Shown here in pieces: positions 1 to 64,000 of a stretch of 64,000 nucleotides of DNA. A program made the position numbers and the translations under genes. The stretch's first letter is position 1. The number at the start of each line of letters is the position of its first letter. The notes under the pieces are model-generated. The model did no database searches and was not told where the DNA came from. It saw only the letters and a list, made by a program, of their open reading frames with translations. The DNA is taken from assembly GCA_001785445.1 (NCBI GenBank), contig MFTV01000010.1, positions 19,235 to 83,234 of the forward strand, in the 5' to 3' direction. This stretch comes from Candidatus Nomurabacteria bacterium RIFCSPHIGHO2_02_40_30. Lineage in GTDB: Bacteria; Patescibacteriota; Minisyncoccia; Phycocordibacterales; UBA9973.

Positions 1-225
1 GTAACAGTTGTGAATGCTTCAAAATTGCGTATTACAGACAAAAAGTTGGCGGAGATTTATCATACGAGGTATTCCGGTATTCCGGGCGGGCTACGTATCT
101 TGACGGGTACCCACACAGCTAAAACCAAAGGGTATAAAGAATTAATAAAACTTGCGACTTACGATATGTTACCGTCAAACAAATTACGCAGAACCATGAT
201 GAAGAATTTAAAAATTGAAGACTAA
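1..225 (+). CDS. rplM: 50S ribosomal protein L13, C-terminal fragment (gene starts upstream of the window)
   Basis: Frame 1 is open from base 1. The translation ...YHTRYSGIPGG...MLPSNKLRRTMMKNLKIED resembles the L13 C-terminus (YHHTGxxGG ... MLPKxxLGRxMxxKLKVY). The usual rplM-rpsI order is preserved. Confidence 0.6.
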   Translation, partial: VTVVNASKLRITDKKLAEIYHTRYSGIPGGLRILTGTHTAKTKGYKELIKLATYDMLPSNKLRRTMMKNLKIED

Positions 226-299
226 TAACTTGTCCCGTACTAAATTTTTGATTACGGGGCATAAAGATAAATATTATAAATTAAAATTTTAGTACTGGG

Positions 300-731
300 A
301 TGGAAAAAAATTTAACAAAAGAAAAATCAAAAGATACATATGTCGAAGCAGTCGGCAGAAGAAAGACTTCTACTGCGCGCGTGCGTATCACTCTGGCAAC
401 CAAAGCGAGTTTCGTGGTGAACGGCAAAGATGCAAAAGAATATTTTAAAACAGAAGACCAGCGCCGTTTGATTCTAGACCCGATACTCAAGGGAATGGCT
501 GGCAAAGAAAGTAGTAAATGGAGCGTAGAAGTACATGTCTCTGGTGGCGGAATCCACTCACAAGCTGAAGCGATAAGGCACGGACTTGCTCGAGCCTTAG
601 TTTCTTCTGATGCTGAACTCCGAGGAAGTATGAAAACACTAGGATACTTAAAACGTGATCCGAGAGCAAAAGAACGAAGAAAGTTCGGTCTCAAAAAAGC
701 TCGTAAGGCTCCGCAGTGGAGTAAGCGATAA
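300..731 (+). CDS. rpsI: 30S ribosomal protein S9
   Basis: GRRKTSTARVRI near the N-terminus, GGGIHSQAEAIRHGLARAL, and a basic C-terminus RDPRAKERRKFGLKKARKAPQWSKR are typical of S9. Confidence 0.9.
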   Translation: MEKNLTKEKSKDTYVEAVGRRKTSTARVRITLATKASFVVNGKDAKEYFKTEDQRRLILDPILKGMAGKESSKWSVEVHVSGGGIHSQAEAIRHGLARALVSSDAELRGSMKTLGYLKRDPRAKERRKFGLKKARKAPQWSKR

Positions 732-738
732 AAATTCT

Positions 739-830
739 AAAATCAAACTTTTTTCGGTACGGATTTTTCGAAGCTTGAAAAATCCTGAAGTTTTCGGCTC
801 GTCAGCCTCAAAACCCCTTCAAAAGTTTAT
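739..830 (+). repeat. RPE-like dispersed repeat, copy 1 (after rpsI)
   Basis: Contains hairpin ggatttttcGAAGCTTGaaaaatcc and ...ctgaagttttcggctcgtcagcctcaaaacccct.... About 85 nt are shared with 30541-30625 and with 34150-34240 in reverse complement. Confidence 0.7.
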
Positions 831-865
831 TTTAGAATTTTTTTATTTTATGCTAGTATGTTCAT

Positions 866-1471
866 ATGAATGATGAAGAAGAAATACAAAATAAATCCCT
901 CGATGCTACTCGGGATGATTCTGTTGAATCAGATACTACGGAAGTAGAGGAATTTGAATACAATGACGACGGCGAGGAAGATTTAAAGAAAACTCTGAAA
1001 AAGCTGCGAGCTGATTTAAAATCTTGCCAAAAGGAAAAGGAAGAATATCTGACCGGCTGGCAGAAAGAGCGGGCAGAGTTTGCTAATTATAGAAAAGGCG
1101 AAGATGACAGAAAGACGATGTTTTCGGAATCAATGCGTGAGCATATACTTTCGCGCTTTTTGACTGTTATAGACAGCTTCGATATGGCTTTCGCCAATAA
1201 GCAGGCTTGGGAGAAAGTTGACGAAAATTGGCGCAAGGGTGTGGAGTATATCCATTCTCAAATGAATACTATTTTTGAAGATTATGGGGTCAAGCAAGTA
1301 GGCACGGTAGGAGAAGCTTTTGATCCAAGTATTCATCAGTCTATAGAAGTAGTAGAAACGGACAAAAAAGAACTCGACCACACAGTTTCAGATGTTATTC
1401 AAAAAGGCTACAAGCTGGGCGAACGTGTTATGCGTCCAGCTCGAGTGAATATATACGAATATAAGGAATAA
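866..1471 (+). CDS. grpE: Nucleotide exchange factor GrpE
   Basis: Acidic N-terminus followed by a coiled coil, then a GrpE core: ...FANYRKGEDDRK...LTVIDSFDMAF...AFDPSIHQSIEVVETD...GYKLGERVMRPARV. Confidence 0.85.
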   Translation: MNDEEEIQNKSLDATRDDSVESDTTEVEEFEYNDDGEEDLKKTLKKLRADLKSCQKEKEEYLTGWQKERAEFANYRKGEDDRKTMFSESMREHILSRFLTVIDSFDMAFANKQAWEKVDENWRKGVEYIHSQMNTIFEDYGVKQVGTVGEAFDPSIHQSIEVVETDKKELDHTVSDVIQKGYKLGERVMRPARVNIYEYKE

Positions 1472-1502
1472 TATCTATTCTAATATTCTATAGAATTATA
1501 GA

Positions 1503-3158
1503 ATGAAAACAGAAACCAAAAACTGCGCAGACTGTCAAAATAAATTCATAATAGGTGAAGGAGATTTAAAATTATACGAACAAGTAGGGTTGAAGATTTC
1601 TCGCAAGTGTTTCGACTGCCGGACAAAACAGCATTTTATATTTTCTGTCTTCGGCAAATTTCGAAAAGGAGTTTCGGATTTATCTGGTGAGAGCTTAATA
1701 ACAGTTTTCCCAAATAAATCAAGATATCCAGTATATAAATCACATGAATGGTGGAGTGATGCTTGGGATCCGATGACCTACGGACAAGATTACGATCCAA
1801 ATCGCTCGTTTTTCGACCAACTCAAACAACTCCAAGAAAAGGTTCCGCGACCTCATCAAATAGGCCAAAATAACACTAATTGCGATTGGTGTGATGACGC
1901 TTGGAACTGTAAAAATTGCTATCTTTCTCGTTCCATGGATAAGTGTGAAAACTTGAGTTATGCCTATCGGGTGCTTGATAGCAAAGACTCGTTCGATATA
2001 ACTTACAGTTTCAACTTACAAAATTCTTACGACTGTCTTTTTTGCCATGATTCTTTTAATTTAAATTTTTCCGAAAACTCTCGGGATTGCATAGATTCTT
2101 ATTTTCTTTTCGATTGCCGCAATTGTCAAAATTGTTTCATGAGCTACAATTTACGCAACAAGCAATATTGCATTCGTAATAAACAATATTCTAAAGAAGA
2201 ATATAAACAAGAACTCAAAAAAATCAGATTAGATTCACATAAAAATCTAGAAACTCTAAAAAGTGAATTTGAAGACATATTAAAAAAAGAGGCTGTCCAT
2301 AGGGAAAATTTCAATGTCCGAACCAGTAGTTCAGTAGGCAATTATATGACTGATTGCGATAAATGCGTAAATGTTTTCTCTTGGGAAGAATCACAAAATT
2401 GCCGCAATTGCTTGCGAGGTCTTCGCGCAAAGGACTGTATCGATCAAAGTTTTTCGTGGAATACCGAACTATCAGGCAACAATGGAGTCGTAGACGGAGG
2501 ATATCAAATAAAGTACTCCGGCGGATCTTCGACCGGTAGATTCTGTGAATATGTTGATTTGTGCAAAGAGGTTGAGTATTGTTTCGGCTGTGTTGGCCTT
2601 CGCAAAAAGAAATACTGCATTTTAAATAAACAGTACAACAAAGAAGAATATGAAAAATTAAAAGCGCAAATTATTACCAGCATGGAAACGCGAGGCGAGT
2701 ATGGAGACTTTTTTCCTTATTCCATGGGAACCGGCTATTACAATTTATCCAATGGTATAATATATTTCCCCGATACAACCAAAGAAGAAGTTTTAAGAAA
2801 AGGCGGTTATTGGTTAGAAGAAGATCTTACGCAAACTGACGGCATACCATCTTCCAAACTTCCAGATAGTATATTAGATACCTCTCCGGAAATTTCCTCT
2901 CAAGCGTTGATTTGTCCTGAAACACACTATCGATTCAATATTGCAGTTGCAGAATATGAATTTCATAAAAGAAAAGGTTTTGCATTACCCCGCACTCATT
3001 TTGACCAAAGAATCTTAAATCGGATGCGAAAAATGGTTATTAAAAGTTATCCTTATACGTGCATTTACTGCCGAAAAGAGATAAGTGCTTATTATCCGCC
3101 GGAGTGGGAATATAAGAAAATAGCCTGCGAAGAATGTTACAAGCAAAACATAGCCTAA
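1503..3158 (+). CDS. Cysteine-rich multi-zinc-ribbon protein, paralog 1 of 5 (function unknown)
   Basis: 551 aa. N-terminal CxxC..CxxC ribbon, conserved W-W-S-D-x-W-D-P-x-x-Y-G-x-x-Y-D motif, and central Cys/Asn-rich repeats (DCRNCQNCF..NLRNKQYCIxNKQYxKEEY occurs twice). C-terminal CxxC...CxxC. Overall architecture is shared with ORFs at 3184, 4929, 15673 and 38008. Confidence 0.8.
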   Translation: MKTETKNCADCQNKFIIGEGDLKLYEQVGLKISRKCFDCRTKQHFIFSVFGKFRKGVSDLSGESLITVFPNKSRYPVYKSHEWWSDAWDPMTYGQDYDPNRSFFDQLKQLQEKVPRPHQIGQNNTNCDWCDDAWNCKNCYLSRSMDKCENLSYAYRVLDSKDSFDITYSFNLQNSYDCLFCHDSFNLNFSENSRDCIDSYFLFDCRNCQNCFMSYNLRNKQYCIRNKQYSKEEYKQELKKIRLDSHKNLETLKSEFEDILKKEAVHRENFNVRTSSSVGNYMTDCDKCVNVFSWEESQNCRNCLRGLRAKDCIDQSFSWNTELSGNNGVVDGGYQIKYSGGSSTGRFCEYVDLCKEVEYCFGCVGLRKKKYCILNKQYNKEEYEKLKAQIITSMETRGEYGDFFPYSMGTGYYNLSNGIIYFPDTTKEEVLRKGGYWLEEDLTQTDGIPSSKLPDSILDTSPEISSQALICPETHYRFNIAVAEYEFHKRKGFALPRTHFDQRILNRMRKMVIKSYPYTCIYCRKEISAYYPPEWEYKKIACEECYKQNIA

Positions 3159-3183
3159 TACACATTTACGCTATAGCGTATAT

Positions 3184-4872
3184 ATGCAAATGAACCAAGA
3201 AACAAAAAATTGTCAGAATTGTAAAAAAGACTTCACCATAGAGTCGGAGGATTTTAATTTTTACGAAAAGATAAAAGTTCCGCCACCGACAAGGTGTTTT
3301 GAGTGCCGACAACAGAGGCGCTATGCGTGGAGAAATGAACGGACACTATATAGGAGAAATTGTGATTTGTGTAAAAAAAGCACGGTGACGATTTATTCTC
3401 CAAACAAGCCGTACAAAGTTTACTGCAATGAATGCTGGTGGGGCGACGGCTGGGATGCTTCTTCCTATGGGCGAGATTTTGATTTTACTAGGCCATTCTT
3501 CGAGCAATTTGCAGAACTACAGCACGAAGTGCCCCGCATGGCGCTCCTCAATAAAAATAGTGTAAATTCCGACTATACCAACCATTCCGGTGACAACAAA
3601 AATATTTACCTTTCTTTTTCTACGTGGGGGTCTGAAGATGTGATGTATAGTACTTGGGTTTTTTATTCCCGTGACTGCATGGATTCTAGTTTTATTTATG
3701 AAAAAGGTGAACGATTATACGAAATTATTGATTCTCGCACATCCTATCAATGTCAATACGGGCTTTTCTTGAAAGACTGTTCATCTTGTTACTACTGCTA
3801 TGACTGCCGAGGGTGCAACAACTGCTTTATGTCCAGCAACTTGCGAAACAAAAGTTATGTCTTCAAAAATAAACAATATACGAGAGTTGAATATTTGAAA
3901 AAACTAAAGGAATACGATTTATCTTCTCACCTTGTTCGTGAAGGATTAAATAAAGAGTGGAAAGACATGATGCAAAAAGATGCAATTCATCGATATGTGA
4001 TAAGTGAGAGGAATGTGAATTCTACTGGGTCTTTAATTTTTGACTGCAAAAATGTGAAAGATTCTTTTGAAGTTAATAAAGGTGAAGATTCTAAATATCT
4101 GTATTCTACTATCGACCCCAAAAATTGTATGGATTTATATCATGTGGGGCTAAATCTAGAACTGTGTTATGAATTACAGGGTTGTACTCGCACATCCAAT
4201 TGCCAATTCTGCCATCTTTGTTATGACAACATGAACGCAGTGTACTGCGATACTTGCCAAAACAGCCAGAATCTATTCGGCTGTGTCTCAGTGAAAAAGG
4301 GCGAGTATATGATTTTTAATAAAAAGTACTCTAAAGAAGAATATTTGACACTAAAAGAAAAGATTATCGAACATATGAAAAAGACAGGCAGAGAGGAAGG
4401 TGAGTATGGAGAATTTTTCCCACCAAGTATCGCGCCTGTGTATTACAATGAAACACAGGGGAATTTATATATGCCTATGACTAAAGATGAAGTCTTAGCA
4501 AAAGGCTGGCATTGGGAGGACAATGTTCCGAGGACTTTCGGCAAGGAGACAATTAAGAGCGGAGCCATTCCAGACAAAATTGAAGATGTGTCGGACAGCT
4601 ATTTAAGTGAAATTTTTATTTGTATTGATTGTTCTAAAAATTACAATATAACCCAAAACGAGCTTCTTTTTTACCGCAAAGAAATTCTTCCACTCCCTAG
4701 GAAGTGTCCGAATTGTCGCTATAAAAGAAGATTTGATTTACGTCCACCGAGAAAGTTATGGCATAGACAGTGCATGAAAGAGGAGTGTCCAAATGAATTT
4801 GAAACTACTTATGCCCCCGAACGACCTGAAAAAGTGTATTGCGAAAGCTGCTACAACAAAGAAGTTTATTAG
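3184..4872 (+). CDS. Cysteine-rich multi-zinc-ribbon protein, paralog 2 of 5
   Basis: N-terminus QETKNCQNCKKDFTIESEDFNFYEKIKVPPPTRCFECRQQRR and the WWGDGWDASSYGRDFDFTRPFFEQF motif. C-terminus CPNEFETTYAPERPEKVYCESCY has C-x2-C-x17-C-x2-C spacing. Directly tandem to paralogs 1 and 3. Confidence 0.85.
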   Translation: MQMNQETKNCQNCKKDFTIESEDFNFYEKIKVPPPTRCFECRQQRRYAWRNERTLYRRNCDLCKKSTVTIYSPNKPYKVYCNECWWGDGWDASSYGRDFDFTRPFFEQFAELQHEVPRMALLNKNSVNSDYTNHSGDNKNIYLSFSTWGSEDVMYSTWVFYSRDCMDSSFIYEKGERLYEIIDSRTSYQCQYGLFLKDCSSCYYCYDCRGCNNCFMSSNLRNKSYVFKNKQYTRVEYLKKLKEYDLSSHLVREGLNKEWKDMMQKDAIHRYVISERNVNSTGSLIFDCKNVKDSFEVNKGEDSKYLYSTIDPKNCMDLYHVGLNLELCYELQGCTRTSNCQFCHLCYDNMNAVYCDTCQNSQNLFGCVSVKKGEYMIFNKKYSKEEYLTLKEKIIEHMKKTGREEGEYGEFFPPSIAPVYYNETQGNLYMPMTKDEVLAKGWHWEDNVPRTFGKETIKSGAIPDKIEDVSDSYLSEIFICIDCSKNYNITQNELLFYRKEILPLPRKCPNCRYKRRFDLRPPRKLWHRQCMKEECPNEFETTYAPERPEKVYCESCYNKEVY

Positions 4873-4928
4873 TAAACAGCACCAGCTACCATGTACTAGT
4901 ACATAGTAACAATAAATTGTCATTATAT

Positions 4929-6620
4929 ATGCAGAGTGAAACAAAAAATTGCCAAAACTGTAAAGGTGATTTCGTCATCGAACCGGATGATTTTGGGTTT
5001 TATGAACAGATGAAAGTGCCCCCACCAGTATGGTGTCCGCAGTGCAGGCTACTTCGCAGAATGAATTGGTATAGTTATAGAATTCTGTATAAAAGAAAAT
5101 GTGATTTTACCGGTGAGAATATTATTACAATCTATCATCCGGATTTGCCTTACAAAGTTTATAAACAAGATATTTGGTGGAGTGACAAGTGGGACCCAAA
5201 GAGTTATGGCCGGGAGTATGATTTTTCGCGGCCTTTTTTCGAGCAGTTTAAAGAGTTACTAGATGAGGTGCCAAAGGCGGCTCTGCATACAGAATATACT
5301 ACTATGATAAATAGTGAATATTGTAATGCTGCAAGTTACTTGAAAAATAGCTACCTTTGTTTTAAGCACATTACAGGGGAGGATTCTGCCTACACCAACG
5401 TTGTTTCAAATACAAAAGATTCTCTGGATGTAGCTTATTCTTTAGATCCTGAACTTTGCTATGAAATAGTGGACTGCCGTAAATGCTTCCAGGTATTTTT
5501 CTCACAGGATTGTGAAAATTGTCAGAATATTTATTTCTCACGAGATTTAATGAATTGTGGGGATTGTTTTGGCTGTACTTCACTTCGCAATAAAAATTAT
5601 TGCATTTTCAATCAGCAATACACCAGAGAAGAATATTACAAGAAACTTTCGACTTTTGATTTGGGTTCAGTAAAAAATTTACAAGATTTTAGAAAGAAAG
5701 CTTACGAACTTTCTCTGCGTTCTCCCCGAAGGGCATTTCAAGGCAGAAACAATACGAATGTCTCCGGAGACTATGTGTATAATTCAAGAAATGCCAAAAA
5801 TGTCTATTTTATATCCGACTCTGAAAATATAAGGTATACCCAGTTGTTTATAAAAGGAGGAGTACACAATTGTTATGACTTTACAGCTTTTGGTTCTGCC
5901 AGTGAATGGGTTTATGAGGCTACATGGACTGGTCTTAATACTTCCAATGTTAAATTCAGTGTCTGGAATTATCGCAATCACGATACGGAGTATACTTTTG
6001 GTTGTCATGGCAGTGAATACTTGTTTGGCTGTGTCAGTCTGACTAAAGCGTCATATTGTATTTTTAATAAACAATACACGAAAGAAGAATATTTCCCACT
6101 AGTTGAAAAAATTAAAAAACAAATGAATCAGATGCCTTTTGTAGATAGAAGGGGGCTGGAACACAAATATGGCACGCAAATTCCTATTGATCTTTGTCCG
6201 TGGGCATATAACGAGTCCACAGCTTATGAATTTTTTCCAATCACAAAAGAGGAAGCTATCGCTAAAGGTTTTACTTGGCGTGACTCTGACCCGCGGGAAT
6301 ATCTGGACGCTTCTATTACAGTGCCGGAACATATCAAAGATGTAACTGATGAGATTTTGAAAGCGATTTTGAAATGTGTTGCTTGTGGCAAAAATTATCA
6401 AATTATATCCAAAGAATTAGTATTTTTACGCCGTTTTAATTTTCCTATACCGAGCCATTGCCCACTATGTCGAGACCGAGCTCGTATTAAACAATTAAAT
6501 CCTATGGAGACATATGACCGCACGTGTGATAAATGCAGCATATCAATTACTACATCCTATGCCCCAGACCGTCCCGAAATAGTTTACTGCGAAAAATGCT
6601 ATCAGCAGGAAGTTTACTAG
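4929..6620 (+). CDS. Cysteine-rich multi-zinc-ribbon protein, paralog 3 of 5
   Basis: Start moved to ATG 4929 (MQSETKNCQNCKGDF...), which removes the overlap with paralog 2. Carries the same conserved motifs as the family. C-terminus CDKCSISITTSYAPDRPEIVYCEKCYQQEVY. Confidence 0.85.
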   Translation: MQSETKNCQNCKGDFVIEPDDFGFYEQMKVPPPVWCPQCRLLRRMNWYSYRILYKRKCDFTGENIITIYHPDLPYKVYKQDIWWSDKWDPKSYGREYDFSRPFFEQFKELLDEVPKAALHTEYTTMINSEYCNAASYLKNSYLCFKHITGEDSAYTNVVSNTKDSLDVAYSLDPELCYEIVDCRKCFQVFFSQDCENCQNIYFSRDLMNCGDCFGCTSLRNKNYCIFNQQYTREEYYKKLSTFDLGSVKNLQDFRKKAYELSLRSPRRAFQGRNNTNVSGDYVYNSRNAKNVYFISDSENIRYTQLFIKGGVHNCYDFTAFGSASEWVYEATWTGLNTSNVKFSVWNYRNHDTEYTFGCHGSEYLFGCVSLTKASYCIFNKQYTKEEYFPLVEKIKKQMNQMPFVDRRGLEHKYGTQIPIDLCPWAYNESTAYEFFPITKEEAIAKGFTWRDSDPREYLDASITVPEHIKDVTDEILKAILKCVACGKNYQIISKELVFLRRFNFPIPSHCPLCRDRARIKQLNPMETYDRTCDKCSISITTSYAPDRPEIVYCEKCYQQEVY

Positions 6621-6638
6621 AAACTTTTTAAAAAGTTT

Positions 6639-7154
6639 CTATCTCCCGAAAGCGTCGAAGAGAAATTTTTTAGTTTCTTCGTCTATGAATTGGGTGGTGA
6701 TTATCATCATCTCTGTCGTCAGACCTAAATCTTTTTTTATATTCGTGAATAGATGCTCGTACGGGTATGGGGAAATCCAAGCGGAATTTTTCAGGCAGAC
6801 GAAACCGGCTTTTTTCAGAAGATAACGCAAACTTTCGCGTTCGCTTTTTCTGTCTTCCGGCAAGTCGAGCAAAATTATTCTCCAGAGTCCGTCCCAAGAA
6901 ATATTTACCAGTGTCGTATCATTATCTAATTTTAAAGTATTCACTTTTTTCTTACCTTCTTTAGTGAGTCGTGCATATTCATTTTGTGGAGAAGAAATAT
7001 TCTCTATTAACCCAGCATCTCGAAGCCCTTTGAGGGAGCGAGTGATAGCGTATCTATTTTCAACATCTAAATTACGAAATTCAGGTAAAGAAACAGCTGT
7101 TTTTTGTCCTAGAATCTTAAGTATTTTATTTGAATAGTCTTTTTTACTTGACAT
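6639..7154 (-). CDS. Winged-helix transcriptional regulator, PaaX-like family
   Basis: N-terminal wHTH ([15 protein letters not shown]) and C-terminal [45 protein letters not shown], which matches the PaaX-type W.G.WR..DIPE...R..LR..L...GF..LQ.SVW pattern. Divergent from dnaK. Confidence 0.55.
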
Positions 7155-7254
7155 GCTTATAGACTATCATATATACTCTATTTATACAAGTTTTTCGTGT
7201 TCACGAACTACTTGTCAAATTAGCTTAATTATTAATAATAACTATATAAATCAT

Positions 7255-9168
7255 ATGTCAAAAATTATAGGTATAGACTTGGGTACAACGAATTCGGCAG
7301 TAGCCGTCATTGAGGGTGGCGCGCCGAAAATTATAGAAAATATTGAAGGCGCTCGCACTACGCCGTCAATCGTTTCTGTTGCGAGAAATGGCGACAGGCT
7401 GGTGGGGCTTTTAGCTAAGCGTCAGGCAGTTACCAATCCGGAAAATACAGTCTACGGCATCAAGCGCTTCATGGGACACAATTTTGACGACCCCGAAGTG
7501 CAGAAAGATTTGAAGAATGCGTCCTTCAAAGTTCAGAAATCTGCTAATGGCGGAGTGGAAGTAAAAATTGGCGACAAATGGATGCGTCCGGAAGAAATTT
7601 CGGCCATGATTTTAGGGAAAATAAAAGCAGACGTAGAAGCAAAATTGGGAGAAAAAATTACTGATGCGGTAATCACCGTGCCGGCATATTTTAATGACGC
7701 GCAGAGAAAAGCTACCAAGGATGCCGGTGCTATTGCCGGGCTGGATGTAAAACGCATCATCAACGAGCCTACGGCGGCGGCATTGGCCTATGGATTTAAT
7801 AAAAAGAAAAATGAAAAGATAGTGGTCTATGACTTTGGTGGTGGAACATTTGATGTATCTATTCTTGAAATCGGAGATGACGTGGTGGAAGTAAAGTCTA
7901 CCGATGGCGACAGTCACTTAGGTGGCCGGGACATTGACCACAAGATTATAAATTGGATTGCTGAAGAATTCAAAAAGACTACGGGTGTGGATGTGCGCAA
8001 TGACAAGCTGGCTCTACAGAGGCTCGACGAAGCGGCAGAAAAAGCAAAAATAGAACTTTCTACTTCTATCGAAACCGAAATAAATATTCCATTTATAACT
8101 TCTACATCTGCTGGCCCTCAACATCTCCTCCTTAAGATGACTCGCGCCCAGCTGGAGTCTATTGCTGACGAATATATTTCTCGCTCTATCGAGATAACCA
8201 AGCGCGCTATGACTGCATCCGGCTTCAAGATGGAAGATATGCATGAAATCATCATGGTGGGTGGACAGACTCGCATGCCTAAAATCGTAGACGAGGTTAA
8301 AAAAGTTTTCGGCAAGACTCCGAACTTATCTATCAACCCTGACGAAGTGGTGGCGCTCGGCGCTGCGGTGCAGGCCGGAGTGTTGCAGGGAGATGTGCGG
8401 GATGTTCTGCTCCTAGACGTTATTCCGCTTTCTCTCGGCATCGAAACTCTCGGTGGCGTGGCAACGAAGCTTATAGAAAGAAATACAACTATTCCTTCAA
8501 ACAAGTCGCAAGTATTCTCTACGGCTGCCGACAATCAAACTAGTGTGGAGATTCATATAGTGCAAGGTGAGCGCCCAATGGCTTCCGACAACAAATCTCT
8601 CGGTAGATTTATCCTAGACGGCGTGCCACCGGCTCCACGAGGTATGCCACAAATCGAAGTGTCTTTCGATGTGGATGCGAATGGAATCCTCAACGTGACT
8701 GCCAAAGACAAAGCTTCCGGCAAGACACAGTCTATCAAGATAGAAGCAAGCTCCGGACTAAAAGACGAAGACATCAAAAAAATGCAGGCGGATGCGGAGC
8801 TTCACGCCGAGGAAGATAAAAAGAAAAAGGAAGTTGTGGACGTGAAAAATACTGCCGAGATGATAATTTACACTGCCGAAAAAGCGCTGAAAGACAATGA
8901 AGCGAAAATTCCCGAGGAACTCAAAGATAGCGTAAACGCAAAAATCGCAACATTGCGAACTGCGAAAGATGGAACTGATTCTGAAGCAATCAAAAAAGCC
9001 ACCGAAGAACTTTCTGCCGAAATGTCAAAAATAGGGGAAGCGATAAGCAAAGCCACCGCCGAGGCGGGGCAAGCTGGTGCAGAAGCTCCTGCTGGAGCTT
9101 CTGCTGAAGAGCCAAAGGTCGAACCCAAAGATGCCGACTTCAAGGAAGGCGAAGAACCAAAAGCGTAA
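7255..9168 (+). CDS. dnaK: Chaperone DnaK (Hsp70)
   Basis: Start set at [18 protein letters not shown] (ATG 7255). Classic Hsp70 motifs present: [26 protein letters not shown], and a C-terminal lid with an acidic tail. Confidence 0.95.
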
Positions 9169-9191
9169 ATTATGTTAAAAAAATAAAAAGG

Positions 9192-9236
9192 AATGCCGTT
9201 CACTTGCGATGTTTTGCAATGTGAACGGCATTTTGC
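9192..9236 (+). terminator. Intrinsic terminator after dnaK
   Basis: aatgccgttcac ... gtgaacggcatt forms a 12-bp perfect stem, followed by TTTTG. Confidence 0.6.
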
Positions 9237-9240
9237 TGGC

Positions 9241-9456
9241 TTAGTACCAGCGACTGCTTGATTGATGCGCTCGGTTGGCGGCCTCAATGCGTGCCGCTAC
9301 TGTCGCCGAATCTTCGGCTATGGGAGCGCCTTTGGCTCGTTTGCGACTCACACAAGCCGCATTTCTGAGATCCAACAGTTTCTTTCCTGTTATCAACCCA
9401 GATTTGCGCGCACTTGCATACTTCTGTCCAGCGTTTGGGACTTGCGAATGTGCCAC
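9241..9456 (-). CDS. rpsU: 30S ribosomal protein S21 (GTG start)
   Basis: Basic 71-aa product: ...SARKSGLITGKKLLDLRNAACVSRKRAKGAPIA...ANRAHQSSSRWY. This resembles S21 (SCEKAGVL...ERKRAKASAV...RRTRLY). A GTG start is preceded by AAAGGAG with a 7-nt spacer. The locally GC-rich sequence produces overlapping spurious ORFs on the + strand. Confidence 0.5.
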   Translation of the reverse strand: MAHSQVPNAGQKYASARKSGLITGKKLLDLRNAACVSRKRAKGAPIAEDSATVAARIEAANRAHQSSSRWY

Positions 9457-9552
9457 TTTTAACTCCTTTCGTTCAAAAATTTAACACACACACACAGATA
9501 TATCAAGTATTTTTGATTTGTTGCAATTAAGTTTTTGTGATATCATATAGCT

Positions 9553-9771
9553 ATGAAGAAATTAAACTTACAAAATATAGTTTGGAAAGAGGGGAAATAC
9601 TATGTTTCTCAGTGTTTAAATGTAGATGTCTCTAGTTTTGGCAAGACAAAAAAAGAGGCGCTTAAAAATTTAAGTGAAGCTCTAGATTTGTATTTTGAAG
9701 AAAAAAGTATTCCAAAATTCCAAGAGGTTAAAAGCCCGGAAATATTCCCTATGGCTTTTAGGTATGCCTAA
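9553..9771 (+). CDS. hicB: HicB-like antitoxin (type II TA, UPF0150 fold)
   Basis: 72 aa; ...EGKYYVSQCLNVDVSSFGKTKKEALKNLSEALDLYFEE matches the HicB/UPF0150 pattern (..GGYxAxxPELPGCxxxGDTxEEAxxNxxEAIELYLE). Overlaps the next ORF by 8 nt. Confidence 0.55.
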   Translation: MKKLNLQNIVWKEGKYYVSQCLNVDVSSFGKTKKEALKNLSEALDLYFEEKSIPKFQEVKSPEIFPMAFRYA

Positions 9772-9985
9772 ACTTCTGTCTTCCGCACAAATAATAAGTA
9801 TCATTGAAAGAAAAGGTTTCGTTTTTATTTCCCAAAAAGGAAGCCATATGAAATTCAGAAAATACGGGAATAAAAATCTGACAGTAATTGTTCCAGCCAA
9901 TAAAAAAGAAATTCCTATGGGAACCCTTCACTCAATCATTCGTCAGTCTTCCCTTCTTAAAGAAGATTTTTTACTTTCTAAATAA
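9764..9985 (+). CDS. hicA: HicA-like mRNA interferase toxin (YcfA family)
   Basis: Start at internal ATG 9764 (MPKLLSSAQIISIIERKGFVFISQKGSHMKFRKYGNKNLTVIVPANKKEIPMGTLHSIIRQSSL). This matches HicA (..LLxxGFxxxRQKGSHxxxxHPDGRxxTVPxHxxKDLxxGTLxSIxKQAGL). Confidence 0.6.
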   Translation: MPKLLSSAQIISIIERKGFVFISQKGSHMKFRKYGNKNLTVIVPANKKEIPMGTLHSIIRQSSLLKEDFLLSK

Positions 9986-10090
9986 GTTTTACGTATAAAT
10001 CAGAAAGCATCAGAGAGCAATGCTTCTGATGCTGGTATTTTTCTCGCGATTTTTTAAATAGGGCTCGTGAGATGTACCCTGTTTGGTTCG

Positions 10091-10576
10091 TTAAGCCACG
10101 TTAGAAATTACGTGATTGTAGGAAATACAGAGTTTGCCTAGCTCCCAGTTTTGGGAGTCGCTGAACTCTTGTCTGGCCGCATACAGTTCTGCCGCTCGCT
10201 GTTGAACTTTGTCTTCGGAGACAGTAGCATTCTGAAGCTGATACTCTGCCAAAGCCCAGTCGAACCGTGCCCTGGCTTGTGAGATACATAGAGCAACGTG
10301 TCGAGCTGTGCTCGAAAAGGATTCAGGAGTCACTACGTGACGGTCCCGAGCCAGTCGAAGCGAGCCTTGATAGTAGGACGGCACATAGTATTCGCGTGAT
10401 ACCAACATCCACGCGAAGTGATGATCGACCCGTCGTTCCATTTCTTCTTCGTTTGTGTTCACTCGCCCAGTCTCCGCTCGCCAGCGCCAGATTCCATAGG
10501 CTACGCAAAGCACAAATTGGTCAAAGAACCCCTGTTTAACCGGTTGCTGAATTCTTCCCGATTCACTCAACGACAT
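10091..10576 (-). CDS. Hypothetical protein encoded by a compositionally atypical, GC-rich patch
   Basis: 161-aa ORF with ATG preceded by AAAGGAG (6-nt spacer). Local GC is roughly 50% against roughly 35% in flanking genes. Product is W/R-rich with no family recognised by eye. Confidence 0.5.
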   Translation of the reverse strand: MSLSESGRIQQPVKQGFFDQFVLCVAYGIWRWRAETGRVNTNEEEMERRVDHHFAWMLVSREYYVPSYYQGSLRLARDRHVVTPESFSSTARHVALCISQARARFDWALAEYQLQNATVSEDKVQQRAAELYAARQEFSDSQNWELGKLCISYNHVISNVA

Positions 10577-10697
10577 AAAGATCTCCTTTTAGCTAAACTT
10601 AAACTTCCTGATTTTTATACAACTTTTTCTTTTTTTTTGCAATAGATAACTAGGCTTTTTAGGGTGGCTATTTTTTGCTATAATTTCTAAATGAAAT

Positions 10698-10973
10698 CCC
10701 GTTAGAGATAACTTATGTTTCACTACACTTACATATTAAAAAGTCAAAAGGATGGTAAAATGTATACTGGCTATACAGAGGACCTACGGAAGCGCCTTAG
10801 TCAACATAACAAAGGTTTGTCTAACTACACGAAAGATAGAGGCCCATTTGATTTAATATATTATGAAGCGTGTTTACTGGAAGATAAAGCAAGGTCGAGA
10901 GAATTATTTTTAAAATCGGGAATGGGCAAGCGTTATCTAAAAAATAGATTAGGCGCTTCCTATCTCTAACGGG
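10698..10973. mobile_element. Minimal GIY-YIG-encoding element: 13-bp terminal inverted repeats flanked by a 7-bp direct repeat
   Basis: Left inverted repeat cccgttagagata (10698-10710) is the exact reverse complement of the right one, tatctctaacggg (10961-10973). Both are flanked outward by identical ATGAAAT (10691-10697 and 10974-10980). The downstream ATGAAAT copy is the start codon of the HAD gene. Confidence 0.6.
10715..10969 (+). CDS. GIY-YIG domain nuclease (small stand-alone, UPF0213-like)
   Basis: HYTYILKSQKDGKMYTGYTEDLRKRLSQHNKG...TKDRGPFDLIYYEA matches the GIY-YIG pattern (YxYILxS..G.xYxGxTxDLxxRLxxHN.G...T...GPW.LVYYE). The gene fills an element bounded by 13-bp inverted repeats. 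Confidence 0.75.
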   Translation: MFHYTYILKSQKDGKMYTGYTEDLRKRLSQHNKGLSNYTKDRGPFDLIYYEACLLEDKARSRELFLKSGMGKRYLKNRLGASYL

Positions 10974-11618
10974 ATGAAATATTCTTCGGTGATTTTTGAT
11001 TGGGATGGGACATTGGGGATGACTTTGCATTTGTGGTTTGAAGGATATAAAAGTGAATTGAAAAAGTTAGGGCGCGAATATTCAGACCAAGTTATCATAG
11101 ATGACTTTTTCTATGAGCATAAAAAGACAATGCTGAAATACCCTGATATGGACTTCGATGCTTTTATAGAGAATGTCCGAAAGTATATGATTAGCCATGT
11201 CTCCCATATGAAGCTATACGAAGGAGTACACGAAACATTAGAAAAGTTGCAGGAAAATAATATCAAGCTGGCGCTGGTTTCTTCAAGCCCTAGAAAATTA
11301 CTGGAAGAAGTTCTTGAACTCACAGATTTATCTAAATTTTTCTCTGCCATTTCTGGATTCGACGATATTATGAAACACAAACCCGACCCTGAACCATTTT
11401 TGTATATTATAGAAGTTGCAAAGCTAGACCCAAAAAATACTATTATCATAGGGGATTCACCTCATGATATTAGTGCTGCTAAAGCCGCTGGCATAGACTC
11501 CTGTCTTTTTTTACCGGAAGAAAACAAAATTTTTTATGACTTTGAAAAATTAAAACAAACCAACCCAACATATTGCGTGGAAACTCTGAAAGAATTCGCC
11601 AATATCGTTATAAGTTAG
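10974..11618 (+). CDS. HAD-superfamily hydrolase (phosphatase / phosphoglucomutase-like subfamily IA)
   Basis: Motif I VIFDWDGTL; motif III/IV ...KHKPDPEPF...IIIGDSPHDISAAKAAGI. Confidence 0.8.
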   Translation: MKYSSVIFDWDGTLGMTLHLWFEGYKSELKKLGREYSDQVIIDDFFYEHKKTMLKYPDMDFDAFIENVRKYMISHVSHMKLYEGVHETLEKLQENNIKLALVSSSPRKLLEEVLELTDLSKFFSAISGFDDIMKHKPDPEPFLYIIEVAKLDPKNTIIIGDSPHDISAAKAAGIDSCLFLPEENKIFYDFEKLKQTNPTYCVETLKEFANIVIS

Positions 11619-11648
11619 AAAGCACTAGAAGTGTGCTTTCTAGTGCTT
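11619..11648. terminator. Bidirectional hairpin between the HAD gene and a minus-strand small ORF
   Basis: aagcactagaa / ttctagtgctt forms an 11-bp perfect stem with a 7-nt loop, immediately after the HAD stop. It also lies 3' of the minus-strand ORF 11653-11835. Confidence 0.5.
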
Positions 11649-11652
11649 GATT

Positions 11653-11835
11653 TCACGTTTTTAATATTTCTTTGCCGTTGAATTCCACAATCAAGCGGGA
11701 ATTCTCAGCCCTGAAGTGGAGAACTTCTCCTCCTCCCAATATGAAGCAGATATTGCCATTTTCATTCACACTTATTCCTTCAATGGTTTTCCACAATATC
11801 ACTTTTTCAAGCTCTTTCTGTTTCTCTTCTTGCAT
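11653..11835 (-). CDS. Small hypothetical protein (60 aa)
   Basis: ATG preceded by GGGAGG with a 6-nt spacer. Product looks beta-rich (NGNICFILGGGEVLHFRAENSRLIVEFNGKEI). Divergent from the ATPase gene at 11905. Confidence 0.4.
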   Translation of the reverse strand: MQEEKQKELEKVILWKTIEGISVNENGNICFILGGGEVLHFRAENSRLIVEFNGKEILKT

Positions 11836-11904
11836 AGGTACCTCCCATTTATAATTATAACGTATTTATTTTGAAAAAATCTATAAAAAAGGTACAATTA
11901 ACAA

Positions 11905-13920
11905 ATGAGTGATTTACCGGAAATACCTCAAAATAAAGAGCTGACGTATCTTGGCGTCAGTACCTATCGGGACAAAAATGTTCTTTTTGGTATCAAGCGC
12001 AAAGACAGACGCCAGCATGTTTATATTCTTGGTAAGTCCGGCACAGGTAAGTCTGCCTTGATGTTTAACATGATTATTCAAAACATTCAGAACGGCGAGG
12101 GTGTTTGTATGGTAGACCCGCACGGCGAAAATGTGGAAGCGATTCTCTCCGCTATCCCGCCGCATCGCATGAAAGATGTGATTTATTTCAATCCGGCTGA
12201 TGCCGACCACCATATCGGCTTTAATGTTTTAGAACTTATTGACCCGCAGTACAAGCATTTGGTGGCTTCGGGGCTCATGGGTATTTTTACTAAAATTTGG
12301 GCCAATGCTTGGAGCGCCCGAATGGAATATATTTTGAACAATTGCATCCTAGCATTGCTTGACACTCCGGGGACGACGCTTCTCGGCATTCCGAGAATGT
12401 TAGTGGACAAAGATTATCGCCAAAAAATAATTTCTAACTTGAAAGACCCGGTCATCAAGGCTTTCTGGGTGCACGAGTATGAAGCCTGGCAGGACAAATT
12501 TAGGAATGAAGCTATCGCGCCGATTCAGAACAAAGTCGGGCAATTTCTCTCCACTTCTATAATCAGGAATGTCGTCGGTCAGAGCAAGAGCACGATAAAT
12601 ATTTTCGATATGATGAATGAGGGCAAAATTTTTCTGGTGAATGTTTCTAAGGGTCGCATTGGTGAAGACAATTCCGGTCTCTTGGGCGGCATGATTATTA
12701 CCAAAATTCAGCTAGCCGCTATGGAGCGGGTGCGCGTGCCGGAAGAGTCAAGACGCGATTTCTACCTATATGTGGATGAATTCCAGAACTTTGTGACAGA
12801 TGCTTTTGCCGGCATCTTATCCGAAGCTCGCAAGTACAGGCTGAACTTAACCGTGGCGCACCAGTACACCGCCCAGCTTGTCTCCGACAAAAGTACTGCG
12901 GTGCGCGATGCGGTTTTTGGCAACGTGGGCACGATGATAGTTTTTCGGGTTGGCGCTGACGATGCGGAATTTCTAGAAAAAGAATTTGACCCCGAGTTTA
13001 CTCCACAGGATTTAGTCAACCTGCCGAATTACAAAGCCTACCTGAAATTAATGATAGACGGTGTGACCTCCCGTCCTTTTTCCGCTAAAACTTTGCCGCC
13101 CATGGTCAAGTCGGGCAATAAAGAAGTTGAAGAAGAAGTGATTAAATCTTCCCGTGATTTGTATTGTCGGCCGAAAGCAGTAGTAGAAAGAGAGATTAAT
13201 GATTGGAGTGGAATGTCGCTCGGTGATGATAATGCTCACTCTTCTTCAACTTTGGAGAAGTTTCCAGCTATATGTTCAATGTGTAAAAAAGAAACTACGG
13301 TGCCATTCAAGCCAGAGCCAGGCAGAGCGGTGTATTGCAAAGAGTGTATAGCTAAAATAAAGTCAGGTGAAGTAAAAGTAGAGAAAGGTTCTGAAAATCA
13401 AATTAAATATGATGAATCTAAATTTTTCAAACCATTGGCTGACCTAGGCATAGAATTCGAACAGAAAGATAAAGGCGGGCACAACGGAGAAGACAGGCAT
13501 CCAGAGAGAGGCTTTACTCATACAGCAGCGCACACGAAAAGCCAACCCGGAATACTGGGAGCTATTAAAAAAGTATTCAATAAAACTCCTGCCCCAGTTG
13601 AGATTCCCAAAAAGCCAAAACCAGAAAATCTAGCTTTGAAAGAAGTTTTAGGTAAAATAAATGAACCAGCCTCGACTAGCGCGAGTCTAGGCGGGCCAGT
13701 TTCACTCGACACCCTAAAAGACAAAATCAAAGAAACAAATAAAAATTTAACACATTCTAAAGACCGTTCCGCCAGCCCAGAAGAAATGCATAAATTAAAA
13801 GATTTAATTATTGAGAAAATGGAAAAAAATGAAGATAAAAAAGTTTCAGAACCTCCTTTGACACCAGGCAACATAAAAGAAGTGCCGGAAGATGTCCTCC
13901 GAAAAATTTTAGAACAGTAA
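11905..13920 (+). CDS. TraD/TraG/VirD4-family (T4SS coupling-protein-like) P-loop ATPase with C-terminal DksA/TraR-like C4 zinc finger and charged tail
   Basis: Walker A YILGKSGTGKS, Walker B FYLYVDEFQNF, and a TraG-D_C-like region (SEARKYRLNLTVAHQYTAQL...FGNVGTMIVFRVGADD). Near the C-terminus CSMC-x17-CKEC with ...PEPGRAVYCKEC, then a long K/E-rich tail. Confidence 0.75.
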   Translation: MSDLPEIPQNKELTYLGVSTYRDKNVLFGIKRKDRRQHVYILGKSGTGKSALMFNMIIQNIQNGEGVCMVDPHGENVEAILSAIPPHRMKDVIYFNPADADHHIGFNVLELIDPQYKHLVASGLMGIFTKIWANAWSARMEYILNNCILALLDTPGTTLLGIPRMLVDKDYRQKIISNLKDPVIKAFWVHEYEAWQDKFRNEAIAPIQNKVGQFLSTSIIRNVVGQSKSTINIFDMMNEGKIFLVNVSKGRIGEDNSGLLGGMIITKIQLAAMERVRVPEESRRDFYLYVDEFQNFVTDAFAGILSEARKYRLNLTVAHQYTAQLVSDKSTAVRDAVFGNVGTMIVFRVGADDAEFLEKEFDPEFTPQDLVNLPNYKAYLKLMIDGVTSRPFSAKTLPPMVKSGNKEVEEEVIKSSRDLYCRPKAVVEREINDWSGMSLGDDNAHSSSTLEKFPAICSMCKKETTVPFKPEPGRAVYCKECIAKIKSGEVKVEKGSENQIKYDESKFFKPLADLGIEFEQKDKGGHNGEDRHPERGFTHTAAHTKSQPGILGAIKKVFNKTPAPVEIPKKPKPENLALKEVLGKINEPASTSASLGGPVSLDTLKDKIKETNKNLTHSKDRSASPEEMHKLKDLIIEKMEKNEDKKVSEPPLTPGNIKEVPEDVLRKILEQ

Positions 13921-13922
13921 GA

Positions 13923-15683
13923 ATGAAGATAGAAACCCAAAATTTATCATGGCTAGATATACCAAAGTCTATTTGGTATTTTCTAGAAAAAGATAAAAAG
14001 AAGTCTCTTTTTTATTTTATCGTCATTGTCATAGCATTTTTTTATGATCTCGTTCCCGCATATATTGTAGGTAAAATGGTTGATTTTTTTACTGGCTATA
14101 CACAGGGTCAATCACTTAGTCTTTTTTATTTTTATGTAGTTTTTGTAGGTGTTACTTGGATAGTAGCCTCTCTCATACGCTTAAAAAGCCATAAAGTTTT
14201 AAGTATCGCCAGTAAAAAAGCTCGTACCCGAGCACGTGTTTGGGGATTTGAGCGCTTAACCGAGTTTTCTCTCGGGTGGCATAATAAAGAAAATACAGGA
14301 AACAAATTTCAGCGAATTTTTACTGGAGCAGAAGCTATTGAAAAATGGGTATTAATATTAAGAAGAGATTTGCTTCGGATTATGGCTAACTCTGTCGGGG
14401 TGTTAATATTTTTTTTATTTCTAGACTTTAAATTTATTTCTTTAGTGCTTATATATGCGTTACTTTTTTTGTATGTCGAATTTTCGTTCGGTAAGAAAAT
14501 ACTTAGATTAAGTAATGATTTTAATCTATCTAATCAATCGGCAGGAGGGGTTTACATAGAAAGCGCAAACAATATGCTTGCTGTCAAAGCATTAGGTGCG
14601 AAAGATGGCTTGGTTTCTCGTGTTAAAGATAAAGAAACTATTTCCCGTGATCTTTCGATACAAAAAACAACTATTAGTAATTTCAAGTGGCAACTGTTGC
14701 AGTTTATAAACGGCTTTTCAATAAGTATTTTTCTTTTAATTGCTGGTTTTGCCAGTATTTCTAATGCTATAACAATTGGTATGGTTTTAGTAATATTCAC
14801 TTACTTCTCTAAACTGCAAACTTCATTAAGTGAAATAAGTAACTTACACATGGATGTAATAGATCTTCGTTCAGATCTTGGCAACATGATGCCAATATTT
14901 AAGGAGACAGAATTTATTAAGACAGGCAATGAAAGTTTTCCGAAAGATTGGCAAAAAGTTGAAATTAAAAATGGAGTTATGGATTATGGCTCTGGGCAAA
15001 TGGGGTTAAAAGATTTTAATTTAGTGTTAAAAAGGAATACCAAAACCGGTATTGCCGGGTTATCTGGCTCCGGCAAGTCTACGTTGGCAAAAATTATTTT
15101 AGGCTTATACGGCTTGAAAACAGGGACTTTTAAAGTAGGCAATAAAAATTATTATTCAATTGCGCACAACGAAACCTTGAGCAATATTAGTGTGGTTCTG
15201 CAAGAGACAGAACTTTTTAATCTTTCTTTGCGGGACAACATCACTATGATGCGCGTGGAAGACAAAGAACTTCTGGATATAGCAGTAGAAATTTCCAATC
15301 TTGATGAAGTTATAGGCCGTTTACCGGAGGGGCTCGATGCTATGATAGGTGAAAAAGGGTACATGCTCTCCGGCGGGGAGAGGCAACGTCTCGGCATTGC
15401 CCGTGCGATTTATAAAAATGCGCCAATTATAATTCTCGACGAAGCCACGTCTTCGCTTGATTCGGAGACGGAAGGCAAAATAATGGAGAAACTTTTAGGA
15501 GAGTACGGTAAAGACAAAACTTTCTTAATCATTGCGCACCGCTTGGGTACGCTTAAATATACTGACAACATTGCCGTGATGGAAAGAGGGAAAGTAGTGG
15601 AAGAAGGAAGTTATGATAAGTTAATGAACAACCAGAGCTCTGTCTTTTATAGAATGAATAAAGAAAAAAAAGATGAAAAATAG
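13923..15683 (+). CDS. ABC transporter, fused permease/ATP-binding protein (exporter type)
   Basis: N-terminal 6-TM domain. Nucleotide-binding domain has Walker A GLSGSGKST, signature LSGGERQRLGIARA, and Walker B IIILDEATSSLD. The 3' end overlaps the next gene by 11 nt. Confidence 0.85.
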   Translation: MKIETQNLSWLDIPKSIWYFLEKDKKKSLFYFIVIVIAFFYDLVPAYIVGKMVDFFTGYTQGQSLSLFYFYVVFVGVTWIVASLIRLKSHKVLSIASKKARTRARVWGFERLTEFSLGWHNKENTGNKFQRIFTGAEAIEKWVLILRRDLLRIMANSVGVLIFFLFLDFKFISLVLIYALLFLYVEFSFGKKILRLSNDFNLSNQSAGGVYIESANNMLAVKALGAKDGLVSRVKDKETISRDLSIQKTTISNFKWQLLQFINGFSISIFLLIAGFASISNAITIGMVLVIFTYFSKLQTSLSEISNLHMDVIDLRSDLGNMMPIFKETEFIKTGNESFPKDWQKVEIKNGVMDYGSGQMGLKDFNLVLKRNTKTGIAGLSGSGKSTLAKIILGLYGLKTGTFKVGNKNYYSIAHNETLSNISVVLQETELFNLSLRDNITMMRVEDKELLDIAVEISNLDEVIGRLPEGLDAMIGEKGYMLSGGERQRLGIARAIYKNAPIIILDEATSSLDSETEGKIMEKLLGEYGKDKTFLIIAHRLGTLKYTDNIAVMERGKVVEEGSYDKLMNNQSSVFYRMNKEKKDEK

Positions 15684-17451
15684 CGAAATAAAAAATTGCC
15701 AAAATTGCAAGAAAGATTTCACCGTTGAGCCGGAGGATTTTAATTTTTATGAAAAAATCAAAGTTCCTCCGCCAACTTTTTGCCCAGAATGCAGGCTGGT
15801 GCGGCGAATGCTGTGGCGTAATGAACGCTCGCTTTTCAAAAGGTCTTGCGCCAAAACGAGCAAACAAATAATCACCATGTTTCATCCGGATGCTAAGGTG
15901 GTGGTATATGACCATGACACATGGTGGAGTGACCAGTGGGAACCGACCGATTATGGAAAAGATTATGATTTTTCTAAACCGTTTTTTGAGCAATTCAAAG
16001 AATTACTTTACCGAACATCATTAGCGAATTTAGGAAATTCCAATAACGTTGGCAGTCCTTACGGCAATCACAATGCCGACTGCAAGTATTGCTATTTATT
16101 ATACGCTTCTTTCAACGTTGAACGAACACATTATTCTTATGGCGCGGTTAGATTGAAAGATTGCATGGATATGTATGTCTGTTTGCATTCCGAATTGTGT
16201 TATAACGATATTGTCAGCACTGATTTGTATAAAACTCATTTTTCTTATGACGCGGACGAGTCTGTTAATTGCTTTTTTCTGAAGTATTCTAAAAATATGC
16301 AAGACAGTATTGGCTGTATAAATTTGAGAAATAAAAGTCATTGCATTTTAAATGTAGAATATTCAAAAGAAGAGTACGAGAAAAGGAAAAAAGAGTTTGA
16401 TTTCGGCAGTTATAAAGTTTTGTTTGAATTTGAAAATTCTTTTAACAGACTTGTCCTTAATGTTCCGTACCGATATGCGCACATCATGAAATCTAAAGAT
16501 GTTACCGGAGACAATATTATAAACTCTAAAAATGTAAAGAATTGTTTTGATATTTATCAAAATGTGGAAGATTCAAAGTATTTAATTCATTGCTTGGACG
16601 CCAAGGACTGTTATGACTTATATGGCGGTGGCGCGGTGGCATCTTTAATGTACGAAGGAGTGGATATTGGAAAAGAATCGTCCAAGCAATTATTTTCCAT
16701 ACTCACTCATACTTGTTTCCAAACTTATTATACCTACATGTGCTATAACTCAAAAAATCTTTTTGGCTGTATCGGCTTGCGGGGGAAGCAGTACTGCATT
16801 TTGAATAAGCAGTATTCCAAAGAAAAATATTTTGAACTATTGCCGAAAATTATTGAGCATATGAATACCATGCCCTATAAAGATAAAAAAGGACTAATTT
16901 ATAAATATGGAGAATTTTTCCCAAGCGAATTATCGCCTTTTGCTTATAACGAGACAATTGCCCAAGAATATTTTACAAAAACTAAAGAAGAAATTGTTAA
17001 AGACGGATATACTTATAGAACTTCACCGGCAAAGGATTATCAAGCGACTATTTTGAACAAAGATTTACCAGATCATATCAAAGATGTTTCTGATTCTATT
17101 CTTAAAGAGGTGATTGCTTGTCCTAACGATGGCAAAGAACTGACTCAATGTACCAAAGCTTATCGTATTATTAAATCCGAGTTAGAATTTCTAAAAAATA
17201 ATAACATTGCTTTGCCGCGCTATTGCCCCAATTGCCGTCACTATAAAAGACTCAAGCAAAGAAATCCATTCAAACTCTGGCAGGCTAAATGTCAGTGCGC
17301 TGGGGCTAACTCTCAAAATAAAAAATACAAAAACACAATAAAACATACTCATGGAACCAAACCTTGTCCGAACGAATTTGAAACAAGCTATGCTCCTGAC
17401 CGACCGGAAATTATTTATTGTGAAAAATGTTACCAGCAGGAAGTTTATTGA
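15673..17451 (+). CDS. Cysteine-rich multi-zinc-ribbon protein, paralog 4 of 5
   Basis: MKNSEIKNCQNCKKDFTVEPEDFNFYEKIKVPPPTFCPECRLVRR..., the WWSDQWEPTDYGKDYDFSKPFFEQF motif, and C-terminus CPNEFETSYAPDRPEIIYCEKCYQQEVY. The ATG sits inside the ABC exporter stop region, which suggests translational coupling. Confidence 0.85.
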   Translation: MKNSEIKNCQNCKKDFTVEPEDFNFYEKIKVPPPTFCPECRLVRRMLWRNERSLFKRSCAKTSKQIITMFHPDAKVVVYDHDTWWSDQWEPTDYGKDYDFSKPFFEQFKELLYRTSLANLGNSNNVGSPYGNHNADCKYCYLLYASFNVERTHYSYGAVRLKDCMDMYVCLHSELCYNDIVSTDLYKTHFSYDADESVNCFFLKYSKNMQDSIGCINLRNKSHCILNVEYSKEEYEKRKKEFDFGSYKVLFEFENSFNRLVLNVPYRYAHIMKSKDVTGDNIINSKNVKNCFDIYQNVEDSKYLIHCLDAKDCYDLYGGGAVASLMYEGVDIGKESSKQLFSILTHTCFQTYYTYMCYNSKNLFGCIGLRGKQYCILNKQYSKEKYFELLPKIIEHMNTMPYKDKKGLIYKYGEFFPSELSPFAYNETIAQEYFTKTKEEIVKDGYTYRTSPAKDYQATILNKDLPDHIKDVSDSILKEVIACPNDGKELTQCTKAYRIIKSELEFLKNNNIALPRYCPNCRHYKRLKQRNPFKLWQAKCQCAGANSQNKKYKNTIKHTHGTKPCPNEFETSYAPDRPEIIYCEKCYQQEVY

Positions 17452-17454
17452 CCT

Positions 17455-17590
17455 CACCCCCAGCCTCTCTCAACCCTTCCAGACCTCCCCTTGTCAGGGG
17501 AGGCAAATGGTTTTCCCCTGATAAGGGGGATGCAAGATGGTTTAAGGAGAGGGTGGCCGAAGGTCGGGTGAGGTGAATTATGTTATAATA
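17455..17590 (+). other. GC-rich, multi-hairpin intergenic element between paralog 4 and the second TraD-like ATPase
   Basis: Outer stem acctcaccc / gggtgaggt. Inner hairpins cctcccc-ttgtca-ggggagg and tcccc-tgataa-ggggga. Very GC-rich compared with the flanking AT-rich coding sequence. Starts at the paralog 4 stop codon. Confidence 0.45.
17581..17589 (+). promoter_or_regulatory. Extended -10 promoter element (TGTTATAAT) upstream of the second TraD-like ATPase
   Basis: TGnTATAAT match 9 nt before ATG 17598. The same TTATGTTATAATA string recurs at 61898-61910 upstream of the gene at 61917. Confidence 0.4.
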
Positions 17591-17597
17591 CTTAATT

Positions 17598-19100
17598 ATG
17601 CCCAAGCCGAATCGAGTGCAGATAATAAAATATGGTCCGCCGCCGCCGGAGTTACCGGTCTTCGGAAAGGTTAAACCCGAAGACGTTTCTTTTATTGGGC
17701 GGACTAATTATGTGGCATCTCTCGAAGAAAAGAAATTTATTTTTGGCATTAAGCGCATAGACCGACGCAGGCATTTGTATATATTAGGGAAATCCGGTGT
17801 CGGCAAGAGCAAATTGCTCGAGCTTTTAATGCGCCAAGACATTACTTACAATCATGGACTTTGCCTGATTGATCCACATGGTGACGAACTTGAAGGAATA
17901 CTGGATTATATACCCAAAGAACGCATCGAAGATGTTTGCATTATTGACCCGACTGACGTTAATTTCCCGGCTTCTTTTAATCCGCTGGCGAACGTTGACC
18001 CGATGTTCAAGTTTCAGCTCACGCAAGGACTGATCGAAGTTTTTCAAAAACAATTCGGCGCCAACTGGACGCCTCGACTTGAGCACGTTTTCCGTTTCAC
18101 TTGTCTGGCGCTTTTGGATTATCCACATGCCACCATGCGTGGAATGATTTCCATGCTGACCGATAGAAATTACCGGCAGAAAGTGGTGGAGTATATTACG
18201 GATGACATGGTAAAAAGATTCTTCGCTATTGAATTCGCCGATTGGTCGGAAAAATTCGATACTGATGCGATTATTCCATTAGTTAACAAATTAGGGCAAT
18301 TTCTATCCGACCCCTTGCTTCGCAATATTTTCGGTCAAAAAGAAAATAAAATAGATATCAGCGAATTAATGAATCAGGAAAAAATAATTCTGATTAATAT
18401 TTCTAAAGGTCGGCTGGGAGAAGAAAATTCTTCTTTCCTCGGGTCAATCTTTCTCACTAAAATAAAACAAGCCGGTATGGAACGTGCCGCAATTCCGGAA
18501 AGAGAAAGAAAAGATTTCTATTTATATGTAGACGAGTTTCAAAATGTTGTTACCCAAACTTTTGAAAATATTTTATCGGAGGCCAGAAAATATGCCTTGA
18601 ATTTAACTATCGCGCACCAATATGTCGGACAGATTATTCCCAGAGTCCACCAAGCAGTGCTTGGTAATTGTGGTAGCGTGATTACTTTTCGCGTCGGCGG
18701 TGAAGACGCAGTCAAAATGAAACCTGAGTTTGCTCCGCTCTTTGATGTTAAGGACATGATCAATCTTGCCGTGACAGAGTTTTATATAAAAATGACTATT
18801 GACGGCGAATCTTACGACCCATTCTCGGCAGAAACCTTGAAAGTTTTGTCGCCAACTCATCCTTCATATAGAGAAGAAATAGTAGCCGCTTCTCACCGAA
18901 AATATTCGATACCGAAAGATGCCGCAGCCAAACTCATTGCCGAAGAAGAAGCCACTATCATTCGAAGTTCTGAGGAAAAAGCTATTATTGAAAGTAAAGC
19001 TAAGAGAAAAGAAAAAGAAAAAGGATTGGCAAGTGAAGAGGGAACAGCAGACACAAGTTCAAAAAAGAAAACTTCCCAAGAAGCTGAACCTATGATATAA
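17598..19100 (+). CDS. TraD/TraG/VirD4-family P-loop ATPase, paralog 2 (no zinc finger)
   Basis: YILGKSGVGKSKLLELL...DPHGDE, FYLYVDEFQNVV, and ARKYALNLTIAHQYVGQI...GNCGSVITFRVGGED. Colinear with the 11905 protein but lacks its CxxC tail. Confidence 0.75.
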   Translation: MPKPNRVQIIKYGPPPPELPVFGKVKPEDVSFIGRTNYVASLEEKKFIFGIKRIDRRRHLYILGKSGVGKSKLLELLMRQDITYNHGLCLIDPHGDELEGILDYIPKERIEDVCIIDPTDVNFPASFNPLANVDPMFKFQLTQGLIEVFQKQFGANWTPRLEHVFRFTCLALLDYPHATMRGMISMLTDRNYRQKVVEYITDDMVKRFFAIEFADWSEKFDTDAIIPLVNKLGQFLSDPLLRNIFGQKENKIDISELMNQEKIILINISKGRLGEENSSFLGSIFLTKIKQAGMERAAIPERERKDFYLYVDEFQNVVTQTFENILSEARKYALNLTIAHQYVGQIIPRVHQAVLGNCGSVITFRVGGEDAVKMKPEFAPLFDVKDMINLAVTEFYIKMTIDGESYDPFSAETLKVLSPTHPSYREEIVAASHRKYSIPKDAAAKLIAEEEATIIRSSEEKAIIESKAKRKEKEKGLASEEGTADTSSKKKTSQEAEPMI

Positions 19101-19115
19101 TGTCTTAATAAAGCC

Positions 19116-20213
19116 ATGAACAAAGACTACTACAACATATTAGGAGTAAATAAAAATGCTCCAAAAGAGGAAATCAAGAAGGCTTTTTATAAGCTGGCGC
19201 ATAAATATCACCCTGATAAAAAAGAGGGGAACGAAGCCAAGTTTAAACAAGTTAATGAGGCTTATCAAACTTTATCTGACGATGATAAACGAGCAAAGTA
19301 TGACCAATTTGGTCCGACGAATATGGATGGCGGCCACGCAGGACATCAGCAAGGTGGATTTGGCGGTTTTGATTTTAGTAATTTTTCAGGGGGCTTCCAG
19401 GACGGCAGTGCGAACTTTGACTTTGGCAACTTGAATGACATTTTTAGCGATTTTTTTACTGGTGGCATGGGAGAGGGCAGAAAGGAAGCTCGCCGCGGTC
19501 GAGATATCTCAACTGAAGTGCAAATTTCTTTTTCCGATTCTATTTTCGGTATTAATAGAAAAATTTTAATTACTAAAACCTCCAACTGTCTGACGTGTAA
19601 TGGTTCTGGCGCAAGGGCTGGCTCCAAAGTGGAAACCTGCAAACATTGCAATGGTCAAGGAAAGATTCGCGAATCTAAAAGAACTATTTTCGGCAATGTT
19701 GCCAGTACGAAAATCTGCGATACATGTTTGGGGACAGGCGAGGTACCGAAAGAATTATGTGAAAAATGCAAGGGTAAAGGCGTACTGCGCCGTGAAGAAG
19801 AAATCTCCATCACCATTCCAGCCGGCATACGCGACGGAGAAATGATTCGCATGACAGGTCATGGCGAAGCAATTTCCAAAGGCACAGCTGGAGACCTTTA
19901 TATTAAAATAAATGTGGCGCCGCATGCATTGTTCAAGCGCGAGGGTAATGATTTGGTTATGAATTTGAATTTAAAACTTTCCGACGCGCTTTTAGGCACA
20001 GAGTACCCAATTCAAACTCTAGACGGAGAAATCAAAGTTACTATTCCGGAAGGCGTTACCATCAATGAAATCTTGCGCGTGCGAGGCAAGGGCGTGCCTG
20101 TGTCTAAAAATAAACGTGGCGACCTATTGATTAAACTCAATATCAAACTTCCGTCAAAAATTTCTCGTACATCTCGCGCTCTCATAGAAGAACTCAAAAA
20201 AGAGGGGATATAA
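19116..20213 (+). CDS. dnaJ: Chaperone DnaJ (Hsp40)
   Basis: J-domain with HPD (YHPDKK), G/F-rich linker, four CxxCxGxG zinc-finger repeats (CLTCNGSG, CKHCNGQG, CDTCLGTG, CEKCKGKG), and a C-terminal substrate-binding domain. Confidence 0.9.
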   Translation: MNKDYYNILGVNKNAPKEEIKKAFYKLAHKYHPDKKEGNEAKFKQVNEAYQTLSDDDKRAKYDQFGPTNMDGGHAGHQQGGFGGFDFSNFSGGFQDGSANFDFGNLNDIFSDFFTGGMGEGRKEARRGRDISTEVQISFSDSIFGINRKILITKTSNCLTCNGSGARAGSKVETCKHCNGQGKIRESKRTIFGNVASTKICDTCLGTGEVPKELCEKCKGKGVLRREEEISITIPAGIRDGEMIRMTGHGEAISKGTAGDLYIKINVAPHALFKREGNDLVMNLNLKLSDALLGTEYPIQTLDGEIKVTIPEGVTINEILRVRGKGVPVSKNKRGDLLIKLNIKLPSKISRTSRALIEELKKEGI

Positions 20214-20216
20214 TTT

Positions 20217-20795
20217 ATGTTACCAGGACAAGTTGTTTATATTGGTTTACTTTTGCAGTTCATAGGGCAGATATCGTATATTGCAAGTATTTTTAGGGGA
20301 CATGCAAAACCTAACTTAGTTTCATGGTTTATTTGGATGTTGGCGCCCATGATTGGTTTCTTTTTTCTGGTTCAAGCTGGAGCAGGGTTCTCTGCTCTAC
20401 CTATTTTCATGGCTGGTTTTGGACCTGCTATAATTATTCTTTTTTCAATTTTTATTAAAAATGGATACTGGAAAATAAATGCTTTTGATTTATATTGTGG
20501 GGCTCTCGCTCTTCTTGCGTTGATATTCTATGTTGTTACTCATAACTTGGGTATCTCAATTATTTTTGCCATGTTGAGTGATAGTTTGGCCGCTGTTCCA
20601 ACTATTGTAAAATCATGGAAGTTTCCTGAGACAGAAAGTGGTCTACTCTTTTTTCTCGCAATGTTATCGAATATTCTTGGATTGCTTACAATTAAAGTCT
20701 GGTCTTTCTCAATATCCATATTCGGTATTTTTGTTGTAATTCAATGCGTTGTTATATTATTTTGTATTTATAGAAAAAAGATTTTCAAATTTTAG
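20217..20795 (+). CDS. Hypothetical integral membrane protein (about 6 TM)
   Basis: 192 aa, highly hydrophobic with several predicted TM helices. No recognisable family. Confidence 0.5.
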   Translation: MLPGQVVYIGLLLQFIGQISYIASIFRGHAKPNLVSWFIWMLAPMIGFFFLVQAGAGFSALPIFMAGFGPAIIILFSIFIKNGYWKINAFDLYCGALALLALIFYVVTHNLGISIIFAMLSDSLAAVPTIVKSWKFPETESGLLFFLAMLSNILGLLTIKVWSFSISIFGIFVVIQCVVILFCIYRKKIFKF

Positions 20796-22167
20796 AAATT
20801 TTTTGCCCTTCGGCTGTATCTTTTATTTCGTAGCCCAGAGAATTAATTTTTCCTCTTAATTCATCAGATTTTTTGAAATCTTTTTCTTTGCGTGCTTGCT
20901 CACGTTCTTCTACCAATTTCAAAACTTCTTCGGGTATTATTTTTTCTTTCAAGTCTGCAAAACCGAGTCCAAGAACTTTATCAAAGTCTAACACTGTGGC
21001 CTTTTTGTCGGCATCTGAAATTTTTTCATCTTTGATTACATCCCAAAGAATCGTTAATGCTCGGGGTGTGTCTAGGTCGTCAGCTAGGTATCCTTGGAAT
21101 TTTTGCTGGGACTCCTTATTTATTTTGCCCACCTTTTTCCCTAGGGCCGTGTAGAGCCCGTAGAGCCTTTTTAGGGCTATTTCGGCGCCTTCCAAGGCTT
21201 CCCAGACGAAATTTACCCTTGTCCTGTAGTTTGCCATCAACAGCCAGAATCTATAAGCTACAGGGTCTATGTCTCTTTCGATTACATCCCTCAAAGTGTA
21301 GAAATTGTTCTCGGATTTTGCCATTTTTTTCTGGTCTACAAGGACCCACTCATTATGCATCCAGTATTTTACAAATTGCTTGCCGGTCGCGCCTTCGGAC
21401 TGGGCTATTTCGTTTTCATGATGAGGAAATATATTGTCTACTCCGCCAGTGTGAATATCTAACTGCTTTCCTAGATTTTTCATGGACATTGCCGAACATT
21501 CTATGTGCCAGCCTGGACGGCCCTTGCCTAGTTCTGTCTCCCAAAAAACATCTCCGTCCTTTGAGTCCCACGCTTTCCAGAGCGCGAAGTCCTGCGCATT
21601 TTCTTTGTCATACTCGTCTTTTTTTATTCTACTCATTCTGCCAGCGGCATTTTCTTTCTGGTTTTCCAAAACTAGGTGTGAGAGTTTTCCGTAATTTTTA
21701 AACTTTTTAATATCAAAATAGACACTATCGTCCTCGCTTTTGTAGGCGAGTTTTTTGTCCAGCAATTTTTTTATGATTTCTACCATCTCGGGGGTGTAGT
21801 CGGTAGCTTTGGTGAATTTAGTAGGGTTCTCTATGTGGAGAGACTTAATATCTTTTAAAAATTCTTGCGTATAGAATTCCGTAAATTCTTTTAAGGACTT
21901 TTTTTCTTTTTGCGATTCACGAATAGTTTTGTCGTCAATGTCTGTCAGGTTCATGACGTGCTTCACTTTGTACCCACCATATTGCAACACTCTTTTCAAA
22001 ATGTCAGCAAAAACATAGGCGCGATAGTTCCCGATGTGGGGATAGTTATAAACTGTCGGTCCACAACTGTACATATGTACTTCGTCTTTATCAATAGGGG
22101 AGAAGACTTCTTTTTCGCGTGAAAGGGTATTATATAGTAGGATTTTGTGCATTTTCTTTGAATTCAT
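20785..22167 (-). CDS. cysS: Cysteinyl-tRNA synthetase
   Basis: Class I motifs: HIGN (YPHIGNYRAYVFADIL) and KMAKS (KMSKS-type). Length and internal cysteines are consistent with CysRS. Confidence 0.9.
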   Translation of the reverse strand: MNSKKMHKILLYNTLSREKEVFSPIDKDEVHMYSCGPTVYNYPHIGNYRAYVFADILKRVLQYGGYKVKHVMNLTDIDDKTIRESQKEKKSLKEFTEFYTQEFLKDIKSLHIENPTKFTKATDYTPEMVEIIKKLLDKKLAYKSEDDSVYFDIKKFKNYGKLSHLVLENQKENAAGRMSRIKKDEYDKENAQDFALWKAWDSKDGDVFWETELGKGRPGWHIECSAMSMKNLGKQLDIHTGGVDNIFPHHENEIAQSEGATGKQFVKYWMHNEWVLVDQKKMAKSENNFYTLRDVIERDIDPVAYRFWLLMANYRTRVNFVWEALEGAEIALKRLYGLYTALGKKVGKINKESQQKFQGYLADDLDTPRALTILWDVIKDEKISDADKKATVLDFDKVLGLGFADLKEKIIPEEVLKLVEEREQARKEKDFKKSDELRGKINSLGYEIKDTAEGQKISKI

Positions 22168-23206
22168 TTCTATATATCGAAATAAGAGTATAAAGCATAC
22201 TTACGGATAGTGGCCCTATTAAGATACCTATCGGCCCCAAAAGTGAAATTCCACCAAGGACCGAAAACAGAATAAAAAGCGCAGGTATATTTATTTTTTT
22301 ACCGACAATAAGTGGGCCTAGAAAGTTATCAATAGTTCCTACTAAAATCACCGCCCACAGCAAAAGGCCAAAAGCCGAAGTCGTGTTGCCTGCAGTGAAA
22401 AGAAAAATAATAGCAGGAACAGAAACCAGGGCAGTGCCGAAAGTTGGGATGAGAGACATAAATGCAGCCACTAAACCCCAAAGGGCACCATTGGGAATAT
22501 TAAAAATCCAAAATCCAACCCCCAAAAGCGTTCCTTGGATGACAGCTATTAAGAGAGATCCCTTTATAACACTATTTACAGCCTGAGTTAATCTAGCAAT
22601 TATTTTTTCATCGTCTTTATCAGAAAGAGGGGACAGCATAATCACAGCTTTTTTCCATTTTGTGCCGTCTTTTAAAAAATAAAAGATAATTAAAAGCATT
22701 AACATAAATGAAAAGAAGGCAGAAATTGTAGTGCTAAATATGTTTGCTATATTATTTGATACGTAAGAAACAAAACTTGCAGCTTTCTCGTTTATATCAA
22801 AAACTATGCTAGAGGGCAGTATTTTGTTCACGGCAGTATTTATTGAAGTCATAAATGGTCCGGTACTTTTATTGTCTACAACTTGGTGGTATATATCTTG
22901 GCTTTGATTAAAAACTAAGACACCAGTGCCCAAAATCGGCCCGCATAAAACTAGAGCAAAAATAAAAACAGTTAAAAGAGCAGAGAGCCAATTGGGTAAT
23001 TTATTTTTGTTGAACCATTGATGTAAGGGGTAAAGCACAATAGCGAAAGATAGTCCTAATACTATAACCACCCAAAAAGGTTGAAAAATAAAAAAAGTAA
23101 AAATAAGAGTTGCTAGCAAGAGCCCAAAGAAGAAATATCTTTCAATGATTTTCGTTTGCATATAAGGACATTGTACCACAAGCCTTGCATTTTGGGAAAA
23201 ATTCAT
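22130..23206 (-). CDS. AI-2E family transporter (UPF0118/PerM-like permease)
   Basis: 358 aa with about 8 TM helices and a large central loop. Its topology and length resemble AI-2E/TqsA family permeases. The assignment is from overall pattern only. Confidence 0.55.
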   Translation of the reverse strand: MNFSQNARLVVQCPYMQTKIIERYFFFGLLLATLIFTFFIFQPFWVVIVLGLSFAIVLYPLHQWFNKNKLPNWLSALLTVFIFALVLCGPILGTGVLVFNQSQDIYHQVVDNKSTGPFMTSINTAVNKILPSSIVFDINEKAASFVSYVSNNIANIFSTTISAFFSFMLMLLIIFYFLKDGTKWKKAVIMLSPLSDKDDEKIIARLTQAVNSVIKGSLLIAVIQGTLLGVGFWIFNIPNGALWGLVAAFMSLIPTFGTALVSVPAIIFLFTAGNTTSAFGLLLWAVILVGTIDNFLGPLIVGKKINIPALFILFSVLGGISLLGPIGILIGPLSVSMLYTLISIYRNEFKENAQNPTI

Positions 23207-23220
23207 ATAATATAAGCCCT

Positions 23221-23547
23221 ATGAATAAAGAGGAATTCGCAGTTATACAGACAGGTGGCAAGCAATACAAGGTCTCAAAGGGAGGCTTTCTTTCTATTGA
23301 AAAGATAACAGGAGAATACAAAAAAGGCGATAAATTATCTTTTGACAAAGTCTTGCTCGTAGATGACGGTAAGGACACGACCATAGGCACACCTTATATC
23401 AAGGGCGCTAAAGTGGAAGGAGAATTGGTAGAAATCGGCCGTGCTCGAAAAATCCTAGTTGTAAAATATAAACAGAAATCTCGCTACCTCCGCCGCAACG
23501 GTCACCGCCAGCCATTTTTCAAAGTGAAAATTATTTCTATAAAATAA
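23221..23547 (+). CDS. rplU: 50S ribosomal protein L21
   Basis: Start at internal ATG 23221 (MNKEEFAVIQTGGKQYKVSKGGFLSIEKI...). Matches L21 ([24 protein letters not shown]). Basic C-terminus. Confidence 0.8.
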   Translation: MNKEEFAVIQTGGKQYKVSKGGFLSIEKITGEYKKGDKLSFDKVLLVDDGKDTTIGTPYIKGAKVEGELVEIGRARKILVVKYKQKSRYLRRNGHRQPFFKVKIISIK

Positions 23548-23557
23548 ATAAAAAAAT

Positions 23558-23584
23558 CCCTAATTGGGATTTTTTTATTGCCGA
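23558..23584. terminator. Bidirectional hairpin between rplU and recR
   Basis: aaaaaaatccc-taattg-gggattttttt gives an 11-bp stem with A/T runs on both sides. It lies between the convergent gene ends. Confidence 0.5.
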
Positions 23585-24195
23585 TTCTTTAATGCATTTT
23601 TGAGGGTGTCGTTGTCGGAATATTCGAGTTCGGTACCTGTCGAGAGGCCACGGCCGAGGGAAGAGATTTTTACTGTTTGTTTTTCGGATACGTCTTTTAT
23701 TTGTTCTCGTACATATTGGTCTGTATGGTCGCCTTGTGGGCTTAGTGAAAAGGCCAAAATTATTTCGCTTAATTTATTTGGTTCTTTGCTTCCAGAAATT
23801 TTTTGTTTCAATTCTTCGATTCGAATTCTACTTTTAGTAGTTTTCTCTACTATAGGGACTAGCCCACCCAATATAAAATATTTGCCATGATACATTCGGC
23901 TTTTTTTCACACTTTCTAAATCAGAATCTTTTTCTACTACGAGTAGGGTAGATGAGTCTGCATTTACATTGCTACAAATATCACACAATTTTTCTTTTTT
24001 ATTATTTAAAATAAAAAACCTAAAACATTCTCCACATTGTGCCACTTCTTTTTTCAAATCCAAAATCAGCCCCGATAAATTTTCATTGTAGGCGGGAGTT
24101 CTCGACATTAAAAAATAAACAAAACGCTTCGCTTGGCGTTCTCCAATCCCCGGAAACTCTTTAAAAATTTCAGCCAATTTTTCTATAATATCCAT
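23575..24195 (-). CDS. recR: Recombination protein RecR
   Basis: N-terminal helix-hairpin-helix (FPGIGERQAKRFVYFL), C4 zinc finger (CGECFRF...CDIC), and a Toprim domain. Confidence 0.9.
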   Translation of the reverse strand: MDIIEKLAEIFKEFPGIGERQAKRFVYFLMSRTPAYNENLSGLILDLKKEVAQCGECFRFFILNNKKEKLCDICSNVNADSSTLLVVEKDSDLESVKKSRMYHGKYFILGGLVPIVEKTTKSRIRIEELKQKISGSKEPNKLSEIILAFSLSPQGDHTDQYVREQIKDVSEKQTVKISSLGRGLSTGTELEYSDNDTLKNALKNRQ

Positions 24196-24213
24196 TAGAC
24201 AAGCATTATATCA

Positions 24214-25614
24214 TTAGAATTCATCCAAGTCCCCTTTAACTTTCGAAGCAGAAAATTCACTAATGTTACTTTTTTCCAATGTTAGGAATGTTGTCGTTTT
24301 TTCGTCAAAATATAGGTCGATTTTACCAGTCGGACCATTGCGGTGTTTTTCAATTAAGATTTCGGCGATATTTGTTTTTTCAGATTCCTCTTTTCCTTTG
24401 TCGTCTCGGTGAATGAACATTACCACATCCGCGTCCTGTTCTATACTTCCAGAGTCACGCAGATCTGAGAGACGAGGCTTGCCACCACGAGCTTCCACAG
24501 CGCGAGACAGCTGAGATAAGGCAAGTACTGGTACATCGAGCTCTTTGGCCAAGCTTTTGAGCGAACGGGAAATTTCTGTCACTTGGTTTACCATGCTATC
24601 GTAATTTTTTGAGGTTGTCATTAATTGCAAGTAATCTACGACTATGAGGTCAAGCCCTTTTTCTGCTTTTAGTCTGCGGGAAAGTGCTTTCATTCGTACG
24701 ATAGAGTTTCCCGGTTGGTCGTCAATATAAATTTTAGCTTTTGCTAACTTGTCCAGTGAGTCACGAAGTTGCGAAAATTCTCGGTCGGAAGAAAGCCGGC
24801 CGGTGCGCAAATTCCAAGCATTCACTCGGCTCTCGGCAGAGAGCATTCTGTCCACCAATTGCTGGGAAGACATTTCCAGAGAAAATATAACCACTGATTT
24901 TTCATGGATGACTGATGTCATGCGTGCGATATCTAGCGCAAGCGTGGTCTTACCCATACTTGGGCGAGCTGCGATAATAATCAAGTCGGACTTTTGTAAA
25001 CCAGAGAGCATCAAATCCAAATCTTTAAATCCAGTTGGCAGTCCTCTCAGCATGCCTTTGTTTTCGTGTAGTTTTTCCAAGCGTTCATAAGCTTCCGGCA
25101 AGGCATCTTTTAAATTCACAAATTTTTGATTTTTTGGAGAGGAGACCACGCTAAAAATTTTCTTTTCAGCCATGTCGAGGATGTCGTCCATGTGGTCGTC
25201 GCCTTCTTCAAAGGCGAGTTCAGACACATAGTCAGCAGCTTCTATTAAACTCCTCAAGACATATTTTTTCTGCACTATGTCAGCATAGTGTTTTACGTTG
25301 GTGGAAGAGGGAACGACATTTACTATTTCCGCCAGATACTGATTGCCTCCGACTTGTTCAAGTAATTTTTGCTCTCCGAGCTTGGTAGAAAGAGAGAGCA
25401 TATCTATCGGCTCATTTTTTACCGACAAATCAAGCATCGCTTGGAAAATTTTCTTATGCTTCTCAACATAAAAAGATTCTGATGTTATCATGTCTTCCAC
25501 TTCATGCATTGCATCTTTACGGAGCATAATAGATCCCAAGACTGCTTGTTCGGATTCGATGCTCTGGGGAGGTATACGCAGATTGTTTTGTTTATTTTTT
25601 ATGACTTTCGGCAT
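24214..25614 (-). CDS. dnaB: Replicative DNA helicase DnaB
   Basis: N-terminal DnaB domain, Walker A IIAARPSMGKTTLAL, and RecA-like motifs (VVDYLQLM, HRDD). Confidence 0.9.
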   Translation of the reverse strand: MPKVIKNKQNNLRIPPQSIESEQAVLGSIMLRKDAMHEVEDMITSESFYVEKHKKIFQAMLDLSVKNEPIDMLSLSTKLGEQKLLEQVGGNQYLAEIVNVVPSSTNVKHYADIVQKKYVLRSLIEAADYVSELAFEEGDDHMDDILDMAEKKIFSVVSSPKNQKFVNLKDALPEAYERLEKLHENKGMLRGLPTGFKDLDLMLSGLQKSDLIIIAARPSMGKTTLALDIARMTSVIHEKSVVIFSLEMSSQQLVDRMLSAESRVNAWNLRTGRLSSDREFSQLRDSLDKLAKAKIYIDDQPGNSIVRMKALSRRLKAEKGLDLIVVDYLQLMTTSKNYDSMVNQVTEISRSLKSLAKELDVPVLALSQLSRAVEARGGKPRLSDLRDSGSIEQDADVVMFIHRDDKGKEESEKTNIAEILIEKHRNGPTGKIDLYFDEKTTTFLTLEKSNISEFSASKVKGDLDEF

Positions 25615-25694
25615 AAATTTATTCTCTACTATGCTAACAGTGTTGTCAAAGATTTAAGTTGATAAGACTGTTACTAAAATGTTAATATAGCCAT

Positions 25695-26645
25695 ATGTCT
25701 AAAAAGGTATTTTTATCGGGGATTCAGCCTTCAGGAAAACCACATATTGGCAACTATTTTGGCATGATGAAGCAGTTATTGGGCCAGCCGGAAGATTATG
25801 AGGTCTATGTTTTGATAGTTGACTACCATGCAATGAAATCTGTTAGGGATTCGAAAGAAATGAAAGAAAATATTATAGCGGTTGTGCTGGATTATTTAGC
25901 CTTGGGTCTTGATCCAAACAAAGTTACTTTTTTTAAACAAAGCGATGTTTCAGAGCATACTGAGCTCTGCTGGATTTTCGACACTATCACCACTATGCCG
26001 TATTTGATGCGCGCCCATGCTTTTAAAGATGCAGAAGCCAAGAATAAAGAAATAGATGTAGGTACCTTTAACTACCCGATGCTTATGGCTGCAGACATCC
26101 TGCTTTATGGTCCGGACATAATACCAGTGGGGGCTGACCAAAAACAACACATTGAAATTGCACGAGATACAGCTTTGAAATTCAACAACACTTACGGAGA
26201 AACTTTCAAACTACCCGAAGCCATGATTATGAAAGAAGTAGCAATAATTCCGGGCACAGACGGGCAGAAAATGTCTAAAAGTTATAACAACACTATTCCG
26301 CTTTTCGCCGAGTACGAGGAAATTAAAAAAGCGGTGATGAGCATAGTGACAGACTCTAGAGGCGGAGTGCCACAAAATGTTTTTGCTATACACAAACTAT
26401 TTCGCAATGAAAATGAATTAAATAAAATTTATGCAGAAAAAGCCGGCAAGTACAAAGAGCTGAAAGAACTTCTTGTGGAAGATTTAGAGAAATTTATTGC
26501 CCCACTTAGAGAAAAGCGTAAAGAATTTGCCAAAGACATTCCAAAAGCACTTGCCATACTTAAAGCGGGGGGTGAAAAAGCCAAAAAAGTTGCTTCCGCC
26601 AAAATGGACGAAGTCCGAGAGAAAATCGGTGTAAGTGTATACTAA
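25695..26645 (+). CDS. trpS: Tryptophanyl-tRNA synthetase
   Basis: Class I HIGN (SGKPHIGNYFG) and KMSKS. The roughly 316-aa length fits TrpRS. Confidence 0.9.
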   Translation: MSKKVFLSGIQPSGKPHIGNYFGMMKQLLGQPEDYEVYVLIVDYHAMKSVRDSKEMKENIIAVVLDYLALGLDPNKVTFFKQSDVSEHTELCWIFDTITTMPYLMRAHAFKDAEAKNKEIDVGTFNYPMLMAADILLYGPDIIPVGADQKQHIEIARDTALKFNNTYGETFKLPEAMIMKEVAIIPGTDGQKMSKSYNNTIPLFAEYEEIKKAVMSIVTDSRGGVPQNVFAIHKLFRNENELNKIYAEKAGKYKELKELLVEDLEKFIAPLREKRKEFAKDIPKALAILKAGGEKAKKVASAKMDEVREKIGVSVY

Positions 26646-26649
26646 AACA

Positions 26650-26946
26650 ATGAAGCACAATCGTCAAAAAGTTTTTGAATACAAAAAAGAATTGGTGGAA
26701 GTTTTTTCTAAGTTATCTGGGAATAAAGAGTTTATAGACATCTTTTTAAAAGACATTCTTACGCCTAACGAATTTGAAACCTTGGCTCTACGGTGGCAGA
26801 TAGTCAAGAAATTAAATAAGGGAGAAGACCATAGGTCTATAGTAGGGGATTTGGGTCTTGGAATGAGTACTGTTACTAGGGGGTCTCGCATGCTTCGCAA
26901 CAAAAATGGTGGGTTCAATGTAATGTTGAAAAAGTTTGGCAAATAA
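26650..26946 (+). CDS. TrpR/YerC-family (Trp repressor-like) small DNA-binding protein
   Basis: ...DILTPNEFETLALRWQIVKKLNKGEDHRSIVGDLGLGMSTVTRGSRMLRN matches the TrpR-like helix-turn-helix pattern (LTPxExxxLxxRxxI...L..G..SQREI...LG.SIATITRGS). A GTG at 26635 could extend it by 5 aa. Sits immediately downstream of trpS. Confidence 0.6.
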   Translation: MKHNRQKVFEYKKELVEVFSKLSGNKEFIDIFLKDILTPNEFETLALRWQIVKKLNKGEDHRSIVGDLGLGMSTVTRGSRMLRNKNGGFNVMLKKFGK

Positions 26947-27271
26947 AGCTTGCCCAGTATCGAGCTTCGCTCTATTTTGGGTTATCCACAGCCCTTATCT
27001 AAAAACTCTTGCTTTATATCTTTACCTATGCTACCATGCACTAGTGCATAGATGTAAGAGTGATGATGAGAAATAATATGAAAAATAACTTTCAAACAAA
27101 TAAAATAGAGAAATTATCAAACAAAGCTTGGTGGGGCGCAAGTTTCGCTTTTGCGTCTATTTGTTGATTTCTTTTTCTACTTAACCAAGCAAGGAATCCA
27201 CCAACCGGCGCAAAAATCGCTGGTTTTCTGGTTTTTGTGCTAGAAAAAATTGTTCTTCGAAAGGAAAATAT

Positions 27272-27430
27272 ATGACACAGGAAGAAAAAAATTCTTGCGA
27301 GCTTGTATCGCAAGAATTGGTTGGGACAGGACTACTTTCTCTGGAAAAGTTCAACGCTCTGTGCGAAAAACACGGCGTGGATCCGAAGCTTGTTAAGCTT
27401 TACAATATGGCGATTGCTTCGACGAAGTAA
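27272..27430 (+). CDS. Candidate small protein (52 aa) in a low-coding region
   Basis: ATG with upstream AAGGAAA. Product MTQEEKNSCELVSQELVGTGLLSLEKFNALCEKHGVDPKLVKLYNMAIASTK. It falls below the 60-aa ORF track cutoff. Confidence 0.3.
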   Translation: MTQEEKNSCELVSQELVGTGLLSLEKFNALCEKHGVDPKLVKLYNMAIASTK

Positions 27431-27949
27431 CTAACTTTCCTAAAAGGAGGTGATCTGATATGTGGCCTGCCGCAGACGAAGTCTGGTCCTAAGGGCTAAG
27501 TAAATAGCGTCTAGCCCAACGCAAAAATTTGGAGGCGTCGCTTGTTATGCAAGTGGCGTCACCAAATACTATTTCATTTAAATTAAAATTAACACTTGCA
27601 TTTTTGTGAGGGTTGGTTATACTAAAAAGGTGAATAAGAAAATACAAGCAAATAGTTATTATTTTTTCAGCTTTACTCAAAGTCTTAGAAGGCTGATATT
27701 TGCGCTGTAAAATCTCTCAACACAAAACTACAACTCAAAAATTAGCCCTCTAAAGGGGCTATTTTTTGTTCTTCGCCCAACAAAGGGCAGAAAGGAGGTA
27801 AAATGTTTTGTTTTTTTAACGGTCCATGGGATTACCCACTGGACAAAAAAAAGAAAAAGCGTCCCAAAAAATAGGGCGTAGAACGAGCAACACCGAAAGG
27901 AGAAATGTTGCTCGTTTTTTCATTTTATTCATGATAAAATGCTGTTACC

Positions 27950-29284
27950 ATGAAAGACAGAATTTATATAAAAGATTTGAAAGGTAATGTGGGCAAGGAG
28001 GTAGTTATTGCCGGATGGGTGGATGTGCGGCGGGACCAAGGTAAAATGGTATTTTTCGATATGCGGGATGTGACAGGTAAGGTGCAGGCTATTGCCGTAC
28101 CAAACAGAAAGGAGGTAATGGAAATTGCCGGGAAAATGAGACCTGAATGGGTTTTAAAAATTACCGGCATAGTCAACAAGCGTCCAGAGAAAAATATAAA
28201 AGCTGGAGTAGTAAACGGAAACGTTGAGCTTGAGGTAACAAATATTGAAGTACTTAGTCAGGCGACAGAATTGCCATTTGCTTTGGATGCCGAGCTTAAT
28301 TTTGATACTTATCTCGACTATTTACCGCTGACACTGCGCACAGAACGCGCCAGAGATATTTTCACTATGCAAGCCACGATTCTTGATGCGTATCGAAAGT
28401 CTTTGCAGACTCAAAATTTTAGTGAATTTGAAGCTCCAGCAATAGTGGGAGGTGATGCCGAAGGCGGAGCGGCCGCCTTCAAGGTGGATTATTATTATGA
28501 CCAGACTGCATATCTTGCCACCAGTCCCCAGTTTTATAAGCAAATTATGGTGGGACCGTTTGAACGCGCTTTTACTGTGGCAAAGATCTTTAGAGCTGAA
28601 AAAAGCGCCACAACACGACACTTAAGCGAAGCGACTTGCCTTGATTTCGAAATGGGCTTTATTGAGAATGAATTAGAACCCATGAAAGTTCTTGAAAATG
28701 CAATTCGCGATACTGTGAAAATAGTGGGAGAGTTGCATGGAGATATGTTTGCTCGTTTTAATACGACTGTGCCCGAAGTCCCAACCGAGATTCCCATTTT
28801 TACTCTTGCCGAAGCGCAAGCGTTAATAGCTAAAGAATTTAAAAGAACCATAGAAGATAGCAACGATATGTCCCCTGAAGACGAACGGCAGATTTGCGAG
28901 TATGCCAAGAAAAATCTTAAGTCTGATTTTGTATTTATCACTAGATTCCCAACAAAAAAGCGCGCCTTCTATACTTACGAGGAACCGTCAGAAACTCCAT
29001 ATTCCAGAGGTTTTGATTTGCTTTTCCGAGGACTGGAAATAAACAGTGGAGCGCAACGCATACACAATTATGAGGACCTTGTAAGACGCATCATAGAGCG
29101 AGGAATGAATCCTGAAAAGTTTTCATATTATTTGCAGACTTTTAAATACGGCATGCCTCCGCACGGGGGATCATCAACAGGCTTGGAGCGTTTCACGGCG
29201 CGAATGTTGGAACTGCCGAATGTAAAAGAAGCAACGGCTTTCCCTCGCGACATGAATCGCATTGACATAAGACTTTCAGAATAA
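27950..29284 (+). CDS. aspS: Class IIb aminoacyl-tRNA synthetase, AspRS/AsnRS type (archaeal-like short form)
   Basis: N-terminal OB-fold anticodon-binding domain. Class II motifs FRAEKS (motif 2), ...GGSSTGLERF (motif 3), and a FPRD C-terminus. At 444 aa it fits a non-discriminating AspRS or an AsnRS. Confidence 0.8.
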   Translation: MKDRIYIKDLKGNVGKEVVIAGWVDVRRDQGKMVFFDMRDVTGKVQAIAVPNRKEVMEIAGKMRPEWVLKITGIVNKRPEKNIKAGVVNGNVELEVTNIEVLSQATELPFALDAELNFDTYLDYLPLTLRTERARDIFTMQATILDAYRKSLQTQNFSEFEAPAIVGGDAEGGAAAFKVDYYYDQTAYLATSPQFYKQIMVGPFERAFTVAKIFRAEKSATTRHLSEATCLDFEMGFIENELEPMKVLENAIRDTVKIVGELHGDMFARFNTTVPEVPTEIPIFTLAEAQALIAKEFKRTIEDSNDMSPEDERQICEYAKKNLKSDFVFITRFPTKKRAFYTYEEPSETPYSRGFDLLFRGLEINSGAQRIHNYEDLVRRIIERGMNPEKFSYYLQTFKYGMPPHGGSSTGLERFTARMLELPNVKEATAFPRDMNRIDIRLSE

Positions 29285-29291
29285 ATTTATA

Positions 29292-29630
29292 ATGCTCTAT
29301 AATATTTCTGGTAAGGTTATCAAAGGGGATGGATATGGTAGAAAAATTGGTTTTCCTACCGTAAATTTAGCAAGAGACTTCAGCAAAGAGAAAGAATTTC
29401 CACCAGATGGAGTATATGCTGGAACTGCATTACTGGATAGTGTAGAATACAGAGCAGGAATTGTAATAGGTCCACTGGATAAAGTTGAAGCACATTTAAT
29501 AGGCTACGCCGGAGATGCTTACGGGAAAGAAGTAACTTTGCAAATAAAAAAATTTATAAGAGATTATAAAAAATTTAACACAGAGCAGGAATTGATTATT
29601 CAAATAAAAAAAGATATGGAATTATGTTAA
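29292..29630 (+). CDS. Riboflavin kinase domain protein (stand-alone RibF C-terminal domain)
   Basis: GKVIKGDGYGRKIGFPTVNL...PDGVYAG...GIVIGP...EAHLIGYAGDAYGKEVTLQIKKFIRDYKKF...QIKKD matches the riboflavin kinase fold motifs. Confidence 0.6.
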   Translation: MLYNISGKVIKGDGYGRKIGFPTVNLARDFSKEKEFPPDGVYAGTALLDSVEYRAGIVIGPLDKVEAHLIGYAGDAYGKEVTLQIKKFIRDYKKFNTEQELIIQIKKDMELC

Positions 29631-30523
29631 AAAATTACTCGGGCCCTGTTTTTATTATCGTCGCTGCATTTCTTTGGGCATTTGACGGGCTGATTCGTCA
29701 GCATTTGTATTCTCTGCCGCCCATAACCATAATATTCTTCGAGCATCTCTTTGGGCTTATAATACTGTTTCCTTTTGTTTATAAATATGTTTTAAAAACA
29801 CAGCTTACTAAACGGGATTGGTGGCTTTTGGTTTTGATATCAGTTTTAAGCGGGCTTTTCGGGACTTTGTGGTTTACCACAGCCCTTGGCAAAGTACATT
29901 TTATTTCTATATCAGTAGTATTTCTTTTGCAAAAACTTCAGCCTATATTTGCCATCACTACTGCCAGAATCTTTTTGAAAGAAAAGTTGGATAGTAAATA
30001 CATAAAGTGGGCGGTGTTGGCCATAGTTTCTGCATATTTTGTCACTTTCCCAAATGGAGTTGTGAATCTAGAGACTGGCGAGGGGACTATTATCGCTGCC
30101 TTGTATGCCCTCGGCGCAGCTTTTGCTTGGGGTTCATCCACCACATTTTCTAAAATGCTTTTAACCAAAGTGGATGCCAAGGTCAGCACTTTCTTCAGAT
30201 TTTTTATTACGGTACTTATAGCTTTTCCAATATTGATTTTATTTGGTCATGGAGGAAGCCTGCTCTCGCCAACTACTTCACAATTTGGATTTTTGGCCCT
30301 TATAGCTATCTCCACTGGCATGGTGGCACTACTTATATACTATAAAGGCCTAGCAAAGACTCCAGTGCATATCTCTACCATACTTGAGCTTACTTTCCCA
30401 TTTATCGCTATTTTTCTAGATATGACCATAAACGGCACTTCACTTGCATTTTCACAATGGGTAGGGGCTATCGTCCTTGTCTTTTCTATTTATCAAATCG
30501 CTAGATTGCGAGAACATTCATAA
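29624..30523 (+). CDS. DMT-superfamily (EamA-like) transporter
   Basis: 299 aa with about 10 TM helices arranged as two EamA-like halves. Confidence 0.6.
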   Translation: MLKNYSGPVFIIVAAFLWAFDGLIRQHLYSLPPITIIFFEHLFGLIILFPFVYKYVLKTQLTKRDWWLLVLISVLSGLFGTLWFTTALGKVHFISISVVFLLQKLQPIFAITTARIFLKEKLDSKYIKWAVLAIVSAYFVTFPNGVVNLETGEGTIIAALYALGAAFAWGSSTTFSKMLLTKVDAKVSTFFRFFITVLIAFPILILFGHGGSLLSPTTSQFGFLALIAISTGMVALLIYYKGLAKTPVHISTILELTFPFIAIFLDMTINGTSLAFSQWVGAIVLVFSIYQIARLREHS

Positions 30524-30540
30524 AAAGAAATTAGGAGCAA

Positions 30541-30625
30541 GATTTTTACCGGTACGGATTTTTTGAAGCTTAAAAAATCCTGAAGTTCTCGGCTCGTCAG
30601 CCTCAAAACCCCTCAAAAACCTTCT
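30541..30625 (+). repeat. RPE-like dispersed repeat, copy 2 (after the DMT transporter gene)
   Basis: ggattttttGAAGCTTaaaaaatcc. The stem carries a compensatory c>t / g>a change relative to copy 1. Confidence 0.7.
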
Positions 30626-30765
30626 CCCAATTTCTTTTTAACTTGTATAGCGAAACTCGTCGCAGGCGCACTTTTTAGAAAGCCTTGCGCAGGAAATTAG
30701 AAAATAAAGAAAGTATTCTTTCTGTTATTTTCTTGATTGACGAGCAGTTCGCTAGCAAAGCTTTG

Positions 30766-31617
30766 CTAGATAGATTGCTTTATAAAAAGTTGTGCCAAGG
30801 AAGAGTTTTGCTGTTCAATAGCGTTTGTCACAAAAAGGTGAGTACAGCCATTTTTTAATATTTTCTCGGCGATTTTTTCGCCAGCGAAAACTCCATGTGT
30901 CGTGCCTACTATTATTTTCTTTGCTCCCCGGGACTTTAAGTGTTCTATGGCCCGTATTATCGTGCCGCCGGTAGATATGATGTCGTCCAAGATGCAGACA
31001 TTTTTGCCACGCACAGGCACTTCTCCTTCCATTTTATGTATACGAGCATGAATCTGATTTTTTGTTGCCTTGCTTTCATGGCGTACCTTTTTCAAAGAAT
31101 GTCCTTGCGCACTTTCGGTAAAGTATGATGCACCTTCATCTGGAGAAATAACAACAAATTTCTCTTTGCCGAAATATTTTTTTGCATGAGCCAGAAGTTG
31201 TTTGCCCGCAGATATATTTTCTATCGATAGTCCTGCCCGAGAAAATTTTCCGGGACGGGATAAAAAATGACAATCATAAGTAATTAATTTCTTCACTCCA
31301 AAGTTTCTTAAAAGCTCACAGAGTACATCTGCACTTACTGCCTCACCGATTTTATTTTCTCTATCTTGCCTAGCGTAAGGGAGATAAGGTACAAAAAGCT
31401 CTATGTATTTTGTTTCCTTTTTTACGCGAGACAAAATGAGCAATAATTCAAAGATTCTTTTATCTGGTTCCGGAAACAGCCTGTGGTATATGGCCAACTT
31501 CTTGTTTTTTAGAGATTTGATACTAGGTATCAATACATAGGATTCAGTATCCGGAAAATGCTTGATTATAATGTTGGATTTCCCAAAGTCGGTGGCATAT
31601 GGGGTGATTAATTTCAT
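30766..31617 (-). CDS. prs: Ribose-phosphate pyrophosphokinase
   Basis: Start trimmed to MKLITPY (ATG complement at 31617) to avoid overlapping the divergent gene. PRPP-binding motif VCILDDIISTGGTI is present. Confidence 0.85.
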   Translation of the reverse strand: MKLITPYATDFGKSNIIIKHFPDTESYVLIPSIKSLKNKKLAIYHRLFPEPDKRIFELLLILSRVKKETKYIELFVPYLPYARQDRENKIGEAVSADVLCELLRNFGVKKLITYDCHFLSRPGKFSRAGLSIENISAGKQLLAHAKKYFGKEKFVVISPDEGASYFTESAQGHSLKKVRHESKATKNQIHARIHKMEGEVPVRGKNVCILDDIISTGGTIIRAIEHLKSRGAKKIIVGTTHGVFAGEKIAEKILKNGCTHLFVTNAIEQQNSSLAQLFIKQSI

Positions 31618-31631
31618 GCTAGAATAGTACC

Positions 31632-31967
31632 ATGGATTTATTAAAGAAAAAATGTGTGCCGTGTGAGGGCAGGGGAATAAAACCTTTTGATAGGGCTGAA
31701 GCGCAAGACTATGTGGATGAGTCTCACGGCTGGACCCTAAGTGAAGATGCAAAGGAAATTTCCAAAGAATATAAGTTCCAAGATTTTATCGGAGCAATAA
31801 ACTTCGTAAATAAAGTAGCCGACATTGCCGAAATGGAAGGCCACCATCCGGACATCCAAGTACACTATAACAAAGTTCTCCTAGAACTCTCTACTCACGC
31901 CATCGGCGGCCTCTCCGAAAATGATTTCATCGTAGCTACCAAAGTGGACGCGCATAATAGGTTTTAG
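31632..31967 (+). CDS. Pterin-4a-carbinolamine dehydratase (PCD/DCoH)
   Basis: W..S....I.KEYKF.DF..A..FVNKVA..AE..GHHPD....YN.V.....TH...GL...D is the PCD signature. Confidence 0.75.
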   Translation: MDLLKKKCVPCEGRGIKPFDRAEAQDYVDESHGWTLSEDAKEISKEYKFQDFIGAINFVNKVADIAEMEGHHPDIQVHYNKVLLELSTHAIGGLSENDFIVATKVDAHNRF

Positions 31968-32545
31968 CTAGGGAACTTGCTTTTGAAGACGAGGTCGGAG
32001 AGGGGCTTTCTGTCGCTTGGATTTTCGCGGGCGCGCAGAGGCTCGGGCAAATCTGCGACATTGCCATGTTTGCCGACGGCTATCATCATCTCAACGGTGT
32101 AGTTTTCTGGGATGCCAAGCTTTTCTTTGGCCAGAGCGTAATCAAAACCTTCCATGCCATGCGCTACGAGGTTCATAGTGGATGCCTGTAAAGCGAAGTT
32201 TTCCCATGCGGCACCGGTGTCGAATGAATGAGTGCGAGACACTGTGCCTTTATAATGTAGGTCATGTGAAATGGTCACAACAAGAGCGCTTGCATTTTTG
32301 CACCAGTCTTGGTTGAAGGGGATTAAGAGTGAAAACAAAACATCAAACTCCGGCGTGCCACGCATAGCATATATGAACCTCCATGGCTGCATGTTGCTAG
32401 CTGAAGGCGCCCAACGCGCAGCCTCAAAGAGGGTCATAAGCTCTTCCTCACTTATACTTTCCCCCGACATTGCTCGTGGCGAATACCTCTCCAAAAATAT
32501 GTCATCTATCTCGTATTCCGTTTTTCTTCCGTTCACAGTTTTCAT
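31964..32545 (-). CDS. Nitroreductase-family protein
   Basis: RYSPRAMSGESISEEELMTLFEAARWAPSASNMQPWRFIY is the nitroreductase N-terminal signature. The roughly 190-aa length fits. Confidence 0.75.
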   Translation of the reverse strand: MKTVNGRKTEYEIDDIFLERYSPRAMSGESISEEELMTLFEAARWAPSASNMQPWRFIYAMRGTPEFDVLFSLLIPFNQDWCKNASALVVTISHDLHYKGTVSRTHSFDTGAAWENFALQASTMNLVAHGMEGFDYALAKEKLGIPENYTVEMMIAVGKHGNVADLPEPLRARENPSDRKPLSDLVFKSKFPS

Positions 32546-33066
32546 CTATTTGTGATATTTTCTGTATTGGGTTTATTTTGATTTAGTTCATTTATTTTAT
32601 TTTGACTTATTAAATTCAGCCAACTAAAAATAATAAGGGTTATTATTGCGAAAGGAAGAGAAGTCAGCACAACATAGGTAGTTATTTTTGCACGAAATCT
32701 ATATTTTTTTATTTTATCATCTGTATCTATTTTTTTATTAAAATCACCATCGTAAGGAAATCCATGTGCTCTTTCTTCGTTTACTAATTGAAAGCTTCTC
32801 TCTGCTATTTTAGCTGTCACAAAGTGTGCTAAAAAATTAAAAGTTATAGGTAGGAATAAAAAACACCAAGAAATTAATAAAAAATAAGAGTGAGTAATAT
32901 AATTTTTTAAATACCCTATAAGACTTATTGTAAGTACAAATGATCCAGTACTTAAAACAAATATTATGTTATTCATTGAACGATAAGCCGTGTTACCTAG
33001 CTCTGTTTGTCGTTCTTGATTTATATCAGAAACCTGTATTAAATGATCTTTTCTTTCTTTATCCAT
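32542..33066 (-). CDS. Hypothetical membrane protein
   Basis: 174 aa with 3-4 TM helices and no recognisable family. Confidence 0.45.
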   Translation of the reverse strand: MDKERKDHLIQVSDINQERQTELGNTAYRSMNNIIFVLSTGSFVLTISLIGYLKNYITHSYFLLISWCFLFLPITFNFLAHFVTAKIAERSFQLVNEERAHGFPYDGDFNKKIDTDDKIKKYRFRAKITTYVVLTSLPFAIITLIIFSWLNLISQNKINELNQNKPNTENITNR

Positions 33067-33088
33067 ATTACATTATTATATACTAAGT

Positions 33089-35728
33089 TTACTCCAAAAA
33101 CCCTTCAATTTTCTTACCGTCTCTTTTGAGCCAAAGGGTGTTGCCTTCGAGGCGTTCGAGGACTTGCTGGATGGCGCGCTTGGCGCCCGGAGCGTCGTGA
33201 GTGGCAAAGAACTCTTTAAATGATTTCAAATGTTTTTCTTCAGCGCTGCCGGAAATAGCTTTTATAAGTCTCGCAAGTGTATGCCCGCCGTCGCCATAAC
33301 GCGAGACGAGAATTTTCCAATTTAATTTAATGCATTTAAGCCAAATGTCACGGCCCTCGGGATTGGCTCCTATGGAGGAGAGGATGCCTACAGTGTCTTG
33401 GGTGCGGACATGTTTCGACATTGCGAATTCGCAAGTAAGCTTTAGAATTTTTGGGTCAGAGAAGTCTCCCAGCACTCCGCCTATTCTATTCTTCTCTTCA
33501 TGTAATGTTTCTTTTTTATATTTTTCAATAAATATTTTATATTCTTTCATGCCACCACTGGATGCGACAACTGAATATACAGCTCCGCGAATGTCCGGAT
33601 TTATTTTTCCAGTTTTAAACATTGCTCTTGCTTTGTTTATTATTCCTGTGTGCCCGGAGCGTCCTAAACGAGAAATACAAAGGGAGCGAAGCAATGTGTC
33701 GGTATGCATTTCATTTTTTCTAGGACTCCATCCCAAGCGTTTCATGGTGGGGGAGAAAAGGTCGAGAATAAGTTTATCCAAATTACTTTTTGTGGGTCGA
33801 AGATGCCGAGCTTGTCGAGGTACTATCAATTGTTCAAGTCGCGCAAGGCCGAGAGCAATTTCAAGCCAAACAGTGTAATTGTCTTCCCCGCCTGCAACAG
33901 CTTTGCCGTAGGCATTGCGGGCAGGATTTTTATATGCAGATAAAAATTCTAATGCATCAGTAGTGGGTATAGTGCCAGCCTCCGAGAGAGCAAAGAGGTC
34001 GCGAATAACGCCGAGCCTGTCGCGAGGTGACAAAATCTTTCTCTCTACTGGCATTTTTAACTTTTCCAACAATTCTTTACTATATGCAGTCCTAAAGAAT
34101 CCCGTCTCTCCAAAGTTTACTTTTAAATAAGAGTTTTCTAAAATAAACTTTTTAAGGGGTTTGGCGAGCGACGGCGAGCCAATTTCAGGATTTTTCAAGC
34201 TTCGAAAAATCCGTACCGGCAAAAAGTTTGATTTTTGAGAACTCTGATACTGCACATTCGATGAATTATGTAAGGGCACTTGCCAGATAGTTTTATCTTT
34301 TGATTTTTTCTTTGAAATAGGGCTAGCGAAAAATCTTTCTTGCGAAAGAGCAAGTTTACCGTTTTTGATTTCAGCTTTGACGACAGGGTAGCCGGGTTTG
34401 CTGGTCCAATTGCGCATCATTTTTGCGACAGGCTTGCCGGAAACTTTTTCAAACGCTTGCCATAGGTGAAGCGTTTCGGTATTTTTATAACTGTGCTTTT
34501 TCAGATAGTGATGCAGGCCGGCTCGGAAATCTTTTTCTCCCAAGTAGCTCGCCAGCATGCGAATGACTGATGCGCCTTTGGCATACGAGACTTCATCAAA
34601 TATTTCTCCTATTTCATCCGGATGATGCACGGGTATCTCTATCGGATGTGTATTTAGTAGAGCATCCAAGTGCAATGCTCTACCGAGGTCGTTGGTAGAG
34701 AATTGTGTCCAAATGTCCCACTTTGGGAAAAGTTTGTCCACGGCGAGGTATTCTATATATGTAGCGAAGCCTTCATTGAGCCATAAGTGTGTCCACCATT
34801 CCATAGTTACAAGGTTGCCGAACCATTGATGGGCGAGCTCGTGGGCTATCACGAGCGCCACCCATTGTTTGTTGGAAACAGAAGAATGGTTTTCATCCAC
34901 CAAGAGCGCGCTTTCGCGATAGGTAACGGCACCCCAGTTCTCCATGGCTCCGGACTGGAAGTCTGGTATAGCTATCATGTCTAAAGTATTCAGAGGATAT
35001 TTTATATCAAAATATTTTTCATAAAATTCCAGAGTTTTCACTGCGCAGTCGAGCGCGAAGCCTGCCTGATGTTTTTTGCCGTGGGTGGTGTAGACGCGCA
35101 CTTGCACTCCAGTCTTTGTTTTCTTTTCAATATATTCGAAATCACCAACAATGAAGGCGAGGAGGTAAGTAGACATCTTGGGTGTAGGGTGGAACCGAAT
35201 GACTTCAAAACCACTTTCATGTTCTTCTACTGACTTTGGCAAGGTATTGGAAATAGCGGTTTTGCCTTTTGGCACTACAAGAGAGACATGGAATACTGCT
35301 TTCTGCGCCGGCTCGTCAAAACAGGGAAAAGCTCTTCGCGCATCGGTGGCTTCGAACTGCGTGGTGGCCATGTGGTGCTCTTTGCCATCTATGTAGTAGC
35401 GACTGCGATAAAATCCACGCATTTTGTCATTCAGTATGCCTTTGAATACTATGGTCAATTTATTTTTTCCGGCAGGAATATTTTCTGGGAAAGTGAAAGT
35501 TGCTGTCTCTGATTTTTCATCATAAGAAATTTTACCCCACATGTCAGACATGTGGGCAGTCTCGATTTCCAGCTCTTTAGAATGGAGAGTTAATGTCTTT
35601 GTCTTTTTTAAAATAGAGAGGGTAATGGTTTCAACTCCTTCAAAAGTGAAATTTTTCAAATCAGGACGTATCTTGAGGTCGTACTCTATCGGTATGACAT
35701 TTTTCGAAAGGCGAACGGTCTGTTTCAT
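33089..35728 (-). CDS. pepN: Aminopeptidase N (M1 family zinc metallopeptidase)
   Basis: GAMEN motif (QSGAMENWG) and zinc site HELAHQWFGNLVTMEWW...LWLNEGFA (HExxH-x18-E). Large C-terminal ERAP1-like helical domain. An internal segment at about 34150-34240 coincides with a dispersed 85-nt repeat. Confidence 0.9.
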   Translation of the reverse strand: MKQTVRLSKNVIPIEYDLKIRPDLKNFTFEGVETITLSILKKTKTLTLHSKELEIETAHMSDMWGKISYDEKSETATFTFPENIPAGKNKLTIVFKGILNDKMRGFYRSRYYIDGKEHHMATTQFEATDARRAFPCFDEPAQKAVFHVSLVVPKGKTAISNTLPKSVEEHESGFEVIRFHPTPKMSTYLLAFIVGDFEYIEKKTKTGVQVRVYTTHGKKHQAGFALDCAVKTLEFYEKYFDIKYPLNTLDMIAIPDFQSGAMENWGAVTYRESALLVDENHSSVSNKQWVALVIAHELAHQWFGNLVTMEWWTHLWLNEGFATYIEYLAVDKLFPKWDIWTQFSTNDLGRALHLDALLNTHPIEIPVHHPDEIGEIFDEVSYAKGASVIRMLASYLGEKDFRAGLHHYLKKHSYKNTETLHLWQAFEKVSGKPVAKMMRNWTSKPGYPVVKAEIKNGKLALSQERFFASPISKKKSKDKTIWQVPLHNSSNVQYQSSQKSNFLPVRIFRSLKNPEIGSPSLAKPLKKFILENSYLKVNFGETGFFRTAYSKELLEKLKMPVERKILSPRDRLGVIRDLFALSEAGTIPTTDALEFLSAYKNPARNAYGKAVAGGEDNYTVWLEIALGLARLEQLIVPRQARHLRPTKSNLDKLILDLFSPTMKRLGWSPRKNEMHTDTLLRSLCISRLGRSGHTGIINKARAMFKTGKINPDIRGAVYSVVASSGGMKEYKIFIEKYKKETLHEEKNRIGGVLGDFSDPKILKLTCEFAMSKHVRTQDTVGILSSIGANPEGRDIWLKCIKLNWKILVSRYGDGGHTLARLIKAISGSAEEKHLKSFKEFFATHDAPGAKRAIQQVLERLEGNTLWLKRDGKKIEGFLE
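34150..34240 (-). repeat. RPE-like dispersed repeat, copy 3, embedded in-frame in pepN
   Basis: Reverse-complement copy. It is translated within pepN as ...FLPVRIFRSLKNPEIGSPSLAKPLKKFILE... The copy 1 frame gives ...FSVRIFRSLKNPEVFGSSASKPLQKFILE. Confidence 0.65.
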
Positions 35729-35772
35729 TTAGTCAGTATATCTTTTTTCGTTAAAAATGCTAATATATAAGC

Positions 35773-36510
35773 GTGGAAAGCAAAACTTATCAAATAAAAA
35801 CAGGAAATTTCGAGGGGCCGTTTGGGCTACTTTTGGACTTAGTGGAAAAGCGCAAACTTTTCATAAATGATGTGTCTCTGGCCTCTGTTACTGAAGACTA
35901 TTTGCAGTACATGAATAAGCTAGGGGGCTTAAGCCCGGGAGAGGTTGCGAGCTTCATATTGGTGGCATCCACGCTTATTTTAATAAAGTCGAAGTCACTT
36001 TTGCCGAATTTAAATCTGACAACAGAAGAAGAGGGCGACATAAAGAATCTGGAAGAAAGGCTTCGCCTTTATGAGCTTTTCATGAAACTCGGAGGTAATA
36101 TAAAAAATAATTTCGGTAAGAAAATAATCTTTGCCCCACAAGAAAGAAAAAGTGAGGTGCTGATATTTTTGCCGGACGAACAGATAACCAAAAAGAGCAT
36201 GATGACTTTCGCGCAGGATGTCCTCGGCGCTATGCCGAAAAAAGTATTCTTGCCCGAAGTGGAAGTGAAAAAAGTCATCAGCATCGAAGAGATGATAGAT
36301 AAACTAACAGACAGAATAAAAAATTCGCTCAAATTAAATTTCAAAGATCTCAACGGCAAAGTCTCGAACCGCGAGGAGAAAGTGGTGGTCATCGTCGGGT
36401 TCTTGGCGATGCTCGAGCTTGTAAGGCAAGGAATTATGGATGCAGTGCAAGAGAATGATGGCGCAGACATTATTATGGAGAGAATAGAAATTACTGAAAT
36501 TCATGATTAA
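35773..36510 (+). CDS. scpA: Segregation and condensation protein A (GTG start)
   Basis: FEGPFGLLLDLVEKRKLFINDVSLASVTEDYLQYM is the ScpA N-terminal signature. Followed directly by an ScpB-like gene. Confidence 0.8.
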   Translation: MESKTYQIKTGNFEGPFGLLLDLVEKRKLFINDVSLASVTEDYLQYMNKLGGLSPGEVASFILVASTLILIKSKSLLPNLNLTTEEEGDIKNLEERLRLYELFMKLGGNIKNNFGKKIIFAPQERKSEVLIFLPDEQITKKSMMTFAQDVLGAMPKKVFLPEVEVKKVISIEEMIDKLTDRIKNSLKLNFKDLNGKVSNREEKVVVIVGFLAMLELVRQGIMDAVQENDGADIIMERIEITEIHD

Positions 36511-37060
36511 TTTAGAAAATAAAATCGAAGCAATATTATTCTGGAAAGGAGAGCCAATGTCACGCAAAAAGTTGGCAGAGATTTTGAAAGTGGGACAAAC
36601 GGAACTAAATGAGGGAATAGAAAAGCTCAAAGAAAATTTAAGCGGTAGAGGAATAGTGTTGATAGAAAAGGAAAATGATTTAATGCTTGGCACAATGCCC
36701 GAGCTTTCCAAGCTCATTGAAGATTTACAAAAAGAAGAATTAAATAAAGACCTTTCTAAAGCGAGCCTTGAGACACTTTCTATTATTCTCTATAAAAATG
36801 GTGCAAATAGAGCCGAGATAGACTATATACGGGGAGTGAACTCTAGCTTCACTCTACGCGCGCTTTCTATTCGTGGATTAGTAGAAAAAACTACCGACCC
36901 AAAGGATAGCCGACGCTATATTTACAAACCAAGCTTCGAACTCTTGTCCTTCATGGGCGTAAAATCCGTGGAAGAATTACCGGACTATAGTGAAGTAAAC
37001 AATGGCATCGAAATTGCCGCTAAAAATTTAGAGGAGGAAATTAAAGAAGAGAGTAATTAG
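36503..37060 (+). CDS. scpB: Segregation and condensation protein B
   Basis: IEAILFWKGEPMSRKKLAEIL followed by tandem winged-helix domains. Overlaps scpA by 8 nt. Confidence 0.8.
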   Translation: MINLENKIEAILFWKGEPMSRKKLAEILKVGQTELNEGIEKLKENLSGRGIVLIEKENDLMLGTMPELSKLIEDLQKEELNKDLSKASLETLSIILYKNGANRAEIDYIRGVNSSFTLRALSIRGLVEKTTDPKDSRRYIYKPSFELLSFMGVKSVEELPDYSEVNNGIEIAAKNLEEEIKEESN

Positions 37061-37899
37061 AGGCAGTCGGGGTTGATGCTCAAAACATAATTCTTGATTA
37101 AATCTTCTCCTTCTACAAATTCACCTCCTTCAAAACCCGAGATATCTTTTTCTTTTACTAAATTTTTATACTCTTCCGTAAAAGTTCGTGCAAGTGGCAG
37201 ATATGACCAGTGCCATTTTTCTTCATTGTGGCCGGTTGGCCTGTTCTCGCCTTTTAAATTATAAGTCTGACAAAATCCGAAATCTTTGGCATTTTTTACC
37301 AGCCAGTCATAAACTTTTCCTCCTGTTTCTCCTTCGAAATACTTTGGATTGGCATTATTTATGTCTATATCCGTACCCCAGTGGTGGCGAGAGGCGCTGG
37401 GCACGGCGCTATACTCCAATATTTTTTTAAATCTTTCTCGTCCATCCGATATACTTTTCGATAAATCTTCTCCGTCCACTATGGTGTAACCGGTCCACTT
37501 TTTATTCCACAAATCTTTTTGGTAGTCGAAATTTCTGGCAGCTGAAGCTATTTTTAGCTCTACTCCATCAGCTTCTGCAGCTTCCCTCATTTTCAGAAAT
37601 GCGTTCAGAGTTTCTTTTCTCAAATACATTTTGTAGCCACCAATATTGTATTTTTCTGGCACCGGAGCGAAATCTTTTCTCTCGGCTGGGTCAAATTTGC
37701 CTAATAAATAAACTTTTACTTTGGCTTCTTTGAGTGCCTGTTCGGCTTTCAAGATTCTCTGTTCGATTTCTTCGTTTTCCTTTTTCTGTCGCAAGTCCAT
37801 AAAATCTGAAGTTAGGCGGGGGGTCAGCACAATAAATATCATAAAGAAAGTTACAAACGCGTATATGAAATTTGGAGCATGTTTTTCGATGGGATTCAC
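37057..37899 (-). CDS. M15-family peptidase (VanY-like D-Ala-D-Ala carboxypeptidase)
   Basis: N-terminal TM helix. ...AARNFDYQKDLW...SRHHWGTDIDI... is a VanY/M15B-type zinc-binding arrangement (H..G.A.D). Confidence 0.6.
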   Translation of the reverse strand: MNPIEKHAPNFIYAFVTFFMIFIVLTPRLTSDFMDLRQKKENEEIEQRILKAEQALKEAKVKVYLLGKFDPAERKDFAPVPEKYNIGGYKMYLRKETLNAFLKMREAAEADGVELKIASAARNFDYQKDLWNKKWTGYTIVDGEDLSKSISDGRERFKKILEYSAVPSASRHHWGTDIDINNANPKYFEGETGGKVYDWLVKNAKDFGFCQTYNLKGENRPTGHNEEKWHWSYLPLARTFTEEYKNLVKEKDISGFEGGEFVEGEDLIKNYVLSINPDCL

Positions 37900-38007
37900 T
37901 TGAAAACATTACCATATAAAGCTATATTTAGGCAATGGAGGCTCAAACAAAAACCTGTCACCCCGAACGAAAGCAAAGCTTCGTACGGGGCAGGAAATTG
38001 TAAAAAT

Positions 38008-39726
38008 ATGGAAAAGAAATCACAAAAGGTGGTGTGTCAGAATTGTAGGGCTAATTTCGTCATCGAACCGAATGATTTCGGTTTTTATGAAAAAATAAAA
38101 GTTCCACCACCGACCTTTTGTCCAGAATGCCGAAGACAGCGCAGATGGGCTTGGAGGAACAATATGTCTCTTTACTCTAGGAAATGTAAACTATGCGACG
38201 AATCTGTAATTTCTATTTATTCTCCGGATTCTAGTATTATTATTTACTGCAATAAATGCTGGTGGAGCGATAAGTGGGACCCAAAAAGCTACGGAAAAGA
38301 GTATGATTTCTCAAAACCATTTTTTACGCAGTTCAAGGAGCTAATGCAGAAAGTGCCTCATATGTCAGTGGTCAATGATGATGGTATTGCGAGCGTAAAC
38401 TGTGAGTACACCCACGATTGGTGGTTTTCCAAAGACTGCTATATGTGCTTCTCCGGCTGGAATGTGCAGAGCGTTATGTATAGTTTTTTTATGTTGCAGG
38501 GACGGGACATGATGGACTGCAATATTATTCGTTCCAAAAGTGAAAATCTATATGAATGCGTGCGCGGCAAAAATTCGTATCAATTGAAATATTCCCAACT
38601 ATGCTTGGCTTGCATCGATTCCCAATTTTTATATGATTGCGCCAACTGCTCGAATTGTTTTATGTGCGCCAACCTAAGGAACAAAAAATATCATTTTAAG
38701 AATAAAGAGTATTCCAAAGAGGAGTATGAAAAGATTTTAGCAAGTTACCGGCTCGATACATTTTCTGGTGTAGAGAGAGCGCAAAAAGAATACGATGAGT
38801 TTATTTTGCAGTATCCCAGAAGGTATGTGTTTATAACCCACAGCTTGAATTGCAATGGTGACCATATTTCTTTTTCTAAAAATTTAAAAAATTGTTTCGT
38901 GGCTAAAAATTGTGAAAACTGCAGGTATTCTGAATTTATCGGTGATGCCAATAACCCGAACAAAGACTGCTACGATATCACCATGTCCGGCGGGGTGTCA
39001 GAAAGCTATGAAGGGGTAGTCATAGATCACTCACAGCTCAATCTTTTCTCTGTATTCTCCGTTAAGAGCCAAGACTTGAAGTACACACAACATTGCCACA
39101 ACTGCAAGCACTGCTTCGGCTGTGTCGGTTTGCGGAATGCAAACTACTGCATTTTTAACAAACAATATACGAAAGAAGAATATGAAAAGCTTATGCCGAA
39201 AATTATAGGACACATGAATAAAATGCCCTATGTTGACCACATAGGAAATTCCTATGGATATGGGGAATTTTACCCCATAGAGATGTCACCCTTCGGCTAT
39301 AATGAAACATACGCTCCAGAGCTTCAGATGTTTACAAGGGAGGAAGCAGAAAATAACGGCTACAACTGGCGGGAGAATGTACAAAGAACTAAAGGCAAGG
39401 AAACTATTTATCCGGAGGACATTCCGAATTCTGTTGATGATGTGGCAGACAATATACTCGACGAAGTTTTGTGCTGCATTGTCTGTGAAAGAAATTATAA
39501 AATTGTTCCAAAGGAGCTTATTTTTTATAGAAAGTTAAAAATTCCGATTCCACGCAGATGTTTCTACTGCCGTTACCAAATGCGCCTACTCAAAACAAAC
39601 TCTTTGAAGCTCTGGCATAGAAAGTGCATGAAAGAAGGCTGTAAAAATGAATTTGAGACCTCATATGCACCGGAGCGGCCGGAAATTGTTTATTGTGAAA
39701 AATGTTATCAGAGTGAGGTATATTAA
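38008..39726 (+). CDS. Cysteine-rich multi-zinc-ribbon protein, paralog 5 of 5
   Basis: Start set at MEKKSQKVVCQNCRANFVIEPNDFGFYEKIKVPPPTFCPECRRQRR (ATG 38008); the longer 37879 start would overlap the divergent gene. Has the WWSDKWDPKSYGKEYDFSKPFF motif and C-terminus CKNEFETSYAPERPEIVYCEKCYQSEVY. The stop lies 15 nt before mraY. Confidence 0.85.
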   Translation: MEKKSQKVVCQNCRANFVIEPNDFGFYEKIKVPPPTFCPECRRQRRWAWRNNMSLYSRKCKLCDESVISIYSPDSSIIIYCNKCWWSDKWDPKSYGKEYDFSKPFFTQFKELMQKVPHMSVVNDDGIASVNCEYTHDWWFSKDCYMCFSGWNVQSVMYSFFMLQGRDMMDCNIIRSKSENLYECVRGKNSYQLKYSQLCLACIDSQFLYDCANCSNCFMCANLRNKKYHFKNKEYSKEEYEKILASYRLDTFSGVERAQKEYDEFILQYPRRYVFITHSLNCNGDHISFSKNLKNCFVAKNCENCRYSEFIGDANNPNKDCYDITMSGGVSESYEGVVIDHSQLNLFSVFSVKSQDLKYTQHCHNCKHCFGCVGLRNANYCIFNKQYTKEEYEKLMPKIIGHMNKMPYVDHIGNSYGYGEFYPIEMSPFGYNETYAPELQMFTREEAENNGYNWRENVQRTKGKETIYPEDIPNSVDDVADNILDEVLCCIVCERNYKIVPKELIFYRKLKIPIPRRCFYCRYQMRLLKTNSLKLWHRKCMKEGCKNEFETSYAPERPEIVYCEKCYQSEVY

Positions 39727-39741
39727 TGATATAGTGTATAT

Positions 39742-40800
39742 ATGTATCTAGATTTAGTTAAAATTTTTGTACCGACTACATTTGCCTTTTTTCTGGGTAT
39801 TTTTATTACGCCTTTGGCTACCCATTTTTTCTACAAATATAAAATGTGGAAGAAAAAAGCAAGGAGTGAAGATATAACATCCGCTGATTTCAAATTAATC
39901 CATCAACAGAAAGAAGAAACTGAAATTTCAACCCCATGCGTGGGCGGTATTGTCATCTGGGTTTCTGCACTCTTCACTGTTTTTGTATTTTTTCTGTTGT
40001 CAGTTATTTTTCCGAATGATTTGTTTTCAAAATTAAATTTTTTCAGTCGTTCGCAAACTTTTATCCCTGTGGGCATATTTATATTGGGAGCCATATTGGG
40101 ACTGGTGGACGACGTTTTGGAAATTAGAGGCAAAGTGGATATAACCAGAAATTCAGCTTGGTATACCAGAATAAAATTATTTATCATAACAATACTGGGC
40201 TTACTCGCAGGCTTTTGGTTCTTTTTCAAACTAGATATGCATTCTGTTCATATTCCTTTTAACGGCAATGTGGAGCTTGGAATTTTATTTATACTGTTTG
40301 TCGTTATTGTGATGCTCTCTACTTTCTCCGGCGGAGTAATAGACGGGCTAGACGGACTCTCCGGCGGAGTTTTGGCATCTATTTTTGGAGCTTACTCTGT
40401 TATCGCTTTCGTCAATAATCAAATAGATTTGGCGACTTTCTCCGGAGTAGTGACAGGCGCAATTTTGGCATTTCTTTGGTTCAATATTCCTCCGGCGCGT
40501 TTCTATATGGGGGAGACCGGCATGATGCCACTTACTATTACTCTCGCCACTATAGCGTTTTTGACGGATACAGTTTTGATTTTACCGATAATAGCCTTTC
40601 CGCTGGTTATTACTTCAGCTTCTTCCAGCCTGCAGCTTCTTGCCAAAAAGTTTTTTGGCAAGAAAGTTTTTCGAGTGGCGCCACTGCATCACCACTTTGA
40701 AGCTATTGGCTGGCCGTCTTACAAAGTTACTATGCGTTTTTGGGTTCTGGCGGTCGTGTCTGCTATTATTGGAATAATTTTAGCGGTCATTAGCAGATAG
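39742..40800 (+). CDS. mraY: Phospho-N-acetylmuramoyl-pentapeptide transferase
   Basis: 10-TM protein with the MraY signature VIDGLDGLSGG and conserved HHHFE near the C-terminus. Confidence 0.85.
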   Translation: MYLDLVKIFVPTTFAFFLGIFITPLATHFFYKYKMWKKKARSEDITSADFKLIHQQKEETEISTPCVGGIVIWVSALFTVFVFFLLSVIFPNDLFSKLNFFSRSQTFIPVGIFILGAILGLVDDVLEIRGKVDITRNSAWYTRIKLFIITILGLLAGFWFFFKLDMHSVHIPFNGNVELGILFILFVVIVMLSTFSGGVIDGLDGLSGGVLASIFGAYSVIAFVNNQIDLATFSGVVTGAILAFLWFNIPPARFYMGETGMMPLTITLATIAFLTDTVLILPIIAFPLVITSASSSLQLLAKKFFGKKVFRVAPLHHHFEAIGWPSYKVTMRFWVLAVVSAIIGIILAVISR

Positions 40801-40838
40801 AGCTTTAGACTCTTAGATAGAGTCTAAAGCTCTATCTG
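40794..40838. repeat. 45-nt perfect palindrome (copy A) at the mraY/ftsW junction
   Basis: cagatagagctttagactct-tagat-agagtctaaagctctatctg has 20-bp arms and a 5-nt loop. It overlaps the mraY stop. A second copy lies at 50029-50075. Confidence 0.7.
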
Positions 40839-40845
40839 CAAAAGT

Positions 40846-41943
40846 ATGAAAACAAAGAAAGTAGACAAATTTTTTCTCGGTATCGTACTTATCTTGATTT
40901 TTTTCGGGCTGGCTATTTTTGTTTCCGCATCTTTGGGCATCTTGGCAAAAAATGAAAAGATTTTTTATTCCGTGCTTTTCAGCCAGCTTGTCTTAGGGCT
41001 TGGGATGGGGTTCGTCGGCATGTACCTTTGTTTTAAAATTGACTACAAGTTTTGGCGTAAATACGCCTTTTATATTTTTTTAGCTTCGACACTGCTCACC
41101 GCGGCTGTTTTTATTCCCGAGCTAGGGTGGAGCCACGGCGGAGCTCAAAGGTGGATACAGTTTGGAGGATTTTCTTTTCAACCGGTAGAAATTTTAAAGT
41201 TTGGTTTTGTGATTTATTTTGCTGCCTGGCTGTCCTGGGCAAAAAACAAAGTGCAGGATTTCAAATTCGGCATATTGCCATTTTTTATAATGATTTCTAT
41301 AATAGCTCTGATTTTAATAAATCAACCCGACACCAAAAGCTTCATTTTAATAGCCACAACAGGCATATCAATGCTTTTTATTTCTGGTGTGTCGATGAAA
41401 AAGATTTTTGGAGCAGGAATTTGTATAGTGTTAGTTTTGATGGCGCTATTGTTATATAAACCTTATTTGCAAGAAAGATTTAAAACTTTTTTAGACCCCT
41501 CGAGTGATCCTAGAGGTTCTTCCTACCAAATCCAACAGTCGTTAATTGCCTTGGGCTCTGGGGGCGCCATAGGCCGTGGATTTGGCCAAAGCGTTCAAAA
41601 ATTTAGCTACTTACCTGAACCGCAGGGAGACTCCATCTTTGCTGTTTTAGGTGAAGAATTAGGTTTTGTGGGAGCAGGCGCAACCATATTTCTTTATCTG
41701 CTTTTTGCTCTGCGCGGATTTCGCATCGCAAATCGCGCACCGGACCCTTTTGGTGGACTTTTAGTCTCGGGGATTGTTATACTGATTACGGTGCAGTCAT
41801 TTATGCACATTGCTTCCATTACCGGAGTCTTCCCGCTTACCGGCGTGCCGCTTCCTTTTATGAGCCATGGCGGCACATCCCTCATGATCTATATGGCAGC
41901 TATGGGTATTGTATTAAACATATCAAAATTTAACAAAAATTAA
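40846..41943 (+). CDS. ftsW: SEDS-family peptidoglycan glycosyltransferase FtsW/RodA
   Basis: 10 TM helices. Conserved SEDS loop ...SDPRGSSYQIQQSLIALGSGGAIGRGFGQS...LPEPQGDSIFAVLGEELGFVG. Confidence 0.85.
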   Translation: MKTKKVDKFFLGIVLILIFFGLAIFVSASLGILAKNEKIFYSVLFSQLVLGLGMGFVGMYLCFKIDYKFWRKYAFYIFLASTLLTAAVFIPELGWSHGGAQRWIQFGGFSFQPVEILKFGFVIYFAAWLSWAKNKVQDFKFGILPFFIMISIIALILINQPDTKSFILIATTGISMLFISGVSMKKIFGAGICIVLVLMALLLYKPYLQERFKTFLDPSSDPRGSSYQIQQSLIALGSGGAIGRGFGQSVQKFSYLPEPQGDSIFAVLGEELGFVGAGATIFLYLLFALRGFRIANRAPDPFGGLLVSGIVILITVQSFMHIASITGVFPLTGVPLPFMSHGGTSLMIYMAAMGIVLNISKFNKN

Positions 41944-41944
41944 C

Positions 41945-43075
41945 ATGAAAATAGTTTTTACAGGCGGAGGAACAGGCGGACACTTTTATCCCATCATCGC
42001 TGTTGTTCAAAAAGTAAACCAAATCATCGACCATGAGAATATAATAGGAGCCAAGCTCTATTATATTTCCAACAGTCCCTATGACAAAGAGATGCTATTT
42101 GAAAACGGACTTTTATACGAAGAAGTAACTTCTGGGAAAATGCGAACCTATTTTTCCCTTAAAAACTTTTCTGATGTGTTTAAAATATTTTTCGGCACAA
42201 TAAATGCAATTTATAAATTATTTTCAATTTACCCTGATGTTGTTTTCGGCAAAGGGGGCTACGCGTCCTTCCCGACAATTTTTGCCGCGAGGTGTCTTCG
42301 CATTCCTGTGGTGATTCACGAATCAGACTCGGCGCCAGGGCGGGTAAATAAATGGGCTGGGCACTTCGCTAAAAAAATAGCCATCTCTTTCCAAGAAGCG
42401 AGCGACTTTTTCCCTAAGAATAGTGTGGCTTGGACTGGACAGCCGATAAGAGCTGAAGTAGAACATCCTGCGCCCAAGGAAGAAGCCTTCGAGTATTTTA
42501 AATTGGAGTCGAAGTTGCCGGTTATTTTAATTTTAGGAGGCTCACAGGGCGCGGAACTTATAAATAACACCATTTTAGATGCAGTTCCAAGACTGGTAAA
42601 AAGTTATCAAGTTATCCACCAAACTGGAGTTAATAATTTTAAAATGGTTGAGGCTCGAGGGAGGGTAGTATTAACCGACAATGAATACAAGCTAAGATAT
42701 CTATCATTTCCTTTTTTAAACAACTTGCAACTGAAAATGGCGGCAGGGGCGGCAACTATTGTTATTTCCCGAGCGGGTTCGGCTCTTTTTGAAATAGCCT
42801 CTTGGGGGTTGCCTTCAATCTTAATACCGTTTACACAATCTAATGCCGACCATGCCAAGAAAAATGCTTTCAACTATGCTCGCGCTGGCGCCTGCAGTGT
42901 CATCGAAGAGGCGAATATGACCGCTAATATTTTAAGTTCAGAAATTGAGAGAATTGTAGGAGATAAGGAAGATTATGCTCGAATGGCAGAAGCGGCAAAA
43001 GTCTTCAATAAACCCGATGCGGCGACGAAAATCGCCCGCGCGCTCGTGGACATAGCTTTAAGCCACGAGAAATAA
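41945..43075 (+). CDS. murG: UDP-GlcNAc:lipid I N-acetylglucosaminyltransferase MurG
   Basis: MKIVFTGGGTGGHFYPIIAV, the MurG N-terminal G-loop, on a GT-B fold. Placement after ftsW is the usual order. Confidence 0.85.
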   Translation: MKIVFTGGGTGGHFYPIIAVVQKVNQIIDHENIIGAKLYYISNSPYDKEMLFENGLLYEEVTSGKMRTYFSLKNFSDVFKIFFGTINAIYKLFSIYPDVVFGKGGYASFPTIFAARCLRIPVVIHESDSAPGRVNKWAGHFAKKIAISFQEASDFFPKNSVAWTGQPIRAEVEHPAPKEEAFEYFKLESKLPVILILGGSQGAELINNTILDAVPRLVKSYQVIHQTGVNNFKMVEARGRVVLTDNEYKLRYLSFPFLNNLQLKMAAGAATIVISRAGSALFEIASWGLPSILIPFTQSNADHAKKNAFNYARAGACSVIEEANMTANILSSEIERIVGDKEDYARMAEAAKVFNKPDAATKIARALVDIALSHEK

Positions 43076-43091
43076 ATGTTAAACTGTTTAA

Positions 43092-44417
43092 ATGGATAAA
43101 AAAGTTGTAACCAGATTTGCACCCAGTCCTACGGGGAAGTTTCATGTAGGCGGTGTTAGGTCGGCGCTTTATAATTACCTTTATGCTAGAAAAAATGGGG
43201 GGAAGTTCATTTTGCGTTGCGAAGATACGGACAAAGAAAGATCCAAAAAAGAATATGAAGATTACTTTCTTGATGTATTTAAATGGCTAGGTTTGAACTA
43301 CGACGAATACTACCGCCAATCTGAACGCACCGCTATTTATAAAAAATACTTGAGTAAACTCATAGAAGAAGGTAAGGCGTATATTTCAAAAGAAGAAATA
43401 AAGGAAGAGGGGCAAAGAAGTGAAGTTATTCGTTTTAAAAATCCCAATATAAGAATTAATTTTCACGACGAAGTATTAGGCGACCTCTCTTTTGACACTA
43501 CGGATTCCAAAGACTTTATTATAGCGCGCGATCTTGAAACTCCGCTTTTTAATTTTACCAATGTTGTGGATGATTTTGAAATGGGAGTCACTCACGTGAT
43601 TCGCGGGCAAGAACATGTGTCCAACACTCCGCGGCAAATTTTAATTGGCGAAGCCATAGGTGCTCCAAGGCTCATTTATGCCCACTGCTCTATTATCTTA
43701 AACGAAGAAAGAGCCAAACTGTCCAAGCGCGACCCTTTGGTGCTTCCAGCTCTTGGCTACAAAGAAGAGGGGTATTTACCGGAGGGCATACTTAACTTCA
43801 TGTCTCTTTTGGGCTGGAACCCCGGTACTCCGGAAGAAATTTTCACCCTGAAAGAATTAGTGGAAGCTTTTTCTATAGAAAGAATGCAAAAGCAGCCAGC
43901 TATATTTAATGTAGATAAGTTACATTGGGTAAATAAAGAACATATCAAGAAGTTGTCTGGAGAGGAAATAGAAAAAAATATTTTAGCATGGCTGAAACCT
44001 GCTTACGCAGGTTTCAGGGAGAGTATCCTTATAAAACTAATTCCGGTGATTCTGGAGAGAATTTCAAAATGGAGCGATGTGAAAAACATGGCCGAAAAGG
44101 GGGAGCTCGACTTCTTCTTTAAACAGCCGGAATATGATAAGAGTAAATTAATTTATAAAAATGCTGCACTCGAAAAAATAGTTTCTAATCTAGGCAAAGC
44201 TATTGTAGTTTTGAAAAATTTAGATGAAAAAGATTTTAATAAAGAAAATATAAAAACAAAATTAATGGATACAGCAGATAGTCTAGATAGTCGAGGTGAA
44301 TTACTACATCCGGTGCGTTTTGCCCTTTCCGGACTAGACAAGTCTCCAGACCCATTTATTATTGCCGAGATTTTAGGTAAAAATGAAACTATTTCAAGAT
44401 TACAGAAAGCTATTTAG
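43092..44417 (+). CDS. gltX: Glutamyl-tRNA synthetase (short form)
   Basis: Class I motifs RFAPSPTGKFHVGGVRSALYNY (HIGH-type HVGG) and KLSKRD (KMSKS-type). Confidence 0.8.
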   Translation: MDKKVVTRFAPSPTGKFHVGGVRSALYNYLYARKNGGKFILRCEDTDKERSKKEYEDYFLDVFKWLGLNYDEYYRQSERTAIYKKYLSKLIEEGKAYISKEEIKEEGQRSEVIRFKNPNIRINFHDEVLGDLSFDTTDSKDFIIARDLETPLFNFTNVVDDFEMGVTHVIRGQEHVSNTPRQILIGEAIGAPRLIYAHCSIILNEERAKLSKRDPLVLPALGYKEEGYLPEGILNFMSLLGWNPGTPEEIFTLKELVEAFSIERMQKQPAIFNVDKLHWVNKEHIKKLSGEEIEKNILAWLKPAYAGFRESILIKLIPVILERISKWSDVKNMAEKGELDFFFKQPEYDKSKLIYKNAALEKIVSNLGKAIVVLKNLDEKDFNKENIKTKLMDTADSLDSRGELLHPVRFALSGLDKSPDPFIIAEILGKNETISRLQKAI

Positions 44418-45663
44418 TATAATTATTTTTACAATACTGATAATACCTTTGGCTTTTTCCCATGCGCAAACAGCCGGAGATTTAAAAGATAAAATAAATC
44501 AAAAAGATGCTGACATTCAGCAACTGGAGAAAGAAATAGCTGCTTATCAGCTAGAGCTTGATACTCTAGGAGAACAAAAAAGCTCCCTCAATAGCGCCAT
44601 CAAACAGCTTGATTTAACAAAGAAAAAATTAAATACCGATATTGCCGTAACGGAGAAAAAGATTGATAAAACAAATCTAAAAATAGAAAGTTTAAGCTCC
44701 GACATAAGTACGAAACAGGACACAATAACAAACAACGTAGAATCTATCAAGTTGGAAATTCGAAAAACCAACGAATTTGAGATGAACAGCATCCTTTCAA
44801 CTCTGCTTTCTGAAAATGACTTTACGGTCATCTGGAACGACATAGACAATATAGCCACGGTGCGGGAAAAAATAAGGCAAGACATAGTCAAGCTAAAAGA
44901 AATAAAGGGGGAACTGGAAGATACCAGGAAAGAAACCATTTCTGCTAAAAATGAACTTACTAAGCTTAAGTCCAGACTTTCTGACCAGAAGAAAATAGTG
45001 GTGCAAAATACAAATGAAAAAAACAAACTGCTAAAGCAGACGAAAAACAATGAAGCTAATTACCAAAAACTGCTTAAAGAGCGAATGGCCGAGAGGGATG
45101 CCTTTGAGAAAGAGTTGCGCGACTACGAAGCCCAGTTGGAATTTATTCTAGATCCGTCCAAACTGCCTTCGGGCGGAGTATTAAGCTGGCCGCTTGAAAG
45201 AATATTTGTGACCCAGCTATTTGGCAAGACAGTAGACTCCAAACGCCTGTATGCATCGGGCACCCACAACGGCGTGGACTTTCGCGCCTCGGTGGGGACG
45301 CCGGTCATGGCTATGGCTGACGGCACAGTTTTGGGGGTAGGAAATACTGACACAACTTGCTATGGAGCATCTTTCGGCAAATTTGTTTTTATAAAATACA
45401 ACAACGGCCTTGCGAGCACCTTTGGGCATTTGTCACTTATAAAGTCATATGAAGGGCAAAGAGTTAGAAGGGGCGAAGTGGTAGGCTATACCGGCAACAC
45501 TGGGCATACCACCGGCCCTCATTTGCACATATCTCTATACGCTTCGGAAGCTGTCAAAATGGCTTCCAAGCCCTCTAAAGCCTGTGGCGGGCGTATTTAC
45601 AGGCTACCCGTTGCGCCGATTAATGCTTACCTTGATGCGTTGTATTATTTGCCTCGGTTGTAG
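44383..45663 (+). CDS. M23 peptidase with N-terminal signal peptide and long coiled coil (EnvC-like)
   Basis: Signal/TM segment, roughly 230 aa of heptad-rich sequence, then a LytM domain: HNGVDFRASVGTPVMAMADGTV...GHLSLIK...GNTGHTTGPHLHISLY. Confidence 0.8.
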   Translation: MKLFQDYRKLFSIIIFTILIIPLAFSHAQTAGDLKDKINQKDADIQQLEKEIAAYQLELDTLGEQKSSLNSAIKQLDLTKKKLNTDIAVTEKKIDKTNLKIESLSSDISTKQDTITNNVESIKLEIRKTNEFEMNSILSTLLSENDFTVIWNDIDNIATVREKIRQDIVKLKEIKGELEDTRKETISAKNELTKLKSRLSDQKKIVVQNTNEKNKLLKQTKNNEANYQKLLKERMAERDAFEKELRDYEAQLEFILDPSKLPSGGVLSWPLERIFVTQLFGKTVDSKRLYASGTHNGVDFRASVGTPVMAMADGTVLGVGNTDTTCYGASFGKFVFIKYNNGLASTFGHLSLIKSYEGQRVRRGEVVGYTGNTGHTTGPHLHISLYASEAVKMASKPSKACGGRIYRLPVAPINAYLDALYYLPRL

Positions 45664-45678
45664 TATAATTTATAGGTT

Positions 45679-45867
45679 ATGAAAAATAAAAAGAGTGGTT
45701 TTATTCAAATAATTATTCTTATCGTCGTTGCTCTTCTAGTGATGCGTTATTTTGGTCTCACTATTTCCGGAATCTTGGATTATTTTGGTCTTACGTGGAC
45801 TGAAATTATTAGTTGGCTCAAAAAAGCCTTGGATTGGCTCAAAGAGTTATTTCAAAGTGTAAAGTAA
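45679..45867 (+). CDS. Small membrane protein (62 aa)
   Basis: Single TM helix (IQIIILIVVALLVMRYF) plus an amphipathic C-terminus. Followed by a terminator-like hairpin and T-run at about 45885-45930. Confidence 0.35.
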   Translation: MKNKKSGFIQIIILIVVALLVMRYFGLTISGILDYFGLTWTEIISWLKKALDWLKELFQSVK

Positions 45868-45944
45868 ATAAAAAATAAAAATACCCCGAAGACCGAAAGG
45901 TAATCGAGGTTCTTTTGGTTTCATTTTTTCTAAAGAACTTACCC

Positions 45945-46380
45945 AGACGAGGGTGACGTGAGATCTGTCCGCTCCTTGCTTAAGATCCAATCACGTCACC
46001 CTTTGCGCTTGGTCAGTGCGTACTGCGTTAGATACCACTGACCTCATTCGGTGTGCGACTTCGAGAGGCACACCGAATGGAACTTTACTCGTCGCCTTGT
46101 AACGACCGAGGCAGGGCAAATGGGTCGCCCTCCTCTGCTACTTCTTCCGTCGTCTTGGCGAGTGGTTCAGGCTTTGTTGCCCGAGTTAAGAAAACAAAAA
46201 TTTGGGCTATCATTGCTAGCGCTAGGCCGGCAAATTCAAGCCACATCAACCTTTCCCATGTCATACGTATCCTCCTATCCATGTTTATACCACAAAGTTA
46301 GAAATAAACAAGGAAAACTAAAGGAGCCTGCCCCAACCGAGTTTCGTTCTGGTTCGGGGTTATCCACAGCTTAGGCTTGG
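45945..46380. other. GC-rich, highly structured region of about 430 nt (candidate structured RNA gene, or foreign DNA carrying a small ORF)
   Basis: Consecutive perfect hairpins: gggtgacgtga/tcacgtcaccc (11 bp), ggtcagtg/cactgacc (8 bp), cattcggtgtgc/gcacaccgaatg (12 bp). Local GC is far above background. No conserved tmRNA or RNase P motif was recognised. A minus-strand 59-65-aa ORF (46085-46282) with an AGGAGG Shine-Dalgarno sequence and one TM helix also lies here. Confidence 0.4.
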
Positions 46381-46393
46381 TGTTATTTTCTGA

Positions 46394-46440
46394 TGTGGAA
46401 TATAATGTATATTAAGTGGGAAAAAGTGGGAAATGTGTGG
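46394..46440 (+). promoter_or_regulatory. mraZ promoter with MraZ-type GTGGG direct-repeat operator
   Basis: -35 TTGGTG (about 46378), 17-nt spacer, -10 TATAAT (46401-46406). GTGGG / GTGGG / GTGTGG repeats at 46416, 46426 and 46435 have 10-bp periodicity, with an extra TGTGG at 46394. This lies 25-70 nt upstream of the mraZ ATG. Confidence 0.55.
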
Positions 46441-46462
46441 ATAATGATTTTTAAATAAAAAT

Positions 46463-46900
46463 ATGCTCATCGGTGAATACATACATACAATAGACGAGAA
46501 AAACAGAGTTTCCTTGCCGGTAAAGTTCAGGAAGGAAATGGGCAGAAAAATTATTATCACACCGGGGCTGGGGCAGTGTTTATTTATTTTTACAACTGCC
46601 GAGTGGGCAAAAGTAAGTAAAAAACTTTCCGACTCGGAGGCCGACCTTTCTTTCCTGAAAGCAGACCAGAGAAGTTTCAACAGATATATGTTTGGACGAG
46701 CGGCGGAAGTGGAAATTGATGCAATCGGCAGAATGCTGATACCGGAATTCCTGCAAGAGGGTATCAGACTTCGAGACAAAGCGGCAATTATCGGAGTCAA
46801 AGATAGGGTGGAGATTTGGAACGAAAAGGCATGGAGAGAGCAGAAAGAAAAAATCGGGAAAGAAGCGGAGCAATTGGCAGAGAAGTTAGGAAATGAATGA
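46463..46900 (+). CDS. mraZ: Transcriptional regulator MraZ
   Basis: Tandem MraZ/SpoVT-AbrB-like halves: MLIGEYIHTIDEKNRVSLPVKFRKEM... and ...EVEIDAIGRMLIPEFL. Confidence 0.85.
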   Translation: MLIGEYIHTIDEKNRVSLPVKFRKEMGRKIIITPGLGQCLFIFTTAEWAKVSKKLSDSEADLSFLKADQRSFNRYMFGRAAEVEIDAIGRMLIPEFLQEGIRLRDKAAIIGVKDRVEIWNEKAWREQKEKIGKEAEQLAEKLGNE

Positions 46901-47867
46901 TATGGAAAGCGTGCATAAGACAGTTCTTTTACAAGAGACAATAGATGGTTTGAATTTGAAAAATAATTCTGTAGTCGTGGATGCCACATTCGGTGGAGGC
47001 GGGCATAGCTTAGAAATTTTATTAAGAAACCCAAATACAAAAGTTATCGCCATTGATCAAGATAGTACCGTTTGGGAAAGGGTGAAAGAAAAATTTAAAG
47101 GATTAGAGAACAGAATTTCTTTTACCAATAAAAATTTCCGAGACATAGATAAACTGGAGAATATTGATCCCGTTAGAAGCCGCCCTCTCGAACACGAGAG
47201 TGCTACGATCACCTTGGGGCGACCTGCTTCTAACGGGATTGATGGAATTATTTTTGATTTAGGTTTAAGTTCCGACCAGCTAGAGAATTCCGGACGAGGA
47301 TTTTCTTTCATGAAAGATGAGCCCTTGCTCATGCAAATGAAAAGTTCAGCGAAAGAAAATCCTTCTCCAGAAGATGTTACAGCACTTGATGTGGTAAATA
47401 CATGGAGCGAGAAAAGTTTAGCCGATATTATTTATGGCTATGGAGAGGAAAAATTTAGCCGGAGAATAGCCAAGGGCATAGTGGAGACACGACAAAAGAA
47501 AAAGATTGAAACCACGACCGAACTAGTCGAAATCATCAGTCAGGCAGTTCCGGCAGCATATAGGAGAGCCAGATTACACTTTGCCACCAGAACCTTTCAG
47601 GCCATAAGAATAGCAGTAAATGACGAGCTGGGTAGCTTGGAACAAGGATTGAGTAAAGGATTTGACGCATTAAAAATAGGTGGACGAATAGCAACAATTT
47701 CTTTCCACAGCTTGGAAGACCGAATAGTAAAAAGATTTTATAAAAAAAAGGTTACGGAGGGAAAAGGAAAATTAGTAAATAAAAAGATAATTTTAGCAGA
47801 TAATAGTGAAATTAAAAATAATCCAAGAGCCAGAAGCGCAAAATTACGAATAATAGAAAAAATATAA
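46893..47867 (+). CDS. rsmH: 16S rRNA (cytosine1402-N4)-methyltransferase RsmH (MraW)
   Basis: HKTVLLQETIDGL...VVDATFGGGGHS (SAM-binding) ...FDLGLSSDQLE...ISFHSLEDRIVK is the RsmH signature. Confidence 0.9.
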   Translation: MNDMESVHKTVLLQETIDGLNLKNNSVVVDATFGGGGHSLEILLRNPNTKVIAIDQDSTVWERVKEKFKGLENRISFTNKNFRDIDKLENIDPVRSRPLEHESATITLGRPASNGIDGIIFDLGLSSDQLENSGRGFSFMKDEPLLMQMKSSAKENPSPEDVTALDVVNTWSEKSLADIIYGYGEEKFSRRIAKGIVETRQKKKIETTTELVEIISQAVPAAYRRARLHFATRTFQAIRIAVNDELGSLEQGLSKGFDALKIGGRIATISFHSLEDRIVKRFYKKKVTEGKGKLVNKKIILADNSEIKNNPRARSAKLRIIEKI

Positions 47868-47942
47868 AAAATATGAGTCCCGTTAGAAGTTCACTGGCGG
47901 GAGATAAAAAGAAAAATTATAAATTTTAAAACTTCTAACGGG

Positions 47943-48323
47943 ATGAGTGCGATAGCTTCAAAAATAAATATGCAAATCAGGAGTATCAATGTTATAAACA
48001 ACAATGTTGAAAAACTCTTTTTGCGTATCTTACTTTGGTCTTTCGCGACATTTCTTTTGTGGTATATTTTCCTTTTAGGCAGTATGGTTTTCAATATTGT
48101 AGAACGCCGAACCCTTGAAAAAGAAGCGTTGGTTTTATCTAATCAAGTTCATGAATTGGAGCTTAACTACCTATCAATGTCTAACAAGATTGATCTTACT
48201 TTTGCATATTCTGTGGGTTTTAAGGAGACGAATATCAAGTTTGCAACTCGTAAATTTTTAGGATTTAACCCTAGCAACGGGTCATCTGGTAATATTGATA
48301 GTATTTCTAAAAATGAAATTTAG
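47943..48323 (+). CDS. Putative cell-division protein FtsL-like (single TM plus coiled coil)
   Basis: 126 aa with one TM helix and a short heptad region. Sits between rsmH and ftsI, where ftsL normally lies. No sequence signature. Confidence 0.4.
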   Translation: MSAIASKINMQIRSINVINNNVEKLFLRILLWSFATFLLWYIFLLGSMVFNIVERRTLEKEALVLSNQVHELELNYLSMSNKIDLTFAYSVGFKETNIKFATRKFLGFNPSNGSSGNIDSISKNEI

Positions 48324-50028
48324 TTTTCTCTTTAGGTCCAGAGTCATTCTTTTTTGCTTGATTTTATTTTCTTTGGTTTTGATGTCCAAGCTGTTTTTGG
48401 TGCAAATAATGCATGGTGGAGCGTATGGAGAGGAAGCGAACCGTCAGTATGCCACACCGTCATCAAACATTTATGAACGCGGAACTATTTATTTTATGCG
48501 CAAAGACGGAGAACCAGTATCTGCGGCTACCCAGACGTCTGGATTTAAGCTAGCTATTGAGCCTACTAAAATTATCGACTTTGAAAATACTTACAAAAAG
48601 TTGTCAGACATAGTAGCTATAAGTCGTGATGATTTTCTAGCTAAAGCGCTGAAGAAAAACGACCCCTACGAAGAAGTCGCAAGCCATCTTTCCAAAGAGG
48701 AAGCCGACGCTGTATCGGCGTTAAAGCTTTCCGGAGTAAATATTTTTAAAGAAAAGTGGCGTTTTTATCCCGGAGTTTCTTTAGCTTCGCATACTCTTGG
48801 CTTTGTGGGGTATAAAGGCGACGAACTTGGCGGACGCTATGGCCTAGAGAGGCAGTATAACACAGAGCTGGCGCGCAATAACGGCAACCCATATATAAAT
48901 TTTTTCGCCGAAGTTTTTTCCAATATTAATAAAACTTTATTTCAAAACGGAGTGCGGGAAGGGGACGTAATAACAACCATCGAGCCTTCGGTTCAAGATT
49001 TTTTGGAAAAGAAATTAAGAGACGTCAAGGAAAAATATCAAGTTGACTCTATTGGAGGAATAATAATGAATCCAATGGACGGCTCTATTTACGCTCTTGG
49101 TGTCAAGCCTGACTTTGACCCGAATAATTTTTCCAAAGTTAAGTCAACCAATACATTTTCTAACCCGCTAGTGGAAAGTGTATTAGAATTCGGGTCTGTG
49201 GTCAAACCATTGGTTATGGCTGCGGCACTTGATGCCAAGGTTCTAACTCCGGAGACAACTTATACCGACAACGGGTCGGTAATAGTTGAAAATAAAGAAA
49301 TATTTAACTTTGATAAAAAGGCCCGAGGTCCGAATACCAGCATGCAGGAAGTTCTCAATCAGTCCTTAAATACCGGCATGGTTTTCGTAGAAAAGAAATT
49401 AGGTAAAGAGCTTTTGCGCGAATATCTTTTGTCCTACGGTATTAAAGATAAAACAGGAATTGACTTACCTAATGAGACTTCTGGACTTGTTTCCAATATA
49501 CTAAATAGCCCTCGTGAAATCGAGTACGCCAATGCGGCTTTCGGCCAGGGCATAGCCCTTACGCCGGTAGAATTAATTCGAGCATTGGCCACCCTAGCAA
49601 ATGGCGGGAATCTAGTTACTCCGCATGTTGTGAAAGAAATAAAATACAATGACGGCACTCGCAAAGAAAACAAGTATCCCACAATGCCTGCCAAGATTAC
49701 GAAAGCTACGAGTGAGGAGATAACCAGAATGCTGGTGACTGTAATGGACAAAGCTATAAAAAGCGGGCTAGGAAAATTAGAACATTTCAGTGTAGCTGTA
49801 AAGACGGGCACAGCTCAAGTTGCCGATAATACCACCGGAGGCTATTATACAGATAGGCACACGCACTCATTTGTTGGTTATTTTCCAGCATATGACCCGA
49901 AATTTATAGTATTTCTTTATGCAGTGAATCCTCGTGGGGTAGAATACGCTGCCACCACTTGGACGGATGCTTTTTTAGACATTACTAAATTTTTATTAAA
50001 TTATTACGAAATTCCACCGGACAGATAA
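48295..50028 (+). CDS. ftsI: Penicillin-binding protein 2/3-type transpeptidase (FtsI-like)
   Basis: N-terminal TM helix, PBP dimerisation domain, and transpeptidase motifs SVVKP (SxxK), SLN (SxN) and KTGTA (KTG). Confidence 0.85.
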   Translation: MIVFLKMKFSFLFRSRVILFCLILFSLVLMSKLFLVQIMHGGAYGEEANRQYATPSSNIYERGTIYFMRKDGEPVSAATQTSGFKLAIEPTKIIDFENTYKKLSDIVAISRDDFLAKALKKNDPYEEVASHLSKEEADAVSALKLSGVNIFKEKWRFYPGVSLASHTLGFVGYKGDELGGRYGLERQYNTELARNNGNPYINFFAEVFSNINKTLFQNGVREGDVITTIEPSVQDFLEKKLRDVKEKYQVDSIGGIIMNPMDGSIYALGVKPDFDPNNFSKVKSTNTFSNPLVESVLEFGSVVKPLVMAAALDAKVLTPETTYTDNGSVIVENKEIFNFDKKARGPNTSMQEVLNQSLNTGMVFVEKKLGKELLREYLLSYGIKDKTGIDLPNETSGLVSNILNSPREIEYANAAFGQGIALTPVELIRALATLANGGNLVTPHVVKEIKYNDGTRKENKYPTMPAKITKATSEEITRMLVTVMDKAIKSGLGKLEHFSVAVKTGTAQVADNTTGGYYTDRHTHSFVGYFPAYDPKFIVFLYAVNPRGVEYAATTWTDAFLDITKFLLNYYEIPPDR

Positions 50029-50075
50029 CCAGATAGAGCCTTAGACTCTATCTAAGAGTCTAAGGCTCTATCTGG
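50029..50075. repeat. 47-nt perfect palindrome (copy B) at the ftsI/murF junction
   Basis: ccagatagagccttagactct-atcta-agagtctaaggctctatctgg has 21-bp arms. Compared with copy A the arm substitution t>c is compensated by a>g, and the loop is reverse-complemented. Confidence 0.7.
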
Positions 50076-50082
50076 AAACACC

Positions 50083-51399
50083 ATGAAAACAATTTTGAAA
50101 AAAATAATAACTTACATTTTGCGGCTAGAGTCGGTTTTGGTACTTTTCAAATATAAACCAAAAATCATTGCTATTACCGGCTCGGTCGGCAAGACTTCCA
50201 CCAAAGATGCGGTGTATGCGGTCTTATCGGGAATTACATATGTTCGTAAAAGTGAAAAAAGCTACAACAGCGAAATAGGTTTGCCCCTTACTATCTTAGG
50301 TGTTCCAAATGGGTGGAATAATCCATTAATCTGGCTCAAAAATATATTTGCTGGTTTATGGCTTTTTATATATCCTCACAAATACCCCAAAATGCTTGTG
50401 CTGGAAGTAGGCGTCGGCAAAGAGGGGGATATGAAGAAAACCGCATCATGGCTTAAAACCGATGTAGTCATTATTACGGCCGTAGGTGAGACTCCGGTGC
50501 ATATTGAATTTTTTAATTCACGCAAAAACTTGATAGAGGAAAAAAGTCAACTCATAAAAACTTTAAAAAAGGACGGTCTTCTTGTATTGAATGCTGATGA
50601 CGAAGATGTGCTGCAAATGGGAACAAACAGCAAGCACCTTGTTAAAACTTATGGATTTAAAGAAGGTGCTAATATTTTGGGTTCCAGCGATAGTATTTTT
50701 TACGATGAACATGGAGTACCCAAGGGAGTAATTTTCAGAGTTGATGAAGAGGGCAGGAGTCTGCCCGTAACCATAGAAGGAGTTTTTGGAAGGAATCACG
50801 TTTATGCAACTTTGGGTGCTCTTGCTCTCTCTTCTGGTTTAAAATTTAATATGCTTGATGCTGTAAATGCGCTCAAAAATTACGATATTCCGCCCGGACG
50901 AATGCGGCTTTTAGAAGGCATCAATGATTCTCTTATAATTGACGATAGCTACAATTCTTCTCCGTTTGCTTGCGAGTCGGCGCTCCGAACCTTAGGCGAA
51001 GTAAAAAATTTGGGAAGAAAAATAGCTGTCTTGGGAGACATGCTGGAACTTGGCAAGCACACGCAGGAAGCTCATAAGAATATTGGTCGTATTGCCAAAG
51101 AATACACAGATGTTCTTATTGTTGTAGGTCCTAGAGCTCAAGATATAAAAGACGGAGCGTTAGAGGTTTACCCGTCTTCCGGCGGGCGAGGGATTAATCC
51201 TGCTAACATTTTTGAATTTTTAGATTCGTATCATGCAGCAGAATTTATAAAAACTTTTGTGCAAAAAGGAGACCTAGTACTAGTGAAAGGTTCCCAAGGT
51301 ATGCGCATGGAGCGGATAGTGGAAGCTATACTTTTAGACCAAATAAATAAAGAAAAACTACTCGTCCGCCAAGACAAAGAGTGGCTGGAGAAAAAGTAG
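50083..51399 (+). CDS. murF: UDP-MurNAc-pentapeptide synthetase MurF (Mur ligase)
   Basis: Mur ligase P-loop ITGSVGKTSTKD and the central/C-terminal Mur ligase domains. Its position after ftsI, with murE absent, favours MurF, but MurE cannot be excluded by eye. Confidence 0.7.
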   Translation: MKTILKKIITYILRLESVLVLFKYKPKIIAITGSVGKTSTKDAVYAVLSGITYVRKSEKSYNSEIGLPLTILGVPNGWNNPLIWLKNIFAGLWLFIYPHKYPKMLVLEVGVGKEGDMKKTASWLKTDVVIITAVGETPVHIEFFNSRKNLIEEKSQLIKTLKKDGLLVLNADDEDVLQMGTNSKHLVKTYGFKEGANILGSSDSIFYDEHGVPKGVIFRVDEEGRSLPVTIEGVFGRNHVYATLGALALSSGLKFNMLDAVNALKNYDIPPGRMRLLEGINDSLIIDDSYNSSPFACESALRTLGEVKNLGRKIAVLGDMLELGKHTQEAHKNIGRIAKEYTDVLIVVGPRAQDIKDGALEVYPSSGGRGINPANIFEFLDSYHAAEFIKTFVQKGDLVLVKGSQGMRMERIVEAILLDQINKEKLLVRQDKEWLEKK

Positions 51400-51402
51400 A
51401 AA

Positions 51403-51651
51403 TTATATTTCTCCGAAAATCTTGGCAACTAAGTTCTCGGTCTTTTTTATTAATTTAAACAAGTGAGGGTATTTGGCTGTGTGTTTTTCTAGCCATAAGC
51501 GAATTTTCGGGGAAGAGAAAGACAAAAGAACCAAGCCAATAAATAGAAAAATAATCCCCTGCAGAAAAGGCAGTGCCAGACCCAGCAGTCCGAATATTAT
51601 AAAAATAATTCCAAGAGTTAAAACTACTGCCCTTTTGATTTTCTTTTGCAT
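51403..51651 (-). CDS. DUF454/YbaN-like small inner-membrane protein
   Basis: GLLGLALPFLQGIIFLFIGLVLLSFSSPKIRLWLEKH matches the YbaN pattern (G.LG..LP.LP..PF.LL...F...S.R...WL). Confidence 0.5.
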   Translation of the reverse strand: MQKKIKRAVVLTLGIIFIIFGLLGLALPFLQGIIFLFIGLVLLSFSSPKIRLWLEKHTAKYPHLFKLIKKTENLVAKIFGEI

Positions 51652-51734
51652 GATGCTAATTATAGCAGAAATTTTTTGAAGGTACTGATTTTGTTGACAA
51701 ATTTTATATGTATGTAAATATGGTATTACTCACG

Positions 51735-51900
51735 GGCTGGGATAGTTAGGCAGAACCTCATAACCCTGTCTAAACTATGTGTCCCCGCGCCTTCACACGT
51801 GGTGTGAAGCCCAGTCTCGTGAGCGCTCTCATAATATTAAGAGCATCCCAGAAGGCTAGCGTCGAGAACTTTCTCCGCTAGTCTTTTATATTTTTATTTT
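51735..51900 (+). ncRNA. Candidate small structured RNA (about 150 nt) with its own promoter and intrinsic terminator; identity unknown
   Basis: Consensus -35 TTGACA at 51694-51699. GC-rich hairpins follow: cttcacac/gtgtgaag, and cacgggctggg paired with cccag..tcgtg. Terminal hairpin ggctagcg/cgctagtc (51854-51883) is followed by TTTTATATTTTTATTTT. No ORF with an RBS lies inside. Confidence 0.45.
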
Positions 51901-51943
51901 ACAATTTATTATTTTTTACAAAAGTGTTGTATTATTGAAAGAT

Positions 51944-52015
51944 GGCCCTATCGTCTAATAGTTAGGACAAGAGCTTCTCAAGCTTTAAATCTGGGTGCGA
52001 TCCCCAGTAGGGTCA
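51944..52015 (+). tRNA. tRNA-Glu (anticodon CTC)
   Basis: 72 nt. Acceptor stem GGCCCTA/TAGGGTC (one G-U pair). D-arm GTCT..AGGAC. Anticodon stem AGAGC/GCTTT with loop TTCTCAA (CTC at 34-36). T-arm CTGGG-TGCGATC-CCCAG. Discriminator A. No encoded CCA. Confidence 0.8.
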
Positions 52016-52020
52016 CAAAT

Positions 52021-53061
52021 TTATTCTTCAATTTTTGGCTTTTCGACTTCGAGAAGTGCGAGGTCAGGGGAGGAGCCGGCGATGCGGAGAACATCTTTGT
52101 CTATCTTTTTGAGTTCTTTGTTTGAAGCATTGTAATGGTTTACTACTGTGCCGAGGGCGTTGCCGAGTTTGTTGTGGTATTCATCGTAAGATTTTAAATG
52201 TTTTCCTAAGTCTTCCACCTTTTTAATTATTTCCTTGGCGGACTCTTCTATTTGAAGCGCTTTCAAGCCTTGGAGCACTGTCTGCAAATATGCGAGGAAG
52301 GAAGTAGGGGATGTAATTATGACTTTATACTTTCCGGCAGCACGCTGGATTAAATTTTCATTGTCGTCTCCTGCTCCAACTTTATTTGTAATTAAATCAT
52401 AATATATAGCTTCATGGGGGATGAACATAAAAGCGAAATCAGTGGTGCCTTTCGTGGGCTGGATGTATTTAGCAGTCTCGGTAATTCTATTTTTCAAATC
52501 ATTTACGAAAATTGTTTCCAATCTTTTTTTCTCCGTGGCGTCACGCTCCTCAACCATTTTATTATAATTCTCCAATGAGAATTTTGAATCTATTGGAATT
52601 ATTTTATCTTTTACGAATACTACAGCATCCACGATGGTTTTATCAGGGAATTCATATTGCATTTGGTAGCTTCCGGGAGGGAGAACATTTTTTAAAACTG
52701 TTTCCAAATAGTACTCTCCCAGTATTCCGCGCTGTTTAGGATTTTTTAAAATATTCTCCAAGCTCTGCAACTGGTCGGCGAAAGATATGACTTGCTTGTT
52801 CGTCTCGTCCAGCCTAGTGAGTCGCTCTGTAACATCGCGTATTATTTTATTCGATTCACTCGAATGAAACTTTAAGTTTTCACTAACCTGCTTATGGCTC
52901 TCTGCCATTTTATTATCTACGGTTCGCGAGAGTTCATTGATTTGGGTAAGTATAAGGTTGAGCCCAATATCATCTTTCTTTTCTTCCTTATCTTTATTCA
53001 AAAAAAGGTAAACAATAATACCTCCTACAATTATTCCCAAAACTATCCAAAGAATTTGCAT
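52021..53061 (-). CDS. rmuC: DNA recombination protein RmuC-family
   Basis: N-terminal TM helix, coiled coil, then the RmuC core (...QRGILGEYYLETVLKNVLPPG...FAFMFIPHEAIYYD...). Confidence 0.7.
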   Translation of the reverse strand: MQILWIVLGIIVGGIIVYLFLNKDKEEKKDDIGLNLILTQINELSRTVDNKMAESHKQVSENLKFHSSESNKIIRDVTERLTRLDETNKQVISFADQLQSLENILKNPKQRGILGEYYLETVLKNVLPPGSYQMQYEFPDKTIVDAVVFVKDKIIPIDSKFSLENYNKMVEERDATEKKRLETIFVNDLKNRITETAKYIQPTKGTTDFAFMFIPHEAIYYDLITNKVGAGDDNENLIQRAAGKYKVIITSPTSFLAYLQTVLQGLKALQIEESAKEIIKKVEDLGKHLKSYDEYHNKLGNALGTVVNHYNASNKELKKIDKDVLRIAGSSPDLALLEVEKPKIEE

Positions 53062-53150
53062 AACTATATTTTAACATTTTTTAAAATTCTTGTACAAAAG
53101 AAGAAACACCGATGAAACATGGTGTCTCCTCGGTGTTGTTGCTCGTGGTC

Positions 53151-53399
53151 TTACTCAACCACGAATATATGCGTTGACCAGTCCTTTTCTCTTATCTTGC
53201 ACTGTTTTTCCCCAGCCAACGCAGACAAGAGGTTTTTCAACTGGTCGAAGCTTAGCTTCGTAGGAACCTCAATTTCGTGGATAAACTTAATCATTTTTTC
53301 GTCGTACACATAAACCTTCCACGATTTGAGTTTAGTTTCTCGATCCTTGACCACAATCAGGTGTTGTCCTTTTTGCAAGGCAGGGTCCTCTCTTTCCAT
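53151..53399 (-). CDS. Small hypothetical protein (82 aa)
   Basis: Longest ORF in an otherwise empty gap. No clear Shine-Dalgarno sequence. Weak call. Confidence 0.3.
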   Translation of the reverse strand: MEREDPALQKGQHLIVVKDRETKLKSWKVYVYDEKMIKFIHEIEVPTKLSFDQLKNLLSALAGEKQCKIREKDWSTHIFVVE

Positions 53400-53455
53400 A
53401 GGAGCTTATTTCCGTACAGTATTATACATAAAAAACTAAATATTTCAAGGGGATG

Positions 53456-54193
53456 CTATTTCCCCAAATAATGCTTCAAAGTGTAGATCCAGTCTTCGTC
53501 AATGCCGTCCCCATTTAATTTCTGGGCTAAAAGCCATTCGAGGTAGCCTTTGTCTATTTGCATGACTTCTTCTATTCTCTTGCCATTGTATTTGCCGAAT
53601 TTGAAAGTGTGCAACAAGGATGGGTGTGAGGAAATTTCTATCATTTTTTCTATTACTGCATTTTCCTCCAAGCTCTCTTCTGCTAATTTTTTCTGCATTT
53701 TATTTTTGAGATATATAAAAAGTTTCTCCAACACTAAAACATCTCCCATGGCGTCATGCGCGGTGGCTTCCACCTCGAGGTCGAGCAGGTAGCGTAAGTA
53801 TTGCAGGTTGTATCTTTCTATTTTTTCTTCTTTGTCTAAATGTCTAGCTACTCGCAGAGTACAGATAAATTTCTTTGGCTCAATGCCTTCTTTCTTTATC
53901 ATTATTAAATCAAAAGGCGCATTGTGAGCCACAACAATAGAATCTTTGTCTTCGAAAAGTATTTTGATTTTTGGAAAGTCACTACTTTTTTGGAAAGATT
54001 CCTTTTCAGCAAGCATTTTGTTTGTTATGTGATGTACAGCTGAAGCTTCAGGAGGGATTTTAATCGGGGGCTTGTAGAGACCAGAAAAAGTTTCGCTGTT
54101 GTCTTTATCTGCAACTTTGTATGCAATTTGACACAAAAAATCTTTGTCTGTATTTCCAGTAGTCTCTGTGTCGAAAAATATTAACTTAGACAT
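53456..54193 (-). CDS. DEDDh 3'-5' exonuclease (DnaQ/epsilon-like) with a C-terminal extension
   Basis: Exo I IFFDTETTG, Exo II VAHNAPFDL, Exo III HDAMGDV. The C-terminal roughly 60 aa is FGKYNGKRIEEV..DKGYLEWL. Confidence 0.75.
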   Translation of the reverse strand: MSKLIFFDTETTGNTDKDFLCQIAYKVADKDNSETFSGLYKPPIKIPPEASAVHHITNKMLAEKESFQKSSDFPKIKILFEDKDSIVVAHNAPFDLIMIKKEGIEPKKFICTLRVARHLDKEEKIERYNLQYLRYLLDLEVEATAHDAMGDVLVLEKLFIYLKNKMQKKLAEESLEENAVIEKMIEISSHPSLLHTFKFGKYNGKRIEEVMQIDKGYLEWLLAQKLNGDGIDEDWIYTLKHYLGK

Positions 54194-54222
54194 TTCATTA
54201 TTTTATCATAATTTGGTACAAT

Positions 54223-54675
54223 ATGTGCATGTTACATGAACAAATAAAAAACAATATCAAAGAGGCGATGATGGCCAAAGATGCCGTGAAGCTCCGCACC
54301 TATAGAGGGATGGTGGCGGCATTTACCAATGAGTTGGTTGCAAAAAACAGAAAGCCGAGTGAAATACTGGAAGATGCTGACGTGCTTGTGGTGATAGCCC
54401 GTCTCGTTAAACAAAGAAAAGATTCTATAGAACAATATAAAAAGGGTAACAGAGATGATTTAGTAAAAGAAGAAGAAGCTGAGCTTGCCATCCTAGAAAC
54501 ATATTTACCAAAAATGATGGACAGGTCGGAAGTGGAAAAAATTGCTCAAGCCAAAAAAGATGAGCTCAACATTGATGCTACCAAGAAAGGCATGCTTATG
54601 TCGGCGCTGATGAAAGATTTGAGGGGTAAAGCTGATGGTAGCATAGTCAAAGAAGTCGTAGATTCTCTTTTTTAA
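54223..54675 (+). CDS. GatB/YqeY domain-containing protein
   Basis: LHEQIKNNIKEAMMAKD..KLRTYRGMVAAF...DADVLVVIARLVKQRKDSIEQYKKGNRDDLVKEEEAELAILETYLP...LMKDLRGKADGSIVKEVV matches the YqeY/GatB C-terminal-like fold. Confidence 0.8.
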   Translation: MCMLHEQIKNNIKEAMMAKDAVKLRTYRGMVAAFTNELVAKNRKPSEILEDADVLVVIARLVKQRKDSIEQYKKGNRDDLVKEEEAELAILETYLPKMMDRSEVEKIAQAKKDELNIDATKKGMLMSALMKDLRGKADGSIVKEVVDSLF

Positions 54676-54687
54676 TTCGACCTCTTT

Positions 54688-55290
54688 ATGTATACGATAA
54701 ATTTTCTGGCTAACCTAGTAGAGAATCATCAGATATTGGTGTATGCTTTGATTTTTCTCGGCATAATCATTGAGGGAGAATTTATTTTATTATGCACCGG
54801 TGTTCTTGTGCATCTCGGAGCTCTAAATTTTTATTTTGCCCTTCCATTTGTTTTTATGGCGGGGTTCTGTAAAACTTTCTTAGGCTACAGTATCGGGTCT
54901 TTGATGCAAGACAAATGGAATCATACAAAATTTTTCAAATATATTGAAAAACGAGTTTCCAATATAATGCCTCACTTCAAGCAAAAACCCTTTTGGTCAA
55001 TTTTTATTTCAAAATTTATAATGATAAATCATTTCGTTATTGTTTTTGCCGGTTATCAAAAGATAAATTTCAAGAAATATTTGAAAGCCGAACTTCTTTC
55101 TACTGTTATATGGGCTCCGGGGTTAATATTGTTGGGATACTTTTTTTCTTATACCGCCATCAGTGTTAGCCACGAGATTTGGAGATTTTTGATGATAGTG
55201 CTAGTTTTGATTATAGCTTTTGTTTTGTTTGATAAATTAGTTAGTCGAATTTACGAGATTTTTGAAGAATTTTATCACAACCACAGTTAA
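54688..55290 (+). CDS. DedA/SNARE-associated (VTT-domain) membrane protein
   Basis: About 5 TM helices, with an N-terminal ...IEGEFILLCTGVLVHLGALN region typical of the DedA family. Confidence 0.6.
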   Translation: MYTINFLANLVENHQILVYALIFLGIIIEGEFILLCTGVLVHLGALNFYFALPFVFMAGFCKTFLGYSIGSLMQDKWNHTKFFKYIEKRVSNIMPHFKQKPFWSIFISKFIMINHFVIVFAGYQKINFKKYLKAELLSTVIWAPGLILLGYFFSYTAISVSHEIWRFLMIVLVLIIAFVLFDKLVSRIYEIFEEFYHNHS

Positions 55291-55291
55291 T

Positions 55292-56206
55292 ATGAACCAA
55301 TCTAGTAAAAAATTAATTACCCACAACGGCTCTTTCCATACAGATGATATTTTCGCTGCGGCCACGCTTTCTCTTTTACTGGAACGGAAAGGCGAGTCGT
55401 ATGAAATAATTCGCACCCGAGATGAGGAAATAATAAAAAATGGCAAAAAAGATGGACAGTATGTTTTTGATGTAGGAGGAGTGTATGACGCAGAGCAAAA
55501 CAGATTTGACCATCATCAAGTCGGCGGGGCGGGAAAAAATAAAAATAATATAGAATATTCTTCTTTCGGCTTGGTTTGGGAAAAATTCGGAGAGGAATTT
55601 TGTGGCTCTAGCGAAGTTGCCGACATAATAGAGAAAAAGTTAGTAGCTCCAGTGGACGCGCATGACAATGGAGTGGATTTAGTAAAAAATATTTCTGATG
55701 TTTCGCCGTATCATATACAACATTTCTTCTCTTCAATGAATCCAACATGGCGCGAAGAAGATTTTGATTCCGACAAGATGTTTTTAGAGGCTGTGGCAAT
55801 TGCAAAAAAAATATTATTACGAGAAGTTACCCATATTACCGATTTTGTTTTAGCTGAAAAGTCAGTAATTTCTTTTTATAGCAAAGCACAAGATAAAAGA
55901 ATTATTATTTTAGACAAGAATTATCCTTCTGAATATATATTGACTAATTTTCCAGAACCTCTTTTTGTAATTTATCCAAGAGAAAGAGATACTTGGGGAG
56001 CCAAAGCAATCAGGACTGACGTAAAAAGTTTCAAAAATCGCAAAGATTTCCCAGTATCTTGGGCAGGGTTACGAGATGAAGAATTGCAAAAGGCTAGCGG
56101 AGTATCTGATGCAGTATTTTGCCACCGCGCCCTTTTTCTAGCTGTAGCAAAGTCCCCCGAGGGAGCTACTAAATTAGCGCAAATTGCCTTAGAATCATTA
56201 GAATAA
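55292..56206 (+). CDS. MYG1/UPF0160-family metal-dependent hydrolase
   Basis: Start set at MNQSSKKLITHNGSFHTDDIFA (ATG 55292, directly after the DedA stop). Conserved THNGSFHTDD and FDHHQ motifs. Confidence 0.75.
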   Translation: MNQSSKKLITHNGSFHTDDIFAAATLSLLLERKGESYEIIRTRDEEIIKNGKKDGQYVFDVGGVYDAEQNRFDHHQVGGAGKNKNNIEYSSFGLVWEKFGEEFCGSSEVADIIEKKLVAPVDAHDNGVDLVKNISDVSPYHIQHFFSSMNPTWREEDFDSDKMFLEAVAIAKKILLREVTHITDFVLAEKSVISFYSKAQDKRIIILDKNYPSEYILTNFPEPLFVIYPRERDTWGAKAIRTDVKSFKNRKDFPVSWAGLRDEELQKASGVSDAVFCHRALFLAVAKSPEGATKLAQIALESLE

Positions 56207-56213
56207 AATTAGC

Positions 56214-57209
56214 ATGGCCTTTATTGATGAAATAAATATATACGGTCAAGCCGGCCGAGGCGGGGACGGTGTGGTGCGCTGGCGTCAGGAGAAATTCGTG
56301 CCTAAGGGTGGTCCTTCCGGAGGTGACGGTGGCCGAGGCGGGGACTTTTATGTGCAAGCAGTGCGAGATGTGCATATTCTTTCCAAATACAAAGCTAAGA
56401 AAAAATTTATCGCCGAGAGGGGTGAAGATGGCAGTAATAAAAGCCTACATGGGAAATCAGGGGATGACTTTGTTTTAGAGTTGCCCATAGGCTCTATAAT
56501 TACCAACCTTGATACGGACGAAAGTTGGCAGTTAAACAAAGAAGGAGAAAAAATTATGCTTTTAAAAGGCGGATACGGCGGCTTCGGCAATGAACATTTT
56601 AAAAGTTCTCTCAACACTACTCCAAAAGAATCTCGCCCAGGGGCTGTTGGCGAGCACGGAAATTTTAAAATAGAGTTAGAACTTTTTGCAGATATCGGGC
56701 TCATTGGCCTTCCAAACGCCGGCAAGACTTCGCTTTTAAATGCATTTACTAATGCGGAAGCTAAAGTGGGAGATTATGAATTCACTACTCTTGACCCCAA
56801 TTTGGGAGATTTTTATGGCTTTATCATTGCTGATATTCCAGGGCTGATTGAAGGAGCTTCGGAGGGCAGAGGCTTGGGAGTCAAATTCTTACGTCACATC
56901 AAGCGCACTAAAATGCTGGCGCATCTAGTGTCATTCGAAAATTCTAGTATGCTCAAGACTTATAAAGAAGTGCGTAAAGAATTGGCCAAGTATGATAAAA
57001 AATTAAATTTAGGAGACGAAGGTTTGTCGGCAAAAGACGAGATAATCATTCTCACCAAGACAGATGTCAAAGAAGATCAAAAAATAGTTGCAAAAAAGAT
57101 CAAAGAATTTAAAAAAATAAGTAAAAATGTTTTCACAATTTCGTTATTTGATGATAAAATGATTAAGAAATTAAGAGATGAATTAGTGAAGATTTTAAAG
57201 AAGAAATAA
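56214..57209 (+). CDS. obg: GTPase Obg
   Basis: Obg fold with glycine-rich repeats (GRGGDGVVRW..GGPSGGDGGRGGDFY) and a G-domain (GLPNAGKTSLLN, DIPGLIEGA, TKTD). Confidence 0.9.
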   Translation: MAFIDEINIYGQAGRGGDGVVRWRQEKFVPKGGPSGGDGGRGGDFYVQAVRDVHILSKYKAKKKFIAERGEDGSNKSLHGKSGDDFVLELPIGSIITNLDTDESWQLNKEGEKIMLLKGGYGGFGNEHFKSSLNTTPKESRPGAVGEHGNFKIELELFADIGLIGLPNAGKTSLLNAFTNAEAKVGDYEFTTLDPNLGDFYGFIIADIPGLIEGASEGRGLGVKFLRHIKRTKMLAHLVSFENSSMLKTYKEVRKELAKYDKKLNLGDEGLSAKDEIIILTKTDVKEDQKIVAKKIKEFKKISKNVFTISLFDDKMIKKLRDELVKILKKK

Positions 57210-57211
57210 AT

Positions 57212-58642
57212 ATGGAAAATAAATATTACACAACGATAGGGCTGGAAATACACGCGGAGCTCAAGACAAAAACGAAAATGTTTTGCTCTTGCAAGAATGA
57301 CCCTGATGAAGAGAAGCCGAATGTAAATATCTGCCCAGTGTGTATGGCGCATCCGGGGGCGTTGCCGGTAATAAATAAGAAAGCTATTGAATATGTGATA
57401 AAAGTTGGCTTAGCGCTAGATTCAAGTATTGCGGATTTTTCAGAATTTGACCGTAAAAATTATTTCTATCCAGATATTCCCAAAGGTTACCAGATTTCCC
57501 AATATAAATACCCGATAGTTTCCGGTGGACACTTAGCAGACTTTGACATTACCCGTGTGCACTTGGAGGAAGATACTGCCAATAATAAGCACGACAGAGG
57601 GGACTACTCGCTGATAGATTTCAACCGTGCAGGCGTGCCGCTGATGGAACTTGTCACTGAAGCTCATACTTTTGACAGTGCCGAAAAGGCTGCAAAAGCT
57701 GCCAGTAATTTTGCAAAAGAGTATCAACTTATCCTTTGGTACATAGACGTGTCGGAAGCCAATATGGAAAAAGGGGAGATGCGAGTGGAAGCTAATATTT
57801 CAATTTCCAAAGACCGGAAAACTTTGGGGACAAAAGTAGAAGTGAAGAATTTGAATTCTTTTAAAAGTGTTGAACGTGCCATATTATTTGAAGTAAACAG
57901 GATGACGCAGTTGCACGATAGTGGCAAGGAAACGGAAATAGTGCAGGAGACGCGTGGCTGGGATGAAAATAAGCAAAAAACTTTTTCCCAGAGAAAAAAA
58001 GAGTCCAGTGAAGGCTATAGATATTTTCCGGAGCCTGATTTACCAAAATTAAAGCTCCACGAAGCTTTTGACTTAGAAAAAATGAAGAAAGATTTGCCTG
58101 AGTTGCCTATAGCAAAACGAGCAAGATATAAAAATGATTTCGAAATAAAAGATGAAGATATCCAAGTTTATGTTAATGATGTTGATTTAGGAAGGTGGTT
58201 TGAGGAGGTGGCAAAAAACTTAATGAAAAAAGATAGTGTGAAAATTCTTTCAAATTATGTTACTTCAGATTATCTTGGGTTCAAAAAAAATAATCCAGAA
58301 ATAAAACTACCAAGCTCTAAAAATTTTGTTGAACTTATAAACTTAGTTGCAGAAAATAAAATTTCTTCTCGAGTGGCTAAAGATGTTTTGGCAATGATTG
58401 TATTCAATGATGAGTCACCACTCAAAATTGCTACTGAGAAAAATTTACTGCAAAGCAACGATGAAAGCGCGCTTAAAGGAATAGTAGAGAAAATTATAAA
58501 AGAAAACCCTGAAGTTGTGGCTACCTATAAAGGTGGAAAAGAAAATGCCATGATGTCTCTCGTGGGTAAGATAATAAAAGAATCCAATGGCTCTGCAAAT
58601 CCGCAAATCGTTATTAAATTATTAAAAGAAATGCTAACATAA
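57212..58642 (+). CDS. gatB: Asp-tRNA(Asn)/Glu-tRNA(Gln) amidotransferase subunit B
   Basis: IGLEIHAELKTKTKMFCSC...NICPVCMAHPGALPV is the GatB N-terminal signature. C-terminal YqeY-like domain. Confidence 0.9.
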   Translation: MENKYYTTIGLEIHAELKTKTKMFCSCKNDPDEEKPNVNICPVCMAHPGALPVINKKAIEYVIKVGLALDSSIADFSEFDRKNYFYPDIPKGYQISQYKYPIVSGGHLADFDITRVHLEEDTANNKHDRGDYSLIDFNRAGVPLMELVTEAHTFDSAEKAAKAASNFAKEYQLILWYIDVSEANMEKGEMRVEANISISKDRKTLGTKVEVKNLNSFKSVERAILFEVNRMTQLHDSGKETEIVQETRGWDENKQKTFSQRKKESSEGYRYFPEPDLPKLKLHEAFDLEKMKKDLPELPIAKRARYKNDFEIKDEDIQVYVNDVDLGRWFEEVAKNLMKKDSVKILSNYVTSDYLGFKKNNPEIKLPSSKNFVELINLVAENKISSRVAKDVLAMIVFNDESPLKIATEKNLLQSNDESALKGIVEKIIKENPEVVATYKGGKENAMMSLVGKIIKESNGSANPQIVIKLLKEMLT

Positions 58643-58646
58643 TAGT

Positions 58647-59513
58647 ATGAAAACACTTCGTGAATGTATAAAAGAATCAGAAGAAAAAGGTGTAGCGATA
58701 GGGCATTTTAATATTTCAAATCTGGAAGGATTCCATGCTATATACAATGCCGCTAAAAAACTCAATGTTCCTATTGTTATTGGTTTGTCGGAAGGGGAAG
58801 CCGGAGCTGTCGGTCATACTGAAGGAGTAGCCTTGGTTCGTGCCATAAGAGAACGGGACAACTACCCGATATTCATAAATGCAGACCACCATGGCAGCTT
58901 TGAGGCAGTAAAACAAGCTATAGATGCTGGTTTTGATGCCGTAATTATAGACGGAGCAAAATTAAGTTTTGAGGAAAATGTAAAAATTACTAAAGAGTGT
59001 GTTGAGTATGCCAAAAAAGTGAGTAGTGAAACAGGAAGAGGTATCTTAGTAGAAGGTGAGCTAGGATATATCGGTTCCGGTTCAATCATCAGAGACACCA
59101 TTCCGGAAGGCGCAGGAATTTTAACAAAAGTGGAAGATGCGAAGAAATTTGTTGAACTCACAGACATAGACTTGCTGGCTCCGTCAGTTGGTAGCATTCA
59201 TGGACTAATAAAATCCGGCAAGCCACATATAAATGCAGAGCTTGTAGCTGAAATAAGAAAAGCCACAGGTGTGCCTTTAGTTCTACATGGTGGTTCAGGG
59301 CTAAGAGGTGAAGATTTTACTAACGCAATAAAATCCGGAATTTCAACAGTTCATATAAATACTGAAATTAGAATTGCTTTCGTGGAAGGTCTAAAAAAGT
59401 CTCTTCTTGAAAAGCCGAATGAAGTTACTCCTTATAAAGTTACAAAGCCTGCTCAGGATGCAGTGGAAAAAGTGGTAGAAGAAAGATTGAAACTTTTTAA
59501 TGGGATTAAGTAA
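58647..59513 (+). CDS. fba: Class II fructose-bisphosphate aldolase family protein
   Basis: GVAIGHFNISNLEG...NADHHGSFE...GELGYIGSGS...LHGGSG are class II FBA/TBP aldolase motifs. Confidence 0.8.
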   Translation: MKTLRECIKESEEKGVAIGHFNISNLEGFHAIYNAAKKLNVPIVIGLSEGEAGAVGHTEGVALVRAIRERDNYPIFINADHHGSFEAVKQAIDAGFDAVIIDGAKLSFEENVKITKECVEYAKKVSSETGRGILVEGELGYIGSGSIIRDTIPEGAGILTKVEDAKKFVELTDIDLLAPSVGSIHGLIKSGKPHINAELVAEIRKATGVPLVLHGGSGLRGEDFTNAIKSGISTVHINTEIRIAFVEGLKKSLLEKPNEVTPYKVTKPAQDAVEKVVEERLKLFNGIK

Positions 59514-61170
59514 TCTCATGAAAGAAGAAATTAAAAAAATTTTTAAAGGGGAAGTAGCGGATGATGAAGCGACTATATTAATGTATTCACATGATGCGAG
59601 TCTCTTGGAAGTGCGGCCGAAGGTTGTGGTATACCCGAAAGATGCACAAGATGTGAAAAATTTAGTTAAGTGGGTGGACGAAAATAAAAATAAATATAAA
59701 GACCCAGAAAAAAACAAAGATTGGAAAAGTTTATCTATTACCGCTCGTTGCGCGGGGACAGACATGTCTGGTGGAGCCATAGGAGAGTCTATAATAATGG
59801 ATTTCACGAGGCATATGAATAAGCTCGTGTCTTTTAAAGGTGACAGAATTACGGTACAGCCAGGGATGTTTTACCGAGATTTTGAAAAAATCACTTTAGA
59901 AAGAGGACTAATTTTACCTTGCTATACGGCTTCCAAAAGCCTCAATGCCATGGGTGGAATGTTCGGCAATAATTCTGCCGGAGAAAGAACTTTGAAATAC
60001 GGCAAAACTGAAGATTACATTTTAGAGAGTAGAGTTGTTTTTTCTGACGGAGTCGAAAGAATAATAAAACCTTTCCCCGTTAGTGAAATTCTAAAAAAAG
60101 AAGAAATTAATAAAAAAATTTATCAATTAATTAAAAAAAACGAAGAAGAGATAGAAAAAGCGAAACCAAAAGTACATAAAAACTCGGCAGGCTATTATAT
60201 TTGGAATGTTATACATGATAATGTTTTTGATTTAAACAAACTCCTTGTGGGTTCGCAGGGGACTTTGGGCATAGCCACGGAAATTACTTTCAAAGTTATA
60301 CAAAATAATAAATATTCCAAATTGGTGGTTATTTTTATGAACGACCTAGAGCCACTTGGTCGACTGGTGGACGAGATTTTGATGTTTAGTCCAGAAACAC
60401 TGGAAGCTTACGACGACAAAACCATGAAGTTGGCAGTTAGATTTTTCCCAGATTTTTTGAAAAATAAAGGATTATTCGGAATGCTCAAACTCATGTGGAG
60501 TTTTCTACCGGAATTTTTAATGATGGTAACGGGAGGCTTCCCGAAGTTAATTCTTCTAGCAGAGTTCGCTGGGAAAAATGACGTTGAGGTGCAAAGTAAA
60601 TGCATAAAAATGCAAAATAATATTAAAAATTTCAAATTAAAAGTTCATATAACAAGGTCGGAAGATGAAGCCAATAAATATTGGGACATAAGAAGAGAAA
60701 GCTTTGCTCTCTTGCGCAAGCACGTCAAAGGACTTCGCACTGCTCCGTTTATTGACGATATCATAGTGCGTCCGGAGTTCTTGCCGAAGTTTCTGCCTCA
60801 ACTGAACACTATTTTAGCTAAATACGATTTAAAATATACTATTGCGGGGCACGCTGGGGACGGCAATTTCCACATTATTCCGCTAATGGATTTTTCAAGC
60901 CCTGACACTGCAAAAATCATAACTGACCTATCTTTGAAAGTGTATACCCTTGTATCACAATATCATGGCTCGATTACTGCCGAGCATAATGATGGCATTA
61001 TCCGTACACCATACCTAGACAAGATGTATTCTCCGGCTGTACTTGAAATTTTTAAGAATATTAAAGAGATTTTTGACCCTAAAAGTATTTTTAATCCGGG
61101 CAAGAAAATTGCCACAGAGAACTTAGGTGGTACCAAAGAATATATAACAAATCACATTGCAAAAGAATAA
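59500..61170 (+). CDS. FAD-linked oxidase (FAD_binding_4 / GlcD-D-lactate dehydrogenase-like)
   Basis: PCMH-type FAD-binding domain (..RCAGTDMSGGAIGESIIMDF..) and a C-terminal FAD-oxidase domain (...GSITAEHNDGIIRTPYL..). Confidence 0.7.
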   Translation: MGLSNLMKEEIKKIFKGEVADDEATILMYSHDASLLEVRPKVVVYPKDAQDVKNLVKWVDENKNKYKDPEKNKDWKSLSITARCAGTDMSGGAIGESIIMDFTRHMNKLVSFKGDRITVQPGMFYRDFEKITLERGLILPCYTASKSLNAMGGMFGNNSAGERTLKYGKTEDYILESRVVFSDGVERIIKPFPVSEILKKEEINKKIYQLIKKNEEEIEKAKPKVHKNSAGYYIWNVIHDNVFDLNKLLVGSQGTLGIATEITFKVIQNNKYSKLVVIFMNDLEPLGRLVDEILMFSPETLEAYDDKTMKLAVRFFPDFLKNKGLFGMLKLMWSFLPEFLMMVTGGFPKLILLAEFAGKNDVEVQSKCIKMQNNIKNFKLKVHITRSEDEANKYWDIRRESFALLRKHVKGLRTAPFIDDIIVRPEFLPKFLPQLNTILAKYDLKYTIAGHAGDGNFHIIPLMDFSSPDTAKIITDLSLKVYTLVSQYHGSITAEHNDGIIRTPYLDKMYSPAVLEIFKNIKEIFDPKSIFNPGKKIATENLGGTKEYITNHIAKE

Positions 61171-61191
61171 GTTTTAGGCTATACTCTTCCG

Positions 61192-61881
61192 ATGTTTGCC
61201 ATTAAAGCCACCAAGAGAGATTTAAAAGTAAAGCTAGATACCTTAAGGAAAGGAGGGGAAATTCCGGCTGTTTTTTATGGTTTGGGTAAAGTTTCCACTT
61301 CTATTTCAATTCCTATTATTCAGTTTAAAAAAGTCTGGCGCGAAGCGGGGGAATCTTCAGCTGTTAAAGTATCAATGACAGATGCGGATATTGATGTGCT
61401 GATTCATGAAGTGCAGGTAGACCCTGTTACAGATGAGCCAATTCATGTGGACTTTTTGGCTATAGACATGAATAAGAAGATACGAGTGAAAGTGGCTTTG
61501 GTATTCGAAGGTGTATCGAATGCAGTGAAGAGTGGCATAGGCAATCTCGTAAAAGTATTGCATGAGATTGAAGTAGAAGCGTTGCCTAAAGACCTCCCCC
61601 ACAATCTTGTCGCTGACATATCTTCACTCGAAACGTTAGACAATAATATTTTGGTCTCTGATATAAAATTGCCGTCTGGAGTTGTGGTTGTTACAAATGG
61701 CGGGGACGTAGTTGCTTCTGTAGTTGCCCAAGTGGAAGAAAAAGAAGAAATTGTGGTGCCGGTTGACCTCACTGCAATCGAAGTAGAAAAGAAAGGCAAG
61801 AAAGATGAGGAGGGAGTGGAAGGCGAGGCTGCTACTCCGGTTCCAGAAGAAAAAGTAGAAAAGAAAACAGATAAAAAATAA
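61192..61881 (+). CDS. rplY: 50S ribosomal protein L25 / general stress protein Ctc
   Basis: L25 N-terminal beta-barrel (RKGGEIPAVFYG...) followed by an acidic C-terminal extension typical of the Ctc form. Confidence 0.8.
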   Translation: MFAIKATKRDLKVKLDTLRKGGEIPAVFYGLGKVSTSISIPIIQFKKVWREAGESSAVKVSMTDADIDVLIHEVQVDPVTDEPIHVDFLAIDMNKKIRVKVALVFEGVSNAVKSGIGNLVKVLHEIEVEALPKDLPHNLVADISSLETLDNNILVSDIKLPSGVVVVTNGGDVVASVVAQVEEKEEIVVPVDLTAIEVEKKGKKDEEGVEGEAATPVPEEKVEKKTDKK

Positions 61882-61900
61882 AACGGCAGGGTCTAATTTA

Positions 61901-61909
61901 TGTTATAAT
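61901..61909 (+). promoter_or_regulatory. Extended -10 element TGTTATAAT upstream of the transglycosylase-like gene
   Basis: Same TTATGTTATAATA string as upstream of 17598. Lies 8 nt before ATG 61917. Confidence 0.35.
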
Positions 61910-61916
61910 AATAACT

Positions 61917-63251
61917 ATGGTGCAAAAAACCGTAGTTATTATTTTTATATTACTTATCTTTTTCGGCTTCAAGACGCATAAATCCTATGCTCAATTTGAC
62001 TGTCTTACACTAACAACCTCTTCAGCCGAAGCTGACAAGGACTTCTGTAAAAGTGAATTAAATCAGATAGAAGCTCAACTTTCGGAACTTCTAGCTAAAC
62101 AACAAGAACAAAAAAAGCAAACAGGTACTATAAAGGGTGATGTGGATTATTTAACCAGCCAGATTAATGCCCTAAAAACAAAAATTAAAGCAAGGAGTCT
62201 AGCTATTGCTCAGTTAAAAGTAAACATAACAGAAAAGAAAAATAAAATAGAATCACTTTCCGACAAAATAGAGCGTGAGCATGAATCCTTGGCGCAACTT
62301 TTGCGTAATACTAACGAATCTGACGACGAAACTATTGTGCATCTCATTCTTTCTGATGCCAGTATTTCAAATTTTTATAGTGATTTAGAATCTTATGCTT
62401 CCATCAAGCAGGCGGTTAAAGCCTCAGCAGACATTATTAGGGGCATAAAAACTGAAACCGAAGTCGCCAAAAAGGATCTTGAAAAAAAGCAAAATGCTGA
62501 AACAGATGCCAAAGTTGAACTAGAAAATGCTCAAAAAAAAGTAGCCAAATCTGAAGCCGAGAAAAAACAGCTTCTAGCTATTTCAAAAGAAAAAGAGCAA
62601 GTATATCAAAAACTAGCGGCTGAAAAAAAGTCTCGCGCGGATAAAATTCGCGCCGCCTTATTCCAACTTCGTGATACGAAGGCTATTCCTTTCGGTATCG
62701 CATTGCAATATGCCAAAGAAGCTGAAATTCAAACCGGAGTCCGCCCGGCATTTCTGCTTGCTTTAATCACTCAAGAAACAAATCTCGGAGCAAATGTGGG
62801 CACTTGCAATCGCTCGGATGACCCTCCGTCGAAAAGTTGGAAAAATATTATGAAGCCTGAGCGAGACATTGCGCCATTTGAAAGAATAACTTCGGCATTG
62901 GGAATAAATCCTTTCGGGACTCCGCTTTCTTGTCCACAAGGCGGAGGCTGGGGTGGGGCCATGGGTCCTTCGCAATTTATTCCTTCCACTTGGGAACTTT
63001 ATGCAAAAAAGATTGCAACTGCCTTAGGCATCAGCGGAATGCCAAATCCATGGGAGCCGGAGCACGCATTTATGGCTTCCTCTATTTATCTCGGAGAGCT
63101 GGGGGCAGACAATGGAGGCTATACTGCGGAGAGAACTGCGGCGCTTAAATATTTTGCCGGCAGTAATTGGAATAAAAAAGCTAATGCTTTTTATGGCAAT
63201 AGTGTCATGAGTTTAGCCAATAAAATTCAAGCAAACATAGATTTGCTTTAA
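61917..63251 (+). CDS. Secreted lytic transglycosylase-like protein (MltB-type domain) with N-terminal coiled coil
   Basis: Signal/TM segment and roughly 220 aa of coiled coil. C-terminal domain carries ...GAMGPSQFIPSTW..., which resembles the MltB family GxMQFMPxTW motif. Confidence 0.6.
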   Translation: MVQKTVVIIFILLIFFGFKTHKSYAQFDCLTLTTSSAEADKDFCKSELNQIEAQLSELLAKQQEQKKQTGTIKGDVDYLTSQINALKTKIKARSLAIAQLKVNITEKKNKIESLSDKIEREHESLAQLLRNTNESDDETIVHLILSDASISNFYSDLESYASIKQAVKASADIIRGIKTETEVAKKDLEKKQNAETDAKVELENAQKKVAKSEAEKKQLLAISKEKEQVYQKLAAEKKSRADKIRAALFQLRDTKAIPFGIALQYAKEAEIQTGVRPAFLLALITQETNLGANVGTCNRSDDPPSKSWKNIMKPERDIAPFERITSALGINPFGTPLSCPQGGGWGGAMGPSQFIPSTWELYAKKIATALGISGMPNPWEPEHAFMASSIYLGELGADNGGYTAERTAALKYFAGSNWNKKANAFYGNSVMSLANKIQANIDLL

Positions 63252-63277
63252 AATAAAATTCGTGATAAAGTTTCTGG

Positions 63278-63496
63278 GTGAAAAAAGATATCCACCCGAA
63301 ATATGATCTGAAAACCAAAGCTACCTGTGCCTGTGGAGCTGTTTTTTATGTTGGCTCCACGATGCCTTCTATTGCCATGGAAATTTGTAGTAAGTGCCAT
63401 CCTTTCTATACTGGTAATGAAAAAATAATGGATACCGCCGGACGTGTTGAACGTTTCAACAAAAGAAAGGCTGCTACAGCTAAGGTCAAAAAATAA
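63278..63496 (+). CDS. rpmE: 50S ribosomal protein L31
   Basis: MKKDIHPKY...CACG...ICSKCHPFYTG..K...GRVERF is the L31 signature with a C4 zinc site. Confidence 0.85.
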   Translation: MKKDIHPKYDLKTKATCACGAVFYVGSTMPSIAMEICSKCHPFYTGNEKIMDTAGRVERFNKRKAATAKVKK

Positions 63497-63587
63497 ATTA
63501 AGCTGCTCTTTCTCAGGTCCTCGGAATCCTCCGTCCCTATCCCAGCCAGACCATTCGAAAAAGCACTTAATTTATTTTTTTAATTAT

Positions 63588-64000
63588 ATGGATATAGAAG
63601 AATTAAAAAAAGATCATAGAACCAGCTATTTGGCAGTTGCGTTAGAAAAACTCCTTCGTGAAGAGGCGGAAGTGCGCGAAATGCTCGCAGGTGATGACAG
63701 CCTGCATGAAATGGCTGCTAAAGAACTCAAGCTGATACAGGAAGAAAAAGAAAGAGTGGAGAAGCAAGTGCAAGAAATTCTGGACAAAGACAAAGCAGAA
63801 GAAAAATTAAGAGATGAATTTCCGAATGAAATAGTGCTGGAAGTGCGGGCAGGGGCTGGCGGAGACGAAGCTTCTCTTTTCGCTTGGGAGCTTGCGCATA
63901 TGTATGAGAAGTTTTCAGAGGGTCAAGGATGGCAGTGGAGAGTGAATTATGAATCCAAGAGTGATCTTAATGGCTACAAAGAAGCAAGTTTTGAAATAAA
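63588..64000 (+). CDS. prfA: Peptide chain release factor (RF1-type), N-terminal part; runs off the window end
   Basis: ...EIVLEVRAGAGGDEASLFAWELAHMYEKFSEGQGWQW... matches the RF1/RF2 domain 2 signature (VLEIRAGAGGDEAALFA). It is not in the ORF track because there is no stop within the window. Confidence 0.7.
   Translation, partial: MDIEELKKDHRTSYLAVALEKLLREEAEVREMLAGDDSLHEMAAKELKLIQEEKERVEKQVQEILDKDKAEEKLRDEFPNEIVLEVRAGAGGDEASLFAWELAHMYEKFSEGQGWQWRVNYESKSDLNGYKEASFEI

What the first reader, a model, noticed from the sequence alone, without database searches (positions are those of the whole stretch)
739..34240. Dispersed RPE-like repeat of about 85 nt, with one copy translated in-frame inside aminopeptidase N
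- Three copies exist: 739-830 (+), 30541-30625 (+) and 34150-34240 (reverse complement).
- They share a hairpin GGATTTTTC-GAAGCTTG-GAAAAATCC plus a conserved CTGAAGTTxTCGGCTCG...CCTCAAAACCCCT arm.
- Copy 2 carries a compensatory stem change (C>T paired with G>A), indicating selection for the structure.
- Copies 1 and 2 sit just downstream of genes in terminator position. Copy 3 lies inside the pepN reading frame and encodes ...VRIFRSLKNPEIGSPSLAKPLKKFILE..., the same peptide as the open frame of copy 1.
- pepN remains a single 879-aa ORF.
- This mirrors Rickettsia palindromic elements, which insert in-frame into protein genes. That behaviour would be notable in a CPR-type genome.
Basis: seen in the sequence. 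Interest (0 to 1): 0.7.

Follow-up and report, generated by a model that had tools for sequence, protein, structure and literature searches.

The report
Dispersed palindromic repeat in CPR bacteria
A roughly 120-base hairpin-shaped repeat with a highly conserved Y-shaped tip occurs three times in this window and in over a hundred places in related ultra-small (CPR) bacteria, mostly right after genes where terminators sit, and one copy is read through as 46 extra amino acids inside an aminopeptidase.

Summary
The window has exactly three copies, each about 115-120 nt, longer than reported. Each has a 22-28 bp AT-rich outer stem capped by a conserved three-way junction with two hairpins. The organism is Candidatus Nomurabacteria RIFCSPLOWO2_02_40_28.

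The same core occurs in more than 116 stretches of Patescibacteria genomes, and the scan was cut short. Covariation is strong in hairpin 2 and in the outer stem. It matches no Rfam family, and no phage or plasmid record.

Copies lie mostly at gene 3' ends, often starting at the stop codon. They favour the sense orientation 42:14.

At the rpsI-grpE spacer the element is present in the window and in two distant relatives, with different orientations and hairpin-2 types. It is absent from six closer relatives. One of those carries only an ordinary terminator between the same A- and T-tracts. This points to gain and loss.

Only 2 of 115 copies lie inside long ORFs. Both are at one pepN site that is hypervariable among orthologs.

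I read it as an uncatalogued MITE/REP-like palindromic element that fills the terminator niche. It is RPE-like in one gene only. How it moves, and whether it acts as RNA, is unresolved.

The parts
729..848 (+). Copy 1, whole palindromic element. It starts at the rpsI stop codon (729-731) and ends in the T-tract ahead of grpE.
   Evidence: fold -33.7 kcal/mol, z -4.5. (R1 107.8 bits); it sits between the A-tract and T-tract where relatives have a GC-rich terminator.
756..817 (+). Copy 1 conserved Y-shaped core (GGTAC ... ACCCC). Hairpin 1 is 761-785 and hairpin 2 is 791-812.
   Evidence: Alignment A4 and pair counts. CM alignment.
30521..30640 (+). Copy 2, whole element. It starts at the stop codon of the EamA transporter gene (30521-30523), in a convergent spacer with prs.
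   Evidence: I5 arms 30521-30553 / 30608-30640; -33.9 kcal/mol, z -5.1. (91.5 bits).
30551..30612 (+). Copy 2 core. Hairpin 1 is 30556-30580 (the common U:A variant) and hairpin 2 is 30586-30607.
34130..34245 (-). Copy 3, whole element, inside pepN in the sense orientation. The extra coding segment is 34127-34264 (aa 489-534).
   Evidence: -35.7 kcal/mol, z -5.9; 91.1 bits; only 1 of 6 frames is open.
34156..34217 (-). Copy 3 core. Hairpin 1 is 34188-34212 (C:G variant). Hairpin 2 is 34161-34182 (GGCTCGCC/GCTCGCC variant).
33089..35728 (-). pepN, an M1-family aminopeptidase of 879 aa that hosts copy 3.
   Evidence: Peptidase_M1_N, Peptidase_M1, ERAP1_C. (100% to the Nomurabacteria protein). 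(human puromycin-sensitive aminopeptidase, E about 1e-222).
300..731 (+). rpsI (ribosomal protein S9), the gene whose stop codon abuts copy 1.
29624..30523 (+). EamA-family transporter gene whose stop codon abuts copy 2.

Best explanation
These are copies of an uncatalogued family of small, non-coding, palindromic repeat elements. The family is MITE/REP-like, about 115-175 nt, and spread through Paceibacteria-type CPR bacteria.

**Architecture.** Each copy is a long AT-rich stem capped by a conserved three-way junction: GG-UAC-[hairpin 1]-UGAAR-[hairpin 2 with a UC/UC internal loop and a CGUC loop]-ACC-CC.

**Behaviour.** The unit is gained and lost at given sites, so it multiplies or moves as DNA. 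It settles almost always just after a stop codon. There it is flanked by an A-tract and a T-tract, and it takes the place of the ordinary GC-rich terminator hairpin.

**The pepN copy.** One lineage sits in a hypervariable loop region of pepN. It persists only in forms that keep the reading frame open, so it is translated as a 46-residue passenger.

**Shown:**
- the repeat family and its covarying structure;
- its gene-end niche and orientation bias;
- presence or absence at orthologous sites;
- the open frame in pepN.

**Inferred:**
- the invariant unpaired bases of the core are the recognition surface for a trans-acting enzyme that acts on the folded strand;
- sense copies terminate or stabilise the upstream transcript.
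For: **Family and structure**
- There are 124 pattern hits in 117 stretches, and 116 of the 117 are Patescibacteria MAGs.
- On 114 distinct copies, 94.4% of cells pair against 81.4% in shuffles.
- 438 cells changed on both sides, against 149 in shuffles.
- The covariation score is 0.340, against at most 0.094 when partners are slid.
- Hairpin-2 pairs switch among GC, CG, UA and AU while the loop and junction bases stay invariant.

**Repeat and mobile behaviour**
- Three copies lie in 64 kb. Copies 1 and 3 share their outer arms (81% over 100 nt).
- One genome has three near-identical copies, including a 19-bp terminal inverted repeat (L007, L015, L027).
- The same terminal repeat flanks palindromes with other insides.
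- GC-rich hairpins are nested inside the core in L041, L082, L099 and L044.
- The rpsI-grpE spacer holds the element in the window (sense), L083 (sense, another hairpin-2 type) and L057 (antisense).
- That spacer lacks the element in six relatives whose GrpE is 77-85% identical.
- The element lies downstream of the EamA gene in L056 but not in L119.

**Terminator niche**
- Of 95 copies with two called neighbours, the contexts are ++ 42, +- 28, -- 14 and -+ 11.
- Sense versus antisense gives p = 2e-4, and convergent versus divergent gives p = 0.009.
- The core starts a median 27-30 nt after the stop codon. In 28 of 61 sense copies the paired arm starts within 5 nt of it.
- L124 has AAGAAAAAA-TCCCTCTTCCAAGAGGGA-TTTTTTT at the position where the window has the element, between the same tracts.

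**pepN**
- The insert is absent in about 40 of the top 120 orthologs.
- At least 8 insert types occur elsewhere in pepN orthologs, including the same core reversed.
- Only 1 of 6 frames is open.
- The common U:A form of hairpin 1 would create a TGA in that frame. The pepN copy carries the rarer C:G form.
Against: - No transposase or other partner gene was found next to copies or in the window. The check was shallow, since only the commonest Pfam families are listed.
- No target-site duplication could be defined.
- The conserved centre with a variable outer stem is the reverse of ordinary MITEs and REPINs.
- The near-identity of unpaired core bases across deep lineages looks more like a selected functional RNA than like selfish DNA.
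- In L083 the element lies between two ordinary terminators, so it is not needed there as a terminator.
- Isolated mismatches in the outer stem are A.C (46) rather than G.T (15) on the sense strand. Selection on the sense RNA would predict the opposite. These are counts of copies, not of independent events.
- No transcript data were available.
Confidence: 0.6

Rival explanations
1. It is a host-functional structured RNA family, such as a 3'-UTR or terminator module, a small RNA, or a protein-binding platform. Purifying selection maintains it, and the copies are paralogous genes rather than a mobile element. The long stem only needs to pair, so it drifts with compensation.
For: - Unpaired junction and loop bases are invariant, with covarying stems, across Nomura-, Vogel-, Yanofsky- and Yonathbacteria.
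- There is a strong gene-end and sense-strand bias.
- In L083 the element lies between two terminators, like a separate unit.
- No transposase was seen.
- Subfamily B shows conserved internal loops on both sides of a variable helix.
Against: - The same orthologous spacer carries the element in either orientation, or not at all, in related species. A reversed copy gives a different RNA.
- G.U pairs are nearly absent in covarying pairs (3 of about 680 cells). In the outer stem they are rarer than A.C on the sense strand.
- Foreign hairpins are nested inside the core.
- One copy sits inside a coding region.
- It matches no Rfam family.
Confidence: 0.25
2. The core is a self-cleaving ribozyme, or the RNA of a small retro-mobile element that spreads through an RNA intermediate.
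For: - It is a three-way junction with invariant junction bases and covarying helices.
- It shows a sense-orientation bias relative to transcription.
Against: - No hammerhead, twister, pistol, hatchet or other ribozyme model matches, even at E = 10.
- The hammerhead core CUGAUGA...GAAA is not present. The junction reads UGAAR, and the G is often A.
- No reverse transcriptase was seen nearby.
Confidence: 0.05
3. The intergenic copies are fragments of pepN, or the pepN segment is an ordinary conserved part of the protein. On this reading there is no repeat element.
For: - Human puromycin-sensitive aminopeptidase has a native segment of about 34 residues at this position. phmmer lines part of the insert up with it.
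- One ortholog (P0003) has the same segment.
Against: - More than 100 intergenic copies next to unrelated genes show RNA-like covariation.
- Orthologs carry no segment, other segments, or the same core reversed.
- The pepN copy scores 91 bits on a model built from the family, which is almost entirely intergenic copies. The window's own three copies were among the model's 114 training sequences.
Confidence: 0.02

Closest known systems
Rickettsia palindromic elements (RPEs)
   Same: - Both are palindromic repeats of roughly 100-150 nt in a small, AT-rich genome.
- A copy can sit in frame inside a protein gene and be translated as a passenger peptide (PMC10969869; window).
   Different: - RPEs hit many unrelated genes, with 44 in-frame insertions in R. 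conorii.
- Here 2 of 115 copies are in ORFs, both at one pepN site. The rest follow stop codons.
- The phylum is different.
- No sequence comparison with RPE consensus sequences was possible.
Bacterial MITEs and intergenic palindromes with effects on transcripts (Neisseria Correia elements, ERIC, pneumococcal BOX/RUP/SPRITE)
   Same: - They are small, non-coding, multi-copy and fold into long hairpins.
- They sit in transcribed spacers at gene ends.
- They can nest into one another.
- SPRITE looks like a terminator, and Correia stems are RNase III substrates.
- Subfamily B here has a 19-bp terminal inverted repeat shared with other palindromes.
   Different: - In MITEs the termini are the conserved part. 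Here the centre is nearly invariant and the stem varies.
- No target-site duplication and no parent insertion sequence were found.
REP/REPIN elements mobilised by RAYT (IS200/IS605-type Y1) transposases
   Same: - They are extragenic palindromes at gene 3' ends.
- The structure rather than the sequence of the stems is kept.
- They are mobilised in trans as folded single strands (established knowledge). This is the mechanism I consider most likely here by analogy.
   Different: - REPs are 20-40 nt, GC-rich and carry a GTAG-type head.
- REPINs have conserved arms and a variable spacer.
- No RAYT gene was looked for genome-wide.
Mitochondrial GC clusters and repetitive hairpin elements (yeast var1, sponge RHEs)
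   Same: They are hairpin repeats that invade spacers and occasionally coding regions in frame, and they nest (own knowledge; RHE paper PMC2800124 listed).
   Different: They are organellar, short and GC-rich, with no conserved three-way junction.

Membership tests
Rickettsia palindromic elements | Palindromic repeat of about 100-150 bp present in many copies. | tested here: met
Rickettsia palindromic elements | Frequent in-frame insertion into many unrelated protein genes. | tested here: not met
   2 of 115 copies lie inside long ORFs, both at the same pepN site. Compare 44 genes in R. conorii.
Rickettsia palindromic elements | Sequence relationship to the RPE-1 to RPE-10 consensus sequences; Rickettsia lineage. 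| not testable with these tools
   No RPE library was available. The host is a Patescibacteria MAG.
MITE | Small, non-coding, multi-copy. | tested here: met
MITE | Terminal inverted repeats. | tested here: met
   The whole unit is a palindrome. Subfamily B has a 19-bp repeat, ACTTTGAATTACGAAACTC, which is also found around other insides.
MITE | Target-site duplication. | tested here: inconclusive
   Flanks were inspected. No consistent duplication was seen.
MITE | A parent insertion sequence with the same ends, or a transposase acting in trans. | not tested
   Only neighbours of copies and the window were scanned, and only the commonest families are listed. No paired ends far apart were seen in the loci held.
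MITE | Presence or absence at orthologous sites. | tested here: met
   rpsI-grpE spacer: present in the window, L083 and L057; absent in L123-L128. pepN site.
REP/REPIN-RAYT | Short GC-rich imperfect palindrome with a conserved GTAG-type head; conserved arms and a variable spacer. | tested here: not met
   The stems are about 30% GC and variable, and the centre is conserved.
REP/REPIN-RAYT | Cognate RAYT gene in the genome. | not tested
   No genome-wide protein census was possible.
Intrinsic (Rho-independent) terminator | Hairpin directly followed by a T-tract at a gene end. | tested here: met
   Copies 1 and 2. Same A- and T-tracts as the terminator of L124. Gene-end bias.
Intrinsic (Rho-independent) terminator | Short GC-rich stem. 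| tested here: not met
   Median 26-30 pairs at about 30% GC, with a 62-nt branched tip.
Intrinsic (Rho-independent) terminator | Termination of transcription. | not testable with these tools
   No transcript data.
Any Rfam 15 family (including hammerhead, twister, tRNA-like, 6S) | Match at the family's gathering score. | tested here: not met
   Only one tRNA was found in the window. At E up to 10 there were only generic long-hairpin miRNA models, far below threshold. ARAGORN finds nothing there.

The most novel reading that the evidence does not exclude
The invariant Y-shaped core may be a functional nucleic-acid module with a dedicated, still unknown partner. It could be a new class of structured RNA (protein-binding or catalytic). 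Alternatively it could be the recognition site of a new mobilisation system specific to folded single strands. On this reading it is shared across Paceibacteria-type CPR bacteria, can stand in for intrinsic terminators, and is tolerated inside a protein.
Probability: 0.3. Interest if true: 0.8.

Novelty: new variant of a known kind. Interest (0 to 1): 0.6.

Why it matters
CPR bacteria have tiny genomes with very little spacer DNA, yet they keep dozens of copies of a 120-nt element whose core is almost unchanged across class-level lineages.

- **If selfish:** it is the first described palindromic mobile repeat family of this radiation. It has an unusual design, a conserved centre with free stems, and a clear niche as a replacement terminator.
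- **If functional:** it is a new widespread RNA or DNA structure in organisms that cannot yet be cultured.

Either way it gives several practical handles:
- a covariance model for annotating CPR genomes;
- a marker for strain-level variation;
- an explanation for length variation in PepN;
- a natural example of a protein tolerating a translated hairpin repeat.

Tried and rejected
- **Rfam:** searched at gathering scores and at E = 10. Nothing relevant was found.
- **tRNA/tmRNA scan:** nothing at the copies.
- **Hammerhead reading of the junction:** rejected by inspection, because CUGAUGA and GAAA are absent.
- **Phage or plasmid origin:** 0 hits in IMG/VR, INPHARED and PLSDB.
- **Core inserted into the loop of a pre-existing terminator hairpin:** not supported. 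The window copy has no GC-rich stem around it. Copies 1 and 3 share outer arms, so the arms travel with the core.
- **Transposase next to copies or in the window:** none among the families listed, but the listing is shallow.
- **Autonomous element with the subfamily-B ends:** no widely spaced end pairs in the loci held.
- **Target-site duplication:** not definable.
- **AlphaFold2 model of PepN:** built from 24 sequences and too poor to place the insert (mean pLDDT 64.6; residues 437-548 below 50).
- **Strand of the functional form from G.T versus A.C mismatches:** three ways of counting disagreed. The strictest gives A.C 46 and G.T 15 on the sense strand. I treat this as unresolved.
- **Strain variants of the window's own spacers:** only identical contigs were returned.
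- **Literature:** six searches found no description of such an element in CPR.


Full report
**Observation**

A 35-nt core pattern hits exactly three places with no mismatch, and none is expected in 100 shuffles.

The repeat is longer than reported. On each side of the reported segment lie complementary arms, so each copy is a hairpin of about 115-120 nt:
- 729-848 (+)
- 30521-30640 (+)
- 34130-34245 (-)

Each folds as a 22-28 bp outer stem capped by a three-way junction with two hairpins. The energies are -33.7 to -35.7 kcal/mol, with z-scores of -4.5 to -5.9 against shuffles.

Gene context is as follows:
- Copy 1 starts at the stop codon of rpsI and ends before grpE.
- Copy 2 starts at the stop codon of an EamA transporter gene.
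- Copy 3 lies inside a single 879-aa M1 aminopeptidase ORF, in the sense orientation.

The PepN protein is 100% identical to one from Candidatus Nomurabacteria bacterium RIFCSPLOWO2_02_40_28.

**A large family**

I scanned one genome per species with the hairpin-1 motif, leaving two positions free on each arm. 116 of them come from Patescibacteria MAGs, labelled Nomura-, Vogel-, Yanofsky- and Yonathbacteria, Paceibacterota, Minisyncoccia and 'Saccharibacteria'. The single outsider, Sporosarcina, lacks the rest of the element.

The parts the search did not select for are also conserved:
- GGTAC before hairpin 1;
- TGAA after it;
- the CGTC loop and UC/UC internal loop of hairpin 2;
- ACCCC at the end.

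The stems of hairpin 2 and the outer stem change with compensation. Measured on 114 distinct copies:

| Measure | Observed | Control |
|---|---|---|
| Cells that pair | 94.4% | 81.4% in shuffles |
| Cells changed on both sides | 438 | 149 in shuffles |
| Covariation score | 0.340 | 0.094 or less with slid partners |

The conservation of hairpin 1 is partly a result of how I searched. The covariance model also finds copies with altered hairpin 1, for example GAATTT/AAATTC in L120, and a tail of divergent relatives at 22-36 bits.

The element matches no Rfam family. It has no hit in 2.9 million viral contigs, in deposited phages or in plasmids. Six literature searches found no description of it.

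**Where copies sit**

Among 95 copies with called genes on both sides, the contexts were:

| Context (5' gene, 3' gene relative to the element) | Copies |
|---|---|
| ++ (tandem, element sense) | 42 |
| +- (convergent) | 28 |
| -- (tandem, element antisense) | 14 |
| -+ (divergent) | 11 |

- Thus 88% lie at the 3' end of at least one gene.
- In tandem contexts the sense orientation is favoured 3:1 (p = 2e-4).
- Convergent spacers outnumber divergent ones (p = 0.009).
- The core starts a median of 27-30 nt after the stop codon, which is the length of the arm.
- In 28 of 61 sense copies the paired arm starts within 5 nt of the stop codon.
- Flanking genes are ordinary housekeeping genes, including L7/L12, EF-Tu, RecA, RNase Y, S9 and EamA. 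No transposase appears among the families listed.

**Gain and loss**

The rpsI-grpE spacer is the clearest case.

*With the element:*
- the window carries it in sense orientation with hairpin-2 type GGCT/AGCC;
- L083 carries it in sense orientation with type GGCTCGCC;
- L057 carries it in antisense orientation with type CGCG.

*Without the element:* six relatives whose GrpE is closer to the window's (77-85% identity, against 65-68% for L083 and L057) have no element there at E up to 1.

L124 has only a canonical terminator, AAGAAAAAA-TCCCTCTTCCAAGAGGGA-TTTTTTT, followed by the conserved sequence ahead of grpE. In the window the element lies between the same A-tract and T-tract, and the GC-rich hairpin is gone. 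In L083 that hairpin is still present downstream of the element.

Other signs of repeat behaviour:
- Copies 1 and 3 share their outer arms, 81% over 100 nt.
- One genome has three near-identical copies, arms included.
- Subfamily B has a 19-bp terminal inverted repeat that also flanks palindromes with quite different insides.
- GC-rich hairpins are nested inside the core in four loci.

I had considered that only the core is mobile and lands in existing terminator loops. The shared arms, and the absence of a GC stem around the window copy, do not support that idea.

**The pepN copy**

Of the top 120 orthologs (68-100% identical):
- about 40 have five residues (TFKKN-like) at this site;
- about 32 have 39-62 residues of at least eight types.

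The insert types include the same core forward (P0001, P0003) and the same core reversed (P0007, P0011, P0015, P0073, and locus L066). Several others contain hairpin 2 reversed, and there are short remnants.

Human puromycin-sensitive aminopeptidase has a native segment of about 34 residues here. The site is therefore a variable part of the small domain between the catalytic and C-terminal domains, and the short forms look like deletions.

Only one of the six frames of the window copy is free of stops. The common U:A form of hairpin 1 would place TGA in that frame. The pepN copy carries the rarer C:G form, so both the frame and the hairpin are kept.

Every insert-bearing ortholog returned by the search was called as a single long protein. 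Both points argue that the insert is translated rather than removed.

Across 115 copies, only this one gene site is occupied. This is unlike RPEs, which occupy dozens of genes. The structure model was too weak to place the insert.

**How it most likely works**

I commit, at about 0.6, to a non-autonomous palindromic repeat that multiplies as DNA and survives where a long hairpin is harmless or useful. Such places are directly after stop codons, between an A-tract and a T-tract. There it can replace the intrinsic terminator and, like other long 3' hairpins, protect the transcript.

The invariant unpaired bases of the Y-shaped core are best explained as the contact surface for a trans-acting protein that reads the folded strand. 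By analogy with REP/RAYT and IS200/IS605 this would be a single-strand DNA enzyme, but that step is inference only.

Facts that fit pairing at the DNA level:
- wobble pairs are nearly absent in covarying positions (3 of about 680 cells);
- transitions and transversions are about equally common among stem mismatches;
- the element occurs in both orientations at one site.

Facts that fit an RNA-level role, and that keep the functional-RNA rival at about 0.25:
- the deep conservation of the core;
- the sense-strand bias;
- the L083 arrangement between two terminators.

**Novelty and score**

The general kind is known: small palindromic repeats in spacers, with occasional translated copies. This family appears undescribed and lies in a radiation where none has been reported. 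Its design is also unusual, with a conserved branched centre and free stems. I rate it a new variant of a known kind, with interest 0.6.

Noticed in passing
window 33887-33925 (-), pepN aa 602-614: A second in-frame insert, PARNAYGKAVAGG, is encoded by a GC-rich imperfect hairpin (CCTGCCCGCAA...TTGCAGGCGGG). It is absent from human PSA and from most orthologs. Hairpins with similar ends (CCTGCC...GGGAA) are nested inside the Y-core in L041, L082 and L099, which suggests a second family of small inserting hairpins.
   Followed up: partly
window 33788-33820 (-), pepN aa 637-647: A third lineage-specific insert, PRQARHLRPTK. Similar short inserts occur in P0011 and P0013. PepN orthologs also carry other variable inserts, such as DPRHGGAS.
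   Followed up: no
window 40794-40838 and 50030-50074: Two 45-nt palindromes, 96% alike (CAGATAGAGCTTTAGACTCT...). Each lies directly at the stop codon of a + strand ORF (39742-40797 and 48313-50025). This is a second repeated terminator-like palindrome family.
   Followed up: no
L125:661-700, L126:644-680, L128:655-690, L123:715-750: In relatives, the last four codons and stop of rpsI are followed at once by their own reverse complement (AGTAAAAGATAA-CTGC-TTATCTTTTACT). This forms a perfect hairpin that includes coding sequence.
   Followed up: partly
L034:201-310, L102:5586-5707, L058:1-150, L061:1419-1562: Palindromic elements that share the terminal repeat TGAATTACGAAAC of subfamily B but have unrelated insides. 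This indicates a modular set of palindromes in these genomes.
   Followed up: partly
window 1503-3158, 3184-4872, 4839-6620, 15673-17451, 37879-39723: Five paralogous genes of about 550-610 aa with shared blocks and a Cys-rich C-terminus. Three of them are in tandem. Their function was not examined.
   Followed up: no
L083 (CAZUCZ010000003.1) and other 'uncultured Candidatus Saccharibacteria' TPA assemblies: The S9 protein of L083 is 76% identical to the window's Nomurabacteria S9, with the same L13-S9-GrpE order. The Saccharibacteria label of these assemblies is therefore probably generic.
   Followed up: no

Follow-up and report, generated by a model that had tools for sequence, protein, structure and literature searches.

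A probably old, expanded Hsp70 locus in a Nomurabacteria genome, with a PaaX-like gene and a conserved palindrome beside dnaK

In the 64,000-nt stretch of DNA analyzed here (the window), from Candidatus Nomurabacteria bacterium RIFCSPHIGHO2_02_40_30, a very small groundwater organism, the genes of the DnaK system are separated by genes of other kinds, and the question is whether a heat-shock operon was recently invaded or whether the interrupted order is an old one. As a preliminary description of this DNA had it, grpE (866..1471; Pfam GrpE, E 4e-38), dnaK (7255..9168; Pfam HSP70, E 7e-246) and dnaJ (19116..20213; Pfam DnaJ, DnaJ_CXXCXGXG and DnaJ_C) all lie on the + strand in that order, and its separations of ~5.7 kb and ~10 kb were measured as 5,783 bp (grpE-dnaK) and 9,947 bp (dnaK-dnaJ). 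The dnaK ORF opens at 7153, but the start is placed at 7255, where the public gene call begins and conservation of the N-terminus sets in. Upstream of grpE lies rpsI (300..731, +; Pfam Ribosomal_S9, E 1e-37), the end gene of a ribosomal-protein/rpoA cluster. In all relatives this cluster comes before grpE; the rpsI-grpE adjacency itself was also found in relatives among the loci compared.

Between grpE and dnaK we found the three Cys-rich (CR) paralogs and the divergent PaaX-like gene described there. In relatives, the gene that usually comes first behind grpE is CR1 (551 aa, 1503..3158, +; alignment A1), whose orthologues there are 53-78% identical and directly 3' of grpE. CR2 (562 aa, 3184..4872, +) gave weak zf_Tbcl and zf_Tbcl_2 matches and has more than 6,500 homologues, with orthologues 72-83% identical in more than 100 protein clusters; its AF2 model reached a pTM of 0.76. 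CR3 (563 aa, 4929..6620, +; alignment A1) has an ORF that opens at 4839, the public gene call giving 563 aa. This set was incomplete: the ORF at 15673..17451 (+, 592 aa; alignments A1 and A2) is a fourth paralog, CR4, which is 30% identical to CR1 and 42% to CR2. Because the four are mutually only 30-42% identical, the duplications are considered ancient. Zinc-ribbon modules at the N- and C-terminus are conserved across all paralogs, CR orthologues are conserved about as well as GrpE, and the GC content of the CR genes (0.35-0.38) is native in composition (window, 0.392). CR is described as a ~560-aa cytoplasmic Cys-rich zinc-ribbon protein, and it is unstudied.

The gap between dnaK and dnaJ holds hicA, GIY-YIG, HAD, two TraD/HerA-like ATPase genes and an ABC exporter gene, all as previously listed. 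ATPase 1 (671 aa, 11905..13920, +; TrwB_AAD_bind, E 2e-11; DUF87; zf_Tbcl_2, E 7e-12; TIGR04272, E 7e-13) is a VirD4/TraD/HerA-type NTPase with a C-terminal CxxC-x17-CxxC zinc ribbon and is soluble by the lack of a predicted transmembrane segment. ATPase 2 (500 aa, soluble, 17598..19100, +; DUF87, TrwB_AAD_bind and TraG-D_C) is 44% identical to ATPase 1 and very highly conserved (87-91% identical in relatives; 243 members in its 90%-identity cluster). Both are orphan secretion-type ATPases that resemble type IV coupling proteins (T4CPs), with a gene GC of 0.41-0.43, like dnaK and dnaJ. The ABC exporter, a half-transporter (13923..15683, +; ABC_membrane and ABC_tran), starts 2 bp past ATPase 1 and overlaps CR4 by 11 bp. 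What had been taken for two separate insertions is mainly a single module that fills both gaps, made up of CR genes and soluble VirD4/TraD-like ATPases. The module is spread across the candidate phyla radiation (CPR); no homologues were found in the plasmid and phage collections searched (for CR, none in 72,556 plasmids or 50,697 phages), and no solved fold matched.

A 2.7-kb slot directly 3' of dnaK (9.2-11.9 kb) has a different content. Its first gene is orf71 (71 aa, 9241..9456, -), a GC-rich ORF (GC 0.537) that is "hypothetical" at NCBI and has an AAAGGAG Shine-Dalgarno sequence; neither it nor the ORF at 9262-9462 had a Pfam match. The rpsU gene reported after dnaK was not detectable, neither + strand ORF in 9262-9484 resembling S21, and was rejected with orf71 as the more plausible gene there. 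From the reported hicBA pair, hicA stands (HicA_toxin, E 4e-15; best placed at 9764-9985, +), and hicB (9553-9771, +), which overlaps it by 8 nt as read from the sequence, is a probable call from position and a weak DUF7387 match; the pair is absent at this position in the relatives compared. The GC-rich gene noted earlier corresponds to orf161 (161 aa, 10091..10576, -; GC 0.506 vs 0.392 for the window), for which no family match was found and whose 90% cluster has three members, the named ones Nomurabacteria. A small GIY-YIG protein (10715-10969, +; Pfam) and a HAD hydrolase (10974-11618, +; Pfam) follow, with a terminator-like hairpin after the HAD gene (11614-11644; terminator scan). A HAD orthologue occupies the equivalent slot only in L117; the slot is empty in L015 and L046, carries unrelated genes in L007, L013 and L069, and holds one or two CR genes in L016 and L030. 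On this sequence comparison, the slot is the only part of the region that looks recently variable, like an insertion hot spot.

Three structured spacers stand out. The rpsI-grpE spacer (732..865; -31.5 kcal/mol, z -4.0) is a copy of a small dispersed repeat found again at 30550-30613 and 34136-34235 of the window and in L084, L075, L117 and L014. The spacer between CR4 and ATPase 2 (17452..17573; -68 kcal/mol, z -4.6) is GC-rich, highly structured and present once in the window. A strong hairpin 3' of dnaK (9190..9234) folds on both strands (+ strand, -27.8 kcal/mol, z -5.3; - strand, -23.9 kcal/mol, z -6.8, followed by a U-run) and is likely a terminator for both. Judged from the sequence, dnaK would be monocistronic and end at this hairpin, grpE would be co-transcribed with CR1-3, and dnaJ would be the tail of an ATPase1-ABC-CR4-ATPase2-dnaJ unit. 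That the intervening genes exploit the transcription of the chaperone genes is plausible given the tight spacing, since CR1 starts 31 bp past grpE and dnaJ starts 15 bp past ATPase 2.

The PaaX-like regulator (171 aa, 6639..7154, -; Pfam PaaX_M, E 1.6e-19) consists of a winged helix and a PaaX middle (Cas2-like) domain, without the C-terminal effector domain. A Foldseek search with its AF2 model ranked the PaaX structures 8a39 (E 2e-6) and 3l09 first, and next came winged-helix repressors of the MarR and ArsR types. Its gene is divergent from dnaK in 70/71 loci, the exception (L140) having no dnaK inside the 1.1-kb flank; in L046, four small ORFs stand between the regulator gene and dnaK, and the palindrome described below is ~680 nt from the regulator gene. 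Rather than inserted cargo, as it had been counted, the gene is the most constant neighbour of dnaK and is kept even in compact loci.

Between the PaaX-like gene and dnaK sits the palindrome ACAAGTATTTnGCGGTCGCnAAATACTTGT, a 30-bp putative operator found by sequence search (ACAAGTTTTTCGTGTTCACGAACTACTTGT, 7186..7215). It has a single match in 64 kb, with 0 expected by chance, and was found in 69/70 paaX-like/dnaK spacers, 60/70 with ≤3 mismatches of 21 specified positions; no shuffle among 1,400 reached ≤5 mismatches. Across 1.82 Mb the 69 matches are confined to one site per locus, just 5' of the PaaX-like gene. The palindrome keeps a near-constant distance from the regulator start codon (21-34 nt in 54/69), and its distance to dnaK varies from 26 to 1,331 nt. 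Immediately upstream of the palindrome is the putative dnaK promoter (TTGACA-18-TATACT, sigma-70-like, 7148..7177, +; 11/12 consensus positions), the -35 of which overlaps the paaX-like start codon. It is the best-scoring sigma-70-like site in the first 20 kb, in a scan that overall was at chance level (53 sites vs 49 expected), and a TATCATATATACT block at this promoter is conserved in relatives. CIRCE, reported absent, was indeed not found with ≤3 mismatches in the 64 kb; in 1.8 Mb of relatives it matched only at 4 mismatches of 18, never in a dnaK upstream region.

Comparison with relatives bears on the age of the arrangement. The order rpsI-grpE-CR(n)-paaX-like-dnaK-[slot]-ATPase1-CR(n)-ATPase2-dnaJ, with the paaX-like gene reversed, was found in at least 10 other species-representative genomes (L002, L006, L007, L008, L013, L016, L030, L036, L046 and L069) and in many metagenome contigs, which are not all independent lineages. 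ATPase 1 follows dnaK in L007, L013, L015, L016, L030, L046 and L069, and ATPase 2 directly precedes dnaJ in L074 and L079; in L042 ATPase 2 and dnaJ are ~2.6 kb apart in reversed order. This synteny, with the same intervening families, marks the arrangement as old and rules out recent foreign insertion of the large blocks. More distant relatives (median grpE identity 50% vs 66-81%) have a compact rpsI-grpE-paaX-like-dnaK-dnaJ locus, again with the paaX-like gene reversed and no intervening CR/ATPase genes. Among 33 PaaX-like-anchored loci, grpE and the regulator gene enclose no CR gene in 24 and one to three in 9; dnaK is followed by dnaJ in 9, a T4CP-like ATPase in 17 and other or unknown genes in 7. 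The compact layout is probably ancestral, given its lower identity to the window and the general bacterial adjacency of dnaK and dnaJ, and its occurrence in the more distant relatives therefore speaks for expansion of the locus by insertion. The earlier view of a repeatedly used insertion target thus holds as to expansion and fails in that the large blocks are neither recent nor foreign.

We consider it likely that the Hsp70 locus from grpE to dnaJ was expanded long ago and became fixed in a clade, and that it is not a recently invaded operon. The ancestor would have had rpsI-grpE converging on the PaaX-like gene, itself divergent from dnaK-dnaJ. A Nomurabacteria-like branch of the CPR would then have taken one CPR-wide, two-part module into two places, the CR genes entering between grpE and the regulator gene and ATPase1-CR(n)-ATPase2 between dnaK and dnaJ; CR copy number would have drifted afterwards, and recent variation would be confined to the short slot 3' of dnaK. 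The rival view that foreign cargo entered a heat-shock operon horizontally, recently or repeatedly, with the operon as an integration hot spot, could account for that slot, with its toxin-antitoxin pair, GIY-YIG gene and two GC-rich ORFs (0.54 and 0.51 vs 0.39), its genes missing at the same position in relatives and its content differing between genomes, and the dispersed repeat in the rpsI-grpE spacer fits as well. We regard it as very improbable for the region as a whole: the order of CR1-3, the PaaX-like gene, ATPase 1, CR4 and ATPase 2 is kept in the representatives and contigs above, the blocks are native in composition, identity to their orthologues is 70-90%, comparable to that seen for GrpE and DnaK, the CR duplications are old, and CR is absent from the mobile-element collections searched. 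No ORF scanned matched an integrase or transposase family, no tRNA lies in or near the grpE-dnaJ region, and the block borders are free of all three.

The conserved interleaving of module and chaperone genes may mean a functional link beyond mere co-expression. Our best guess is that the module is a housekeeping cytoplasmic ATPase-plus-adaptor system that profits from co-expression with the chaperone genes. That the CR proteins and T4CP-like ATPases instead work with DnaK, DnaJ and GrpE in one chaperone-centred machine (for example as zinc-rich clients or adaptors, Hsp70 escort-like factors, or a hexameric ATPase in a ClpB-like or translocation role) is rather unlikely, yet it has some basis. 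The interleaving itself is conserved, beyond adjacency (grpE-CR1 and ATPase2-dnaJ); the grpE stop and CR1 start abut or overlap in L006, L007, L013 and L016; and ATPase 1 begins 20-85 bp past dnaK in L046, L015 and L008 and therefore probably shares the palindrome-controlled promoter there. ATPase 2 is also conserved at least as well as DnaK, and 15/59 CR-anchored loci contain a DnaK-system gene. Most CR arrays, however, come with a T4CP-like ATPase and lack a chaperone gene within 10 kb (Peregrinibacteria, Peribacteria, Gracilibacteria, Abawacabacteria and others), such a gene being absent from the other 44/59 loci; the DnaK system and regulator of the compact loci manage without the module nearby; no J-domain, NEF or known co-chaperone domain was detected in the CR proteins or ATPases; and selection for high expression may be all that places genes beside those for ribosomal proteins and chaperones.

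Less probable still is that the ATPases are true coupling proteins and the CR proteins are substrates or effectors passed to host cells by a Patescibacteria type IV secretion system (T4SS), with the dnaK neighbourhood incidental or supplying unfolding help. The ATPases match TrwB, TraD and VirD4 models and are ~30% identical to a T4CP within a real T4SS cluster on an Embleya plasmid, a T4CP-like ATPase lies directly beside the array in 29/59 CR-anchored loci, and the terminal zinc-ribbon modules could serve as recognition signals. Against this, the ATPases lack a transmembrane anchor; T4SS genes (virB4, a relaxase or others) did not turn up in the window, and in related loci the scan covered a few flanking ORFs; the strong conservation of CR orthologues (72-83%) is not what typical effectors show; and the zinc ribbon of ATPase 1 recurs at the CR C-termini, which suggests a common partner, not mutual recognition. 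Multi-zinc proteins with tightly bound metal are also generally poor secretion substrates. The published census cuts both ways: across 2,918 Patescibacteria genomes 5,713 homologues were counted, about two orphan T4CPs to a genome and of unknown role, and only 148 of the 5,713 are near virB4 (PMC12102498).

PaaX is an autoregulated repressor (PMC9493321), and from the conservation and exclusivity of the palindrome we infer that the PaaX-like protein is one too, with the palindrome as its operator controlling dnaK. dnaK would be transcribed from the sigma-70-like promoter, the palindrome lying a few bases 3' of the -10, about where transcription should start, and binding of the winged-helix protein there would repress dnaK and probably the regulator gene itself. 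An improbable alternative, roughly on a par with the secretion reading and marginally ahead of it, is that the palindrome belongs to another regulator or is an RNA element (for example a hairpin in the 5'-UTR of the dnaK or paaX-like transcript, or an element that stabilises that transcript) and that the PaaX-like protein regulates something else. In the predicted dnaK mRNA the palindrome would indeed come at the extreme 5' terminus, and it can fold into a hairpin (-10.4 kcal/mol); CIRCE is known to act at both the DNA and the RNA level. For an RNA element, though, a z of -2.0 makes that hairpin a weak one, the region has no Rfam match, and the spacing to dnaK is not conserved. The palindrome occurs only alongside the PaaX-like gene at a near-fixed distance, the classic layout of an autoregulated divergent repressor, and the fold of the protein is that of a winged-helix DNA-binding protein, closest in structure to PaaX. 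We found no description of such a regulator-palindrome pair in the literature. As a repressor and operator, the proposed pair would be analogous to HrcA/CIRCE and to HspR/HAIR and would fill their role in other bacteria; in these organisms, the PaaX-like regulator and its palindrome may replace the usual heat-shock switch.

The preliminary description placed grpE (866-1471), dnaK (7255-9168) and dnaJ (19116-20213) in this order on the + strand, and Pfam upheld all three identities. The grpE-dnaK gap is 5,783 bp long and the dnaK-dnaJ gap 9,947 bp. The three Cys-rich paralogs (CR1, 1503-3158; CR2, 3184-4872; CR3, 4929-6620; all +) and the divergent PaaX_M-domain gene (6639-7154, -) reported in the former were present, as were hicA, a GIY-YIG gene (10715-10969), a HAD gene, two TraD/HerA-like ATPases (ATPase1, 11905-13920; ATPase2, 17598-19100; both +) and an ABC exporter (13923-15683) in the latter. 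An rpsU gene had also been proposed; none was found in 9169-9552, where the + strand ORFs are unlike S21, and a better gene model is provided by orf71 (9241-9456, -), which is GC-rich, has a strong Shine-Dalgarno sequence and encodes a hypothetical protein of 71 aa. The ORF at 15673-17451 (+) is a fourth Cys-rich family member (CR4), so both gaps contain members of this family. The genes in the rest of the 64 kb are of common housekeeping types, encoding ribosomal proteins and tRNA synthetases and including mur/fts genes and dnaB, and no hrcA, groEL, clpB or T4SS genes are found in the annotation of this window.

The organization of the locus was compared across two sets of related loci (genomes or metagenome contigs, designated by L numbers). 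The CR-anchored set was obtained by scanning one genome per species, which gave 80 loci, all with titles from the candidate phyla radiation (CPR), labelled by tblastn with the window proteins; the regulator-anchored set was obtained by scanning metagenomes with an alignment of the PaaX-like regulator, which gave 80 further loci, where the metagenome contigs may include related populations. The order rpsI-grpE-CR (1-5 copies)-PaaX-like gene (opposite strand)-dnaK recurs in L002, L006, L007, L008, L013, L016, L030, L036, L046 and L069, and ATPase1 with more CR genes lies 3' of dnaK in L007, L013, L015, L016, L030, L046 and L069. dnaJ follows directly after ATPase2 in L074 and L079, and the two stand in reverse order, approximately 2.6 kb apart, in L042. 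In a compact type of locus (rpsI-grpE-PaaX-like gene on the opposite strand-dnaK-dnaJ), 24 of 33 loci are free of CR genes in the grpE-regulator interval, and dnaJ adjoins dnaK in 9; in the expanded type, 17 loci have a T4CP-like (type IV coupling protein-like) ATPase 3' of dnaK, and grpE is followed by 1-3 or more CR genes. Median grpE identity to the window is 50% for the compact loci versus 66-81% for the others, and intermediates exist, one without CR genes but with ATPase1 (L104) and three with adjacent ATPase1 and ATPase2 (L107, L112 and L141). We infer that the compact locus is ancestral and was expanded in one branch.

Because the interrupted order is shared among relatives, a recent insertion of the large blocks is not upheld. 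They have native GC and conserved synteny, no integrase or transposase was found among the ORFs scanned, and the sole tRNA lies at 51.9 kb; some traits of a mobile island are seen in the dnaK-ATPase1 slot (9.2-11.9 kb) alone. The view of the chaperone locus as an insertion target therefore survives, in the sense of recent events, for this slot and fails for the large blocks. Away from the chaperones, CR arrays of up to 10 copies occur in Peregrinibacteria, Peribacteria, Gracilibacteria, Abawacabacteria and others and usually abut one T4CP-like ATPase, with no chaperone gene nearby and no other conserved partner. Of the CR-anchored loci, 59 span ≥ 12 kb; a T4CP-like ATPase is present in 29 of these and a DnaK-system gene in 15. 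The locus is most likely an old, fixed, clade-specific expansion of an Hsp70 locus by a CPR-wide CR/T4CP-like module, to which a short hot spot of recent change was added.

The possibility that the module has a third conserved component was considered and rejected, the apparent gap of about 1 kb in Peregrinibacteria being a longer ATPase N-terminus and the flanking genes being unrelated between loci. The ABC half-transporter recurs beside CR arrays or the PaaX-like gene in L006, L016, L094, L122, L135, L140 and L141, as a 70% orthologue in L094 and otherwise as 25-29% paralogs that have the regulator gene on one side and the last CR gene or grpE on the other. This exporter may belong to the module as a more loosely linked third partner. 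Stand-alone GIY-YIG proteins (84-101 aa) recur in three other CPR genomes beside CR or T4CP-like genes (L025, 19326-19631; L045, 15290-15556; L074, 9707-9973; 40-49% identity), which may reflect a role in array rearrangement, or chance. Many metagenome-assembled genomes titled 'uncultured Candidatus Saccharibacteria' (TPA_asm; L002-L006, L016-L018, L026, L030 and others) are collinear with the window locus at protein identities of up to approximately 88%, and their titles are probably generic or wrong labels.

The dnaK-ATPase1 slot differs between relatives. In the window it holds orf71 (-), hicA with a putative hicB, orf161 (10091-10576, -), the GIY-YIG gene and the HAD gene; it is empty in L015 and L046, and it contains one unknown gene in L007 and L013, a PsbP-like gene in L069, a HAD gene in L117 and one or two CR genes in L016 and L030. 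The GC contents of orf71 and orf161 (0.54 and 0.51 vs 0.39 for the genome) make them the sole clear GC outliers of the region; neither has a family match, and all cluster members that carry a name belong to Nomurabacteria. HicA is supported by HicA_toxin (E-value 3.7e-15), and the candidate HicB, a 72-aa ORF upstream that overlaps it by 8 nt, has a weak match to DUF7387 and none in NCBIfam. Elsewhere, the rpsI-grpE spacer (732-865) contains an element of approximately 110 nt that folds strongly (-31.5 kcal/mol, z -4.0) and has terminal inverted repeats (AAATTCTAAAAT...ATTTTAGAATTT). Copies were found in the window at 30550-30613 and 34136-34235 and in L084 (738-822), L117 (6499-6584), L075 and L014; its recurrence at differing positions suggests a small dispersed repeat of the REP/MITE type. 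The partial copy at 34136-34235 lies inside an M1-peptidase ORF (33089-35728, -), apparently within coding sequence.

The four CR proteins are 551-592 aa long with 5-6% Cys and are without hydrophobic segments. Each has a CxxC...CxxCR ribbon at the N-terminus that is repeated close to the C-terminus, where a CxxC-x17-CxxC ribbon forms the end of the protein. They thus start and end with modules of the kind in zf_Tbcl (PF13451), zf_Tbcl_2 (PF23477) and TIGR04272, of which ATPase1 has one; the zinc-ribbon matches in Pfam and NCBIfam are weak and below the Pfam cutoffs. The center is an internal duplication (residues ~137-260 vs ~287-402, E-value 1e-10), and the ~450 aa between the ribbons have no family match in Pfam or NCBIfam, neither of which names the full-length architecture. 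Nothing was found in the PDB by sequence profile or by Foldseek, and the search for a function in Pfam, NCBIfam and PADLOC gave only the weak zinc-ribbon matches. The family comprises 2,220 clusters (50% identity, E-value ≤ 1e-30) with lengths of approximately 545-610 aa, and homologues number 0 in 72,556 plasmids and 0 in 50,697 phage genomes. The window paralogs are mutually 30-42% identical while CR2 orthologues are 72-83% identical across more than 100 clusters, which argues that the duplications are ancient and strongly constrained. CR2 itself has a match of 100% identity in Candidatus Nomurabacteria bacterium RIFCSPLOWO2_02_40_28 (Parcubacteria/Patescibacteria group), and a groundwater scaffold of 163 kb in ENA also carries this sequence.

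The divergent regulator is a 171-aa protein with a PaaX_M domain (PF20803; E-value 1.6e-19, 70.2 bits vs a cutoff of 24), and among the matches listed this domain is precomputed in 120 of 120 homologues, which are 168-191 aa long. Its AF2 model (pLDDT 82) contains a winged helix at residues 8-63 (helix-helix-helix-strand-strand). The best Foldseek structures over both domains are E. coli PaaX (8a39, E-value 2e-6) and a Jannaschia protein (3l09), followed by MarR, ArsR and PadR winged-helix repressors; by sequence profile, matches to MarR and HxlR are weak (E-value 0.03). The protein ends at residue 171, directly after the middle domain, with no C-terminal helical effector domain, and scores 29.6 bits against the TIGR02277 PaaX equivalog cutoff of 264.55. 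Some orthologues (L016, 8281-8874, -; L046, 11648-12241, -) carry a Pro/Gly/Lys-rich insertion in the winged-helix region, e.g. PSQPPLIKGGEVKNPPDKGDKGG in L016, which has the appearance of a repeat element inserted in frame.

In 70 of the 71 loci with at least 400 bp of upstream sequence, the divergent neighbor of the PaaX-like gene is dnaK. The spacers between the two genes contain a 30-bp palindrome (14-2-14; consensus ACAAGTATTTnGCGGTCGCnAAATACTTGT), found in 69 of 70 spacers and with ≤ 3 mismatches at the 21 specified positions in 60 of them; none of 1,400 shuffled spacers reached ≤ 5 mismatches. Across the 1.82 Mb of window and loci, all 69 matches lie directly 5' of a PaaX-like gene and never twice in a locus, and the window has a single copy (7186-7215). 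The palindrome lies 21-34 nt from the regulator start codon in 54 of 69 loci, with a conserved TATCATATATACT block between, and 26 to 1,331 nt from dnaK. Among promoter-like sites in the first 20 kb, the best one (TTGACA-18-TATACT, 7148-7177) ends 9 nt 5' of the palindrome; since the promoter scan as a whole performed at chance level, its position can be taken as suggestive only. Given the divergent orientation, the exclusive palindrome at a fixed distance and the DNA-binding fold, the most economical reading of these sequences is that the PaaX-like protein would act as a repressor on the palindrome as its operator, controlling dnaK and its own gene. The pair is further predicted to respond to heat.

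Known elements of heat-shock control were sought in the same sequences. The reported absence of CIRCE was borne out by a scan of the window (0 matches at ≤ 3 mismatches), and in the 1.82 Mb the CIRCE pattern (TTAGCACTC-N9-GAGTGCTAA) gave five matches with 4 mismatches each, none of them 5' of dnaK. No HAIR-like site was found at dnaK in any locus, and among the genes of the 64-kb window and of the 7 kb that precede it, Pfam annotation shows no member of the HrcA family. Rfam at gathering thresholds returned nothing in the whole window except tRNA-Glu at 51.9 kb and, at permissive thresholds, nothing over the dnaK leader, which argues against a known RNA thermometer there.

With the hrcA-grpE-dnaK-dnaJ/CIRCE operon of Bacillus and many other bacteria, the locus shares the order of the three chaperone genes, a repressor gene at the locus and a long inverted repeat between promoter and dnaK start. 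It differs in having a PaaX-like winged-helix regulator divergent from dnaK, with no hrcA in 64 kb and no CIRCE, and 5.8 kb and 9.9 kb of other genes that intervene. An autoregulated repressor at the dnaK locus and inverted repeats at the dnaK promoter are also features of HspR/HAIR in Streptomyces (dnaK-grpE-dnaJ-hspR), a logic that would apply here too; HspR, however, is of MerR type with its gene at the operon end, and HAIR is CTTGAGT-N7-ACTCAAG whereas the motif here is ACAAGTATTTnGCG-GT-CGCnAAATACTTGT. By analogy, then, the locus would resemble a repressor-controlled dnaK locus with the motif and regulator of neither system. PaaX itself, the phenylacetate repressor (E. coli W, 8a39; Jannaschia, 3l09), shares the winged helix and the PaaX middle domain (Cas2-like, for dimerisation) with the regulator; it is autoregulated on a long inverted repeat and binds phenylacetyl-CoA through its C-terminal domain (PMC9493321). 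This last domain is absent from the 171-aa protein here (PaaX being about 280-316 aa, ~305), the PaaX operator TGATTC-N27-GAATCA is unrelated to the palindrome, and the constant partner here is dnaK, with no paa genes near the regulator or elsewhere in the window annotation.

Spacing and hairpins would delimit the transcription units of the window. The spacers of grpE-CR1-CR2-CR3 are 31, 25 and 56 bp, ATPase1 and the ABC gene are 2 bp apart, the ABC gene and CR4 overlap by 11 bp, and ATPase2-dnaJ and dnaJ-membrane gene spacers are 15 and 3 bp. A strong hairpin 3' of dnaK (-27.8 kcal/mol, z -5.3) probably also ends the convergent orf71, terminator-like hairpins lie 3' of hicA and HAD, and a promoter-like site lies 5' of ATPase1. 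With the regulator gene between grpE and dnaK and the hairpin after dnaK, the three chaperone genes are non-contiguous; since the convergent regulator gene parts grpE from dnaK even in the compact form, they would not form one operon there either. In L046, L015 and L008 the ATPase1 start lies only 20-85 bp 3' of dnaK and ATPase1 probably shares the palindrome-controlled promoter with dnaK, a link that the accessory slot would sever in the window. The CR4-ATPase2 spacer (17452-17573) is GC-rich in an AT-rich genome and has nearly perfect self-complementarity (CCTCACCC...GGGTGAGG; -68 kcal/mol, z -4.6); it occurs once in the window and has no Rfam match. Possible roles are those of a terminator, an insulator or a site of processing, or it may be the remnant of a repeat element.

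ATPase1 and ATPase2 (44% mutual identity) match the TrwB, TraD, VirD4 and HerA models, with TrwB_AAD_bind (E-value 1.9e-11), T4SS-DNA_transf and TraG-D_C signatures, a PDB match to TrwB (1e9r, E-value 9e-5) and readable Walker A (GKSGTGKS) and Walker B (YVDEFQ) motifs. ATPase1 additionally has a C-terminal CxxC-x17-CxxC ribbon of the CR type. ATPase2 shares approximately 30% identity with an annotated coupling protein encoded within the T4SS cluster of an Embleya plasmid, which shows that the coupling-protein ancestry is real. A 2025 survey counted 5,713 VirD4-like homologues in 2,918 Patescibacteria genomes, about two copies per genome and 148 of 5,713 near virB4, and suggested that the orphan ATPases may be exapted for other functions (PMC12102498). 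ATPase1 and ATPase2 evidently belong to that class, and the two copies per locus here are in line with the survey figure of about two per genome. The ATPase2 cluster at 90% identity has 243 members, and in contigs where DnaK is 80-88% identical ATPase2 is 87-91% identical (tblastn), evolving as slowly or slower, a rate that is atypical of genes with the annotation of conjugation coupling proteins. Homologues of the soluble ATPase lie on 223 plasmids, of which 189 are typed non-mobilizable and which include small Bacillus plasmids with a copy annotated 'DUF87 domain-containing protein'; if these also lack an anchor, T4CP-like ATPases may have non-conjugative roles outside CPR too. A role in anti-phage defence was rejected, as the PADLOC mad8 and HerA matches (E-value 8e-15) reflect P-loop similarity of a generic kind and partner genes for defence are absent.

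Among possible functions of the module, we rank highest a cytoplasmic housekeeping ATPase-adaptor system co-expressed with the chaperones and place after it a direct functional tie to Hsp70. A third reading, in which the CR proteins are T4SS substrates and the ATPases their coupling proteins, would draw on the ancestry of the ATPases and the P-loop NTPase domain in common with VirD4, TraD and TrwB, yet it fits poorly with the high conservation of the CR proteins and is ranked last. Two further observations weigh against it: by Kyte-Doolittle analysis, an N-terminal TM anchor is absent from ATPase1, ATPase2 and the 747-aa Abawacabacteria homologue of L025, and no T4SS or relaxase genes were found in the window annotation or in the flanking ORFs of relatives, which were scanned in part. 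Unlike the known coupling proteins, moreover, one copy is fused to a zinc ribbon, and the neighbors are CR arrays, plus dnaK/dnaJ in this clade, a link that the available part of PMC12102498 does not mention. The cytoplasmic ATPase-adaptor system remains our preferred reading.

Few CPR bacteria have been cultured, and they have few stress genes; to our knowledge, the control of stress genes in this group is essentially unknown. In the literature searched, whose coverage was incomplete, we did not find the PaaX-like/dnaK pairing, the palindrome or CR arrays in CPR described. A joint reading, to which we give rather less than even credence, is that the truncated PaaX-like protein and its palindrome form a previously undescribed chaperone-gene repressor system in a large CPR branch and that CR arrays and orphan soluble T4CP-like ATPases form a new CPR-specific cytoplasmic machine tied to Hsp70. 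The regulator-operator pair, conserved in approximately 70 loci and nowhere else, is a directly testable hypothesis. For genome scans, a caution follows that a 'canonical operon' found interrupted in a CPR genome can have an ancient, fixed architecture instead of recent insertions. The orphan T4CP-like ATPases here are soluble, very conserved and linked to tandem arrays (1-10 copies) of a family of ~560-aa proteins with more than 2,200 sequence clusters and no match to a solved fold, integrated into the Hsp70 locus in one clade. These links narrow where to seek the function of the orphan coupling proteins, for which PMC12102498 offered possible exaptation only. If the joint reading is true, the repressor system would correspond in function to HrcA/CIRCE and HspR/HAIR, and the CR/ATPase machine would explain the approximately two orphan 'coupling proteins' per Patescibacteria genome.

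Follow-up and report, generated by a model that had tools for sequence, protein, structure and literature searches.

Five members of a large undescribed Patescibacteria protein family with a predicted beta-solenoid core, linked by gene neighbourhood to VirD4/TrwB-like ATPases

Several described systems each resemble one part of the protein family reported here. Its two finger types repeatedly match the CxxC-x17-CxxC proteins (TIGR04272/PF23477, zf_Tbcl_2) and PF13451 (zf_Tbcl), which consist of one small module each and have no assigned role, whereas here four modules surround a core of ~300 residues that neither model covers, and fingers 2 and 3 are without Cys in many members. For small Methanosarcina proteins with CxxC-x17-CxxC, zinc binding has been shown experimentally (PMC12704099). 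The ATPases encoded beside the family genes resemble VirD4/TrwB coupling proteins in matching TrwB_AAD_bind, T4SS-DNA_transf, TraG-D_C and DUF87, but they have no N-terminal transmembrane (TM) domain, and no virB4, relaxase or other T4SS gene was found in the window (the whole stretch analysed, 64,000 nt). We know of no coupling-protein partner with this architecture. The core is similar to Tenebrio molitor antifreeze protein (TmAFP, coil pattern TCTxSxxCxxAx, 12 residues) in its ~12-residue coil, in which every third residue is small and points inward; however, TmAFP is secreted with strictly conserved disulfides, while the family proteins have no signal peptide, a mosaic of unpaired Cys and no TxT ice-binding face. 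By analogy, the core can also be likened to the quadrilateral beta-helix of pentapeptide-repeat proteins (such as Qnr/MfpA): both are cytoplasmic, each coil has four short faces, and surface recognition rather than enzymatic activity would be the mode of action. However, a coil of the pentapeptide-repeat proteins comprises 20 residues (4x5) rather than 12 (4x3), the family solenoid is near neutral rather than DNA-like acidic, and no Pfam Pentapeptide match was found in the family. Finally, the DksA/TraR C4 finger aligns in register with the CxxC-x17-CxxC spacing and the 'RP' before the third Cys, but the family finger has no preceding coiled coil. This likeness, pointed out in the initial annotation, turned out to be a coincidence of spacing (hhalign 5% against DksA, compared with 90% for the same profile against the zf_Tbcl_2 finger of the neighbouring ATPase; no Pfam zf-dskA_traR match at E<=1).

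The locus belongs to Candidatus Nomurabacteria bacterium RIFCSPHIGHO2_02_40_30 (GCA_001785445.1, contig MFTV01000010.1, 19,235-83,234). Its five paralogous genes (P1 to P5) and their relevant neighbours are as follows, in window coordinates.

866-1471, + strand, grpE, 31 nt upstream of P1
1503-3158, + strand, P1, 551 aa, Cys4 kept in the first and last finger only, fingers 2 and 3 degenerate
3184-4872, + strand, P2, 562 aa, all four Cys4 fingers intact, the paralog with the highest conservation
4929-6620, + strand, P3, 563 aa from ATG 4929, fingers 1, 3 and 4 intact
6639-7154, - strand, PaaX-like regulator (Pfam PaaX_M 1.5e-19), convergent with P3 and divergent from dnaK
11905-13920, + strand, soluble VirD4/TrwB-like ATPase, 671 aa (TrwB_AAD_bind 1.9e-11, DUF87, T4SS-DNA_transf, TraG-D_C, zf_Tbcl_2)
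13923-15683, + strand, ABC exporter half-transporter (Pfam ABC_membrane and ABC_tran), its stop overlapping the P4 start by 11 nt
15673-17451, + strand, P4, 592 aa, flanked by the ABC exporter and the second ATPase, with a C-x-C...H-x-H insert in the last finger
17598-19100, + strand, second soluble VirD4/TrwB-like ATPase by Pfam matches, 500 aa, directly upstream of dnaJ
38008-39726, + strand, P5, 572 aa, all four fingers intact, upstream of mraY-ftsW-murG

The five paralogs align end to end with 28-44% pairwise identity (BLASTP, E 3e-59 to 6e-163), and a family HMM recovered every one of them at E<=1e-188 without detecting a sixth in the window. In P3, TTG 4839 opens the mechanical ORF (593 aa), and ATG 4929 agrees with the family N-terminus and with a public gene call of equal length. 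The longest ORF of P5 begins at 37879; because the exact 572-aa form from 38008 is absent from the public collection, this start is taken from the family alignment alone. The initial annotation had described five intact ORFs of one architecture, three in tandem, and this was confirmed: they span 551-592 aa, are alignable throughout, and P1-P3 form the tandem between grpE and dnaK. All five are intact and the family is under purifying selection, in agreement with the earlier view of a real family and not pseudogenes. The proteins had also been called non-secreted, which was upheld, since no TM segment or signal peptide was detected in them (maximum 19-residue Kyte-Doolittle mean <=1.1). The products of the five genes are thus cytoplasmic proteins and belong to a large family that has not been described before.

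Among clusters formed at 50% identity, a search retrieved 5,393 with E<=1e-3 and 2,266 (about 2,270) with E<=1e-30, with lengths of 523-612 aa among the 150 clusters listed, and public sequence search gave more than 6,300 matches per query. At least 580 genome loci were found, and 80 of the 80 loci listed are from Patescibacteria (CPR); the family has so far been seen only in these ultra-small bacteria. Members typically stand in same-strand tandem arrays within housekeeping operons. Orthologs of P1 are 57-83% identical and those of P2 72-83%, and in other Paceibacteria a P1 homologue directly follows grpE. Positional orthologs of P1, P2 and P4 occur elsewhere at 54-77% identity, with those of P4 (also 54-77%) again lying between two ATPases; no clear P3 ortholog was found. 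With 28-44% identity among the window paralogs themselves, P1, P2 and P4 are old paralogs that have kept their genomic positions, and the earlier picture of an expanding family is only partly right; because the arrays of Peregrinibacteria and Gracilibacteria are equidistant from all five window paralogs, some lineage-specific expansion is nevertheless possible.

Public records name these proteins "hypothetical", and JGI annotates one relative as 'CxxC-x17-CxxC domain-containing protein'. Pfam, NCBIfam and PADLOC gave no match over the central ~300 residues, PHROGs gave a single weak match (E 2e-5) to a family of unknown function, and PDB sequence and fold searches returned nothing significant. 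The central repeat therefore corresponds to no named domain, as had been supposed. No full-length match to a characterised family was obtained, with Pfam, NCBIfam, PADLOC and PDB covering the fingers at most, and the family is uncharacterised in the databases searched.

Each protein carries at both ends a zf_Tbcl-like finger and, after it, a CxxC-x17-CxxC/zf_Tbcl_2-like finger, and these pairs are of the treble-clef type. The layout is given for P2.

3202-3438, + strand, N-terminal finger pair, zf_Tbcl-like at residues 7-46 and CxxC-x17-CxxC/zf_Tbcl_2-like at residues 53-85, basic (pI ~9)
3541-4383, + strand, core, residues 120-400, two halves, predicted beta-solenoid of ~12-residue coils with beta-hairpin and helix caps
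4612-4869, + strand, C-terminal finger pair, residues 477-562, a second zf_Tbcl-like finger and then a second CxxC-x17-CxxC-like finger

All Pfam matches to the fingers in the window proteins fall under the curated cut-offs (E 7e-4 and 2e-3 for the N-terminal fingers of P2, sub-threshold). The only models that come up repeatedly in the Pfam scans are zf_Tbcl and zf_Tbcl_2, seen in 17-18 of 89 members (best E 3e-7 and 2e-5). Intact CCCC was found at the four terminal sites in 141, 70, 108 and 149 of 155 diverse members, and the sites are all-or-none, a lost site retaining at most one Cys in nearly every case. Only these four terminal Cys4 sites behave as metal sites, with 2-4 intact per protein (two in P1, three in P3 and P4, four in P2 and P5), and the fingers are probably zinc-stabilised modules; the insert of P4 may add a candidate metal site. 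Both the N-terminal CxxC-x24-CxxC finger and the C-terminal copy of it were present as annotated. The second CxxC..CxxC pair is complete in P2 and P5 only, with one Cys retained in P3 and P4 and no Cys there in P1. The terminal finger exists in all, and its annotated spacing, C-x2-C-x17-C-x2-C, is exact only in P3; P2 and P5 have C-x4-C-x17-CxxC, P1 has x18 and P4 a Cys/His-containing insert. An Arg is conserved after the second CxxC of the fingers. The protein termini are basic (pI 8.3-9.3, about 9), and residues 383-476 are acidic.

The core is predicted to be a compact, internally duplicated beta-solenoid with ~12-residue coils. Two independent AF2 models, read with DSSP, agree on this layout (P2, pLDDT 86.4 and pTM 0.85; P1, pLDDT 85.4 and pTM 0.86), with moderate confidence in the first solenoid half (pLDDT 60-77). 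Each half is closed by a hairpin-helix with the motif Y-C-I-x-N-K-x-Y-x-K-E-E-Y, and the repeat noted in the initial annotation was recovered in the form F-G/x-C...Y-C-I-x-N-K-x-Y-x-K-E-E-Y, twice per protein. The GEYGEFFP motif was also found; the W-W-S-D motif is present and conserved, though not invariant at every position as had been claimed. Core sequences show periodicities of 3 and 12 residues: Cys keep strictly to a single three-residue register (lag-3 autocorrelation 0.67), and a 12-residue repeat is seen for Asn/Asp and hydrophobic residues. Cys occupancy is mosaic, with free exchange for Ser, Leu, Val or Met, 8-37 Cys per core, 45% even counts, pairwise phi <=0.39 and no coupled pairs. 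Because of this every-third-residue placement, the mosaic combinations, the replaceability and the lack of coupled pairs, the central Cys are best read as core-packing residues, and the earlier idea of a multi-zinc-ribbon array in the Cys/Asn block does not stand. Cys, Ser or small hydrophobics at every third position fill the solenoid interior.

The annotation of the family as a system component gained support, because the family is reciprocally linked by gene neighbourhood to soluble orphan VirD4/TrwB-like P-loop ATPases. In ATPase-centred loci, a sample skewed to Paceibacteria and 49-92% identical to the window ATPase, a family gene was found in 53 of 80 (adjacent and same-strand in 40; 31 of 36 among loci of at least 12 kb), and family genes are the commonest neighbours of the ATPases. 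Among family-centred loci, an ATPase was present in 21 of 82 (same strand and adjacent in 18) and absent within 6 kb in about three quarters; in the window, P1-P3 and P5 have no adjacent ATPase. Metagenome loci preserve the arrangement 'ATPase - family gene(s) - ATPase - dnaJ', and the ABC exporter recurs in related loci. The 671-aa ATPase has a long, charged tail and a bona fide zf_Tbcl_2 finger (6.8e-12, residues 452-484, window 13258-13356), which is homologous to the last finger of the family (hhalign probability 89.7%, E 1.9e-6).

We propose as the most likely role, with a probability of roughly 0.45, that the family proteins are non-enzymatic specificity/recognition or adaptor subunits of the neighbouring ATPases. 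The shared fingers would dock family proteins and ATPases or hold a common ligand, which, from charge and fold class only, is probably nucleic acid; clamping of nucleic acid by the fingers is weakened as an option, since the high pTM suggests fingers packed on the core rather than free arms. Each paralog would recognise a separate target through the rigid solenoid surface, because this surface is strongly conserved within paralog lines and divergent between them (column identity 0.72-0.83 within ortholog groups, 0.49-0.51 between paralogs).

It is unlikely that the proteins are instead secretion substrates, exported or injected as adhesins or effectors of an epibiotic lifestyle and recognised by a VirD4-like ATPase that would act with membrane partners or the ABC exporter while DnaK/DnaJ/GrpE maintain export competence. 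The genes do directly adjoin coupling-protein-like ATPases, the exporter overlaps the start of P4, and in other lineages two membrane-anchored proteins and secD-secF precede the short ATPase. Cys-rich beta-helices with 12-residue coils such as TmAFP are typically extracellular, and type VII substrates likewise form multi-paralog arrays beside a secretion ATPase. However, the family proteins lack a signal peptide or TM segment, their core Cys lack the conserved pairs or parity needed for structural disulfides, and their Cys4 fingers are a cytoplasmic feature common to the cytoplasmic ATPase. T4SS substrates use a disordered charged C-terminal tail, and no such tail follows the last finger here (P2 ends six residues beyond its last Cys, and the family proteins end six residues past the last finger). 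Identities of 57-83% between genera are too high for the usual pace of surface or effector proteins, and neither ATPase has a TM segment, with virB4 absent from the window.

Also unlikely are RNA- or DNA-binding factors independent of the ATPases, associated for example with ribosome or nucleoid, for which co-expression with ribosomal-protein and chaperone operons would be the point and ATPase adjacency only compact CPR gene order. The order rpsI-grpE-[array]-dnaK occurs in this window and 13 loci, secY-adk-[AA_kinase-domain gene, possibly pyrH]-[array]-map occurs in one other genome, P5 lies near scpA/scpB and mraY, no terminator-like site was found on the + strand from grpE to P3, and the finger pairs with conserved Arg are basic at both ends. 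This reading does not account for the ATPase association, which is seen in both Paceibacteria and Peregrini-/Gracilibacteria despite different surrounding gene order, or for the family's finger in the ATPase itself. Moreover, arrays are flanked by dedicated TrmB-like (17 loci) or PaaX-like regulators (8 loci, at the position equivalent to that in the window), a sign that expression may be conditional and not constitutive.

A role in metal or redox homeostasis, as zinc/Fe-S stores, buffers or chaperones, or as a DnaJ/Hsp33-like zinc-dependent holdase of the grpE-dnaK-dnaJ cluster, is quite improbable. Its appeal lies in the 29-38 Cys per window paralog (4.9-6.6%), the location inside the dnaK operon region and the coil C208-C211-C214-C217, with all four Cys present in 81 of 155 members. 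One genome also has paralogs with fingers 2 and 3 beside paralogs without them, recalling the zinc economy of zinc-containing and zinc-free ribosomal-protein paralogs. Nevertheless, most core Cys swap with Ser, Leu, Val or Met without correlation, as expected of packing residues and not of ligands, 2-4 sites per ~560 aa would make a poor store, strongly conserved paralog-specific solenoid surfaces are unexpected for a buffer, and the dnaK context is confined to Paceibacteria. An enzymatic beta-solenoid core, such as a catalyst like the left-handed beta-helix acyltransferases or another transferase, is very improbable, given no match to Hexapep or another enzyme family, a repeat of 12 residues in a 3-residue register rather than 6 and 18, fold scores all below significance, and no His, Ser or Lys among the non-finger positions conserved at >=90%. 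Those positions are mainly aromatic or structural.

A family HMM run against the six-frame translation of the 64-kb window matched exactly five paralogous cysteine-rich genes (P1 to P5), with no sixth paralog:

P1, 1503-3158, intact ORF
P2, 3184-4872, intact ORF
P3, 4929-6620, intact ORF from ATG 4929
P4, 15673-17451, intact ORF
P5, 38008-39726, intact ORF, 572 aa

The initial annotation had described five ORFs of one architecture, and all five are indeed present, intact and alignable from end to end (28–44% pairwise identity, E-value 3e-59 to 6e-163, BLASTP). The start of P3 was placed at ATG 4929 because the family N-terminus and the length of the public gene call agree on it; the mechanical ORF opens earlier, at TTG 4839. 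Four of the five proteins are found in public databases, labelled 'hypothetical' or 'uncharacterized'. The exact 572-aa sequence of P5 was not found in the public collection, and its start therefore rests on the family alignment. As claimed earlier, no hydrophobic segment fit for a signal peptide or a TM helix occurs in P1–P5. The source organism, Candidatus Nomurabacteria, belongs to the Paceibacteria of the CPR.

Two independent AlphaFold2 models, of P2 (pLDDT 86.4, pTM 0.85) and P1 (pLDDT 85.4, pTM 0.86), revealed the same layout, given here for P2:

Residues 7-46, first small zinc module
Residues 53-85, second small zinc module
Residues ~86-119, Trp-rich linker and helix
Residues 120-400, beta-rich core of two halves, with a beta-hairpin and helix closing each
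Residues 401-476, acidic, partly helical region
Residues 477-522, third zinc module
Residues 523-562, fourth zinc module

The motif Y-C-I-x-N-K-x-Y-x-K-E-E-Y, correctly reported before as occurring twice, makes up the hairpin and helix with which each core half is closed. The compactness of the models suggests that the fingers pack against the core. Within the core, a 12-residue repeat is detectable (lag-12 autocorrelation 0.48 for Asn/Asp and 0.36 for hydrophobic residues), and cysteines are confined to one register of three (lag-3 autocorrelation 0.67). From this the core is concluded to be a very tightly wound beta-solenoid with coils of about 12 residues, in which every third position faces inward and carries small residues, often Cys.

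The behaviour of the cysteines was analyzed in an alignment that joined P1–P5 to 150 cluster representatives (clusters at 50% identity; n = 155). Each of the four terminal Cys4 sites is retained or lost as a unit, an all-or-none retention of the kind expected of real metal sites.

Table. Retention of the terminal Cys4 sites in 155 aligned members
Finger 1: all four Cys in 141/155; when lost, no single dominant pattern
Finger 2: all four Cys in 70/155; when lost, at most one Cys kept (84 members)
Finger 3: all four Cys in 108/155; when lost, one Cys kept (33 members)
Finger 4: all four Cys in 149/155; when lost, no single dominant pattern

Each protein has 2–4 genuine metal sites: four are intact in P2 and P5, three in P3 and P4, and two in P1. 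The last finger is spaced C-x2-C-x17-C-x2-C in P3 and C-x4-C-x17-C-x2-C in P2 and P5, with x18 in P1, and the second finger of P2 and P5 repeats the spacing of the last. A CxxC-x17-CxxC motif binds zinc in small proteins of Methanosarcina (PMC12704099). The last finger of P4 carries a C-x-C...H-x-H insert (residues ~516-540, window 17218-17292), common in relatives, which may provide a further metal site, interleaved with that of the four cysteines. The core cysteines occur in every possible combination, with Ser, Leu, Val or Met as substitutes; they number 8–37 per protein, even numbers not being favoured, and no coupled pairs were found among them (maximum phi 0.39). The central cysteines form no zinc ribbons: keeping to a register of three, freely replaced and uncoupled, they are packing residues. 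Ladders of disulfides or of stacked metals within the core were rejected as well, its cysteines being mosaic and uncoupled.

Searches against Pfam matched the end modules alone, and weakly, with zf_Tbcl (PF13451) at modules 1 and 3 and zf_Tbcl_2 (PF23477) at modules 2 and 4; these are the sole recurring Pfam families across 89 members. For zf_Tbcl (two CxxC knuckles, a helix following the second, cut-off 24 bits), P2 scored 19.9 bits over its N- and C-terminal stretches and P5 15.6 bits, 17 of the 89 members match (best E-value 3.2e-7), and a beta-hairpin and helix are visible in the P1 and P2 models. zf_Tbcl_2 is the CxxC-x17-CxxC domain of TIGR04272, and P2, P3 and P5 have its two Cys pairs, the second and third Cys being 17 residues apart. 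The window proteins score 18.3–18.7 bits in Pfam against a curated cut-off of 27, and 13–17 bits in NCBIfam against 36; 18 of the 89 members match at E ≤ 0.01 (best 2e-5). Aligned by hhalign with the finger of the long window ATPase (11905-13920), itself a significant PF23477 match (6.8e-12), the last finger of the family gave a probability of 89.7% (E-value 1.9e-6). At profile level the end modules appear to belong with the zf_Tbcl and zf_Tbcl_2 fingers, with window scores below the curated cut-offs. The likeness to DksA/TraR suggested for the last finger did not hold: hhalign against E. coli DksA gave 5.3%, and there is no PF01258 match in Pfam at E ≤ 1. The cysteines and the 'RP' do align in register; the DksA/TraR finger is preceded by a coiled coil, and none precedes the last finger in the P1 and P2 models.

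No named domain had been recognized over the central repeat, and searches of Pfam, NCBIfam, PADLOC and PDB sequences agree, giving no family beyond the fingers. A weak match to phrog_15341 (function unknown, E-value 2e-5) was obtained from PHROGs, and marginal LIM-domain matches, to the last finger only, from a PDB sequence profile search; Foldseek returned no match below E 2.7 in the PDB and isolated zinc ribbons only among BFVD viral models. An anti-phage defence protein was rejected, the one PADLOC match (13.9 bits) being spurious. Left-handed beta-helix (hexapeptide-repeat) transferases have [LIV]-G-x4 repeats, 18 residues per coil and a catalytic His, which the family does not fit. The 12-residue coils of TmAFP-type beta-helices, with small inward residues at every third position, are also found in the core, but the conserved intra-coil disulfides and the secretion of that type are not, and the likeness is limited to repeat geometry; pentapeptide-repeat proteins resemble the core by analogy only. 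The core looks like a fold variant without a solved relative. No known system with a protein of this architecture and no description of the family in open-access text were found, and a metatranscriptome paper on Paceibacteria does not mention it. The family is thus real, large and undescribed. Overall, what the initial annotation observed stands, and its interpretation stands in part.

A profile of the five paralogs retrieved 5,393 clusters at 50% identity (2,266 at E ≤ 1e-30), with lengths of 523–612 aa among the 150 clusters listed; the relatives inspected are the best 80–150 of each search. When one genome per species was scanned, at least 580 loci came up, and all 80 listed are from Patescibacteria (Nomura-, Pacei-, Lipton-, Harrison-, Peregrini-, Peri-, Gracili- and Abawacabacteria); the label 'Saccharibacteria' of some MAGs was taken with caution, as these have the Nomurabacteria gene order. 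Viral contigs yielded one 123-nt fragment of the family and phage tblastn a finger match only; being nearly missing from these collections, it is therefore not a phage or mobile-element family. Between two and five full-length members, almost always on the same strand, are present in 60 of 83 loci, and several other genomes of a limited sample hold at least five copies. Other Paceibacteria carry positional orthologs of P1, P2 and P4 (54–77% identity, up to 72–83% for P2), and these three paralogs are old. No clear ortholog was found for P3, and the arrays of Peregrinibacteria and Gracilibacteria are no closer to any one of the five window paralogs than to the others. Identity in solenoid columns is 0.72–0.83 within an ortholog group and 0.49–0.51 between paralogs, which points to paralog-specific binding surfaces.

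The gene order in the window is rpsI-grpE-P1-P2-P3-PaaX-like (minus strand)-dnaK-...-long ATPase-ABC exporter-P4-second ATPase-dnaJ, P5 lies upstream of mraY-ftsW-murG, and the rest of the window consists of housekeeping genes. The gaps are short (grpE-P1 31 nt, P1-P2 25 nt, P2-P3 56 nt) and no terminator-like site was found across them, so grpE-P1-P2-P3 are likely co-transcribed. In another Nomurabacteria genome four members occupy the grpE-dnaK slot and a fifth follows the ATPase; in a more distant genome two members lie between secY-adk-(an AA_kinase-domain gene, possibly pyrH) and map. Neighbours were counted at 82 non-redundant family-centred loci.

Table. Neighbours at 82 family-centred loci
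VirD4/TrwB-like ATPase: 22/82 by clustering; 21/82 by HMM, 18 adjacent on the same strand
TrmB-like regulator, usually divergent: 17/82
grpE: 13/82
rpoA: 13/82
PaaX-like regulator: 8/82
dnaK: 7/82
ABC ATPase: 7/82

Several ribosomal-protein genes also recur, each at 9–11 of the 82 loci. The dedicated regulator flanking the array is PaaX-like in Paceibacteria, with a Cas2-like middle domain, and lies between the array and dnaK (window 6639-7154, minus strand); in Peregrinibacteria/Peribacteria it is a divergent TrmB-like protein (5089-5847 of comparison locus L061, and 16 other loci). Homology between the two was rejected, with no detectable relation.

The two VirD4/TrwB-like ATPases of the window have no TM segment and flank the ABC exporter and P4, just upstream of dnaJ:

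11905-13920, long ATPase, 671 aa, with the PF23477 finger and a long charged tail
17598-19100, short ATPase, 500 aa

Among ATPase-centred metagenome loci, a family gene is present in 53 of 80 (adjacent and on the same strand in 40), and in 31 of the 36 loci of at least 12 kb; the rough chance expectation in either direction is a few per cent (assuming about two ATPases per genome and a neighbourhood that spans 1–2% of a genome of about 1 Mb). No other gene accompanies the unexplained VirD4-like ATPases of these bacteria as consistently as the family. It shares with type IV secretion coupling-protein systems a place next to an ATPase of the VirD4/TrwB family. However, those systems combine a membrane-anchored coupling protein with virB4 and channel genes, and no virB4 or other T4SS/secretion gene was found in the 64-kb window. 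Of the T4CP homologues of CPR, only 148 of 5,713 are reported near virB4, and a 2025 survey could not tie the VirD4-like ATPases of CPR to type IV secretion, leaving possible their takeover for another function (PMC12102498). The window ATPases are examples of these 'orphan' coupling-protein homologues of Patescibacteria.

The short ATPase of other Paceibacteria follows two unannotated proteins with a membrane anchor, of ~460 and ~171 aa (L110 6073-7997, L156 6112-7976 and ~24–40 other loci), which come after secD-secF and a sigma70_r4/HARE-HTH protein. The ~460-aa protein has an N-terminal TM segment and a domain that resembles the N-terminal one of the long ATPases (DUF8128 in public annotation). 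Neither protein was found in the window.

Our leading reading, to which we give a probability of roughly 45%, is that the family proteins serve the soluble ATPases in the cytoplasm as recognition or adaptor subunits without enzymatic activity, the ATPase link being drawn from gene neighbourhood. The basic finger pairs (pI ~9, with a conserved Arg after the second CxxC) would act as docking or ligand-holding modules, the ligand probably being nucleic acid, and the paralog-specific solenoid faces would give target specificity. This reading is weakened by most family genes, P1–P3 and P5 included, lying apart from an ATPase, and by the apparent packing of the fingers against the core. A more tentative extension is that the family, the soluble VirD4-like ATPases and the two small membrane partners of other lineages might form a hitherto unrecognized, CPR-specific ATP-driven machine with the paralogs as interchangeable specificity subunits, and, jointly with this, that the core might represent a novel kind of cytoplasmic beta-solenoid, in which 12-residue coils keep a tripeptide register and cysteines pack the interior. 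Such a machine, if real, would give a role to the thousands of 'orphan' coupling-protein homologues in Patescibacteria.

It is unlikely that the family proteins are instead exported cargo of an ATPase-dependent route, for zinc fingers are a cytoplasmic feature, the core cysteines are unpaired, a C-terminal tail is missing, sequence evolution is slow and the ATPases have no TM domain. Just as little weight is given to a housekeeping RNA/DNA-binding factor unrelated to the ATPases. That the proteins act in zinc/redox handling or as a holdase, in connection with the dnaK cluster, is less probable still, given few true metal sites and core cysteines that behave as packing residues. That the core is an enzyme is very improbable, with no catalytic signature and a repeat period unsuited to LbH transferases.

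A large part of bacterial diversity falls within the CPR, or Patescibacteria, whose genomes are very small and whose lineage-specific genes are mostly without a known role. The family offers a concrete candidate partner for roughly two VirD4-like ATPases per CPR genome. Five genes of ~1.7 kb take up ~13% of the 64-kb window, the family as a whole occupying a notable part of such small genomes, and the arrays are retained within operons of core genes (ribosomal proteins, grpE-dnaK-dnaJ, cell-wall cluster).

Between dnaK and a HAD hydrolase gene, a GC-rich island (10000-10600, GC 0.47–0.52 vs. a window mean of 0.39) has the look of a small insert of foreign DNA. It contains a 161-aa ORF (10091-10576, minus strand) that is preceded by a strong AAAGGAG ribosome-binding site and matches nothing in Pfam, and is adjoined by a HicA-toxin-like ORF (9695-9985, Pfam E-value 3.7e-15). 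A structured RNA at 10,000-10,600 was rejected, with no Rfam match and no excess RNA structure. P4 begins before the ABC exporter gene ends, with an overlap of 11 nt (15673-15683), which suggests translational coupling. The 30 nt upstream of P1, P2, P3 and P5 (1473-1502, 3154-3183, 4899-4928 and 37978-38007) are without a Shine-Dalgarno-like purine run, unlike the 161-aa ORF of the island with its AAAGGAG, and the corresponding stretch of P4 (15643-15672), inside the exporter coding sequence, has a run of A. The 25-nt P1-P2 gap holds a perfect 14-nt palindrome, TACGCTATAGCGTA, at 3167-3180, and an AT-rich 'tata(t/g)a' stands directly 5' of the ATG in P1–P3.
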